In this document: piece after piece, positions 1-64,000 of the stretch
Layout: every line of letters starts with the position of its first letter
How positions within the stretch are numbered: position 1 is the first letter of the stretch
NCBI GenBank assembly: GCA_030390025.1
Contig: CM059432.1
Span: 85,872,001-85,936,000, forward strand
Reading direction: 5' to 3'
Source: Squalus acanthias
Taxonomy: Eukaryota
DNA length: 64,000 bases
Notes under the pieces: model-generated
Seen by the model: only the letters and a program-made list of their open reading frames with translations
Told to the model about the DNA's origin: nothing
Databases searched by the model: none
Program-made: the position numbers and the translations under genes

Positions 1-1174
1 TAGCTGTGGTTTTGATTGCAGTTTAATGCTTGCGCTGCTTAATCAGCATGACTATTTAAATTAATTTTATAATTTTGTTCTTTCTGCATTCTAGTTGATT
101 TTGAGATAATTAAGCAAAGTCACATACCACAAGAGAGATGTGGGGACAGGAGGTGAAGATTCAGTTGGCAGGGTATAAAATATACATTGCTGATTAGCAA
201 TAAAACACCCCATATCAATTAACTGTTGCACAGAATATATAAAAATCGTCCTTGTTCAGCAGAGGGAAAAGTGGTGGATAATGTAATGCTTCCTCTTTCA
301 TTATTTGGCATTGAGCAATCATAATTCAAGTAAGGCATGACTATGTAGAATAAAGCTTCCTCAATTCTGCCCCAATATTACACCTAACTGGAATTTCAGA
401 AGAAATGCATGTTGCTCGTACATTTCTCACAGTAGTCAGTCTCTCTTCCATTAGAATTAATGCAGCAAGTGGTGCTTTCCTGGGTTTGATAGAGAGCAGC
501 GGGAGTTTCATTCTTTATTTGGATGTGCTATTCCTAATGCTAACATTGAGTGCCTAAACTAGAAAAATGTCATGGTATGATATTCCTGGCCAAATAAGAT
601 CCAAAATGCCCCTAGATAAGCATTCCTTTTTATAACCTTTGGCTATTGCCTTATAACTCTATAGCAGATGAGTTAACAGCCAATCCAGTGCCACAAAGTA
701 TATAATATGATGAGCCATTGAAATTTGCACATCTAGTTCACAAGATCACTGGAACACTTCTGTTCTGTTACTGACTCATAACCCTGCATTTCATTTATTT
801 TTAAAGTTGGAGGTCTAATCTACATAACATTACCTACTCCTTGTATTCTATTACCATATAAAATTTACTATTTCCTTTGTTCCAGTCCAAATCTGAAACT
901 ACTCTTGTATGTGTTGCCCTATGAACTTCACCATTCATAAATTTAACTCAACAGCTGACTGACAATACTGGGGTAGGAGGTGTGGGAGAAGGCCAAGTAT
1001 CCCTGGTAACTGACTCACATTAGGTTTATTTATTAATAATTAGAAACACTACCCAATATACCTTTACACTATGCAGTTGCATCTTAAGCTATTCAGTTGT
1101 CAGTCTAACTAGGGAGGACCAATAAATGCTGCTTTGCCATTGCCCACACTCTGAGAACAAATATATTTAAACAG

Positions 1175-1945
1175 TTACTCTGAGGTTACACCTTAATTTA
1201 CCTACTAAATTCTCAAGCTCTTTTTGCAGAACCTGAATTCGAAGGGGAAAAATTGGGTGGCGCCCCTTTTGGGTCGCTAACGTCCCCAAAAATGTTTGCG
1301 CCCCTCCACCCTAAATTCAGTAGTAGCGCCCCAAGCAGGAGGTGGAGCGCTACTGGAAAGCTCAAGGAATGCCGGGCTGAGCGATCGTTGCTGGCACCCC
1401 GCATAAAAAAGGGAAAGGGGACAGGTGCTGGCAGTCGGCCAAAATAAAAATGGCCTGCAGTTTAAGTTGCGCCGCCGCCGCTACAAAAACGCCCCCGATC
1501 CTGTCGGACATATTGTCTGGCGATAGATCAGGGAGTGCAAGGGAAGTTTGCGGCTGGGGCGCTGCGCACGGTGATGACAACATTGCCAGCGGCGCAGCGC
1601 TGTGGGGTGCTACCGCTGCCGCCGCTGACCTCCCGCTGAATTTCACAGGAGGTGTTTGCGGCACCGCGACTGGGTGCTAGGGGATTTGCGCCCCCGGGGG
1701 CACGAACAAGAGGCACAAACCAACCCAATTTTTCCCCCCCTACTCTTTTTCCTGTCATTAGCTCCAACAGGAACTAAGAGTTTTGGGTGATTTTCCTCTC
1801 TTTTGAAGAGCTCTTGCACCTGCTCCATTATTTCTCTTACCCTGGCACCTGGGAAGTTACACACCACTTGGGACTCACATCTACGGTTACCACTGTGAAC
1901 GGTCTACTCCTCTCACTATCTAATATCCCACTACCATTACGTTCC
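1175..1945 (-). mobile_element. Ancient CR1 ORF1 (esterase/SGNH-like) relic interrupted by a MITE
   Basis: Minus-strand VCNFPGARVREIMEQVQELFKREENHPKLLVPVGAND resembles CR1 ORF1 'VCCLPGARV...VVHIGTND'; similarity resumes left of 1244. Confidence 0.6.
1244..1737. mobile_element. GC-rich MITE (PIF/Harbinger-type)
   Basis: Perfect 15-bp TIR GGGGAAAAATTGGGT (1244-1258) / ACCCAATTTTTCCCC (1723-1737). Confidence 0.8.
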
Positions 1946-2984
1946 TGCGCTTAGCTCTTCGCCCCCCCCACCCCCTCCTTGCACCGTGGTACTGTTCATT
2001 GCTTGTGATTTCTCTTCCCACTGTTGCCATCACAGTTCTTCCCAGGCCCAAACAGCTGATCATTCCAGCTGCTATCATTGCAACCCTAGCCTATTTTAAT
2101 TATAGTTTCCTTGCTTGCACTCCCTACCCCAGAAATAATTAACACTTTTTTAAAATTGCCTACACTAAATTGAGCATCATGTAAAGTTTCAAATTCATAT
2201 TGTCATCAATTTTCAAGACACCAGTTTAAAAAAAATTATATGGAAAAACTCTGCACCGCATCTTTTCAATTCTAACTAAAGCCTTTGTGGTTAGTCAGAA
2301 TTTTTTATCTTGTATAACCACAGATAAATGCTAGACATGAACATTGAGCACTGAGTTATATAGTGAAAGAACAATGTCATGAGAATGAAAGATCATTACA
2401 GAGCAAAAATGTTGAGTGCAGCAATTGACAGTACATAATTACTGTGAATATTTTAAACAGTCATGGTAAGGAATTTAGATTAACCACTGTGTTGCTAGTG
2501 AAACCTGAATACGATTAATTTTCTCTTTATCTCTGTATATTTGTAGGTCCAATGCTGTGTACCGAAGAAAACTTGTAGGATTAGACATATCTGTAGGTAC
2601 AGTATAGTATACTGAGTTCCTTTTAAAAATAAAGTTGAATTTTGAAAGATAGTAAAGCCTCTGATTATCACCTTGGTTTTGTTAGTAGAAAATCTGAACA
2701 TTCTAATTTTTGATACCTGTAAGAAAGAGTGAACAAGAGAGATAAAATGTGAGAAGGGGAGACACATACGCAAAAACCCAGCAGGTTGAATTTTGAAATG
2801 AAACGAAGCCTTTACTTATCACCTATACATGGGTTGATCGTGAGAAAATGTAAACATTCTTATGACACTGGAAAAACAGACATACACTTCCAGGAACCGA
2901 TTGCAAAACACCAAATTTAATGTTTGCAGAAACCTCTTAGAAAGTTCAGTGATGATGCATACCAGGAATCTACCAGTGACTCAA

Positions 2985-4270
2985 ACCTGACAGGTAAATC
3001 ATGCATGACTAATCTACTGGAATTTTTTGAGGATGGAACTGGTCGAATAGATAAGGGAGAACCAGTGGATGTGGTGTATTTGGACTTTCAGAAGGCTTTC
3101 GATAAGGTCCCGCATAAGAGATTAGCGTGCAAAGTTAAAGCACATGGGATTGGGGGTAAGGTACTGTCTTGGATAGAGAACTGGTTGGCAGACGGGAAGC
3201 AAAGAGTTGAAATAAATGGGTCTTTTTCCGAGTGGCAGGTAGTGACCAGTTGGGTACCGCAGGGATCGGTGCTAGGACCCCAGCTATTCACAATATATAT
3301 AAATGATCTAGACGAGGGAACTAGATGTAATATCTCCAAGTTTGCAGACGACACAAAGCTGGGTGGGCGTGTGTGCTGTGAGGAGGATGCAGAGAAACTC
3401 CAGTATGATTTGGACAGGTTGGGTGATTGGGCAGATGCATGGCAAATGCAGTATAATGTGGATAAATGCGACGTTATCCACTTCGGTGGCAAAAACAGGA
3501 AGACAGATTATTATCTGAACGGCAATAGATTGGGAAAAGGGGAAGTGCAACGAGACCTGGGTGTCCTTGTGCACCAGTCACTGAAGGTAAGCATGCAGGT
3601 GCAGCAGACGGTTAAGAAGGCAAATGGTATGTTGGCCTTCATAGTGAGAGGATTCGAGTACAGGAGCAAGGATGTCTTGCTGCAGTTGTACAGGGCCTTG
3701 GTGAGACCACACCTTGAGTATTGTGTGCAGTTTTGGTCACCTTATCTGAGGAAGGATGTTCTTGCCATGGAGAGAGTGCAGCCAAGATTCACCAGACTGA
3801 TACCTGGGATGGCAGGAATGACGTATGAGGAGAGATTGGGTCGATTAGGCTTATATTCGCTAGAGTTTAGAAGAATGAGAGGGGATCTCATTGAAACTTA
3901 TAAAATTCTAACAGGGCTAGACAGACTAGATGCAGGAAGGATGTTCCCAATGGCGGGGGAGTCCAGAACCAGGGGTCACAGTCTAAGGATAAGGGGAAAG
4001 CCATTTAGGACTGAGATGAGGAGGAATTTCTTCACCCAGAGAGTGGTGCCCTGTGGAATTCTCTACCACACGACAGTTGAGGCCAATTCATTAAATATAT
4101 TCAAGAAGGAGTTAGATATATGTCTTAAGGCTAAAGGGATCGAGGGATATGGGGAGAAAGCGGGGACAGGGTACTGAATTTGGATGATCAGCCATGATCT
4201 CATTAAGTGGCGGAACAGGCTCGAGGGGCCGAATGGCCTACTCCTGCTCCTATCTTCTATGTTTCTATGA
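2985..4270 (+). mobile_element. 5'-truncated CR1 (HER1-like) LINE with open RT C-terminal ORF
   Basis: ORF 2924..4177 contains [21 protein letters not shown] and FADD; 3' tail gatcagccatgatc...ggccgaatggcctactcctgctcc. Confidence 0.95.
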
Positions 4271-4743
4271 CATTCCACCAGGCATTCTGTCAAACCTTGG
4301 TTCCCCCTCCACAGATCCACTAAACCCCAAATTTACCCTCAACAGTGATGCAAAACCAAAGGACCACCCCCCTTTTTTGTGGGAGGGAAGGAGAGCATTG
4401 TCGTTCACCCTTCTATTTCTCGCCCCAGCCCCCAACTGCCTCCTGCCATGCTGTCTTCACCATGCTTCTCCTTGCTTGCCACTTGCCACACCCATACTGC
4501 CACTACTCTCTGGACCCTCTTACTGCCTCTCGTGACTCCTGCTCAATTTCCCTTCCCCACTCTCTTGTGCCACCTCTCAACACTGTTGCCAAAGCACCCA
4601 TCTGTTACACCCTCCCTTGATTAGCCACGTTCACTTTCCACTGCTCGTGCCACCACACCCAAAGCACCAGTACCAGCACAGAAGCAAGCAGTGGGGGAGG
4701 AAGTGGAATGGTTGTGGGGATGGATCAAGCAGCTTGCCTTTAA

Positions 4744-4900
4744 GTGTCAGCTTGCCTTGGCTGGTAGGACTCATCTGAGTCAGAAGGTTGTGTATTTAAG
4801 TTCCACTCCAGGACTTGAACACAGTTTTTAGGCTGGCACTTCAGTGCAGTTCTGAGGGAGTGCTGCATTATCAGAGGTGCTATGTTTTAGATAAAACATT
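4744..4900 (+). mobile_element. tRNA-derived SINE, 5' part (SacSINE1/DeuSINE-like)
   Basis: Homologous to 9058-9465 and 46268-46720; interrupted by a MITE, with the 3' part at about 5690-5965. Confidence 0.65.
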
Positions 4901-5672
4901 TGGACATAATTTTCTGCAGGAGTGAAGCTAACAACATTTAGCGTTAGTTGGACTTGCCTTTGCATGTTTAGGTTTTTAAATTTTTTACTTGGTAAGTTGC
5001 TGGAAATGAGAGCTGATGACATTGCAGCGAGGGGAAACTGAGCATCTGGGACTTGAGTGAACAGGGCAAGCAACTGTGTATCTCCTTAACCAATCAGATT
5101 GAAGGATTGTGAAATGAACAGCGCAAGACTGAGAAGAAAGTGTAAATTAGAGTGGGTGAATTCAATTTCAAATCAGGTACAGAAAGAGAAATAAAGAGAG
5201 GGAAAGAAAGATTGGATTGAGAGAAAAAAGAGACCGAAAGAAAGGAAAAGTTTTTTAAAAAATTAAAATTTAGCATTTTTACAATTTCCAGCAATTAACA
5301 CCTGTAGGACTGAGACTCCACACTTGTAATAGGTAATTTTCAGTGCCAGGGAGGTTGACTGGCAGTAATTAGCACATCATGTCATTAAAAGGGTACTTAG
5401 ACTGAAATAGACAAGGCTTAAGTTTCTGTGGCAAATTTAGTTCGTATTTAGTACAGCAACTTCATGCTGTTCACTGCATGTCAATGGTGAGGCAGACAGC
5501 GGGATGACATTTTCGCAAAGCTAATGGCGGAGCAGTGCATCTCAGACAGCAACTTTTGGATTTCCTCGTTTCAGCTTGCATCTGCCCTTGCCTGAAGTTG
5601 CTGTAGCATTTGCGCATAAATAAGAGTGAGCGCCATTCGCCTCGCTGTTATTTTGACAGCAAATTATGGCCC
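4901..5672. mobile_element. MITE, family A (about 770 bp)
   Basis: Right TIR GACAGCAAATTATGGCCC with a degenerate left TIR; internal sequence homologous to 59641-60412 and 60424-61145. Confidence 0.75.
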
Positions 5673-6514
5673 ATTAAAGTGGACCATGTGTGCCTGTTCT
5701 GGTGGATGTTAATGCCATGGCGCTATTCAAAGCAGTGCAAAACTTCTCATGGTGTCCTTGACAATATTCCTCCCTTAATCAACAATATCAAAAACATATT
5801 AGTTGGTCATTTATTTCATTTGCTATTTGTAGAATCTGACTATGTATGAATTGGCTGCAGTGTGTGCTGATATAACAGCACACTTCAAAAGTAATTTATT
5901 GTCTGTGAAGCACCTCGGGACATCCATAGGACCAGAAAGGTGCTATATAAATGCAAGTGTGTTCTTTCTCTGAACTTAACCAGATCTGGCAGCTGGGGAA
6001 GTTGATGGGAATGAAGGTGAAGCAAGCTTGCTGGAGGATGGCTTTGGGTTTGTTAAGTTATAGGAAACTTTGGCTCATTCAAAGGGTGGGTGGAGGGGAA
6101 ATTTAAATTTTCCCCCCAACCCAAAGAACTCATTCATGGTGGGAGAAATCTTATTTTTCTCAGAAAAATACACAAATTAAGTTAGTAACATGGATATAGC
6201 TGGCTCAACTGCAAGAAAAAATTAAGCTGAAAAACTGTTGTTAGTTCTTGTGCTGCTAATTTAGATTTTTGACACTCTAAATTCTCCTGATTTCTTTTTT
6301 GTTTTAAGATAAAATAGCATTGAGCTTTTGTCTGTGGAGAACTAACCTCCAATACAGATGTTATTCTCTTCATTATATTTCTCATTCACATTAATCAACT
6401 AGAAAAAGAGAATGATTCTAATGCCTTGATCGTCTTATAGTAGGGTGCATCTAGTTTCACTTATTTAGAAAGGCCACATGTCATACCAGTTATTTTTCCT
6501 TGCTGGGAAGTCAG

Positions 6515-6560
6515 GCTGAGTGATGCAATTGACAGCTGACTCAGTTCCTGTTTAACATTG
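6515..6560 (+). promoter_or_regulatory. Candidate proximal promoter motif cluster (C/EBP-ATF TGATGCAAT; AP-1/ARE-like GCTGACTCAG; forkhead-like TGTTTAAC)
   Basis: Motifs at 6521-6529, 6535-6544 and about 6549-6556 in non-repetitive DNA about 370-400 nt upstream of the ATG; a possible 5'UTR donor AAA|GTGAGT lies at 6696. Confidence 0.3.
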
Positions 6561-6921
6561 TCTTGTTGAATGAACATATGAGCCTTCAGTGACCTCATTT
6601 AATTATAGTTCTTAGCATTAAAACGATGCTCTGGTAACCGAAAGGCTGTCCAACCACAGACCACACTAAGGGATATGAAATGACTGAGAAGCAAAGTGAG
6701 TGATTTAATTAAAGAAAATGAATTCACTGCTAGAGCATAGCTTCCTTTAACGGTAAATGAAAAGTTTATGCTATTTCAATTTAAAATAATGAAATTCAGT
6801 ATGTGCAGATATTTTGTTCAGTTGATTAACCATTTTCTTTTTCTTTTCGCAGGTTAAACTAAGTTACTTAAAAGTGGAAGCTAAAATTGCACTTAATGGA
6901 TACTGAAAGGAAGTAATCAAG

Positions 6922-7524
6922 ATGGAAGATGCTTTTATTGCATTTTGTGGCCTTGCCAACAAAAATGATACCCTTAAACCAAATGAAGTGTCTTTCATTG
7001 AAGAAATTTGTTTCACTGAAGGTGTAAACCTCCTTGTACATCTGGGATTTGTGTTTTGTTCTCTTGTTGGTCTTATTGTGATTAAGTACAAACGGAGTTC
7101 CAGTACGACATTTCATATCGACAGTGGCTTGAGAGGCTGGATCCATTTTCCATGGCACAATATTCGATGGATATTAACATTCTTCTACATTTTTATATCC
7201 GCCTGTTGTGTAGGAGATGGCATTTTGTCACAGTTGTACTCGAAGTTTGACAGACCATTTATTTATATACCAGATGCAGCACAACTAGCCTCTTGTCTCC
7301 TTTCAATCATCTACTATGATGTAGCTGAAAGTGCAAATGCACCCACATTTTTGGTGCTCTTTATCTTCCACTGGCCTGCTGCTTGTAGCATTAATGCATT
7401 TAAGGTGTATCAGCTGTATTCACAGAGGTTCATCACCAGTGATCTGACTTTTCTTCTTGTCTGTATCTTGGTTTCAATCTATGGATTCTTTCTCATTCTG
7501 GAACTCGGCATATTCTTTAAAAAG
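6922..7524 (+). CDS. SUR-like coding exon 1 (entire TMD0, 201 codons)
   Basis: Acceptor ttttcgcAG at 6851-6852; in-frame TGA at 6904 upstream of ATG 6922 (AAGATGG context); donor AAG|GTAAGT at 7525. [10 protein letters not shown]...[15 protein letters not shown] matches SUR TMD0. Confidence 0.93.
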
Positions 7525-10500
7525 GTAAGTCCTGAATTACAATTTGAAACAAAAATTACATTACTTTTTAAAATCCAATTATATTATGGTAATTTTAAAA
7601 CATTGCATGAAATTACTTTGGGCCATTACACCAGCACATAGTGGGCATGATCTTAAAACTGCTCCTAATTTGACACCAATATCCATTAGATTGGTAGACT
7701 GCAGCATGGCTGGTATCAGTAGGGTTGCTGTTTTGAATCTGGGGCTGAGGCAGCAGAGCTTTACTCCATGTCTAATCAAGCTTTGGTGAATTATGGACAT
7801 TCCACTGTAATTAGTAATATGAGAAGATAAGCCAGAAGTTCTTTGACTATAATGGTAAATATTTCAAAGCTGACCTTTCATTATTTTGGCGTTTAAAACA
7901 AATTCTCACGACTGTATAGGATTTGTTGAAAACCGGTTAGTTTTTTTTCATGTATGAACAATATGAGCTTTGCTGATTTTAATGCTATTTGCATTTATAT
8001 CTAAGCCTGCTTGTATTTTTTCTGTGTATTTTACCATTAAATGCTGCTTGAATTTGGGTTGGTATGAGTTAATGTTTTAGACCAGTTGACTCATTTAGAG
8101 GAACAAAATAAGTTTGAGGGTATTAAAGGCCTTCGATTCTTAATTGTAACATGTGGATTTAACTAGAAAACTGAAACTGAGAATACAAGTACTTAATTGT
8201 TATTATTTATGTCATTTTCTTTGCAGTCTTTAAAAATCGACTAAATATAGAATTGTTTTATGTGGGATTGTAATGGTTTTATTTTGTTTTCTTACAGTAT
8301 TGGAGGAAGTAGGTTAAATTGCTTTATCAATTAAATAAAAGGTGTATTGTATGTAATTAGATGCATTGTGTGTGTTTGTGTGCGCGCACGTAAGTATGTA
8401 TTCCATAATTTCACTATTTTCATGAAAAAGTATCGGCAAACTTGGGGCGGGGAGGGAAAAGCAGAACGAAAAGAGCTGCACTGTTTGTCAGAATAATGTT
8501 GCTTTCAAATGACATGATGATATATTTTGGTATAACTGATGTCACTGCATTTGTGTTTTGTGAATATTCAGATTTCCCAACTGCATTATTGCAAAGAATT
8601 TTAAATGCCTTTTGTATACTACTGAAATATGTCATGATTGCAAACAATTTTTGTCAAGTTGTATGCTGAACTAATACGTAATTTATTTAATTTAGGGTTA
8701 CTTCTGTCCAGGGTATTCCAGAGACATCCCACCTTTAGAACTACAAGACCCAGAAAAAAAATTTCATCAACCTTATGTCAATATTTTGTCGCAGATTACC
8801 TACACGTAAGGGGAGATGTGAAGCATTTTCTAAATAAATTTGTTGTCTACAGCTTAATAATGACTGCTGTTCAGTGGTATCCTCCCAAGACTTTACTAAA
8901 ACCGGAATCCAGTGTGAATACATTTTTCTTGATGAATAAGATCAAAATGGTTCAGAAATAATAGAGGCAATTTTTAAAAACATAATTATTGTGAAAATGA
9001 TAGTGTCCAAATCTAAAAGAAATGTCGACTGCAGTTTTTTTTTAAGTGATACATTTAGGTGTCAGTCTTGGCTAAGTAGTAGCACTCTTTCCTCTCAGTC
9101 AGAAGGTTGTGGGTTCAAGTCCCACTCTAGAAACTTGAACACATAATCTAGGCTGACACTTCCGTGCAGTACCAAGGGAGTGCTGCACTGTTGGAGGTGC
9201 CATCTTTGAGTCCCCATGGCACTATTCAAAGAAGAGCAGGGGAGTTCTCCCCATGTCCTTGCCAATATTTATCCCTCAGCCAACATCGCTGAAACCCATT
9301 ATCTAGTCATGTATCTCATTGTTATTCATGAGACCTTGCTGTGTGCAAATTGGCTGTCCTGTTTTCCTGCGTTACAACAGTGACTACACTTCAAAGGTAC
9401 TGGCAGTAAAGCATTTTGGGATATCCTCAGTTCATGAAAGGCACTATATAAATGCAATTCCTTGCCTTTATTTAGTCACAAACCCAGTACGCTTCCAGAC
9501 ATTCTGCACCACGTTGCTGTATTATATAGAATTTCTGGATTGTGAAATTGCAATTTTCCATTATTCAGTTTATCTCAAGTAGTAAGTATTTTGGAGACAG
9601 GTTGTAAGTTGACTGGAATTCAATAACCTGAGAAGACCGAGTAACTCAAGTGATTGGAGGCCAAAAAGATAAAACAAGCGTAATTTTTGCCTGGTAAAAA
9701 TACAATATTCATTTTGGATTTTGAGGAAAGATTGATCCATTTTAATTTTATTTTAAATAAGAATATTCTTTTGAGGCAGTTCTGTACAGCAACACTTCTT
9801 TTAAACTAAGTGTATTGAGAATGATATTTCCTACCTCTTCTTCAGTCCTATACAGCATTACAGAAGGGGAGAGAGTTGATGAGGGTAGTGTGGTTGATGT
9901 TGTGTATATGGACTTTCTAAAGGTGTTTGACAAAGTACCAGGGATTGTATTTTTAAGTGAACTGTTGAAACTTTACATCTTTTATGTTAGGAGATCAGTA
10001 CAATAAATTCTAGAAAACATTAAAGGAAAATTAAAATGGATACAAAATCATAGATTGTGGGTGTGTGATTTTCCAATATGTGCTCCTGGCGGCTGGGAAC
10101 ACGCTATTAGAAAATTTATCCTCAAGTGTTGTTCTGAGTTGTTCAGATACTTGGTTAACAGCAACACTGTGTTCCAGTTCATTAGCCAACTTTACCCCTG
10201 TACCACTGGTTACTATCAAGTTCTAGGTTTGTCCAGCAGAACATCAGTGAAAGCAGACTCCTCCACTAAGAGGTGGAAAGTCTAAATGGAAATAAAGCAG
10301 TGTTTTGTATAAGATAATAGTACTAGCTTAAATAGTTTAACTCCAGGTGTGTGCTTCGAAGTTTCCTTCTGTACTCTATCAACTTTCTGTATATTTTTAA
10401 GTCAAGTACACACCATTTTGTGTTTGTTTTAATTTCAGTTACAGTTTTCTTCCACACCTGAAGGTGCTGTCTCATGCTGGAGTACAGTTCCAAGTGTGAT

Positions 10501-13500
10501 GGCAACCCTCTCGTATTTTGCCCTAGTGGTCATTATTCACGTGTAAGCCTAGACTGTGAATGTTACACACTGTTTGACTGAGAAGGTCCTTACAGCCAAG
10601 CCCAAACCTCTTCTCACATATGTTGTACACTGGATAGTGATCAGGAGAAGGAACCCTGACTGACTTTTTTTTATCCTCCCTAGACCAGGGAGCTGGGGTC
10701 AATTATAGCGTCCAAACTGAAGCTAATTCAGCAGAGACTGACCCTGTGACATTTTGGTGCTATATCATGTGTGTGACGTTATCTACTAAGTCTCAAGATT
10801 CTATGTTGGCTTATTCAGAAGCAGACACCAGATCCCAGATCAAATCCAATTTAATTTCTATTTTCTCAGTTTTCGGGTCAACTGCATTACTGCAAACCAG
10901 ATTATTGCATAAAAGGCAAGTCTTCGCTCTCTCTCTTTTGAGTCAGAAGGTTATGGGTTCAAGCCCACTCCAGGCCTTTGCGCATAATTAGGCTGACACT
11001 TCAGTGCAATACTGAGCCAATGTTGCATTGCCGGAGGAGCAATCTGTCTGTTCTGGTGGGTTTAAAAGATCCCATGGAACTCTGCAAAGAAGAGCAGGAA
11101 GTTCTCCTGGTATCCTGGCCAACGTTCCTACAGCACCCAACACTACCAAAAGCCAAGTAACTGGTGATTTATCTAATTTAATGTTTGTGAGAGCCTTTTC
11201 TGTGCGAATTGTCTACCTTGTTTACCTTCACTACAACAGTGCCTTCTGTTTTATTACCTAGGTGGATTTCATGGCTTTTAAAAAGTGGTTATCGGGAGCC
11301 AATTAAGATGGAGATTCTAGGAAAACTCTCTCAGGTTGTTTTTTGTTTAGCACTGTTTCTTGTTAGAATGTAGACTTTTTAGAAAGGTTCATGTATAATA
11401 CAAAAATGGAATTATACACACCCTATGTAAAAACAGTTAAAAAATTTTAAACTTCTACTGGCGTTAGTGCAAAAATTTAATTCCAGGCAAGTTGAGGTAC
11501 TTTAGAGAAACCTGGCTGTTTTTGGCCTTTTCTAACCCAGAGTGCTGAAGTCAATTTTGGTGCCGCAACCACTGCCCTTGGTAGGATTAGCACAGACCAG
11601 GCTTGAACCTGGATCTTTTGGTACCACACCATGCATTTAACTTCCTCTTTCTATCTCATCACACCCTTAAAATTATAAGAAATAAGGTTAGCCAGATGGG
11701 ATCTCAATTATTTTGTTTGTTTTGGGTTGCATACTCTAAGAAGCATAATAATTCATCAGTGTGCACTATAGACAACATTTCATTAATTTCATTTATAAAT
11801 GATCATAATCTACTGTGAAAATCTTATGTTTATCATTTTGTTAGCTCCACCATTTGAATGTATCATTCTTGTCAGATAAGTCAATTTGTATGTGTAGAAG
11901 GAATTATATTAGTAAAAAGGTAAATTCTGGAGCATTTAAAACAAAAATGTAAACAGAATTTTGAAATGTTATCCACAGGCAAAATTAGAATTGTTTTTCT
12001 TTTTATCTGAGAACGTTGGCTATTTAATAGTTTTCTCCCCCCTCCCCCCCTTTCCTGCCCCTGCTCCCTACACTGAAGGCTTTGGGTGTGCATCCATTGC
12101 CACCCTTGGGTGCCAATCTATTGCTATCCTTAGGTGCCTTGTCTAAAGGACCATTTTCCTGTGTGAGTGTAGCCTTGGTGTTGGCAGTCTAAACTTTAAA
12201 ATTGCCCAATCTTATGTTTGTATTTTCTTTTTAGGAAGAAACTGCACAGAAAAATTTTGATTTATTAAAGATGCATTATGATAAGCAAAAGGTAAGTAAG
12301 CTTGTATGAAATCCTTGGGATCTAGATAATGGTGTGTATTTTTTGTAAAGGAGGATGATGCTTTGAGCTTAAATTAATGCTTTTTATTATGAATTTTAGG
12401 AAAATAAACCTTCAGGAACAGCAGGGTCGCGAGATCTAGGAAAGGTTTATTACAAGGCTTTTGGGAGGCCTTTCCTGATAGCAGCATTTTTGAAGATTGT
12501 AGGCGATCTGGCAGGGTTAGGTGGGCCACTCTGCATTGATGGTATTCTCAGATTTGTGGCTGCAGAGTCAAAGGAATCGGAGAAGGTAAGGGTTCTTGTA
12601 TGTTTTTCTGCGCTAACCATACCTACCATTGAGAATCTGGCCATGTGGCCCAGATGCAGGGCATGGTAATATAGTGGTTATGTACAGGACTAGTAACCCA
12701 GAGGTTGTGAGTTTAAATCCCACCACAGTAACTTGTGAAATTGAGTACAATCAATCAATTTTCTTGGGAAAAGGAAAACTTTTCCACCTAACTGAATGGA
12801 TCTCATGTGAGCCAAAGTCTTAACTCTCCAACTCTCCTGGCTTTTGGTGAGAGGACAGTCAATGGTGATGCGTACCTCTGGGAAATGATGATTTACAAAA
12901 AGTAGAGTGGGTAGCAATTCTACAATGCCAAACTTGTAGAAGTACCACATTAGTTTTATACTAACCAACAAAAAAGGATAATACAAGATCTTTCCTTGTA
13001 GCACTCCATGTATTATGTAATACATAGTATTACTTTTTTCATTTTCTTAGTTTTTGCCATTTCCCTCTTTTCACTTGCCTCTCCCCTTGCGGTGTAGCAT
13101 TCTCCAGGCTCACTCTGGGTCTCTTGCAACGCTGGTCTGTATCTCTGCTTGTGTGACTGTTGGCTGATTTGCATGCAGACTTTTTTTAAATCCTCACCGT
13201 CCTTGGAGGAGTGCATGGCTTCCAATGAAAGCCTAGTTGAGAGGGGCAGTCTGCGTCCCACCACTGTGCGGCACACTGCGTTCCCACCCCGGCACACTGC
13301 GTTCACAGGCCTAACTGCAAGACACAGCATTGCCATCAATAAAGTATATACTCTTAAGGCCTTAATCTTGCACGCCTTTTTTAAAAAAAACTGTATGCTA
13401 ATATGACCTAAAATGGTGCTGAATATAAATCTATGACATGTGAAAACAATTAACTATGCCATGTGAAAACAAATAAATGCTCTGAAAGCCAGCACAGGCA

Positions 13501-16500
13501 CGACGGGCCAAATGGCGGCCTCCTGTGCTGTAAGTTTCTATGACATGGGCTTGTCCTAACTAAAGCTGAAGGTATACCCAACATTTCATTAGATTTTTTT
13601 CTGCATATAAAATGTAAAGTACACAAAAGGAATGGTGGCTTTAAAAAATTGTGAATGAAAAAGACATGCATCAAATTTAGGTTGTTGACACTTTATTTGG
13701 TGCAATTTCCAGCATTTTAGGGTCTACTTTAAATCTGCCTTTCAAGACAAATAATTTTATCGTGGTGTTAGATATTTATAAATATAAAAATAAAGTACAA
13801 CCTTAGAGTCCCATTTCTTCCAAAGAGAATTTAACCTCAGATACACCACTTTAGTCTGTGAACTGAAACATATGCACCAATAATAAAACAAACGTCAGAA
13901 CATTCCACATTGACAAAACAAAACTGATTCACTGGCATATCCCAGGCGGAGGATTAACTTGATTAGCGGGTTTATTAAACCATTTTAAACAAACAATTTT
14001 TTTATTTTTAAATATCTTCAAGAAGAATAAGAGGAATCAGTAACATAAGAAACTTTGACATGACTTCTGAAGATGGGCCACACTGAAATCTCTCCGTTTC
14101 TCTTTTAGATGCTGAGCAACCTGCTGTGCATTTCACCCCATTATTAATATCACTCCAAGTTTTCTTGTGGTTATTACAGCTATAACACAGATTGTGCAGG
14201 CTGTCTCCATGGTTACTGCATGTTAATTACAGCGTCAACAAGTGCTTAAAAATGTTGGCATAGAAATTGGGCTGCTTATTGCCACCCGTTTGCGCTGCTA
14301 TCCTGGCAAAAAATGACGGCCGCCAATCTAGCACCCTTCTCTGGCGCGGGACTCGGCGGCTGCCATTTTGGTGAGGGCTTTAGCACTGCGGATAGCAACA
14401 ATGGCCCAGGAGATGTAAATGAATGTGACGTCAGTCGGTGTGCAGTGCCGACTTGACGCTACGTCTGCAAACTTCGACCGTAGCGCTGAGTTCAGCGCTG
14501 GGTCCTAAGTTCGCTCTGAAAACCGAGCGTTCAGCAGACTGACAGCTTCTTAAAGGGACACACATCTTTCAGGTAAGTTTGCACTTAAGATTTTGGACTG
14601 GATTTTTTTTATTTTATTGAAGTAGTGCCTTAGTGCAATACATGTTAAAAGTTTTTTTTTAGTGTGCAGGGAGTGCTGCTGGATGCTTGCAAGGCCTTGG
14701 ATGATAAAGGAAGGCCTCGGAGAACACAGAAAATGCTGGAAATACTCAGCAGGTCAGGCAGCAACCGTGGAGAGAGAAACGGAGTTCACGTCTCGGATCA
14801 AGCTGCTGCCTGACCTGCTGAGTATTTCCAGCATTTTCTGCTTTTATTTCAGATTTACAGCATCTGCCCGCAGAGGGAAGAGGAAGATGCAGAAGAGGAG
14901 GACGCAACCCAGGCAGCCCCTTCTGGCTGGGATATCCGGGATGGGAGGTGTGCCTCATGTTTGGTACAGATTGTTGGTAGGTGAGTGATTTGGTGGGGGG
15001 TGTCGTGCATTGAACAGTGTGTGAGGATAGTGGTGCAGTTGGTAGGGGACCGCTCTTGAAGATGCAGTCACTGACCATTGGTCTGAGGCCATGAAGCTTC
15101 TTGGGCCCTGGAGCCAGGTGGTGGGGGTGACACTGCTGGCAGTGACGGCCTCGGTCATCTGGTCCCACATGCTTTTTTCGGGAGGGCCTCCTGGCCCCTG
15201 TGGGTAGAGGACCTGTCTTGCAGTGTTGACCAACTGCACAAAGTTGGAGTGTTGTGTGCGAGACCCTTGGTGCCCCTTTCCTGGCTTGCTGAGTCATTTG
15301 AGTTAGTGCTGAAGCACTTTTCCCTTTTTTTGGTGCGGAAGGGAATTCAGCTTTGAGTTGAAGACTCCCTTTTGGGAATTATTTTAATGTTAATTTTATT
15401 TCAGAAGGCATTTGAGCTGTAAGGGCTGAAAACTGCCTATTTTTACATGATTTTAATTTTTTTAATTTCAGAAGGCAATTCCCCTTTGAGACCGAACTGC
15501 TTTCTGAAATGACAGCCTCGCTTTCACAGAAGGCTGTTTTTGCTGCAATAACGCTGTGGCCATGCTACATTGGGGCCTCCTGCCGGGATGAACAGCAACA
15601 GGATGGCGTTGCACAGTGAGTTTAGCACTAGGCTAATGTTAATTAGTCCCCAACGACAATTTACCAGTCCTGCCATTTTTGGCGGCTGTTAACAGCGGCC
15701 CGCAGTGGCACCGGCAGGTTTTTAATGTTGTCGAATTTTTAGCCCAACGAAAACCACTTTCAAATTTGCAGAATATTATGACTTTCACAGTAACAGACCA
15801 GCAACCTACATAATTGATCACAGAGGTTTACTGGAATGGAATCCACATTTAAAAAGAAAATGAACTATCTATCCTGAAATAGACATGAAACACAGTTATG
15901 CTAGCACCCGTTCTTGCAGATTATTAGAGCGCCTTGCACACTGCACTCCTCCTTTGTGTGACCAGAACAATGGGCTAGAAACTCATTATAGCCAAGGAAT
16001 GGGCAGTGTTTAGACTAAAAATGGTTAAGTAGCGCCAGTTGAAAATCATCTGGGCTGCACGCAAAGTTCATCCTCATTAAATGATTGCCATCATGATTCT
16101 AGTTTAAAAGCTCAAGCTCATTGGCATTACACTGAAAAGATGGACAATATCGGGGACAGTCTAAACGTAAGCAATGATTGCCACAGACTTTTTTCACTAC
16201 TTAAAGGGGAGGTTCATTGATGCTGCAGCTGCCTCAACAACCATAAGAAGAAGAACATAAGAAATAGGAGTAGGAATAGGCCACTTGGCCCCTCGAGCCT
16301 GCTCCGCCATTCAATAAGATCATGGCTGATCTTGGGCTCAAAGCCACTTCCCTGCCCGCTCCCCATAACCCTTCACTCCCTTACCTTGCAAAAATCTGAT
16401 AAGATGCAAAAATCTGATAAGGACAAGGGGAAGGGGCACTTATTTACAAATCCTGATGGCAGATCGCCGCCCCAGGGAGAGAGCCCTGAGGTTTTCCGAT

Positions 16501-19500
16501 GAAGCTTTGGTTTTAGCGGTGGAGAGAAGGCAGGCAGTCCTGTGCCTGTCAACTGGCAGGAGGCTCTCGCCACAAGTCTGCCGGACTATGGAGGGAGGTG
16601 GCGCACCACGTCATGGGCAGCATTGTGGTCCCCAGGACCCACAGTGCAGGAAGCAGTTTAACGAGCTCACGGGTGGTCAGGGTGAAGTGAAGGCTTCAAC
16701 AAATGCTACATACCACCATCTATACCACAAGCTTCACACACTGCTCAATGCACCGCACCCCCAGCACTCACCCACCAACAATCTCTACCTAGCAACACTC
16801 ACACCTTGCACACAATGACAGCTATTGAACTGTGGCAGGCACAAGGGTCATTAGTTATTAGAATTCATGTGATATGTTTATAGATAAATTTATTATTAGT
16901 GTTTGGAATATTTTGTGGTCTCTCTCATTTCACCTTTGCGCCCAGGAGGACGCTGTGATATGGTGTGAGACAGGGATTGTATGATGGGGATGTGGTGAGC
17001 TACGGGGATCTGGGGTTTCAGTTATGCGAATTGGAGTCTGATGAGCCGGTCATGGACAGCCCGTCCGGAAGGCCGATTGTCCTACTGCCTCCGCTCCCTC
17101 CGCTGGAGGGCGAGGTTCACTGCCAGTACAGCCCCCATGACTTTTAGCAAGTGTTGTAGGTTGAAGCTTTTCAGAAATAATTATGGAGTTTTGTACTTGC
17201 CACAACACTCCCTGATGCCAAAGAACCTTGAAATGAATAAAGAAAACTCTTCCAGTAGCAGGAAGTAGCACACAGCCACTCAAACTTCAAAAACCTGTCG
17301 GATCCAAATGATTGGTGATGATCCCTTTAAATAGCGTCGCTGGAGCCGGCTTCCTGCTGCTGCACGCCACCTGAAGCTGTTGTCGTTTTCTCCAGCCGGT
17401 ATGTTCATTGGCTGCATCAAGTGAGCATTGCACACTCACTGACGTCACGATATCTGTGATGGCAAGGTCCCCGGCGATCGCATTCAGCGGCAGCGCTACC
17501 AGCAACACTGATAAGCCGTGCGGTGCTGGAACTGGCATCAGGTGGCGTTAAAGCTCTCAACGGCATTTTAGCGCCATCTCGTGGTGCTAACGTGTGGCAC
17601 AAACCACACGAATTTCTCCCATAATTTCTTTGCCAATTGGGATAAATCCGCTAAAATATAAAGCCCACAATGCAGGAACCCTTCCCACCATCCACAGTCC
17701 TAACTAACCCCAGACGTTGGGGTCAAGCTCCCAAAATATCTATGTGAATGCACACTTAATTGTACAATGGCTTCATAAATTATATGTACAAATGTGCATC
17801 TTATATGGCTAAAAGTTTCATAAATTGCAAATGTACAATTTGGGAATGCATTTAAAAGTTCATTAAAAATATAAAGCCCTTCGTGCTCTCAAAACAAACA
17901 AATTAATAGTTCCAAATGCAAGAGGCTGCTTCTGCAGCAGACTGTCCGCAGCTGTACTCCTTCTCACCTGCCTGAAGCTTGTTGGAGATGGGGATTTATT
18001 CTGCAGATGCTCGACCTCTTGGAGGGATTGTAACAAATTGCAATCAGCTTAATTAAGGGATGATGTGACCTGAATTCATGAAAATCATGGGGTAGAAACT
18101 GCTTTTAGTGCGTTTTCGAGTGCAGAATGCGCGACGTGCTTGGAGCGCGTGCCCGATCATGTGGCCGCAAAGAAGATCCAAAATTTGTCGCTATCATTAA
18201 TTTAAATAAAATAGGTGGGCTGCCAATGCTACTCGCTCTGTTCATTGGCAGCCCGCTTAATTGGGGCGCATTGCTAACGCCATTTAAAGGCAGCCTGTAC
18301 CTCTTAAAGGGGAGGTGCACTTTAGCTGCAGGCAACTGTCACTCAAGATTGTGGACAATGGCAGGAATAGCTGAAGTGGCAAGGGACTACCGGTTTTCTG
18401 ACGCTGCTTTGAAGGTTTTGGGGGCGGAGGCCAGCAGGAGGAGAGACATCTTCTATTCACTAAGTGATGGGAAGATATCGAGGCAAGCTGGCCGGCATGA
18501 GTGGGCAGAGGTGGCAGAACGCATCAGTACCAGAAGCAGTGCCCTAGGACATGGCTGCAATGCAGGAAGAAGTTCAGTGACCTCAATGGTAAGCTCAGCA
18601 GCATTCCCATGTTTAGTTTTCAGAACAAGCAAATTCTGTGAAATAGTACTTGCCCTCCACAAACTCACTCTGCAAAAGCATTTAACAGACAAACACTTGC
18701 TAAAACAACCAAAAGCAACCTAGAAGTCTACGACTAACCAGAGACTTAACTTAATGACGGTGAGGATCCCTTTAAATATCACTTGAGAGATCTGCTTGCT
18801 GATTGTTCCAACTGGGCGGGTTAAGGAAGTGATGTTTCAGGCGCGCAATGCCACAAAATTAACAAAAGGGCCCTGATTTAGTCACCGAGCCCTTACTATC
18901 ATATTTAAATAATGCAGGCAGCTGCCGGGAATGCCTGTCGATGCCAGCACCAATATGGCTTCACGCTCACTTCCTGCATGGAACATTGTGCTGCTGAATT
19001 CAACTTCGTGGTACCCATTTTGGACCCCAAAAATGTGCGAGACCCATTGCAATTTCTCCCCTCATACTGTTTTTTAAAACAAAATATAATTTTAAAACCA
19101 ATTAACTTTTTTTGTTTCAGGACATTTAGTGATTGGAGTACAGCTCTCTGGATACTGGTTAGGCATTTAAAAAAAAAAAAAATTATTAGTCTGCATAGTC
19201 CCTTATTTATCACCTCGACAAGTCAATCAGAAGCAATAACCTATTGGAGGCTTTTAATTTCATTGCTGACCTGATTGAACATCTACAGTTCCATCACCAG
19301 TGTGATGGCACATCCTTCTGAAAGTTGTTGAAAACTCCATTTATCCTGTCCTTCACGCAATTATTATCTAGGAAACTTAAAAACTCTATTTTCAAGTATT
19401 TGTTTTTTATCCCCAAAAAAGGTCCAAACCCTGTAAATTGAGGTATTTCAGCATTAATTCTATGTTTCACTATTGTGCAATGTTCAAGTTGAGTAGAATG

Positions 19501-22500
19501 AGTGACTGTGTCCGTGCTGTCAGTTTGCATGTGCTGTTTCAGTTATTGCCTCTTATCTTCCTCTTACTAACAGCGCCTGTGTATTTATCTGTTGAGCACG
19601 GAAACTAATGGTTTATGGTGCGGCTATCCACAGCTCTCTGGAGGAAATTTGAATGAGCTGATTTTCGTCAGTAAGTGTGGACAAGCAGATATGAGGGTCC
19701 TAAAGCTGATTGTCTATGGAAAACAAAGTTGGTCTGCATAAATGTATGTATATGCTTGTGAAGAGGCATTGGCCATCTTTAATAGTCTAATTAATACTGT
19801 TCTATATCCTCACTTTACACAGGGAATACATTTCGTGAGTTTCTGGGAATTTACTAGTAACGGCTATGTATTGGCGTTCTTGATGCTGTGTACAGTGCTC
19901 CTTCAGAACTTTTGCTTACAGATATCATATTACATTGTTATCCGGGATGGAATACACGTGAAAGCAGCTCTGCAGGTAAGGTGCCTTTTTCTTTCTTCCT
20001 CTCTCTCCCTTCAGCTCATTTTCTCCATCCTGTCTCCTCTTCTAAAGGTGTTGACTTCTTTCTAGGGTCTGATTCTATGGAAGCCCAGTGACGACCTATG
20101 CCTCACCAAAATGGCCATTCTTCAGACAGAGTCTAGACAGTATGTAGGCGATTCAGCTGTGGGGGCCTGATCCTATCCTCACCTGGCATCCAACAGCACA
20201 TTCACCAGCAGTTTTTGGATAGCAATCGGGAGCCTGAATCTTGGGGCTGGATTTTCTGGGGGTCAGCGGGTGTAATCGGTGGCAGGTCGGGTGGGAAAGT
20301 TTTTTTTTCCCCCCCGAGCAGGTTGGGACCCCACTGTGAACCCGCCACTACGCGCCTTTCCCCAATGTTGGTTCTGTCAGCTCTGAGCAGTGGCGTGTTC
20401 ACAGTGGGGGACCCAATTCAGGTAATTAGTGGCTTGTTTAAAGCCACTTAAGGATGGATTTCAGCTCACCTTCTGCATTTGGCAGCTCCCCCACGGGGTC
20501 CACACTGGTCATGGGCCACGTCTGTGAAGCTGAGGTGAGAGTTCAGTGGCCATTGAATCAGCTGTTGTATTGACAGCTTCAAATGTACAGTAAAAGCTCC
20601 CACCTTACAGAGATATCTTCCCTCAGCCACAAACTCTTCCTCACTGCATTGCCACAACAGATTCACCATGCTGCAAGTCTTTACACAAGTCTCCATCCAG
20701 TCTGCCCTCATTACCTCTCTCGCCATTCACAGATCGCTTCTGTCATCTCTACTTCACCTGCCATCTATTCCATCAGCATGGGTGCCCTTTATACTCTCTC
20801 ACCTTGGCCCTCAGAATCCCACCACGATCAGTCCCAACACCAGCAGCACCAGGCACACCAGCAGCACCAACAACACCACCAACCTCCGCAAACACCTGAT
20901 GCTGCACAGGACACATTGCTGCCAGGGATGGCCTCACCATGGCCGGATTTACTTCACTTGATGCTGTACACCCTGGCTGCCACATGATGCGCCAGGTTGG
21001 CACCACCCCACACCAACACTATAAAGCATCCCTACAATGCCCAAGCCATTACTTCACACTCATCACCATTGCGGGGGTACTGTTATGTCTCATCATTCAC
21101 TGCAACTCACTAAACCACTTCCAAAGGTGCACACAAATCTGTCCAAGAACACACACTGTTGAAAATAAAGGTTTCAATGTTTGACACCACATTAACAGAA
21201 ACTTTACATGAACATTGCATAAAACACCCAAGTGCCTACCCTTGTGTGTTGTTAGTTGGTATGATTGGACTAGGATGAGGGTGAGTGTGAGGGGTGGCTA
21301 GTGAGATGGGATGTGATAATATAGAATAGAGCGGGCTGGGTGGAGGTGCAAGGTAAGTTAGTGTGAGTAAGGATGTGCAGGAGTAGGGTAGGGAAGGCAG
21401 AGTGATGGGGATGAGGTTGAGTGTGGCTTTGTACTACCGTTTCGTGATCTACTGAGATCATTGAAAGGTTTGCGGCACTGCACCCAGGTCCTCCTGACCA
21501 CATCCCTGCTTGTGCCCTCCTCTGCCATGTGTAACCAGGTTGTGTTGGTGTCCTGGGGCGATGTCTTCTGCCCATCGGATGGGAAGAGGACCTGTGTGCT
21601 GTGACTCCCTCCATAAGCATTTACTGATAAGCATATGGAGGTATTCATGGGAGAGCCTGGGTGCAGCCCTGCACCTCTGCAGTAATTGTTGGTGTTTGCA
21701 GCACATCAATGCTGTAGAACACTGACAGTACAAATGTCAGAATAAAGTTGGCCATGGTCCCTTTTAAGGAAACTGGCTGATGACGTGTCATCAAATGACG
21801 TCATCAGACCCGCTTCCTCTAATTGGCCGGCAAACACGCTGGGCGGGCTTAACAAACCCAATCTAGGGAAAGTCATTTCAGAGGCCAGGATGGAGACAGC
21901 AGAGGGATCGGGACCTGCCATCAACGTCGCCCACCATGGACCCGTCAGAGTCAGCAAAATCATGGCCTTGGTTTCGCTCTCCCACTCTTTCTTCTCCCCC
22001 CCCCCCTTCGTTCTCTTCCCCTTTTCCTTTTCTCTTTCCTCCCTCCCCTTCTCTTTCCTCCCTTCCCCATCTCTTTTCCCTGGGAGGAGGTGCAGCACAG
22101 ATTCACGAGAATTATACTAGGGGTAAAAGGGTTAATTTAAGAGGGCAGGTTGCTGCCTAGGCTAGGCTTGTATTCGCTTGAATATAAAAGATTAAGGGGT
22201 GATATAATTGAGGTGTTTAAGATGATTAAAGGTTTTGATAGTGTAGATAGGGCAAAACTTATTCTCTGCTGGGGGAGTCCAGAATAAGGGGCATAACCTT
22301 AAAATTAGAGCTAGGCCATTCAGGGGTGATGTCAGGAAGCACTTATTCACACAAAGGGTAGTGGAAATCTGGAATTCTCTCCCCCAAAAAGCTGTTGAGG
22401 CTAGGTCAATTGAAAATTTCAAAACTGAGATCGATAGATTTTTGTTGGGCAAGGGCATTCAGGGTTACAGAACCAAGGTGGGTAGATGGAGTTAATATAC

Positions 22501-25500
22501 AGATCAGCCATGCTCTAATTGAATGTTGGAAAGGCTCGAGGGGCTGAATGGCCTACTCTTGTTCCCATGTTCCTTTCCCCTTCTCTTTTCCTTCTCAATG
22601 GAAATTTACTTTTTGGTATCAAGTCTGTTATTGGGCAGGACACAGATTGGTAACTTTTTCAAAATCAAGTCATTTAATGCACTCTGGAGGTAATATTGAG
22701 ACTTCAGAGTTCTAAACAAGTTCCTCAAGCCAAAAAGGTTTATAATGGTCACACAGATTACTTAGGCAGTATGTCCAGAAGAGGGTCTTGTGGCTGTAGA
22801 ACTATCAGGTTTGGACTGATAAGTGATAAGTAACATTCGTGCCACACAAGTGCCAGGCAATGACTATCTCCAACAAGCGAGTGTCTAACCACCGCCCATT
22901 GACATTCAATGGCATTACCATTGCCGACCCCTCCACCATCAACATCCTGGAGGTCACCATTGACCAGAAACTTAACTGGACCAGCCACATAAATACTGTG
23001 GCAACAAGAACAGGTCAGAGGATGGGTATTCTGTGGCAAGTGTCTCACCTCCTAACTCCCCAAAGTCAGGAGTGTGCAGAAATTGCCTGGATGAGTGCAG
23101 CTGCAACAACACTCCAGAAGCTCAACACCATCCAGGACAAAGCAGCCCGCTTGATTGGCACCCCATCCACCACCTAAACATTCACTCCCTCCACCATCGG
23201 TGCACCTTGGCTGCAGTGTGTACCATCTACAAGATTCACTGCAGTAACTCAGCCAAGGCTTCTTTGGCAGCACCTCCCAAACCCGTGACCTCTACCACCT
23301 AGATGGACAAGGGCAGCAGGCACATGGGAACACTATCACCTGCAAGTTCCCCATCAAGTCACACACCATCCTGACTTGGAAATATATCGGCGTTCCTTTA
23401 TCGTTGCTGGATCAAAATCATGGAACTCCCTCCCTCACAATACTGTGGGAGTACCTTTACCACATGGACTGCAGCGGTTCAAGAAGGCGGCTCACCACCA
23501 CCTTCTCGAGGGCAATTAGGGATGGGCAATAAATGCTGGCCCTTGCCAGCGATGCCCACATCCCAGGAAAGAATTAAAAAATAAAAAACGATTCCTACTC
23601 CCATGCTGCCATGAAGCAACCTTGTAACCAGTTCTTCTGATTTAATTTTTGGGGTAAAGTCATTGGTGCAAGGTACTGCTGTTTGTCCTGTCATTAGTAC
23701 CTATGATTTTTACTGAGTGCCTCTCTAATTGTAGAGCACCTCAGGATGCTGCATTTCCACTTTCATCAATAGCTGGACGTATAGCTTGTCAGTCTATTGC
23801 CTGGAATCTGTTGCACATCCATACAGCAGATACTCAATACAGTTCAGGAGGTGAGCTTCAGAGTAATTTTCAAGAAGTCTTAGCTTTACTGACGCAAAAC
23901 TTTGTGGTCTTAAGGGTGTTGCTCCGAACTATCCAACACAAATTATTTATTTTGTGGGACAAATTTACAGTACGCAAGGACCTCCTCCTCCCCTTGCAGG
24001 TGGGGTCGTGGCTAACAGCAAAGGGCTGTCTGTTGATATTCTGTCTGATGGTGGCAACTATGTTTCTAGTTCCCAGTACTTGTCTTGTTTGAAGTCACTA
24101 CAGCTGAATCTCCTCACAGAGCACTCCTGTTTCAGCCAAACATAAATCAACCAGGCTTTGATTCTGGATCTTGCATGATGGTAAGAGGAGAACAATATTC
24201 TACATGGGACACTCCCTTATTACAATTTCCCCCCACAGCTGATGGTGGTAATTGTTCCATTCCTAGCAGGATGGATACTCCCTTTCAAGGGCCTGGACTC
24301 GGGACAGTGTGGGGAATGGAACAGGTCATATGGCATATCTACTTCCTGAGTTGGAGGCAGTACAGTTTGTTCTGGATCATTTCCAAACATTGGTAGATAA
24401 CATTGGTAGCTGCAGTCTGGCTGATCCACTGAATCACAGTATAGAGAACATAGTGGCGATTTCACTTAGTTGTCTCTATTCACGCTTGCAAGTGGTAGTT
24501 TACCCCTCCACAAGGTAGACCAAGAAATATTTAAGATTTGGGGTTATCTGGAAATAGAGCTGTTCACCTTTCTGTAGAAACATTGGCATCTGTATTTCTG
24601 CAGAAGGACAGAGGTTTCATAGGCCTTTTCCTGGATGCAAAGGTTTCTGTATGTTTTGTCTCCATTTTCTTTGATTCCATCGGTAGCGCAAAAGATAAAA
24701 GCAAAGGAGGTGAAAATTAGCCTCCCACCCGCGATCCAATCTCTTTCCCCCCCCCCCCCCCCGCGATCCGATCTATTTCTCTCCCCCGCCCCCCCCCCGC
24801 GCGATCCGATCTCTTCCTCTCCCCCTTCCCCGCGATCCGATCTCTGACACCCCCCCTTCACGAACCGATCTCTTCCCCCCCCTCCCCCCCCCCCCATCCC
24901 GTCACAATCCGAATCCCCGCCCCCCCCCCCCATCCCGTCACGATCCGATCTCTTTCTCCTCCCCCGACCCGATCTCGGCCTCTTTCCCCCACCCCCCAGC
25001 GACCCGATCTCTCCCTCCTCCCCACGATCTTCCCGTTTGCCGGGGACCATCCCCAGAGGTCTTCGGCTGCTGACTTGTAGCGCAGGCTTTCATGCCTGAC
25101 AGCCAGCCAATCTTCAATCTGGTTGGCTGTCGGGCAGCAAACGGAGTAAAAAAAATTCTACTGAGGTCTTGCCATTAAATTTGGTAGGACCTCCACTTTC
25201 CTGGCATTTCCTGATTTCCCAGCCACTGACAGATGCCCCCATTCCCTCCCCGCCTCTCTAAATATCGGACCATTGTGCTGTTTTCATGGGTATGCTTTGT
25301 GACTTTTGATTTAAAAGGGCACTTAACTGTTTACACGAGCTGTAACTTTCATTCATGCTGCTTTATAGAAGTGGGTGTAACATAGTAAATATGAGCCACC
25401 TTTGATCAGTAACATCAGTGCGTTTCTATGTTATTTCTCTAGACAATGATTTACTTGAAAGCTTTGTCACTGCCTGTGTGGATCTTCAGTGGGGGCCATC

Positions 25501-28500
25501 TGACAGTAGGCCAGATTATCAATCACATGTCAGTGGATGCTTTTCAAATAATGATGGCAGCATTTATGGGATACTATATTATTGCAATTCCGATACAGGT
25601 ATGTTAATTTTATAAAAGCTAAATGAACAGAATTTTTGCATTTTCCATAAAATAATGTATAAAGTAGATCACACTAGAAATTCCATAAAGTGACCTTTTC
25701 CTCCTCTTAGGTTACTATAGTGTAAAAAGCTTGCAGATTATGTTAATAATTGCTGGGGTTGCAGCAATCATTTTTATATTCTGTGCTCCACAGCCTTTGG
25801 TATGTTGGCTCCAATGTGGTAACTATATTAGGAAATGTGGCCTTGCTTTTATACTGTAGCTCTTCTGCCAAACTTTGCTGAAAATGTCTGGTTTGATAAC
25901 GGCGTAGTCACTAAAACAAATATAAAACTACGTGACTGATTCCTGCCAAATGTATTTTCAGATCTACGTAACAGTTTGAGCAACTTGAATTGCTTACAGG
26001 GCTGGATATTGGGAATATCCAGTTCATTTGCTTGAGTAAATAAATGTTGGCCCGGAATTTGCGGTCAGCGGTGAAGCAAAGGCGTTCGCCACTGGCCCCG
26101 ACGTAAGCTTCACACAAAGATCTAGCAATCTCTGGCGAGAATTTCAGGTTTTCCGACGCGTAGTTGAAATCAACGTAGTATAGTGGGAATCCCATAGTGT
26201 GAGCTGCTGTGACGTCAACAAGCTGTCTAAGCAGCCTATCACAATGCAAAATTCTCTCCGCAAACTAGGAAGTGGGTAAGCTCCTAAAATTCTAACTTTT
26301 TAAAAAATGTTAGAGAGAGCAAAACAAAGATTGGGGCTCTCGCATGGGGAAAAGGCAAACCTGAAATAAAGATGAACAGTTTTTTGTTTTAAAGTTTCTT
26401 AATTTTAATTAAAATGGAGAAATTTGACGCTGCACAAAATTAAAATCAGTTTTTCAAGGCCATAACTTTTGTTTAGCAGTCAATACACTGTTAATACCCC
26501 AGTAACACCTAATCCAAAAGGGTCTAACTTTTAATGGGGTATTTAACAGCGTAATTACTGCGGAAGAGCTGAAGTTTTCATCAGTTTCCATGATTTGAGA
26601 GATTTCACTGATTGCCGGCTCTGGTGGGGTGGGGTGGAAAGAGTGTGGAGGAGCAGTGAATGACAGACCACAACTTCAGGATTTCCGCATTAGACTGCGC
26701 ATGCGCTAAATCCTGAAGTTACGGTCAGTTTCAATGGCAAAATGACAACGAATGCTGCCAGTTCACCGTCATCAGGACCGCAAATTCCGGACCATTAAAT
26801 TCACTGTGTGTGAGCCAGTCAATAACACTTCAGTGTCTTTGCAAAATCATTTTGTTGAAATTTGCTAAGGAAATTGAAATGAGCAACTGCTACCTGAAAA
26901 TGGAACACCATGTACCCTCTGATTTAAAAAAATAAAATAATTAACACCTATTTGCAACAATGGAAACATTTTCTGCATTTGAATCTGAATAAAAAGGTAT
27001 AAAGTAATGATCATAGTCCAGGTCCACGCGTCTTATTCATTGAAAAAGAAGCGTTGGTAAGTAAAACAATAACTGGGGGGTTGGGGAGGGGGGTGGGGGG
27101 GGGATGAGTTGAGAAATTCTCTATTTAAAAAAAAAAATCTTGCTGAGTTAGTGTAAATGGCAATGTGTGTAGGTTGCTTTCTATAATTTTTTTAATCTAC
27201 CTATTCTAGAATGGGTAGAAACTGTCCTGGATGAGTAAAAGTTTACAGAACTGGTCACCGGGAGTTTGAAAATAGTAAATCTTCTGACAGGAATGTTGGA
27301 GAAAATTAGAAAGTTAGAAAGTAACAGGTTTGTACATGAAGTAAGTGCTTCTTCTAAAAAGGCTGGTGTAGGATCACCTGAAGTACAGCAGCTGCACATA
27401 AAGTCAAAATATTTAAATTCCACAGTAACCAATAAAACTAGCATGATAAACTGCTAGCAACTTTTATCACTCATTTTGACATGTTCAACAACAATTTTTA
27501 TCACCCATTTGACGAGTTTGCCTGTTTCAGTCCTTCATTACAATAGTGTGAAACAGTTTATTTGATGCATTATTCCGATATGCACAATAACCCCTTTTCT
27601 TCTACTTGTATCTTGATTTCAGATTACACTGGCAGTGATATTACTCTATATGCAATTGGGGTATAGCGCTTTGATAGGAATATCTATCATCATTCTGCTC
27701 GCCCCCCTTCAGTACTTCATCTCAAAAAGATTTGCTTCTATTCAAAAAAGAACTATGGAGTGTTCAGATGAGAGAATTAAGAAATCCAACGAAATGCTGC
27801 AGAGCATAAAGGTAATGGCTGATATATTAGAGATCTCTGTAACATTGCTCGACTCTGCCCCTGCCTCAGCACACCTGCTGAAACTCTCATCCATGCCTTT
27901 GCTACCTTTAGACTTGACTATTCCAATGCACTCCTGGCTGACCTCCCACATTCTACCCTCTGTAAACTTGAGGTCATCCAAAACTCTGCTGCCCGTGTCC
28001 TAACTCGCACCAAGTCCCGTTCACCCATCACCCCTGTGCTCGCTGACCTACATTGGCTTCCGGTTAAGCAACACCTTAATTTTAAAATTCTCATCCATGT
28101 TTTCAAATCCCTCCATGGCCTTGCCTCTCCCTATCTCAGTAATCTACTCCAGCCCTAAAACCCTCCGAGACAGCTGCGCTCCTCAAGTTCTGGCCTCTTG
28201 AGCATCACCGATTTTAATGGCTCCACCAAAGTGCCTTCAGCTGCCTAGGCCCCAAGCTCTGGAATTCCCTCCCTAAACCTCTCCACCTCTGTACCTCTCT
28301 TTCCTCCTTTAAGATGCTCCTTAAAACCTACGTCTTGACCAAGCTTTTTTTCATTTACCCTAATATCTCCTTATGTGACTCGGTGTCAAATTTTGTTTGT
28401 TAACACTCCTGTGAAGCGCCTTGGGGCGTTTTACTACGTTAAAGGTGCTATATAAATACAAGTTGTTATATTGTTGTTGGTTGGGTCCAACTCTACATTC

Positions 28501-31500
28501 CTATCAAATATGAAGCACCAAAAATCTGATTTTGAAAAACAAGTTACATGAACTAACCATTATTTTGGGGAACTCAGTTCCCTTTCCCTTTTATGTTAAA
28601 AGAATACAATTTGCTTTCATACTTTATTATTGAACCACCACTATTTTGTTCTGATATTAGCTTAACTCTCCCCACCTGGAACATGTAGTCATCAACATTG
28701 TCTTCAATTCAATGGAATTGAGCAGCTGTTTGGCTGAGGAGTATAGTGTCAGTATGAATGTAGGTAAATTGACATTTCAGGTTGAGCTTTCCAGAATAGT
28801 AAACACAAGCATCTCTAATTCTCACTGTCAATTGGAGACACTGAGTGGAACTTAAGTTCCCTGTTTGAATCCCTCCAATCAGGTTTCTGTCTTGCCACAG
28901 TACTGAAACTGCCCTTATCAAAGTCTCAAATGACATCCGATGTGACTGTGATCTATCCCTCCTCATCCTTCTCGAACTGTCTGCAGCCTTTGACACGGTT
29001 GACCACACCGTCCTCCTCCAACGCCTCTCCTATGTTGTCCAGCTGGGTGGGACGGCCCTCACCTGGTTCCATTCTTATCTATCCAGTCGTAACCAGAGAA
29101 TCACCTGCAATGGCTTCTCTTCCCGCTCCTGCACCGTTCTCCTGGAGTCCCCCAAGGATCTAACCTTGGCCCCTCCTATTTCTCATCTACATGCAGCCCC
29201 TTGATGTCATCATCTGAAAGCACAATGTCGGGTTCCAGATATATGCTGACGACACCCACCTCTACCTCACCACCACCTCTCTTGACCCCTTCACTGTCTC
29301 TGATTTGTCACGCTGCTTGTCTGACCGGATGAGCAGCAATTTCCTCCAACTAAATATTGGGAAGACCGAAGCCATTGTCTTCGATCCCTGCACAAATTCT
29401 TTTCCCTAGCCACTGACTCCATCCATCTTCCTGGTAACTGTCTGAAGTTGAACTAGACTGTTTGCTACCTTGGTGTTGTATTTGACCCCGAGATGAGCTT
29501 CCAACCACATATCTGCTCGATCACCAAGACCGCCTACTTCCATCTCCGTAACATCGCCAAGTCCGGCCCTGCCTCAGCTCATCTGCTGCTGAAAACCTTA
29601 TTCATGCCTTTTTTATTTCTAGACTTGACTATTCTATTTCTCTCCTGGCCAGCCTCCCATCTTCCACCTATATAAACCTGAACTCATCCAAAACTCTGCT
29701 GCCTGTATCCTAACTCGCACTGAGTCCCGTTCACCCATCACCCCTGTGCTCACTGACCTACATTGGCTCCCGGTTAAGCAACGCCTTGATTCTAAAATTC
29801 CCATCCTCATTTTCAAAAGTCTCCATGGCCTCGCCTTCCCTATCTCTGTAACCTCCTCCAGCCCCACAACCCTCCGAGATCCCTACGCTCCTCCAATTCT
29901 GGCCTCTTGCGCATCCCCCATTTTAATCGCTCCACCATTGGCGGCCGTTTCTTCAGCTGCCTAGGCCTTGAGCTCTGGAATTCCCTCCCATAACCTCTCT
30001 GTCTCTCTACCCTGCTTAAAACTTACCTCTTTGACCAAGCTTTAGCTCAGCTTTCCTCATATTTCCTTATGTGGCTTGGTGTTTTGTTTTATAATGTTCC
30101 TGTGAAGCACCTTGGGACGTTTTACTATGTTAAAGGCACTATATAAATACAAGTTGGTGGTGGCGGCAGCTGTTTCCTAAAGGACCAAGAGAATTTCAAA
30201 TATTTCTGTGCCTGTGCTTTCCCTTGATACAAGTTGAAACTATCTGAGCTATTTAATGCCACCTTTATGAATGGTTTTAAAAACCTCTGTATTTCACTCA
30301 TTTTAAAGCTGCCACAAGTTTAATGTACTGCTTTCTGTAATAGTTTTGCCAGGTGCCTTGTGATAGCATTGAATTTTGAAGTAAAACAAATATAAGGCTA
30401 TATGGTATGGAGAATGGGCATGTTATCTCTGATGATGAGTATGTATACGTTCTGCCTTTTCTTCCCTGTAACATCTGCCTTTCTGTGCTTTATTCCACAC
30501 CATATTTCTGTGTGGCTGAGGGGGCGGGGTAGGTGAGCTGGTCCCAGTCTTAGATGCTTCTAAGTAACACAAGATGGTGGCCTGTAGGGGACAGTACTGT
30601 AGAGCAAGGAATAAGATGGTAGAGTAGTTTAAATGGAAAACTGAAGGTGACAACAATACAGAAAGGTCACCAACCTTTAACCATCTCCAACAAGAAAAAG
30701 GCTAATTACCTCTTCCAGACCTTCACAGGGATTCACCATCACTGATTTCCCAATCATGACTATCTTGAGGATCACCATTGACTAGAAGCTTAAATGGACC
30801 AGCCATATCTACACCATGGTTAAAAGTGCAGGGCAGAGGCTGGGTCCTGAGCCATTTTCACCTCCTGACCCCTCCAAGTCTCTACCATGTTTAAGGCTTA
30901 AATCTGGAGTGTGATGAGATAATCACCACTTGCCTGGATGGGTACAGCCACAACAACACTCAAGAAGCTCTACTATCCAGGGCAAAGCATTCTGCTTGAT
31001 CGGTACCACTGTCATTAGACTCAATATCCACGATGTGTGCGATCGACGGGCTGCAGTGCAGCAACTCACCAAACTCGCTTCAACAGCATCTCCCTTCTCT
31101 GTGATCTTGACCATCAAGAAGGACGAAAGCAGCAAATTGATAGGAACACCATTAACCCCAAGTTCTCTTCCAAGTCACTTCTTCTTCTTAGGCAGTCCCT
31201 CGGAACCGAGGATGACTTGCTTCCACATTAAAAATTAGTTCGCAGGTGACTGATGAGTCCAATGCGGGACCTACAGTCTCTGTCACAGGTGGGGCAGACG
31301 GTGGTTGAAGGGGCAGGTGGGTGGGGTGCTTGGGTTGACGTGCGCTGCCTGCACTTGGCTTCCGCTTGCTCCCGGCGAAGACACTCGGTGTTTGGCGCCT
31401 TCCCGGATGCTTCTCCTCCACTTTGTGCAGTCTTGGGCCAGGGATTCCCAGGTGTCGGTGGGGATGTTGCACTTTTTCAAGGAGGCTTTGAGGGTGTCCT

Positions 31501-34500
31501 TGAAGCATTTCCTCTGCCCACCTGGGGCTCTCTTGCCGTGCTGGAGCTCCGAGTAGAGCGCTTGTTTTGGGAGTCTTGTATCGGGCATGCAGACAATGTG
31601 ACCCGTCCATCGGAGCTGATCGAGCGTGGTCAAAGCTTCGATGCTGGGGATGTTGGCCTGAGCAAGAACACTTGACGTTGGTGCGCCTATCCTGCCAATG
31701 GATTTGCAGGATCTTGCGGAGGCAGCATTGGTGGTACCTCTCCAGTGCTTTGAGATGCCTGCTGTACATGGTCCATGTCTCTGAGGCATACAGCAGGGCG
31801 GGTATCACTGCTGCTCTGTAGACCATGAGCTTAGTGCCGGGTTTGAGGTCCTGGTCTTCAAACACACTCTTCCTCAGGCGACCGAAGGCTGCACTCGCAC
31901 ACTGAAGGCGTCCAAGTCACACAACATCAATGGCCCGTATTTTCTGATCACAGGCCTCCCACGGGCGGAGGCCTGCGATCTGGAAAAATCTACGCCCTTA
32001 CCTGAGGGCTCCCGGGACGCACACCCTTCCGCTCCTGGGCCTCTCCAAACTTGAAGTGTGCAGGGCCCACGTATCCCAGAGGCGCATGCGGTTCGCAGCG
32101 TCCCTGGGATCACGTGGGCCATGTGGAGCCAATCACAGAAGGGAGTCTCCCTTCATACATTTGACAGGAAGACCTGTCAAATATATAAATGGAGATCACC
32201 CCAAAAACATAGTAAAACTTTAACTAAATTTAAAAAAAAAAAATCACATTTTTAAAATGACTTGAAATTACAATAAATTAAGTATTTTAAACAAAAATTT
32301 AATTTTTTGAAAAAATAATTTAAAAAAAAGTTTATTTTTAGCCCCGTAAAAAACTTTAAAGTATTTTTAAATGATAAATCAGTGGAGGGGAAAAAATATT
32401 TTTTTACTTTTTTCAACTCTTATCCTGGTAAAAGCAGGCCTTATGCCTGCTTTTACCAGGCGTAAGAATTGTAAGAGTTTTCTGCGGGTGGAGGGTCTCC
32501 AAAAAGCCGAACTATCCGCCCGCAGAGGCCCTTCTCCAGGGCAGCCGGAGGATCTGTCAAGACCATTCTTGACAGATCGGAAATGCCGATTTTCAGCGCA
32601 TGCGCTGTGCATGCCTAAAACCGGCATTTCCGATGTCCCTACGGGTGGGTACACAGCGCATACCCACCCGTAGGGATCAGAATATCTGGGCCATTATTGC
32701 TCATCAAAATCCTGGGAATGTCCTTGACCTCTTGGTTGATCCTGTAGTAAGGGTATTTGGCCATGGAGAGGGAGACGTGAGATGGTTAAGCCAGATCTTG
32801 CCTAGGATTACATAGGATATACAGCAAAGAAACAGGCCATTCGGCCCAACCAGTCCATGCCGGTGTTTATGCTCCACTCGAGCCTCCTCCTGTCTTTCCT
32901 CATCTAAATCTATCAGCAGAACCCTCTATTTCCTTCTCCCTCATATGCTTGCCCAGCTTCCCCTTAAATGCATCTATACTATTCGCTTCAACCACTCCCT
33001 GTGGTAGCGAGCTCCACATTCTCACCACTCTTTGGGTAAAGAAGTTTCTTCTGAATTCCCTATTGGATTTCTTGGTGACTATCTTATATTGATGGCCTCT
33101 AGTTATGCTCTTCCCCACAAGTGGCAGCATTCTCTCTCTATTCCACTCTATCAAAACCTTTCATAATTTTAAAGACCTCTATTAGATCACCCCTTAGCCT
33201 TTTTTCAAGAGAAAAGAGACCCAGCCTGTTCATCCTTTCCTGATGTGTATACCCTCGCATTTCTGGTATCATCCTTGTAAATCTTCTCTGCACCCTCTCC
33301 AGTGCCTCTATATCCTTATATGGCGACCAGAACTGCACGCAATACTCCAAGTGTGGTCTAACCAAGGTTCGATACAGGTTTAGCATAACTTCCCTACTTT
33401 TCAATTAAGTCCCACGAGAAATAAACCCTAGTACTTGGTTTGCTTTTTTAAAGGCCTTGCTAACTTGTGGCGCAACTTTTAGTGATTTGTGCATTTGTAC
33501 TTCGAGATCCCTTTGTTCCTCTACCCCACCTAGACTCGCATCCTCCAAGTGATAAGTGACCTCCCTATTCTTCCTACCAAAATGTAATACCTCACATTTG
33601 TCTGTGTTGAACTTCATTTGCCAATTATTTGCCCATTCTGTAAGTTTATTAATGTCCTCCTGTAATTTGTTGCAGTCCTCCTCAGTATTGACTATCACCC
33701 CCAATTTGGTATCATCTGCAAATTTAGAAATTGTGTTTTTGATTCCAAAGTCTAAATCGTTAATGTAAATTGTGAACAGCAGTGATCCCAGCACTGATCC
33801 TTGTGGAACACCACTACCCACCTTCTGCACTGTGATTAGCTACCCTTTACTCCCACTCTCTGCTTTCTGTCTTGAAGCCAGCCAGCAATCCATTCTGCTA
33901 CTTGTCCCCTGACTCCGCATTCTCTGACCTTATTCATCAGTCTATTATGGGGTACCTTATCGAAGGCCTTTTGAAAATCTACTGCATTACCATTGTCTAC
34001 TCTCTCTGTTACCTCATCAAAAATTCAATGAGGTTAGTCAAGCAAGATTTTCCCTTTTGAAATCCATTCATTATTATACTTTTGTTATACTTTCTAGATG
34101 TTCTTCTATTCTCCTTTAGTACGGATTCCATTATTTTTCCTACCACCGATGTTAAGCTGACTGGTTTATAATTCCCTGGACATGTTCTATGCCTCTTCTT
34201 AAATATAGGTATTACGTTAGCTATCCGCCAGTCCTCTGGCACTACACCTTTTTCTAACGAATTATTAAATATGTGTAGTAATGCTGAGGCCAGTTATACA
34301 TGAGATGCACTTGAGTTTGCAGGTTTCATGCTTCAGAATGTGGAGGTGTGAAATATATCAAGGTAACATTGGAATGGAAGATCCTGAATGATGCTGTCAA
34401 AGGCAGAAACACGTGAGCAGCTGAGCAAGTTAACAGAGACAATAGTGTTGTAGCAGATGCAGGGCCAGAGCAGAGTGATGAGTGTGTCAGTGTCAGAACT

Positions 34501-37500
34501 AGTGAGTTGGTGGGGGATGGGGGGAGGGGCGGAAAATTAAGAGTAGTGGTGTTGGAGGTAGGTAGAGGATTATGAATGATAAGGGAGCTCAGTAAGTGAT
34601 TGGAGATGGCTTTGTTAATAATTGAGACCTCAGGTAGCGAAGTCTCGTGATGGTGACGTCAAAGGGATGGCTGTAGGTTGGGGGATTTATATAACACAGT
34701 GCTGTTCATATAGGAGAATTAAAAAAAAAAGAGGCGGCAAGGAGAATTTAAATGGAGGTTGAAGTCATCAAGGATGAGGAATCACTTGGTGCAAAGGCTA
34801 AGGGAAGAGATGTTGGAGCAGAAATCACTTTGGGGATTTGAGTGGGAGGGGGTGTTTAGATGACCAGGATTTTGAAGGGGACAGTTAGGTGTTTCAATGA
34901 GGAAAAATGGTGCCAGAGCTCTAAGAGGGGACCTGGTAATGAGAGCCAACATAGTTGTTAGGGCAATTCCAAAAGTGGTATGGATTGTTTAACCTGGCTG
35001 GGAGGCTTTGGTCAGGGAAGGAGTCACCATCATTGACCCAGTTTCAGCCAGTCTCAGAATATCAATAAACTCATCCAAAGTGAGGCCATGGATGGAGAGG
35101 GCCATGTTGACAAGGGAACAAACATTCTTGAGGGCGACACAAAAGTGCTGGTGGTTGGAGACTTGCTGGGGAAGTTGGTGAGGGGAGAGGTGGGAGGAGA
35201 ACGAGGGAATAGGGTGAAGGTCAGAGATTAACCCCAAAGAACAAACTGGGCACCATATCTGCCACATCAGCAGAATAATGTAGAATAGCAGCAATGGGCA
35301 CTGTGTTGGCCTTGGCAGAGGATGCCTATGGTGGAATGGAGAGAAGTTGTAGCATATGCAGGAGGGACTTGAGCCTGGAATGCTAGCAAAAAAGGTGATT
35401 GAGTGGGATGGCAAATAAAAAGGGCATGGGATATGAGTAACAGAGGCTTGAGGGGACAGGACAGAAGCCGAGTGGGCTGGGATATGGCCAGCAGTGGGAT
35501 AAAAGAGGGCGAGTCTGGAGCAGCAGCCAGTGTGCACACGCAAGTGGATATGATGATGGCTTTAGACTACATAAACAAATGGCAGAAGCAACTAAAAGAT
35601 GACAAAATAATTTCTCTATTCCCTTGCTTGTATTGAGTCTTCCAGTTTCTTCGGACTCTCGCATTGTCATCCTGAATAGAGTAAAAAAGGATGCTGATTC
35701 TGACACCTAAGAGCGGCTCTAATACATACACCGCATACATAAGTGGACTGGCTTGTTCAGCATGTGGGATATATCTTTTACTTGCTCTGTTAACCATTGT
35801 ACATTGTTTCAAAACCTTTTCAAAAAATCAGACTTATCATTTGAATAGCAGAGTTGAGTGTATGCTTTTAAATTTATAATTCCTGTCATTTGAGATTAAT
35901 AGGTTTAGCATTTGGCTGGGGATACTGCTCAACAATTGAAAGTTTTTCAGAAAAAATGTTTAATTTATTAGTTTGATTGATGATCAATAGAATGAAACTA
36001 TTTAATGTTAGAGATTGATATTTATTTGGTACCTTTCACATTTTACAGTGCTTGTTTGAATTCTGAGAATTAGAGTAGTATATTCATGGTGAATCTTTAA
36101 GCATTATTCCAGTAATCTGTTTAACTGACTGTTTGAGAGATAAAGCTATCTTTTCCATCAGAATGCTAGTTTTTTTTGTTGAAAAAAACAAGCAAAGAAA
36201 TGTGAAACACGAAGGGGAACAAAAACACGATCTCCTTCTCCGGCCTCTCATGGGTTCACCTACTCTCAACCTTTGGAATGCTTTCATAAAATAATCCTTC
36301 CAGATGGAAAGTTGCCTACATTAAGGGATGAACTCCAACATGTAAATGAAAGAAGCAATAATTTCTGAGGAAAAAAATGTATGTCATAAACTTTCCAAAT
36401 TCATAATGTAAACTTAGTTTATGAAAGCGCCATACCTAACCTTGATTTATTAATCCTCGCCAACAGGACTGCAACTATTTTATGCGTCGTCAAAGTTTTT
36501 CTTAGCAACTGTACATTTAACTTATCACTTGCTTAAAAAGAATTAAAGGTTTATTTAAATTTTACTGTGATATGAACCTTTTCATGTTGCAACTTCCTTA
36601 AATGGCTTGAAACTTGGGACTAAAGTGCTTTTGAAGTGATTTATGTTATGTGAGGACCTATTACAGCTGTTAGTTCTACAACAGACCAGAGTTTTACATT
36701 TTTTTTTAAATCCCCTTTTAATCTTCCAACTTCTCTTTTAAACACACATGCCCTGAAATTTGGGGATCCCTGCTCCACTGCTGAGGAGCTGGACTCCCAA
36801 CAGTGGAGGATATGCACTCCATCCCAAAGTGTGGTGATAGGGTTATTTAAATAGTTTGGATGGGAGTCCCTCACTTGTGCAGGCACAATTGAGGCATTTG
36901 CTCTGACTGCCAGCAGGACAGTTGGAGCGGTTCCATGCTGCTGTATGGCACAGAGAGGGATCTGGGAAAAGCTGAATAGCTGACAGCAAATTTTTTGTGA
37001 ATTTCAAGGTGATCAATTGACTATTCCGGGGAATGTTTCTGGCCTTTGGAAGGCCCATAGCAGAGGTGGTGTGAGTTCTGTTGAGCCTAGGGAGAGTGTC
37101 AAGACCATGTGGCATGAGGCTTACGGATTCAAACTGACCTGTCAAATCCAGCCCACTATTTTGAAAAGTTAATCGTAAATATAAATTGTGGTAAAGGTAC
37201 TAAAGGTATTGTATTGGAGTTGCCAGTATGGAGAGTGCATGCAATTGGAGGCAACCTATTGGCTTGGATAGCAAATTGGTTAGGAAAGCGAGTAGGGATA
37301 ATGGGTATGCACTCAAATTGGCAGGATGTGACTAGTGTTGTCCCCCAGGGATCTGTACTGGGGCCTCAGCCTTTCACTATTTATAAATGACTGGGATGAA
37401 GGAATAGAGAGCCGTATATCTAAGTTTGCTGATGACACTAAGTTAGGCGGCACAGTAAATAGTGCAGATGGGAGCAGAAAGTTGCAAAGGGCCATTGATA

Positions 37501-40500
37501 GATTAGGTTAGTGGGCAAAACTGTGGCCGATAGAGTTTAATGTTAGCCTTTATCTGGAATACAAAGGGTTGGAAGTTATGTTACAGCTGTTCAGAGCTCT
37601 GGTTAGACCCCATCTGGAGTATTGCATTCAGTTCTGGGCACCACACCTCAGGAAGGATATATTAGCCTTGGAGGGGGAGGGTGGGGGTGGGGGGGGGGGC
37701 AGTGCAGATGCACCAGAATGATATGGGGGCTAAAAGGGTTAATTTATGAGGGCAGATTGCATAGATTTGGCTTGTATGCTCTTGAGTATAGAAGATTAAG
37801 GGGCAATGTAATTGAGGTGTTTAAAATGATGAAGGTATCTAATCGGGTAGATACAGAGAAACTATTTCCTCTGATGGGAGAATCCAGAACAAGTGGAAAT
37901 CTGAAACTCTCCCAAAAAAGCTGTTGAGGCTAGGTCAATTGAAAATGACAAAACTGAGAGCGATAGATTTTTGTTGGATAAGGGTTATGGTACCAAGGCA
38001 GGTAGATGGAGTTAAGATACAGATTAGCCATGATCCAATTGAAGCAGAACAGGCTTGCTGGTGCTGAATGGCCTACTCCTGTTCCTACAGAGAAAGAAAC
38101 CTAGCTACAGCGAAAGAATACGGGAAAATTGGCCCAACTGTGGCTAACAAGAGAAGTTAAAGATAGTATTAGATTAAAGGAAGAGGCTTATAATGTTGCC
38201 AAAAAGAGTAGTAAGCCTAAGGATTGGGAGGATTTTAGAATCCGGTAAAGGATGACCAAGAAATTGATAATCATAGAATGATTACAGCACAGAAGGAGGC
38301 CATTCGGCCTGTCGAGCCCGTGCCGGCTCTCTGCAAGAGCACTTCAGCTAGTCCCACTCCCCCGTCCTTTCACCGTAGCCCTGCAAATTTTTTTTCTTTC
38401 AGGTACTTATCCAATTCCCTTTTGAAAGCCACGGTTGAGTCTGCCTCCACCATCCTTTCAGGCAGTGCATTCCAGATCCTATCCACTCGCTGCGTAAAAA
38501 AGTTTTTCCTCATGTCGCCTTTGGTTCTTTTGCCAATCGCCTTGAATCTGTGTCCTCAGGTTCTCGACCCTTCCGCCAATGGGAACAATTTCTATCTACT
38601 CTGTCTAGACCCCTCATGATTTTGAACACCTCTATCAAATCTCCTCTCGACTTTCTCTGTTCAACCAGCTTCTCTAGTCTGTCCAAGTAACTGAAGTCCC
38701 TCATCCCTGGAATTATTCTCGTAAATCTTTTCTGCACCCTCTCTAAGGCCTTCACATCCTTCCTAAAGTGTGGTGCCCAGAATTGGACACAGTACTCCAG
38801 CTGAGGCCAAACCAGTGTTTTATAAAGGTTCATCATAACTTCCTTGCTTTTGTACTCTATGCCTCTATTTATGAAGCCCAGTATCCCGTATGCACTTTTA
38901 ACCACTTTCTCAACCTGCCCTGCCACCTTCAATGATTTGTGCACATATACCCCCAGGTCTCTCTGTTCCCTTTAGTTTATATTGCCTTGCCTCGTTCTTC
39001 CTATCAAAATGTATCACTTCACACTTTTCTGCGTTAAATTTCATCTGCCACGTGTCCGCTCATTCCACCAGCCTGTCTGTCTTCTTGAAGTCTATCACTA
39101 TCCTCCTCACTGTTCACTATACTTCCAAGTTTTGTGTCATCTGCAAATTTTGAAATTGTGCCCTGTACTCCCCAAGTCCAAGTCATTAATATATATCAAG
39201 AAAAGCAGTAGTCCTAGTACCGACCCCTGGGGAACACCACTGTATGCCTTCCTCCAGTCCGAAAAACAATCGTTCACCACTACTCTGTTTCCTGTCACTT
39301 AGGCAATTTCGTATCCATGTCCACTGTCCCTTTTATACCACAGGCTTCAACTTTGCTGGCAAGCCTGTTATGTGGCACTTTATCAAATGCCTTTTGGAAG
39401 TCCATATACACCACGTCAACCGCATTGCCCTCATCAGCCCTCTCTGTTACCTCCTCAAAAAACTCGATCAAGTTAGTTAAACATGATTTGTCTTTACACA
39501 TCCTTGCTGGCTTTCCTTAATTAATCCACACTTGTCCAAGTGACTGTTAACTTTGTCCCGGATTATCGTTTCCAAAAGCTTCCCCACTACCGAGGTTCAA
39601 CTGACTGGCCTGTAGTTGCTGGGTTTATCCTTGCATGCTTTTTCGAACAAGGGTGTAACATTTGCAATTCTCCAGGCCTCTGGCACCACCCCCCGTATCT
39701 AAGGAGGATTGGAAGATTATGGCCAGTATATTCGCGATTTCCTCCTTAACATCCCTCAGCATTCTAGGATGCATCCCATCCGTCCTGGTGACTTATCAAC
39801 TTTAAGTTCAGACAGCCTTTCTAGTACCTCTTTATCAATTCTTATCTCATCCAGTATCTCTGCTACCTCCTCTTTCACTATGACTTTGGCAGTATCTTCT
39901 TCCTTGGTGAAAACAGATGCAAAGGACCTCAGCCATGCCCTCTGCCTCCATGCGTAGGTCTCCTTTTTGGTCCCTAATCGGCCCCACCCCTCTTGCTACC
40001 CGTTTATTATTTATATGCCTATAGAAGACTTTTGAATTCCCTTTGTTGTTAGCCGCCAATCTATTTTCATACTCTCTATTTGCCCCTCTTATTTTCTTTT
40101 TCACTTCCCCTCTGAACTTTCTATATTCAGCGTGATTCTCACTTGATAAAGAGGGAGAAAATAGAATATAACAGTGAACTAGCAAGAGACATAAAAACAG
40201 ATTGTAAAAGCTTCTATAGGTATGTAAAAAGGAAGAGATTAAGGAAAGTAAGCGTGGGTCTCTTACAGGCAGAGACAGGAGAAATTATAATGGGGAATAA
40301 GAACCTGCTGCGCCATTCCATAAGATCATGGCTGGTCTTCTACCTCAACTCCATCATCCCGCACTATCCCCATATCCCTTGATTCTCTTTATATCCAAAC
40401 ATCTATTGATCTCTGTCTTGAATATACTGAACGACTGAGCATCCACAGCACGCTGGGGTAGATAATTCCAAAGATTCACAAAAGTTTGAGTGAAGCAATT

Positions 40501-43500
40501 TCTCCTCATCTCAGTCCTAAATGGCTGACCCCTTATTCTGAGACTGTGACCCCCTAGTTCTAGACTCCCCAGCCAGGGGAAACATCTTCCCAGCATCTAT
40601 CCTGTCAAGCCCTGTAAAAATTTTATATGTTTCAATGAGAACTTATTAAACAGTATTCAGCTGTGAATTTTTGCCCAAGGATAGCAACATAATTAAATAT
40701 TAAATGTAGAGATGGTGTGTTCAAGCTTTCTTTTTTTCATGGGCTACTCCGGTACTTACCATGAAGCATATGACATTTAACTCGGTGTTCCCATGAATTT
40801 GCATATATTTCAAGTTGCTGATACTAACTGATTTTAGTGTTCTGATTTAGAATTTCACATGATAATTCACACACAAATAAAGTAGATAAATTGGCAGGCC
40901 TGGATGAAATGTATCCCAGGCGGTTAAGAGAAACAAGGGAGGAAATAGCTGAGGCTCTGACCATCATTTTCCAATCCTCTCTGGCTACAGACGTGGTGCC
41001 GGAGGACTGCTAACATTGTACCATTGTTTATCATGGGAGAAAGGGTTATACCGAGTAATTAGAGGCCAATTGAATTTTTTGAGGAGGTAACAAGGAGGGT
41101 CGATGATGGTAGCACGTTTGATGTAGTCTACATGGATTTTAGCAAGGCTTTTGACGAGGTCTCACAAGGCAGACTAGTCAGAAAAGTAATCCAAGGGAAA
41201 GTGGCAAGTTGGATCCAAAATTGGCTCAGTGGCAGGAAGCAAAGGATAATGGTCGACGGGTGTTTTTGTGATTGGACGGCTGTTTCCAGTGGGGTTCCAC
41301 AGGGCTTGGTACTAGGTCCCTTGATTTTTGTGATATATATCAATGATTTAGACTTTAATGTAGGGGGCATGATTAAGACGTTTGCAGATAATACAAAAAT
41401 TGGCCGTGTGGTTGATCGTGAGGAAGAAAACTGTAGACTACAGGAAGGTATCGATGGACTGGCCAGGTGGGCAGAAAAGTGGCAAATGGAAGTCAAGTGT
41501 GAGATAATGCATTTGCGGAGGGCTAACAAGGCAAGGGAATACACAATAAATGGGAAGAGACTGAGAAGTGTAGAGGAACAGAGGGACCTTGGAGTGCACG
41601 TCCACAGATCCCTGAAGGTAGCAGGACAGGTAGATAAGGTGGTTAAGAAGACCTATGAGATGCTTTCCTTTATTAGCTGAGGCATAGAATATAAGATCAG
41701 GGAGGTTATGCTCGAACTGTATAAAACATTAGTTAGGCCACAGCTAGAGTACTGTGTACAGTTCTGGTCATCACATTACAGGAAAGATGTGATTGCACTA
41801 GAGAAGGCACAGAGGAGATTTACAAGGATGTTGCCAGGACTGGAGAATTTTAGCTGTGAGGAAAGATTGGATAGGCTGGGGTTGTTTTCTTTGGAACAGA
41901 GGAGGCTGAGGGGAGATTTAATTGAGGTGTATAAAATTATGAGGGGCCTAGATAGAGTGGATAGGAAGGACCTATTTCCCATAGCAGAGAGGTCACTAAC
42001 CAGGGGGCATAGATTTAAAGTAATTGGTAGAAGGATTCGACGAGAGATAAGATTTGTTTCTCCCTGAGGGTGGTGGGGACTAGAACTCATTACCTGAAAG
42101 GGTGCTAGAGGCAGAAACCCTCATCACATTTAAAAAGTACTTGGCTATGGACTTGAGGTACTGTAACCTACAAGGCTACGGACCACGAGCTGGAAAGTGG
42201 GATTAAGCTGGATAGCTCTTTTTTGGCCGGCACAGAGATGGTGGGCCAAATGGCCTCCTTCTGTGCCGTAACCTTCTATGATTCTAATTAAGGATAAAGA
42301 AGGCTACTTAGCCCATCTTAGTTTATCCATCCAGAATGATCCTAAAGTGCCCCCATTGTGATATCCAGTTGGTTCTTAAATGATTTCAGGGTTTTTGCCT
42401 CCACTATAGCTGGAGACCCAATTCCATGTATTAACCACTTTGTCTTTTTGTATCAAGAACTTACTGATATCGGTCTTAAATTTACCTTTTATTAGCTTGA
42501 TCATGTATCGTCTTGCCCTACTCTTGTAATTTAGTTTAAATATTCCGGATTTACCTTTTACAAACTCTTAAGTATTTTATATACCTTTAAGATTAGCCTC
42601 CTTTTCAGGCTGAAAGTTGAAGTCTTTCCTCATAACTTAGACTTTTTACACTAGGATCAGCCTGATGGCTCTTTAGCATTAGAATGTCTCCCTTTTGTCT
42701 TGGTAAACTGGATACTGTTCAGTGCTCTGGTCCGACCACACATGGAATACTGTTTGATTATGACTTTCTCTCACTTATCTTCTACCTTCTTAGCTATGTG
42801 GTTCAACATTGTATTGGTTTGTTGATTGGTGCTGTGCATTAGTTGGACACATTGAGCATAGAGTCTACCAAGACTTGTAGATCTCATCCAACTTCATCCA
42901 AAGCTATTTCAACAGCATGCATGGTGCATATGTGTTGCCTATTTTTCGTTCCTCTGTGTTGTATTTCACACTTGTCTGAAATAAATTTTACCACAGAACC
43001 ATTTTTCTGCCCACATACTTATTTTGTCCAACTCATTTTGTAATTTCTGTGCTGCCTTCTTCAATTTCACTTGCTCCTCCCAGATTGGTATGATCTGAAT
43101 TCGACTTCTTTGCATTGACTGTCACTTGTGCCTTTTTTAACACATTCAGTTGGTTTTCCTGTTAACTAGGTTATTTTATTCATTCCAAATATTTACTATT
43201 TTCAACCCATCAGGTCAGCGTCATTGTTTTTCTCCATCAGCCAGCTGGCCTAATCCTGCTCACTCCTTATATGCTTTAATATTCCTCTTTTACTAGCAAC
43301 TATATAATTCCCTTTTAAAATAATTTATGGATTGCGCTTCTCCAACAGCTTCCAGCAATGAAAGCCATGTTCTAACTACCCTTTATTATGAAAATAGTCT
43401 ATCACTATTTGCTTTATAACCCCTTCAAAATCTTGAAAACCTCTACCAGGTTACACTTAACCTTCTTGGCTCTTGTGAGAAAAACCCTACTTTCTCAAGT

Positions 43501-46500
43501 TTCTTTTCATGACTGGTTCACTCTTGCTTTCTGTCAGATAGTGTTGCGCTTTGAGAACATGTACAATCACAATAGCTGTTTACATGGATGGCTCTGGAAG
43601 ATCCAGACCCAAACAGTAAGGAGGCAAAATTCAGTTACTTTGCACCTCCCATTAGGGCGCTAACGAGGCGCAAAGTAACTAGCGCCTGGGCGCGGCGCCG
43701 TTAACGCCTCCCGCGAAATTCAGCGGGTGGTTTGCGGCAGCAGTAGCCGGTAGCGCCCCACGGCAATGACGTCATCGCCGTGCGCAGCGCCCCGGCCGCA
43801 AACTTGGGTTGAGCTACGTCCGACAGGGTCAGGGGGGCGTACGTGCGGCCGGGGCGGCGATATTTAAAGGGGCGGCCATTTTTTTTGCTGGCTGCCTGCC
43901 AGCACCTGCCCTATCTGGCCTCCTCCCGCGGGGTGCTGGCCGCGATCGGGCAGCCCGGCACTCCTCTTGAATGCCGAGCTCTTTTGCTGGCACCCTGCTC
44001 CCTGGTGGCCCGGCAGGGCCCCTGTTCACTCTACGCAAGGCCCCTCCCCTTTAACAAGGGGAGGAAGGCCTGCAGTACTGCGACATTGGGCTGGAGCACC
44101 CCAAGGGGGAAGGGGAGCACTTCCAGTAGTGCCCCGCCTCCTGCTTGGGGCAATACCATTCAATTTTGGGCGCGGGGGCAGTGCCCCAGCAAAGTTAGCG
44201 CCCCAAAGGAGACGCGACCCAATTTTTCCCCCTAAATGTGCAGCAGTGAAACATGTGATTCCAAATGTCGAAATGTCCATCTCCCAGTAGGTGATGTGGC
44301 TAAGTTGTAAGACAATTTCAGGTTTTGGGTGAATTTATTAATGACTTAAGCTTCACTTTTGTGGATTATTATGAAACCTAAACCTCTCTGTTGTACAGTA
44401 TTGGATTTGTACAGTATTGGATTTGTAACACAGTTCATGTGCTGAAGTATTGTACACAATATAGTGAAATATGTCCTTTGTTCCCCTAACTTTCTCCCCT
44501 CTTCTGCTGAAGGCAGTTAGTCATGATAGGACCAGCAGCTTCTGTAGTATCTTCAACAAATGGCCATTCTTCATGCATAAACATCACAACTCGGGCTGCT
44601 CTCAATTGGCATACTCAAATTTTCTAGCAATGCCATTCATTGTGTAGCAATTTCGAGCAGGAGCTCCAGTTGATTTTATTTTTCTTCTCTTGAAATTGTT
44701 ATTCTATGTTCCTAACAGCATATTTAAATAGAATTAATATTTTGTTGTTGATATGCCTTTAAAATAAGGATATGGGATATGAAATGAAAATATACAATGT
44801 GATGGATGCTTTTGATGTCTGTGGGATTTCAATGTTTGATATACTTGTAGCAATACAGATGTTTTAATAATGTGAGCATTTTATCTTTTAATGCTCTGAG
44901 CATTGTGATTAGTGTTTTTCAGATTAAATTACAATCAGACTATAAACCACATTCAATAAATTAAAATACTATTGAACTGTGTAGAACTTTCAAACTAACA
45001 TTAATAAAATAAAAAGTTGTATCAAATTGTCTTGTGATTTATTTGGTAACTCAATCTACATGGAAGTATCTTGCCAAATGCCCAGAACAAGTTTAGTATT
45101 GTAGTCCCTATAATGGCTAATTGTCTGCTTTGTACAGTAGTTTCACAATGTGTATTCAGCTTTTTTGAAAAATCACTTTTTGGGATTCATAGAATTAATG
45201 CATTGTGACTTGTTGTCGTTTTGCCCCCTTAAGGGAAATTCTTGGAATTCAGGCCCAGGACCATTGTGTTTAGTATACAACTTATGCCAGCAATGCTCTT
45301 TATTTGTGTTGAACAGCATTTGGTTACAAGATTCTGAGTATTACAGGATAAATGTGATTGCCAAATACTGTATGCTGTAGAAATTTGTGCTTCCTAAAAG
45401 GGTTTCAGTGAATTGACATTTTTGAATAATGTAACACTACCTCTTTCCCCAGGCATATTGTTTGTGCATTGCTAATCAGTTGTGGACCATACAGAATTGG
45501 CCATTGTAAAGAATAAATAGGATTGCAGTAGCTGGCTTGCATTGGATTTTCAATTACTCTTCCTCCCAAAATTTACATTTAGGTAAAAGAAGCACAAAAC
45601 CTTTGCTTCTAATTGCAACTGTATCTTTCGAATGTAATTTTTATCTTTACCTGGCGTAGACTTGATGGGCCGAATGGCCTCCTGTGCTGTTTTATGATGT
45701 GCACTATTCTATGATTCTATGATCTTAAATTATATTTTTTGAATTTAACAAGCAAGCTTAAATTGCAAGTATTTTTAATACATTGCAGTTATGCCTTTAA
45801 TTTACAATTGAATTCAAAGAGTACATTGTGCACATGGAATAGTTTCACGTTCAATCCCATGTTGAGGCCAGTGTTGAGTAGAACATTAGGAGTGAGAAGC
45901 CAATGATTCAATCTTTACAATTTTAGATTTGTTGTTTCTGTGGCGGGGGTTGGTGGTAGTGGTGGTGGTGGAGAGGAGAAGAGAAGAGAAGAGAAGAGAG
46001 TGCTTTATATTTGATTGTTTTCAACAAATTGAGATAAAATTGCCTCAAACGCTCTTTTTTGTCCCTTGATATTTTCTGGAAAAGTTGTACAGTTATCAAG
46101 AGCTATGAGTTGAAGACTGTCTAATTGCAGATCTAGTAAGATGAACTTGTGCAGGTGGTTATTTGATTTTTAAAAAATTCTTCTGTTTCCCTGCACTATA
46201 TGCCATTCCCTGAACAAATGCTTAACCTGCTCCTGTGCCTGCCTGCGTTTCTGTGGTGCTGCTTAAGGTGTCAGCCTAGGCTCAGTGGTAGCACTTTTGT
46301 CTCTGAGTCAGAAGGTCATGGGTTCAAGCCCCACTCCAGAGACTTGAGCACGTAAGCTAGGCTGACACTTCAGTGCAGTACTGAGGGAGTGCTGCACTGT
46401 TAGAGGTGCCGTCTTTTGGATGAGATGTTAAACTGAAGCCCAGTCAGCCCTCTGCTGTGGACGTAAACGATCCAACGGTGCTATTCGAAGAGGAGGGAGT

Positions 46501-49500
46501 TCTCCCAGTGTTATTTATCACCCAACCAATACCTTAATTTTTTTTTAAATGATCTTGTCATTTGTTTCATTGCTGTTCGTGGGACCTTGCCTTGCAAAAA
46601 TTGTTTGCCGCGCTTCCTACATTATAATAGTGACTACGCTTCAAAAGTTCTACATTGGCTGTAAAACGTTTTGGGACATCCTGAGGTTGTGAAAGGCGTT
46701 ACATAAATGCAAGTTCTTTCCTTTTTTCTTACTAATTGAAGATGTAATCTGATTTATTTGCTTGCATTGCCTCTATTGCGTTGGTTCTTCTAGAGTCCCA
46801 CTCCTGTTGTACTGTTAAGTTTAGTTTTGGATGAAAATTGATCAATTTCAGGTGATGTGGTAGGTAACTCTCCTTTTCTACATAGTTGTGAACTTGGGAT
46901 CATGACTTAAATTTGTTCCTTGGTCTGTGTGGCAATGAATTTACCAGCTAAATCGTTAGAGGAATGAGTGGAATCTTTGTGATTATTCTGTTCCAAGCAC
47001 CATCTGACTGCCACTCAAGTTTGTTTTATTTTATACATGTTGCCCTTTCATTCAAATGCCTTTTACCAGAATGTTTATGTCATCTTATGGGTTAGAAAGA
47101 GTTATATGATCATTTTCTTTAACCTACATTTTAATTATCTTCCAGCTTTTAAAGCTTTACAGTTGGGAAGGTATCTTTATCAAGGCTGTTGAGGTGGCAA
47201 GGGAGAAGGAGCTGAAGTATATGCTGAAAGGAGCTGTTTATGTCATTGCAACATGTGAGTTGTATTCAGAAATTATCATTTATGATAACCTTTGATAGCT
47301 TATGAATCGGAATCTGTTCAAAGCAGTTGTACAACATTAGTGTGCAATTTAAGAAATAATTACCTAACTGTTACAGGCAGTAAAATCTACTCCTGATAAA
47401 TCATAGTCATAACGGCACTGAAGGAGGCCATTCGGCCCATCGGGTCCATGCCGACTCTCTTGTAGAGCAATCCAGTCAGTCCCATTCCCCCGCTCTATCC
47501 CCGTAGCCCTGCAAAGTTTATTTCCCTCAAGTGCCTATCCAGTCTCCCCTTTTTTGCACTAAAAAAAACTTTGAATTACCCATTAATTTGCAACTAACAG
47601 CAAAGTGGGAATTTAGTGCTTAAAAAGTTTCATTGTACTTTGAATCGAGGAGACTGCAACACAAAAGACAGAAACTTTATTCTATATTAATAGATGTCCT
47701 GTGGAGCTCATAGTGAGTCAAAGGACTCGCTATTTTATGGCAACAGCGTGTTTATGCCACGCAGGAGATATCAAGTTTGAATAAATCAAATTGCATTATT
47801 TAAAAAAATTTATAATATTTTTACTGAGATGTAGTAATTGAATTTCACAATTTCTGTCAATTATTCTGCAAAAACTGGAAGTGAGTGGCCTTTATATTTT
47901 ATGTATATATATTCCTTTACCTCTCTATTTAATTTATATCCCTTCTCATTTTTAAAACTGAAAATACAGAGTAAAGTGGTATGCAAGATATACTAATTAG
48001 GGGTAAATATCTAGTATTTAGCAGTAGAGGTGAGCAGTAATGTGATTAGCTGCATTTGGGGACAGTCCTTGGCTTTGGTAGCACTGAATCATAGAAATTT
48101 ATGGCACAAAAGGAGGCAGTTCGACCCACCGTGTCTGTGCCGGTTGAAAAAGAGCTATCCAGCCTAATATCACTTTCCAGCTCTTGGTCTGTAGACCTGT
48201 AGGTTATGACACTTCAAGTGCATATCCAAGTATTTTTTTAAATGTGATGAGGGTTTCTGCCTCTACCACCCTTTCAGGCAGTGCATTCCAGACCCCCATC
48301 ACCCTCTGGATGAAAAATGTTCTCCTCAACTCCCTTCTAATCCTTCCACCAAATCTTTGCCCCCTGGTTATTGACCTCTCTGCTCGGGGAAATAGGTCCT
48401 TCCTATCCACTCTATCTAGGTCCCTCATAATTTTGTACACCTCAATTAAGTCTCCACAGAATCTCCTCTGTTCCAAAGAAAACAGCCCCAGTCTGTCCAA
48501 TCTTTCCTCATAGCTAAAATTCTCCAGACCTGGCAACATCCTCGTAAATCGCCTCTGTACCCTCTCTAGTGTAATCACATCTTTCCTGTAATGTGGTGAC
48601 CAGAATTGTACGCAGTACTCTAGCTGTGGCCTAACTAGTGTTTTATACAGTTCTAGCATAACATCCCTGCTCTTGTATTCTATGCCTCGGCTAATAAATG
48701 AAAGTATCCCGTATGCCTTCTTAACCACCTTATCTACCTGTCCTGCTACCTTCAGGAATCTGTGGACATGCACACCAAGGTCCCTCTGTTCCTCTACTTT
48801 TCTCAGTATCCTTCCATTTATTGTGTATTCTCTTGCCTTGTTAGCCCTCCACAAATGCATTACCTCACACTTCTCCGGATTGAATTCTATTTGCCACTTT
48901 TCTGCCCACCTGACCAGTCCATTGATATCTTCCTGCAGTCTACAGTTTTCTTCCTCACTATCAACCACACAGCCAATTTTTGTATCATCTGCAAATTTCT
49001 TAATCATGCCCCCTACATTGAAGTCTAAATCATTGATGTATACCACAAAAAGCAAAGGATCTAGTACTGAGCCCTGTGGAACCCCACTAGAGACAGCCTT
49101 TCAGTCACTAAACCACCCGTCGACCATTACCCTTTGCTTCCTGCCACTGAGCCAATTTTGGATCCAACTTGCCACTTTCCCTTGGATCCCATGGGCTTTT
49201 ACTGTTTTGACCAACCTGCCATGTGGGACCTTGTGAAAGGCCTTGCTAAAATCCATGTAGACTACATCAAATACACTACCCTCATCGACCCTCCTTGTTA
49301 CCTCCTCAAAAATTCGATTAAGTTAGTCAGACATGACCTCCCTTAACAAATCCATGCCGACTGTCCTTGATTAATCCTAGGTTGGGGATCCTGGAGTTTG
49401 ACAGTAATGAAATGGGACAGCTGGAGTTTGGCAGCATGGTGGGTCATTTGATCTGGCATAATTGTGAAGGAGAAGCCTGGGGTTGAGTAGAACTGTACAA

Positions 49501-52500
49501 GGTGAACCTGGGGTTTGGCATAGCAGGAGCTGAAATCTGAGGTTTGGCTCACTGGCGAATTCTTGGTGTATGTCAGCATTAAGGGGAGAGACATGGCATG
49601 GGTCTGAAGGCATTAATTTGCCATGTCTAGCATCACTGCTTTGTGACTTTCTAAGGAATCAACATGCATGATGGTTTATGATTTGTTCCTAGATATGTAT
49701 CTCTGTTGCATGCACACTCTCGGGGCTAATGAGAGTGAGGAACTTAAAGTAATTAATATCAGTAGAGACAAAATAATTGTGAAACTAATAGGACTAAAAG
49801 CCAAAAAATCCCCTGGACCTGATGGCCTACATCCTAGGGTTCTAAAAGAGGTGGCTGCAGAGATAGTGGATGCATTGGTTGTGATCTTCCAAAATTCCTT
49901 AGATTCTAGAATGGTCCCAGCAGATTGGAAAGTAGCAAATGTAACCTCGCTATACAAGAAAGGAGGGAGAGAGAAAACGGGGAACTACAGGCCAGTTAGC
50001 CTGATGTCAGTCATCGGAAAAATGCTGGAATCTATTATTAAGAAAGTGGTGACAGGGCACTTAAATCATATGATTAGGCAGAGACAACATGGTTTTATGA
50101 AAGGGAAATCTTGTTTAACAAATTTATTGGAGTTTTTTGGGGATGTAACTAGCAGGGTAGATAAAGGGGAACCAGTGGATGTCGTATATTTGGATTTCCA
50201 AAAAGCATTCGATAAGGTGCCACATAAAAGGTTGCTACACAAGATAAGGGCTCATGGGGTTGGGGGTAATATATTAGCATGGATAGAGGATTGGTTAATG
50301 GACAGAAAACAGAGAGTAGGGATAAACAGGTCATTTTCAGGTTGGCAGTCTGTAACTAGTTGGGTGCCGCAAGGATCAGTGCTTGGGCTTCAGCTATTTA
50401 CTATTTATATTAATGACTTAGATGAAGGGACCAAGTGTAATGTATCCAAGTTTGCTGACGATACAAAGCTATATGGGAAAGTAAGCTGTGAGGAGGACAC
50501 AAAGAGCCTGCAAAAGGATATAGACAGGTTAAGTAAGTGGGCAATAAGGTGGCAGATGGAGTACAATGTGGGGAAATGTGAGGTTATTCACTTTGGTAGG
50601 AAGAATAGAAAAACAGAATATTTTTTAAATGGTGAGAAACTATTAAATGTTGGTGTTCAGAGTGATTTATGTGTCCTAGTACAAGAAACAAAGAGTTAGC
50701 ATGCAGGTACAGCAAGCAATTAGGAAGGCAAATGGCATATTGACCTTTATTGCAAGGGGCTTGGAGTATAAGAGTAAGGAAGTCTTGCTACAATTGTACA
50801 GGGCTTTGGTGAGACCACATCTGGAGTACTGTGCACAGTTTTGGTCTCCTTATCTGAGGAAGGATATACTTGCCTTGGAGGCGGTGCAACGAAGGTTCAC
50901 TAGATTGATTCTTGGGAGGAAAGTGTTGTCCTATGAGGAGAGATTGAGTAGATTGGGCCTATACTCTCTGGAGTTTAGAAGAATGAGAGGTGATCTCATT
51001 GAAACATGTAATATTCTGAGGGGGATTGACAGGGTTGATGCTGAGAGGTTGTTTCCCCTGGCTGGAGAGTCTAGAACTAGGGGGCATAGTCTCAGGATAA
51101 GGGGTCGGCCATTTAAGACTGAGATGAGGAGGAATTTCTTCACTCAGGATTGTGAATATTTGGAATTCTCTACCCCAAAGGGCTGTGGATGCTGAATTGT
51201 TGAGTATATTCAAGGCTGAGATAGATAGATTTTTGGACTCTAAGGGAATCAAGGAATATGGAGATCAGGCGGGAAAGTGGAGTTGAGGTCAAAGATCAGC
51301 CATGATCTTATTGAATGGTGGAGCTGGCTAGAGGGACCATATGGCCTACTCCTGCTCCTAATTCTTATGTTCTTGTGTTCTAATCCGCCGGGCGGGAAAC
51401 CGGTTGGTTCAGGTTGGCTGTCCGTTTTGTACCTCGCATGATTTTACTCTCCAATGACGTCAATGAGTGTAAAATCGCGGGCTGCAAAATGGGTGGCTGA
51501 TTAGTTTCCCACTGGGCCAGCTAGGTTAAAATCTACCCCCGCAATTCAAGATGAGATGAATGAGCATTTTAAAATGCATGGGTTAATCAAGGATAGTCAG
51601 TAAGTTGCGTTTGACAAACTTAGAGCTCTTTGAAGATTGGTACTTAAAGGGAATGCAGTAGATGTGGTGTATATTGATTTTCAGAAGGTGTTAGATAAGC
51701 TGTCTGATGAGGCATGTTAGAAATTTCCAGACATATAGTATAAGAGGAAATGTGTAGTAGCATTGATGGAAAGTGCGTTGGTGGATAGGAAACAGAGTTA
51801 AGGGTAAATGTTGCTTGGTCTGGAAAAGAGTTGGAAGTGGTGTACCCCAAGAGTCAGTGCTACATCCTTTTGTTCTTGGTAGATATACATGATTTGGACT
51901 TGGGTATAAAAAACACAATCTGAAAATTTGCTGACAACTCCAAAGTAGAAGTTTTGGGAAACAATGAGGAAGACTTCAGGAAGATACAGGAAGGTTAGCA
52001 GAATGGGCAGACAAGTGGCCGATGCAATTTAAAGTGGATGTGTCAGGTAATATATTTTCAGAGATGGTGAAGGAATTGAAATATATATTTAATGGAAAGA
52101 CACTATAGGTGTGGGTGAACAGAGAGAGCCATTTGTTCAAATCCATAATTTTCTAAAACTGCATGTGCAGGCAGATAAAACCATAATATAGACCAGTAGA
52201 ATTTTGTGTTTTATAAATACGGACATAGAACCTTTGGCTTAGTCATGGCATTCCCGCCTCTTTGGTTTTGGCCCTCGGTCGATAGTCCCAGTGAGTGGAG
52301 ACTAGACTAAATACTGGGTTGGCATCCAGTGGGGTACTTGCATCCAGATGGAGTGACCACTCGTTCAGTGGTGGTATTCTTGCCTCTGAATCAGAAGGGT
52401 TGGGTTTGAGCCCCGGCGAGTGGGGACTGTATATTGGGTTGACCCAGTGGGTAATCGCGACCAATAGGTGCAGGTAGGCCCTTCCCCATCGTGGCGGGGC

Positions 52501-55500
52501 GGGGGGGGGGGGGGGGGAGGCTCTTTAGCCATGGTTGCAACCCACCTAGGAGAAGGTACTCTGAAGATTAAAACCTTGAGAAAGGTAACGGGAGACCGAC
52601 TCAGCTACTTTTCTCCAGTAAGTGGCTCAAGAATTTCAAGTTCAAGACCCTAGGGCAGAACACAATGGACAAACATAGGGTACAAGAGTAAAGAAGTAAT
52701 GAGGAATTTATAGAAAATATTGGTTAGGTCATAGTTCGAGTATGTTTGTAAGTTTGGTTTGTCCATTATAGAAAGGACATTAAAGCTATAGAGAGCGTAT
52801 AGCATAGATTCACTCGGTTGATGCCTGGGGCGGGAAACTATAGTTTTGAGGAGAGACGTGATATAAGGACTATTTCCACTGGACCAGAGGAGGCTGAGGA
52901 TATTTCAGTGATTTTTAAAATTATAAAGAGTTTTGATAGTCTTTCTCTATTCATTCTATTTCCTCTAGTTGTAGAGTTGACGACAGGTGGACATCGATTT
53001 AAAATGATCATTGAGAGTGAGAAGGGAGGTTAGGAGAAATTTTCTTTACACAACAGGTTGTTAGAGCATGAAATGCTTTATTACAGGGAGTGATCGAGGT
53101 ATAGAGCATTGCTTCTTTTCAGAGAAAATTGGATAAATATTTGAATCGGAGAAAGTTACAAGACTACGGTGAGAGCACAGGACAAGTGAAATTAGTTTTG
53201 GATTGCTTTAGCAAAGAGCCAGTATAGACTTGATGGGTTAAATGGCTTCCTTCTGTGTGGTAAGTTTTATGGTTCTACGAAGTGTCTTCTAGGCAGCTTT
53301 AGCAATGGGGGAGATGTGGGAGGTCAATTTGATGTCAGAACAGATATTTAGGCCAGAAAAGTCAACAGATGAAAGGCTAAGGAAAGTAGGAGATGATGGT
53401 AGTTGGCTGGACTTGAGAGACTTAAAGAAACAAGATTTTCATTGCCCTATTAAAGGTTACAAAGGGGAACAAGATGTATAGATTCAGCCATTGTACAGGA
53501 GATTTGTGCAGTGAGAGCATGCAACCTGAAGGAAGTTGACGAATGTAGAATGAAATCAGTAGCAAAAGAGTGGATAGGGTTTGGTGGTGGATAGGGTTGA
53601 ATGATGAACTAAGAAAGTAATTGACATGAAGAACAACAGACTGGGAGAAAAGACACTTATGAATATAAACAAATAAAAAACAACTTGAAAGGCCAGAGTT
53701 TGTGGAGGAGAAAGAGTTATTCTGGTTGAAAGGCACTCCTTGCTTTAATGTTTCCCTTTTAATAGAAATTAAACTCACCAAAACGTTTTAAGACATTTTT
53801 TGTTCTGCATGGTTGGAACATACACTTGGCAGGAAATAAATTCACTTTTGGCTGGATTTTTCCTTTATTCTTTTAAGGCTAGATTTTGAAAGACCTTGAA
53901 GTAAATATTTTGTATGCTTCAGCGTAGTCTTCATTTCTTCATTTCCTTTTGTGTGGTGAAATATGGATGTTGTGCACTGAAAGTTACAGTGCTAAAACTG
54001 ATTGAAGTGTTGCTTTGATCACCTTGTGTAGATCTCTATATCATGAGATCAACGAAATAATTGGGACCTAGCAGTTAGCAGCTGTATAACTGATATAGTG
54101 CTATATTTCAGAGCTATAGCAAGGATCCATTGTATCAACCAGCAATTTTTTTTTTTTTTTAAAGTGCAGGCCCAGATTTAAAACACCGAAAATTGAGGAT
54201 TCTTTGAGGGGGTGGGGGTGGCGGGGGGTGGGGGGGCGGCCGGTGAGGAGTCAGTCCTCAATGTTAATTTACGCAATACTCCTTTTTTAAAAAAAAATTT
54301 GATTTTAGGGGTTTTATACAAATAAATAAATTGATTCGTAAAAGCTTTTTAAAATATAACTTTATAGGTATAAGAGAATTTTCTTCCTAAGAATGGAGCA
54401 ATCCAAACAATTTATTGTCTAGATGTTAGATTTTTTTTTTTAATTTTTGCAAATATCTTTTTGCAAAGGTTGAGGAATGTGAATGCTGATGTTGAATGCT
54501 CTATGATTGAATTTATTTATGGCTCTCACTATTGGATAACGTAAAGCATTTTCTTTATGTAACTTCTATCCTTTATAAAGCTTTTTGTATGTTATCAGAG
54601 ACTATTTAATCAAATTGAATATTTCATTTTTTTTAATTCTTTGTCTTTGCAGTGTTTCTCACCCAGGTGACACCTGTTTTAGCAACAATGGTGGTAGGTA
54701 AACACATCTAATTCACCATTTTGATTTAATTGTTGTGTGTATCTTTACTGAGATTAATACATCAACTGAAACATACTAGCACCACAGATTACGCTATAGG
54801 TTTGCACTAACAGTGCAGTACTGCAGCACTTTGAAGGGTGGGTCTAAGTTTGTATCTATAATTCCCTCTTTCTCCTCTACCCCAATCACACTGTTGAGTT
54901 ACCAATCTTAACTATGTCATGTTAAGTGAATCTTAGTAGCTAGGCACAAGGAACAATTTTATAAGCTAATTATTTTAATGTAAAATCTAACCATATCAGA
55001 ATATTGTGCAATGGCTGCTATGTTCCTGATCTAACATTAAAAAAGATGACATATGGAAATGTACAGTAGGCCAGTCAGCATCTGAAAGAGAAAAGATGGG
55101 TTAATATTTTGGGTGTCACCTTCACCAGAACTGAATTGAGAACAGAGTTCTGAGGGACTGTCCGACCTGAAATGTTAACCTTTCTTTTCTCTTAGATGGT
55201 GACCAACTTGGTGAACATTTTCTGTTTTTATTAAACATTTCCAACCTTCATGTTTATATTTTCTGAACTGTATTTTTAAATAAAATGAATGTAAGAAGAA
55301 GGTAATTTGATTGAAAGATCCAAAGTGGATTGAAAATGAGAAGCAGTTTGAAAATGTTGTGTCCTCTCTTTCCCCACTGACTATCAATGATAAAGGGCAA
55401 CAAATTATGCTAATTGGAAATTAATGCACCGCTCAAAGTTCTTAGTGATCAGTACTTTAAGGCCTCAGGGTGTCATGGATATTAATCTGAAAGTCTGAGC

Positions 55501-56337
55501 TAGAAGTAAGCTGTAGTTAATGTCTGGAATTACAAAAATCCTTGGTGTTGCACTTTTGGCTGTCATCTGTCAGTTTGATCATAAGTCATAGTGCTGAGTT
55601 TTGCGAAGGGTAAAAAATTAATTGTGGCACGCACACAAAATATGCAGCCGTAGCTTTAACCATTCTTCAATCATAATGTGCCTCTTGAGTCTAATTGAAG
55701 TGCAGTGCCAACTACCAGTACCTTTTGACCTTTTGGTATTCATGCCAACTGGCATTCATTTGGTATGCAGATGAAATGAAAGAATAATCAAAGTATTGTT
55801 TTGCTATAACTCATTTTAGCTCAGAATGTATTTAATGCAAATTGAATGTCTAGTTATAGTCCTAGTTTCACCAGCTGTATCATTTAACTGCGTCCATGGA
55901 GTGTGCATAAAGATTTAGTTCTGGCAGTTACTGTTTTGTAAAATAAAACTCTTGGAAGTACTGCATTTTAATATAGTCAAAATTAATTAGTTTGGATGCA
56001 AAGTACATTTTGTTTTTTAAAAACTGCAAATGTAATTTATTTTCCTGAAACCTTTTGCAGATTAAAATGTATTTACGTTTGAAGAATAAAAAGATTACAT
56101 TTGAAGAACTATTAATGATTTGTGCAGCTAATAATTATAAATTAAGTATACAAAATCTGTGGTCTAATCTGTGAGGAATGTAGGGGATCTTCAATTTTAT
56201 TGATTTTAATTTTTTTTTCTTTTTAGACTTTCAGCATTTACTCTAGTTTGAGTGGATCAGCACTCACTGCTAACATGGCTTTTTCAGCACTGGCACTTTT
56301 TGATAAATTTAATTCTCCACTACTTATGTTCCCGATG
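6922..56337 (+). CDS. SUR-family ABC transporter (ABCC8/ABCC9-like), 5' part: join(6922..7524,8696..8805,11262..11334,12235..12291,12400..12585,19823..19975,25443..25598,27623..27811,47146..47254,54653..54693,56227..56337); 596 aa, 3'-incomplete
   Basis: Eleven exons with AG/GT boundaries splice into one open frame. The translation is collinear with SUR1/SUR2: [26 protein letters not shown]...[14 protein letters not shown]...[46 protein letters not shown]. Orthology to ABCC8 or ABCC9 is not resolved, so no symbol is given. Confidence 0.93.
8696..8805 (+). CDS. SUR-like exon 2 (L0 loop; [36 protein letters not shown])
   Basis: tttAG| ... AC|GTAAG, 110 nt, ends in phase 2; matches SUR1 KPPEDLQD...QPFVNLLSKGTY. 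Confidence 0.9.
9058..9465 (+). mobile_element. tRNA-derived Deu-domain SINE (SacSINE1-like)
   Basis: A/B-box head (tggctaagtagt...ggttcaagtcc), central cccatggcactattcaaagaagagcaggggagttctcc, L2-like tail aaggcactatataaatgcaa. Confidence 0.8.
10920..11241 (+). mobile_element. Deu-domain SINE copy, 3'-truncated just before exon 3
   Basis: Homology to 9058-9465 runs as far as ctacaacagtg. Confidence 0.75.
11262..11334 (+). CDS. SUR-like exon 3 ([24 protein letters not shown])
   Basis: cctAG| ... CAG|GTTGTT, 73 nt, completes the phase-2 codon; matches the lasso segment WMN...PIDL..IGKLP. Confidence 0.85.
12235..12291 (+). CDS. SUR-like exon 4 ([19 protein letters not shown])
   Basis: Pyrimidine tract-ttAG| ... 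AAG|GTAAGT, 57 nt; aligns to SUR1 RALTNYQRLCEAFDAQ. Confidence 0.85.
12400..12585 (+). CDS. SUR-like exon 5 (…[35 protein letters not shown]…)
   Basis: ttttAG| ... AAG|GTAAG, 186 nt; start of TMD1. Confidence 0.92.
14257..15745. mobile_element. Non-autonomous PIF/Harbinger derivative (Myb/SANT relic on - strand)
   Basis: Degenerate TIRs ggcatagaaattg / gaatttttagccc; minus-strand RKGAPRVS…[20 protein letters not shown] resembles a Myb/SANT-like domain; acidic transposase-like tail on the + strand. Confidence 0.65.
14727..14865. repeat. Penelope-like terminal sequence in fold-back arrangement
   Basis: Perfect 37-bp inverted repeat 14727-14763 / 14804-14840; the same tail is seen at about 57270-57315 and 63700-63732. 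Confidence 0.7.
15972..17620. mobile_element. Non-autonomous PIF/Harbinger derivative (Myb/SANT relic on +, deleted transposase on -)
   Basis: TIR-like ends gggctagaaact / gaatttctccc; [23 protein letters not shown]…QCRKQFNEL; contains a CR1 tail insert at about 16245-16385. Confidence 0.7.
18089..19061. mobile_element. Non-autonomous PIF/Harbinger derivative (Myb/SANT relic on +)
   Basis: TIRs ggggtagaaactgc / gcaatttctcccc; [22 protein letters not shown]…[10 protein letters not shown]. Confidence 0.75.
19823..19975 (+). CDS. SUR-like exon 6 ([20 protein letters not shown]…[18 protein letters not shown])
   Basis: acacAG| ... CAG|GTAAG, 153 nt; matches SUR1 GVYFVSSQEFLANAYVLA...GINLRGAIQ. 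Confidence 0.93.
20243..21967. mobile_element. Non-autonomous PIF/Harbinger derivative (Myb/SANT relic on -)
   Basis: Degenerate TIRs; minus-strand [14 protein letters not shown]…[17 protein letters not shown]. Confidence 0.7.
22160..22575 (+). mobile_element. CR1 3' fragment
   Basis: [15 protein letters not shown] coding end plus CR1 tail. Confidence 0.85.
22820..23585 (+). mobile_element. Non-LTR retrotransposon 3' fragment (CR1/L2-group; family also at 30665 and 61158)
   Basis: [12 protein letters not shown]…[20 protein letters not shown]; tail gggcaataaatgctggcc…cacatccca followed by an A-rich run. Confidence 0.85.
24725..25030. repeat. C-rich minisatellite (about 30-bp unit, CCCGCGATCCGATCTCT core) inside a GC-rich element
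   Basis: About 10 degenerate units separated by long C runs. Confidence 0.8.
25443..25598 (+). CDS. SUR-like exon 7 ([10 protein letters not shown]…[13 protein letters not shown]…IAIPIQ)
   Basis: tctctAG| ... CAG|GTATGT, 156 nt; same length as recalled for ABCC8 exon 8. Confidence 0.93.
26049..26793. mobile_element. MITE (Harbinger-type)
   Basis: 18-bp TIR GGCCCGGAATTTGCGGTC / GACCGCAAATTCCGGACC with one mismatch. Confidence 0.8.
27623..27811 (+). CDS. SUR-like exon 8 ([19 protein letters not shown]…[15 protein letters not shown])
   Basis: tttcAG| ... AAG|GTAATG, 189 nt; ABCC TMD1 motifs. Confidence 0.93.
27836..28470 (+). mobile_element. L2 LINE 3' fragment
   Basis: Encodes LDYSNALL…LHWLPV-type sequence; tail aaaggtgctatataaatacaagtt. 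Confidence 0.88.
28860..30155 (+). mobile_element. L2 LINE 3' fragment (RT region)
   Basis: [20 protein letters not shown] and LHWLPV motifs; same tail as 27836-28470. Confidence 0.9.
30665..31178 (+). mobile_element. Old copy of the LINE family seen at 22820
   Basis: Collinear similarity to 22860-23365; serves as the target of an RTE insertion. Confidence 0.65.
31179..31910 (-). mobile_element. 5'-truncated RTE-clade LINE with 10-bp TSD
   Basis: [21 protein letters not shown]…LRWTGH…RLPKQALY; (GAA)n tail; TSD TCCAAGTCAC at 31169-31178 and 31911-31920. Confidence 0.92.
31932..32692. mobile_element. MITE with AT-rich core
   Basis: TIR ggcccgtattttctgatc / gatcagaatatctgggcc. Confidence 0.75.
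32808..34285 (-). mobile_element. CR1 LINE fragment
   Basis: Minus-strand ORFs with [22 protein letters not shown] and [11 protein letters not shown]. Confidence 0.93.
34380..35300 (-). mobile_element. Very old LINE endonuclease-region relic (L2/CR1 group)
   Basis: Minus-strand [10 protein letters not shown] resembles the APE-domain 'DILCLTETW' motif; heavily decayed. Confidence 0.35.
37225..38087 (+). mobile_element. CR1 fragment with internal deletions
   Basis: FADD, RPHLEYC and CR1 tail. Confidence 0.85.
38271..40142 (-). mobile_element. CR1 inserted into another CR1 (host about 38088-38270 and 40143-40300, + strand)
   Basis: RT motifs on the minus strand; TSD TTGATAA at 38264-38270 and 40143-40149; the host frame reads …[13 protein letters not shown]…. 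Confidence 0.9.
40300..40640 (-). mobile_element. CR1 3' end
   Basis: [18 protein letters not shown] plus tail. Confidence 0.88.
40890..42290 (+). mobile_element. CR1 LINE fragment
   Basis: ORFs 41132..41680 and 41708..42067 with RT motifs. Confidence 0.93.
42295..43130 (-). mobile_element. Highly decayed CR1 3' fragment
   Basis: Residual CR1-like minus-strand sequence with no ORF. Confidence 0.5.
43620..44232. mobile_element. GC-rich Harbinger-type MITE with TAA TSD
   Basis: TAA|GGAGGCAAAATT…ACCCAATTTTTCCCCC|TAA; right TIR shared with 1244-1737. Confidence 0.8.
45972..46000 (+). repeat. (GAGAA)n microsatellite
   Basis: Read directly from the sequence. Confidence 0.8.
46268..46720 (+). 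mobile_element. Near full-length Deu-domain tRNA SINE (SacSINE1-like)
   Basis: A box ggctcagtggt, B box ggttcaagcc, Deu-like tgccgtcttttggatgagatgttaaac, L2-type tail. Confidence 0.85.
47146..47254 (+). CDS. SUR-like exon 9 ([36 protein letters not shown])
   Basis: ttccAG| ... T|GTGAGT, 109 nt; completes the ABCC IK-LLKLY(A/S)WE motif after a 19.3-kb intron. Confidence 0.93.
48088..49378 (-). mobile_element. CR1 LINE fragment (same subfamily as 40890-42290)
   Basis: ORF 48204..49055 [20 protein letters not shown]…. Confidence 0.95.
49718..51380 (+). mobile_element. CR1 LINE fragment
   Basis: ORFs 49668..50699 and 50701..51195 (frameshifted RT) plus tail. Confidence 0.95.
51545..53280 (+). 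mobile_element. Decayed CR1 interrupted by SINE-like insert(s) at about 52230-52665
   Basis: Degenerate [14 protein letters not shown] and FAD remnants; CR1 tail at about 53220-53280. Confidence 0.65.
54653..54693 (+). CDS. SUR-like exon 10 ([14 protein letters not shown])
   Basis: ttgcAG| ... GTG|GTAGGT, 41 nt, phase 1 to 0; same size as recalled for ABCC8 exon 11. Confidence 0.87.
55065..55255. repeat. Decayed Penelope-like termini in inverted arrangement
   Basis: Similar to 57215-57315 on both strands. Confidence 0.45.
56227..56337 (+). CDS. SUR-like exon 11 ([37 protein letters not shown])
   Basis: ttttAG| ... ATG|GTAAGT, 111 nt; matches TF...AFASLSLF..L..PL. Confidence 0.9.
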
Positions 56338-56659
56338 GTAAGTTGCATGCTAAATATTTTGTTAAATATTAAATACAAGTAACACAAGATTTTTGAGTCA
56401 CCTGTGGTTTAGAAAGTCAAGGCTGAAAAAAATTTGGTATTATGTTTCTCAATGCTGTAGACTATTATTCTGAGAGAAATGATTGTTTAATAACAAAAGC
56501 ATCAATAAATTTTAGAGAATGTTGCTTATTGTTAGGGGCATCTATAAATTCATCAGCCTATGTGGTTTTACGTGGTGGGGTACTGGAGATTCCTGATAGT
56601 TCAGTTGGACAGTACATTGCCCAGTGCAGAACTGAACCATACAGGCATGTATATTACAG

Positions 56660-57320
56660 ATCATAACCACTTCTCCCATTTTTTCAGACAGCAGCTGCTA
56701 GTAATGATTCTGCTGTTGTCATTTACACCTCTTCTAGACCCATCTTTTGTTTCTTTTCTTGTCCCAGTACTATCCCCTTTTGCCTTGCACCTTCATCCCT
56801 TTTGTCATTTAATCAGTCTCAGGATATGGGGTAGGACATTTAGGACTGAGATGAGGAGAAATTTCTTCACTCAGAGGATGGTGAACCTGTGAAATTCTCT
56901 GCCACAGAAGGCTGTGGCGGCCAAGTCACTGAATATATTTAAGAAGGAGATAGATAGATTTCTAGACACAAAAGGCATCAAGGGGTATGGGGAGAGAGCG
57001 GGAATATGGTATTGAGATAGAGGATCAGCCATGATCATGTTGAATGGCGGAGCAGGCTCGAAGGGCCGAATGGCCTACTCCTGCTCCTATTTTTCTATGT
57101 TTCTATCTCTTCTGTCTTCCACCCTATCACAGACCTTCCCTTTTGTTCTTTCCTCCCCTCTCCCCCTGTCCCTGCCTCTGTACTTGCTTAAAACCTGTTG
57201 CGTCTCTAACTTTTTCCAGTTCTGATGAAAGGTTATCGAGCTGAAACATTAACTCTGTTTCTCGCTCCACAGATGCAGCCTGACCGGCTGGGTATTTCTA
57301 GCATTTTCTGTTTTTATATC
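56660..57320 (+). mobile_element. Penelope-like terminal fragment with a nested CR1 3' end (about 56816-57104)
   Basis: Pyrimidine-rich PLE-type sequence, hammerhead-like core at 57218-57254, tail ctccacagatgc…cattttctgttttta. Confidence 0.65.
57218..57254 (+). ncRNA. Degenerate minimal type I hammerhead ribozyme (PLE-associated)
   Basis: AGTT-CTGATGA-aaggttatcgagct-GAAA-CATT-AACT: both core boxes present and stem I AGTT/AACT. Confidence 0.55.
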
Positions 57321-58296
57321 TTTTCTGAGGTTTGATGCTCAAAATTGAACACAGTACTCCAGATGGGGCCTGACCAAGGCTCTGTACAACTGGGAGCATC
57401 ACTTCCTCACTATTGTATTTCAACCCCCTGGAGATAAAGTCCAACATTACATTAGCATTTTTTATTACTTTTTGTACCTATGCACTAGCTTTTAGTGAGC
57501 TATGCACATGGGCACCTAAGTTCCTTTGCTCTTCCACAGCCCCTAGTCTCTAACCATTAATATTTGTATGACCGCTTTTCTAACTAATGTACAGACTGGA
57601 GCTATTTAATCCCTGCACATTTTAGGAATGAGAAGAAAGCTGTTTTTTTTCCCCCAAGGTGAAACTTACCTAAAACCCAAGATCATTCCAGATGGGATTT
57701 TAACCCATAATCCCTGTTTAGAAAGCCAATGCCTTAAACATTAGGCAACTGAGAGCACACTAAGATGCTAGAAGTACTCTATACTGAGGACCACATGACC
57801 ACACTATGGTAATGTGCAAAAATGTTCAGATGGACTTTGATGCCAAGTGCAAAATTAGTCCAGTCCCACTATACAGCTGAAGGTGCAGATGATGTTGCCA
57901 TCACTATTTGGTTTTTATTTCATTGGGTGCCACTTCCAGTTCGGCCAACATTGTTTAGGTTTTTTAGGTAACTATATATAATGTATAAATAATTTGGAAA
58001 GATATCTATTGTATATTAAAAACAAAAGGTGGAATGCAACATCTCCGATATGTGGCAATGTGGTTGGGCATCTCATCTAAAATGTGATGCTACATACCAA
58101 AGTACCCTATCCATGCACTGCACACCCTCACCACTGGGTGACTCTGCAACATTTGTTGCAACCAATAAACAGGCAGGATATGAGCCTGTTTAGCAAGTGC
58201 TTTCAGAAAAAAAGGTTGGGCCATAATTTGCTGTAGCAGGGCATCTAACGGCATCTGCCCTTAGTTAGACTTGCCTTTGTACTTTAGGTTTTTAAT

Positions 58297-59568
58297 TTAA
58301 GAACATAAGAAATAGGATCAAAAGTAGGCCATTTGGCCCTTCGAGCCTGCTCCACCATTCAGTAAGATCATGGCTGATCTTCTACCTCATCTCTACCTTC
58401 CTGCACTATCCCCATATCCCTTGATTCCCTTAATATTCTAAAATCTACCGATCTCTGTCTTGAACATACTCAACGACTGAGCCTCCACAGCCCTCTGGGG
58501 TAGAGAATTCCAAAGATTCACCACCCTCTGAGTGAAAAAATGTCTTCTCATCTCAGTCCTAAATGGCCGACCCTTATTCTGAGACTGTGACCCCTGGTTC
58601 TCAACTCCCCAGCCAGGGGAAACATGCTCCCTGCATCTACCCTGTCAAGCCCTGTAAGAATTTTGTATGTTTCAATGAGATCACCTCTCATTCTTCTAAA
58701 CTCTAGAGAATATAGGCCTAGTCTACTCAATCTCTCCTCATAGGACAATCCCCCCAACCCAGGAATCAGTCTGGTGAACCTTCGTTGCACTCCGTCTGTG
58801 GCAAGTATATCCTTCCTTCGGTAAGGAGACAAAAACTGTACACAATACTCCAGGTGTGGTCTCACCAGGGCCCTATATAATTGCAGTAAGACGTCTTTAC
58901 TCAAATCCTCTTGTAATAAAGGCCAACATACCATTTGCTTTCCTAATTGCTTGCTGTACCTGCATGTTAACTTTCAGTGATTTGTGTACAAGGACACCCA
59001 GGTCCCTCTGAACACCAACATTTCCCAATCTCTCACCATTTAAAAAATACTCTGCTTTTCTATTTTTCCTATCAAAGTGGATAACTTCACATTTCTCCAC
59101 ATTATATTCCACTTGCCATGTTCTTGCCCACTCACTTAGCCTGTCTATATCCCCTTGAAGCCTCCTTCCATCCTCTTCACAATTTATAATCCCACCCAGC
59201 TTTGTATCATCAGCAAACTTGGATATATTACATTTGGTCCCCTCATCCAAATCATTGATGTAGATTGTGAATAGCTGAGGCCCAAGCACTGATCCTTGCG
59301 GTACCCCACTAGTTACGGCCTGCCAACCTGAAAATTACCCGTTTATTCCTACTCTCTGTTTTCTGTCCGTTAACCAATCCTCAGTCCATGCTAGTATATT
59401 ACCCCAATCCCAAGAGCCCTAATTTTGTTTAATAACCTCTTGTGTGGCACATTATCGAATACTTTTTGAAAATCCAAATACACCACATCCATCTGGTTCC
59501 CCCTTATCTATTCTGCTAGTTACAACCTCAAAAAACTCTTAACAGATTCATCAAACACGATTTCCCTT
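58297..59568 (-). mobile_element. 5'-truncated CR1 flanked by a ~146-bp direct duplication
   Basis: Minus-strand RT ORFs; flanks 58150-58296 and 59574-59719 are near-identical. Confidence 0.93.
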
Positions 59569-59640
59569 TGTTGCATTTGTTGCAACCAATCAACAGGAAG
59601 GATATGAGCCTGTTTAGCAAGTGCTTTCAGAAAAAAAGTT

Positions 59641-60412
59641 GGGCCATAATTTGCTGTAGCAGGGCATCTAAAGGCATCTGCCCTTAGTTAGACTTGCCTT
59701 TGTACTTTAGGTTTTTAATGTTTTGCGTGGCAAGTTGCTGAAAGTGTGAGCTGATCACTTTGTAGCGAGGGAAATCAAGCATCTGGGACCTGAGTAAACA
59801 GAACAAGCAACTGTGTGTCTCCTTAACCAATCACATTGAAGAATTGTGAAATTAACAGTGCAAGAAATAAGAAGGTGGTGTGAATTAGAGTGAGTGAATT
59901 CAATGCCAAATCAGGTACAGAAAGAGAGGGAAAGAAAGATTGGACTAAGAGATGGTGAAAAAAGAGACGGAAATGAAAAGTTTGAAAAGTTTGCACTTTT
60001 TTTCATTTTTAAAAAAAAAATCTCCAACAACAATTAAAACCTGAAAGAATGAGACTGCGCACTTGTAATAGTTTCAGTGCCAGAGAGATTGTTTGGCAGT
60101 AATTAACACTTATCATTTGTTAAAAGAGTACTTAGGCTGAAATGGACAAGACTTAATTTTCTGTGGCAAGTTTAGTTTGTATCTACCATGCAAATACAGC
60201 AACTTCACACCATTCAATGCATTTCAATGATGCAGACAGTGAGATGCCATTTTTGCAAAGCTAACGGTGGAGTGGAGCACCTCGGATAGCAACTTTTGGA
60301 TATTTGAGTTTAATGTGCATTTGCACTTCAGCTGAAGTTACTGTACCATTTGTGCATAAATAACGGCGAGCGCCATTAGTCTCACTTGTTATTTTGACAG
60401 CAAATTATGGCC
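59641..60412. mobile_element. MITE, family A
   Basis: TIR GGGCCATAATTTGCTGT / ACAGCAAATTATGGCCG. Confidence 0.85.
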
Positions 60413-60423
60413 GGTTGTCTTAT

Positions 60424-61145
60424 TGGGCTGGAATTTGCTGGAGCAGGGCAACTTGGGACTTCTTCCTGCACCCCTCAGCTCAAAAATGTTTTGCCCGGCA
60501 AGTTGCTGGAAGTACGAACTGATAACGGTACAGCGAGGGCAACAGGGCATCTGGTACCTTGGTGAAGGGCGGGACCAATAGTGTATCTCCTTACCCTATG
60601 AGGTTAAAGGATTGAGAAATAAACAAAGGAAGAACTGAGCAGGAGGGTGAATTAGTGCATTAATTCAATGTCAAATCAGGTGCAGAAAGTGAAATAAAGG
60701 GATGGAAAGAAAGATTGGATTAAGAAAGAGAGAACAAAAGACAGTAAGAAAAAAAAATTAAAATTTGACATTTAAACAATTTTCAACAACAATTCGCTAC
60801 CTGAAAGAATAACGCACCACACTTTTTTAATTCTTCATTTTCTAGGCCAGTGAGTTGATTGGCAGTCATTAACAATTATCACATCGTTAAGCGTACTTGT
60901 GCTATTAATTACTAGCCTTGACTTTCTGCAGCGAGTTTAATGAAATTAATATGCAAATGCAGTAAATTCATGAAACTCACGGAGGTTAAGTGCGAGATGT
61001 CGTTTTCGCAAAGCTAGCGCCGACAGCGGCGGAAATCATTCAGCAACTTGTGGCAATTCATGATGTATCTCTTCCTCACCACAAGTTGCTGGTTGATTTG
61101 CACATTAATAATAGCGTGCAAATATTTTTTCAACAAATTCCTGCC
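60424..61145. mobile_element. MITE related to family A, adjacent copy
   Basis: gggctggaatttgctg / caacaaattcctgcc; internal homology to 59641-60412. Confidence 0.7.
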
Positions 61146-61157
61146 TAATGCAGTCGA

Positions 61158-63540
61158 ATTTTTTTTAAATTTGTTCATGGGATGTGGGCGCCGCTGGCAA
61201 GGCCAGCATTTATTGCCCATCCCTAATTACCCTTGTGAAGGTGGTGGTGAGCCACCTTCTTGAACCGCTGCAGTCCCTGTGGTGAAGGTACTCCCACAGT
61301 GCTGTTAGGGAGGGAATTCCAGGATTTTGACCCAGCGACGATGAAGGGACGACGATATATTTCCAAGTCAGGATGGTGTAGAACTTGGAGGTGATGGTGT
61401 TCCCATGCGCCTGCTTCCCTTGTCCTTCTAGGTGGTAGAGGTCGTGGGTTTGGGAGGTGCTGCCGAAGAAGCCTTGGCGAGTTGCTGCAGTGCATCTTGT
61501 AGATGGTACACACTGTAGCCACGGTGCGCCGGTGGTGAAGGGAGTGAATGTTTAAGGTGGTGGATGAGGTGCCAATCAAGTGGTCTGCTTTGTCCTGGAT
61601 GGTGTCGAGCTTCTTGAGTGTTGTTGGAGCTGCACTCATCCAGGCAAGTGGAGAGTATTCCATCACACTCCTTACTTGTGCCTTGTAGATGGTGGAAAGG
61701 CTTTGGGGAGTCAGGAGGTGAGACACTCGCCGCAGAATACCCAGTCTTTGACCTGCTCTTGTTGCCACAGTATTTATGTGGCTGATCCAGTTAAGTATCT
61801 GGTCAATGGTGACCCCCCCCCCCCAGGATGTTGATGGTGGAGATTCGGCGATGGTAATGCTGTTGAAGGTCAAGGGGCGGTGGTTAGACTCTCGCTTGTT
61901 GGAGATAGCCATTGCCTGGCTCTTGTGTGGCACATCCCATGAACGAATAAAAAAAAAAAGAATCAAATTGGCTGAAGACTGGCTTCTGTGATGGTGGGGA
62001 CCTCGGGAGGAGGCTGATATGGATCATTCACTCGGCATTTCTGACTTAAGATGGTTGCACATGCTTCAGCTTTGTCTTTTGCACTCACGTGCTGTGCTCC
62101 GCCATCATTGAGGATGGGGATATTTATGGAACCTTCTCCTCCCGTTAGTTGTTTAATGGTCCACCGCCATTCACGACTGGATGTGGCAGGACTGCAGAAC
62201 TTTTACCTGATCCATTGATTGTGGGATCACTTAGCTCTGTCTACTGCATGCTGCTTCCGCTGTTTAGCATGCATGTAGTCTTGTGTTGTAGCTTCCCCAG
62301 TTTCGCACCTCATTTTTAGGTACGCCTGGCATGCTCTTCTACACTCCTCCTTGAACCAGGGTTGGTCTCCTGGCTTGATGGTAATGGTAGAGTGAGGAAT
62401 ATGCGGGGCCATGAGGTTACAGATTGTGCTGGAATAAAATTCTGCTGCTGCTGATAGCCCACAGCGCCTCATGGGTGCCCATTTTTGAGCTGCTAGATCT
62501 GTTCTGAATCTATCCCATTTAGCACAGTGGTAGTGCCCCACAACACGCTGGAGGGTGTCGTTAATGTGAAGACAGGACTTCGTCTCCACAAGGACTGTGC
62601 GGTGGTCACTGCTATGGACAGATGCATCTGCGACAGGTAGATTGGTAAGGATGAGGTCAAGTATGTTTTTCCCTCGTGTTGGTTTTCTCCCCACCTGCCG
62701 CATGCCCAGTCTGGCAACTATGTCCTTCAGGACATAAGAATATAAGAAATAGGAGCAGGAGTCAGCCATTTGGCCCTTCGAACCTGCTCCGCCATTCAAA
62801 AAGATCATGGCTGATCTTCTACCTCATCTCCGCTCGGTCAGTAGTGGTGTTACCGAGCCACTCTTGGTGATGAACATTGAAATCCCCCACCCAGAGTACA
62901 TTCTGTGCTCTTGCTACCCTCAGTGCTTCTTCCAAGTGGTGTTCAACATGGAGTACTGATTCATCAGCTGAGGGAGGGCGGTGGGTGGTAATCAACAGGT
63001 GGTTTCCTTGCCCTTGCTTGACCTGAAGCCATGAAACTTCATGGGGTCCGGAGTCAATGTTGAGCACTCCCAGGGCCACAACCTCCCACTGTGCCCCACC
63101 TCTGGTGGGTCTGTCCTGCCGGTGGGACAGGACATACCGAGGGATGGTGATGGAGGAGTCTGGGACATCAGCTGAAAGGTATGATTCTGTGCGTATGACT
63201 ATGTCAGGCTGTTGCTTGACTAGTCTGTGTGGACAGCTCTCCCAATTTTGGCACAATTCCCAGATGTTGGTGAGGAGGACTTTACAGGGTCGGCTCGGCT
63301 GGCCTGGATGTGCCGTTTTCGTGTCCGAAGCCAGTTCCGAGGTCGATGCCGGGTGGTCCGTCAGGTTTTATTCTTCTTATTGCTTTTCATAGTGGTTTGG
63401 TACAACGCTGTGGGTTGCTAGGCCATTTCAAAGGGCAGTTAAGAGTCAACCACATTGCTGTGGGTCTGGAGTCACATATAGGCCAGACCAGGTAAGGACG
63501 GCAGATTTCCTTCCCTAGTTGGGTTTTTACGACAAACCGA
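61158..63540 (-). mobile_element. Non-LTR retrotransposon with endonuclease region and 3' end, internally deleted; small CR1 tail insert at about 62733-62830
   Basis: PDIVIRTESYL…WVGDFNVHH (APE endonuclease), NILDLILTN, SDHRTV; 3' part VRSVMEYSPLAWMSAAPTTLKKLDTIQ. Confidence 0.88.
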
Positions 63541-64000
63541 TAGTTTCATGGTCACCATTACTGATACTAGCTTTTGTTCCAGATTTATTTAATTAACTTT
63601 GGTGGGATTTGAACTCACGTTTTAGTCCAGGCCTCTGGATTTCTAGTCCAGTAACAGAACCACTATGCTACTGTTCCCATACAGAACCAGCCTGGCATGC
63701 TGAGTATTTCCAGAATTCTGTTTTTATTTCAGGTCACGCAGGGTTAACAGTCAGGAGATATTGCTATTGCAATTTACTATTTTTCATCCACTAAGATTGT
63801 TTGCTGGGATGATCCACCCCAACCCCTCGACTGGGATTATTTGTCGCTTCCCCTTCCACTACCCCCTCCCACTCCTTTCCTCCCTGTCTCTCTCCCTCCT
63901 CCACTTCCACGGTCACTCCTCCCTTCTCTGCACCCCGTCCCCTTCTCCGGATCCTGTCATCTGCTTCATCCCCTTCCTACTCTGCCTTAGTCAAATTGTC

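Follow-up and report, generated by a model that had tools for sequence, protein, structure and literature searches.

Vertebrates are taken to have two sulfonylurea receptors (SURs), SUR1 (ABCC8) and SUR2 (ABCC9), both obligate partners of Kir6. The origin of the SUR-Kir6 partnership has been termed a long-standing question (PMC5655142). SUR1 residues W51 and F132 contact Kir6 (PMC5655142), as does K205 (PMC9700523). A third SUR gene of Squalus acanthias begins in a 64,000-nucleotide stretch of contig CM059432.1 (positions 85,872,001 to 85,936,000 of the forward strand; the window), and its product has the TMD0-L0-TMD1-NBD1-TMD2-NBD2 plan and the SUR-type TMD0 fold of SUR1 and SUR2. These two are its best PDB matches (~42% identity), and it shares with them a degenerate NBD1 (DD), a canonical NBD2, Y230/W232, and R1246/R1300. 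Unlike them, it has no adjoining Kir6 gene, half of its introns differ, its TMD0 is weakly constrained, and W51, F132, K134, and K205 are missing; E203 and C1142 are mostly R, and N437Y, T1242N, and S1238Y/F are further differences. Invertebrate SURs (the amphioxus P0157 and P0124 types, hemichordate and echinoderm expansions, annelid SURs, and insect Sur) are 43-46% identical to it and share an NH-type TMD1 motif, a one-exon TMD0, and the absence of W51 and K205, but the third SUR has a jawed-vertebrate host and fixed D585-K586, K1280, and E1291 that are absent from the invertebrate rows compared. A search with its TMD2 ranked invertebrate SURs above vertebrate ABCC8/9. MRP1-3 (ABCC1-3) also have the five-domain plan, a degenerate NBD1, a catalytic NBD2, a K/D pair in TM6, and two conserved arginines, and are the model for the working proposed below; however, TMD0 is 17% identical to that of MRP3, PDB scores were 690-760 bits for MRPs versus 990-1088 for SURs, and MRPs fell outside the SUR clade in every tree. 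Teleost abcc8b is likewise an extra fish SUR, but carp abcc8b nests inside ABCC8, which rules out identity with the third SUR.

The coding sequence starts at the ATG at 6922 and runs on the + strand through 11 exons with AG/GT ends to 56337. These exons comprise 596 stop-free codons and cover the N-terminal 38% of a 1573-aa protein encoded in an open frame by 30 coding exons, of which 19 lie beyond the window, up to 86,084,605 on the same contig (C8). Exon 1 (6922..7524, aa 1-201) encodes the entire TMD0 with its five helices and C9-C30 pair. L0 starts in exon 2 (8696..8805, aa 202-237), where R210 and I212 occupy the SUR1 E203 and K205 positions, forms its lasso in exon 3 (11262..11334, aa 238-262), and ends in exon 4 (12235..12291, aa 263-281). 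TM6 with K313 and D317 lies in exon 5 (12400..12585, aa 282-343), and TM7 with Y379 and R384 in exon 6 (19823..19975, aa 344-394). The gene model assigns a 10-residue motif and TM8 (Y439) to exon 7 (25443..25598, aa 395-446), TM9 and the next loop to exon 8 (27623..27811, aa 447-509), aa 510-545 to exon 9 (47146..47254), TM10 to the 41-nt exon 10 (54653..54693, aa 546-559), and TM11 with the lineage-specific D585-K586 to exon 11 (56227..56337, aa 560-596). Exons 1-6, the part covered by the read test, are joined in read contigs from two studies; for introns 1-5, contigs bridging the GT..AG ends were present in 3, 4, 4, 4, and 4 of four runs, respectively, all presumed to be RNA. The first coding exon has a 5' untranslated part (6853..6921, + strand) that follows an AG at 6851-6852. 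Matches to read contigs X4 and X5 begin at the 6853 side and leave 432 and 234 letters 5' of it; one or more further 5' exons lie upstream of 6853. A custom exon finder was discarded after it detected 2 of 30 known exons. The open 1573-aa frame, the splicing, and orthologues in 13 species rule out a pseudogene, and the 154-Mb contig with its vertebrate neighbor genes rules out contamination.

All 10 PDB sequence matches of TMD0 were ABCC8/ABCC9. The TMD0 model (pLDDT 85) gave 41 fold matches at E<=0.001, every one a KATP/SUR entry, with MRPs appearing from E 0.055. A SUR-type TMD0-L0 precedes the ABCC core, and the preliminary description's intact spliced open reading frame with SUR-specific TMD0 and L0 is borne out by the 596 codons, the read joints, and the SUR-only TMD0 matches. 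Atlas look-ups returned only generic TMD0 clusters or weak matches. Trees with MRP outgroups placed the protein inside the SUR clade (SH-aLRT 100; 0.997 in FastTree with coral) and outside the ABCC1-3/6 clade. Whole-protein identity, computed on a 1561-aa draft and not on the 1573-aa model, was 42-46% to ABCC8/9 and to invertebrate SURs alike. An earlier hand count of 19 identities in 52 positions between exon 7 and SUR1 was reproduced exactly against bat ABCC8 (19/52), to which the ABCC8 of S. acanthias itself is identical at 47/52 positions of the same exon. The exon 7 motif, whose ABCC8 counterpart is GQICNLVAID, had been called invertebrate-like, and its NH(M/V/A)S-type core is indeed common to sea urchin, annelid, coral, and two amphioxus SURs.

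The careful tree (19 of 85 rows, coral outgroup) grouped amphioxus SUR P0261 with ABCC8 and ABCC9 at 99/99 and left the third SUR outside, a placement recovered in the further trees. The third SURs form their own clade (100/100). Amphioxus P0157 is a candidate for the closest invertebrate relative, with support of 0.95 in FastTree, 90 in the 31-row quick tree, and 63/36 in the careful tree. The ABCC8 and ABCC9 of S. acanthias occupy the ABCC8 and ABCC9 places, and the third SUR nests with neither, the position outside both that the preliminary description had foreseen. Judged from these sequences, the SUR duplication predates the amphioxus-vertebrate split, and the best reading of the gene is a pre-vertebrate SUR paralogue that appears to be retained only in cartilaginous fish. 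A lamprey "ABCC8" that is basal in a published tree (PMC4458048) was rejected as a member of the lineage; its supplement sequence, read by eye and unaligned, has an ABCC8/9-type TMD0 with W51.

Orthologues, auto-named "ABCC8/9-like", were found in sharks, rays, and a chimaera, 13 species in all. Word-indexed and clustered sequence searches found none in mammals, other bony vertebrates, or lamprey, although one search behind the bony-vertebrate absence overlooked full-length ABCC9s. The trees and searches agree with an ancient lineage absent from mammals; it had been credited to this fish, and its range is the cartilaginous fishes as a group. No description of the lineage turned up in literature searches. 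Separate ABCC8-Kir6 and ABCC9-Kir6 loci, whose presence had been left to be checked, both exist on contig C10, apart from the third SUR on C8, with Kir6 directly downstream of each SUR; the models of these two SURs are partial, with a few loop boundaries wrong. Because both genes exist elsewhere in the genome beside Kir6, the third SUR is not an ABCC8 or ABCC9 orthologue. None of the 19 Kir matches in the genome, a count that is a floor, fell on C8. The genome holds three Kir6 types alongside its three SURs, and the flanks of the third Kir6 (contig C27) lack a SUR over 80 kb upstream and 30 kb downstream.

In the alignment, W51, F132, and K205 are kept in 8/8 ABCC8/9 proteins and 0/12 third SUR orthologues. 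The lineage retains C6, C26, H36, E128, Y230, and W232 (SUR1 numbering). Among ABCC8/9 pairs, residues 1-72, the part that SUR1 turns toward Kir6, show 85-90% identity, versus 42% between elasmobranch and chimaera third SURs, the core domains of which are 68-72% identical; the Kir-facing segment is the least conserved part of the protein. An RxR in the TMD1-NBD1 linker, which we take to be the position of the RKR retention motif, was absent from all eight orthologues with a located linker; duck and pig have it, and two catfish ABCC8s do not. The preliminary description had left a choice between a distinct KATP regulator and a Kir-independent transporter, and the latter is favored as the probable role because the Kir6 contacts are missing. 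We lean toward an explanation in which the gene, an intact SUR-family paralogue outside the clade of ABCC8/9 and their amphioxus relative, was probably lost from bony vertebrates and encodes a likely Kir6-independent, MRP-like, ATP-driven exporter.

Three contact residues and a conservation profile are indirect evidence; another TMD0 surface could still bind Kir, and the third Kir6, with no SUR adjoining it, is a possible partner. Insect SURs have been tied to KATP-like currents without Kir6 (PMC12258255). The paralogue is unlikely, though by no means negligibly so, to be still regulating a Kir channel such as the unlinked Kir6 on C27 through a differently built TMD0; sharks would then have a third type of KATP channel that differs in its sensitivity to ATP and drugs. 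The match of the TMD0 fold to KATP structures, the retained C6-C26, H36, and E128, the equal numbers of Kir6 types and SURs, and the Kir6 without a SUR beside it would all suit this, but the Kir6 contacts are absent in 12/12 orthologues and conservation is lowest in the Kir-facing segment. Zebrafish has an unlinked Kir6.3 (PMC5367309), yet no teleost orthologue of the third SUR was found; unlinked Kir6 and the third SUR are therefore not co-inherited. An attempt to model TMD0 together with two third-Kir6 copies, run without alignments and without a control, scored 0.00 and carries no weight here.

NBD2 motifs (K1377, E1499, and H1530) are invariant in 12/12 orthologues, and NBD1 is degenerate with D865. 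To our knowledge SUR1 and SUR2 are not transporters, and intact NBD motifs fail to demonstrate transport because both proteins keep them; a degenerate NBD1 with a catalytic NBD2 is non-discriminating. Charges fixed in the lineage at cavity positions are K313, D317, R384, D585, K586, R1236, K1280, R1290, and E1291. Three of the six glibenclamide pocket residues tested in PMC5655142 are retained; Y377, R1246, and R1300 are kept in the pocket, and the changes are R306K, N437Y, T1242N, and S1238Y/F.

The proposed exporter would descend from a stem chordate with at least two SUR genes, one of which would have gained a tightly constrained TMD0 (W51, F132, and K205) and become the KATP regulator while the other retained the invertebrate-type TMD0. 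ATP would occupy the degenerate NBD1 site (D865) and the catalytic NBD2 site, and NBD closure would turn the core outward and let go a substrate from a cavity lined by the fixed charges, an organic anion or conjugate being the most plausible candidate. That cartilaginous fishes keep the sole vertebrate survivor of a pre-KATP SUR, still working as a transporter, is a credible but more tentative proposal. A non-transporting nucleotide sensor with a non-Kir6 partner, perhaps the state common to invertebrate SURs, is doubtful. The motifs and exon layout resemble those of invertebrate SURs, whose own function is itself debated (PMC12258255), and the NBD motifs fit sensing and transport equally; however, the weak TMD0 constraint speaks against a fixed membrane partner at TMD0, and the lineage-fixed cavity charges suggest a ligand.

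The third SUR and the ABCC9 of S. acanthias have 11 of 22 comparable intron positions in common (2 more by eye), compared with 13/18 between its ABCC8 and ABCC9. Its TMD0 lacks three introns and retains the one-exon layout of invertebrate SURs. The gene is embedded in a TERF1-SBSPON-RPL7 block among vertebrate neighbors on a 154-Mb contig, and these neighbors differ from those of the Kir6-linked ABCC8 and ABCC9 loci. TERF1 was recognized by a motif and a PDB match; Pfam TRF and DUF5537 genome searches, run without a working control, gave no match. The human block presumably has no ABCC gene. A fast-evolving genome-duplication copy of ABCC8/9, relocated to another chromosome and drawn outward in trees, is improbable. 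It would account for the long stem branch (0.58-0.61), the even identity to ABCC8/9 and invertebrate SURs, and the placement within the chordate clade (87/93), but the ABCC8/9 stem is equally long (0.56), a vertebrate-only clade of the third SUR and ABCC8/9 was rejected under a site-mixture model (p-AU 0.004), and the 11/22 differing introns, the one-exon TMD0, and the gene neighbors all stand against it. Old horizontal acquisition from an invertebrate by the cartilaginous fish ancestor would fit the patchy vertebrate range and the invertebrate identity of the best non-chondrichthyan TMD2 matches but is very improbable for a protein that groups with chordate and not protostome or echinoderm SURs, has at least 11 introns in common with ABCC9, and sits in vertebrate surroundings on so long a contig.

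The third SUR lacks the channel-gripping residues and lies outside SUR1/SUR2, and it could therefore reveal the role of SURs before channel regulation. A third vertebrate SUR older than ABCC8/ABCC9 and without the Kir6 contacts provides a natural point of comparison within vertebrate cells. F132 and a SUR1-like TMD0 are already present in the amphioxus sister of ABCC8/9. If the exporter reading is true, the third SUR, shark ABCC8/9, and the amphioxus sister together bracket the step from exporter to channel regulator, and what the third SUR transports would be the ligand that the sulfonylurea pocket has lost. In records from sharks, rays, and chimaera the gene goes under "ABCC8-like" or "ABCC9-like", names that may mislead physiology and expression work.

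The SUR-family gene in the window is real, conserved and spliced. A tblastn search with two shark proteins, followed by splice-site refinement, placed 11 of its coding exons in the window (G000:C8:85,872,001-85,936,000 of the 3.7-Gb Squalus acanthias genome), from the ATG at 6922 to 56337 with AG/GT borders throughout and 596 codons. The whole gene (window plus 180 kb of adjoining DNA) has 30 coding exons, 4722 nt, and encodes 1573 amino acids with a single terminal stop. Contigs from four runs in two studies, guessed to be RNA, were mapped over 6000-20500 (exons 1-6). Their joints coincide with the modelled GT..AG borders, for intron 1 in 3 of the four runs and for introns 2-5 in all four, which argues for spliced transcripts. 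Low-depth contigs (runs X1, X4 and X6) extend exon 1 into intron 1 at 7525-8278 as unspliced or retained-intron forms. Ordinary LINE frames resembling reverse transcriptase fill the introns and upstream DNA (2921-4174, 41063-42064, 48207-49322, 50680-51192 and others), and multi-copy sequence occupies ~60% of the 444-kb region around the gene.

The gene is a SUR. All 10 PDB sequences matched by exon 1 are ABCC8 or ABCC9. An AlphaFold model of exon 1 has five long helices (pLDDT 85), and its fold matches at E<=0.001 are KATP/SUR entries in 41/41 cases. For the full-length orthologue from sawshark, scores are 990-1088 bits against SURs vs 690-760 bits against MRPs.

The gene is neither ABCC8 nor ABCC9. 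Separate ABCC8-Kir6 and ABCC9-Kir6 loci, which the preliminary description set as a check on its divergent third paralogue, are both present on contig C10. The ABCC8-type locus (45.70-45.95 Mb, minus strand) is followed by Kir6 at 45.694 Mb, and the ABCC9-type locus (82.62-82.79 Mb, plus strand) by two near-identical Kir6 genes. These SURs cluster with amniote ABCC8 and teleost ABCC9 (100/99, careful IQ-TREE). Two alternative last exons in ABCC9 (G000:C10:82,784,758 and 82,787,815) are presumably those expected of SUR2A/2B. Identity to bat ABCC8, by domain, is 78-85% for the shark's own ABCC8 vs 28-54% for the subject protein, and the 19/52 identity first noted for exon 7 was reproduced against the bat protein. 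None of the 19 Kir matches in a genome search, a minimum count, lies on C8. The Kir6.1-like genes 3' of ABCC9 (L026 and L027, 82.818 and 82.854 Mb) face each other and differ mainly in their last residues; the pair is either a recent duplication or an assembly artefact.

Trees were built with FastTree (52 and 85 rows), quick IQ-TREE (31 rows) and careful IQ-TREE (LG+C20 PMSF, 19 rows, coral outgroup). All four concur that the amphioxus P0127/P0261 type is the sister of ABCC8+ABCC9 (99/99) with the subject lineage outside. P0261 lacks TMD0, so this support does not derive from TMD0. The subject lineage is monophyletic (100/100) within a chordate group supported at 87/93, and its pairing with amphioxus P0157 is insecure (0.95, 90, 63/36). 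Constraining it with ABCC8/9 cost 22.8 log-likelihood units (p-AU 0.004), which bears out the ancient origin first proposed. The intron comparison agrees on age. The gene shares 11/22 comparable intron positions with the shark's ABCC9, and two more by eye from printed splice sites; ABCC8 and ABCC9 share 13/18, and the other five fall in loops whose boundaries are uncertain. Together, trees and introns place the SUR duplication, we infer, before the amphioxus-vertebrate split, and the gene very probably belongs to a third SUR lineage of vertebrates, one that predates ABCC8/ABCC9. TMD0 is encoded by one exon in this gene vs four in ABCC8/9. Among single-frame fragments, those nearest mollusc, spider and echinoderm SURs cover TMD0 from end to end, and their similarity stops where exon 1 does; in vertebrate-type fragments the breaks come at residues 50, 97 and 138. 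The one-exon TMD0 would be ancestral. SURs of at least three types occur in amphioxus, and those of hemichordates and echinoderms form a separate expansion (85-row tree). The P0127/P0261 type has a SUR1-like TMD0 (46% to bat ABCC8) with F132 and K134, making it a candidate proto-KATP regulator.

Exon 1, searched against 322 candidates, matched 11 proteins (56-94% identity), every one from a cartilaginous fish. Full-length and TMD2 searches found orthologues in 13 named shark, ray and chimaera species (P0011 counted as chimaera from tree placement and from P0012), although the full-length search missed full-length ABCC9s. The best 120 of 723 TMD2 matches comprise 15 chondrichthyan entries, then 105 rows at <=49% that include no named vertebrate; eight unnamed rows all fall among invertebrates (85-row tree). 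Absence from mammals, as first proposed, therefore agrees with the TMD2 matches listed, and retention in "this fish" was too narrow. An index-free search of 50% representatives, in which a relative >50% identical could hide inside the lineage's cluster, gave one match in 111 to the lineage (78%; next 30%), and 0/89 short fragments had it as best match. Among the 10 ABCC genes surveyed in lamprey, ABCC8 and ABCC9 are the only SURs (PMC4458048), and both sequences in the survey's supplement have ABCC8/9-type TMD0. Restriction to cartilaginous fishes implies that the gene would have been lost in bony vertebrates and probably cyclostomes. The Callorhinchus model P0012 (2255 aa, named ABCC9) belongs to the lineage and is ~680 aa too long, probably through a duplicated segment or model error.

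Orthologue proteins are already in databases under automatic names (ABCC8-like, ABCC9-like or ABCC9); the lineage itself appears undescribed. No description was found in full-text searches outside subscription journals, some of them aimed at SUR structure, insect SUR and synteny. Term searches of the main text found no ABCC8/9 or SUR mention in the whale shark genome paper (PMC8455134) or a study of ABCC6 evolution with sharks (PMC5902450). In their passages on the family, a fish ABC review (PMC8696203) and a zebrafish KATP study (PMC5367309) give SUR1 and SUR2 as the sole SURs. A mention in some figure or table is possible.

On C8 the gene (plus strand) lies between spondin-TSP1 and DUF5537 exons. 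A scan of 123 of 640 flanking frames, excluding 86.216-86.354 Mb, identified a TRF1-type Myb exon (85.74 Mb, plus; 95 bits on TRF1, 59 on TRF2), somatomedin-B and spondin-TSP1 exons (85.78-85.80 Mb, minus), the DUF5537 exon (86.12 Mb, minus), RPL7 (86.36 Mb, minus) and a short-chain dehydrogenase (86.364 Mb, plus). We take this to be the human 8q21 order TERF1, SBSPON, C8orf89, RPL7, RDH10, with the DUF5537 exon as C8orf89. By this order, the gene would be at a position where human has none. SBSPON and C8orf89 flank one human position in a table row of PMC9887333.

SUR1 positions were placed by motif on an alignment of 12 orthologues and 8 ABCC8/9 sequences, with residue numbers past 621 partly provisional. 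W51 and F132 contact Kir6.2 at an interface on the N-terminus, TM1, ICL1, ICL2 and early L0 (PMC5655142); K205 contacts ATP, and C1142 lines the cavity for the Kir6 N-terminus (PMC9700523). W51, F132, K134 and K205 are present in 8/8 ABCC8/9 vs 0/12 orthologues, and the E203 position is R in 11/12 orthologues. Over residues 1-72, identity is 85-90% for pairs of ABCC8/9 proteins vs 42% between elasmobranch and chimaera orthologues (core 68-72%); shark and ray orthologues share 62% there and 74-82% in the core. The invertebrate rows compared also lack W51 and K205 (F132 is present in the amphioxus type sister to ABCC8/9), so W51 and K205 are ABCC8/9 features that the subject lineage probably never possessed.

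The nucleotide machinery is intact with the ABCC pattern. At SUR1 drug-cavity positions the lineage has fixed K313, R384, Y439, D585, K586, K1280 and E1291, which differ from SUR1, together with family-wide R1236 and R1290. The R1236 equivalent in MRP1 binds the LTC4 carboxylate (PMC5655142). From these residues and the missing Kir6 contacts we lean towards a protein that would export an anionic ligand independently of Kir6. SUR1 counts against this reading, as it has the same nucleotide motifs yet no known transport. The protein might instead still partner a Kir channel, such as an unlinked third Kir6; the lineage keeps several TMD0 residues of SUR1 and the genome has such a gene (L031, G000:C27:4,545,894-4,547,252, minus strand). 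An IRF-3-domain exon lies 65 kb from L031, and the flanks of L031, 80 kb upstream and 30 kb downstream, contain no SUR. Kir6.3 is described as zebrafish-only and SUR-unlinked in the KATP passages of PMC5367309. L031 suggests an older origin for the Kir6.3-type gene, if it is the counterpart.
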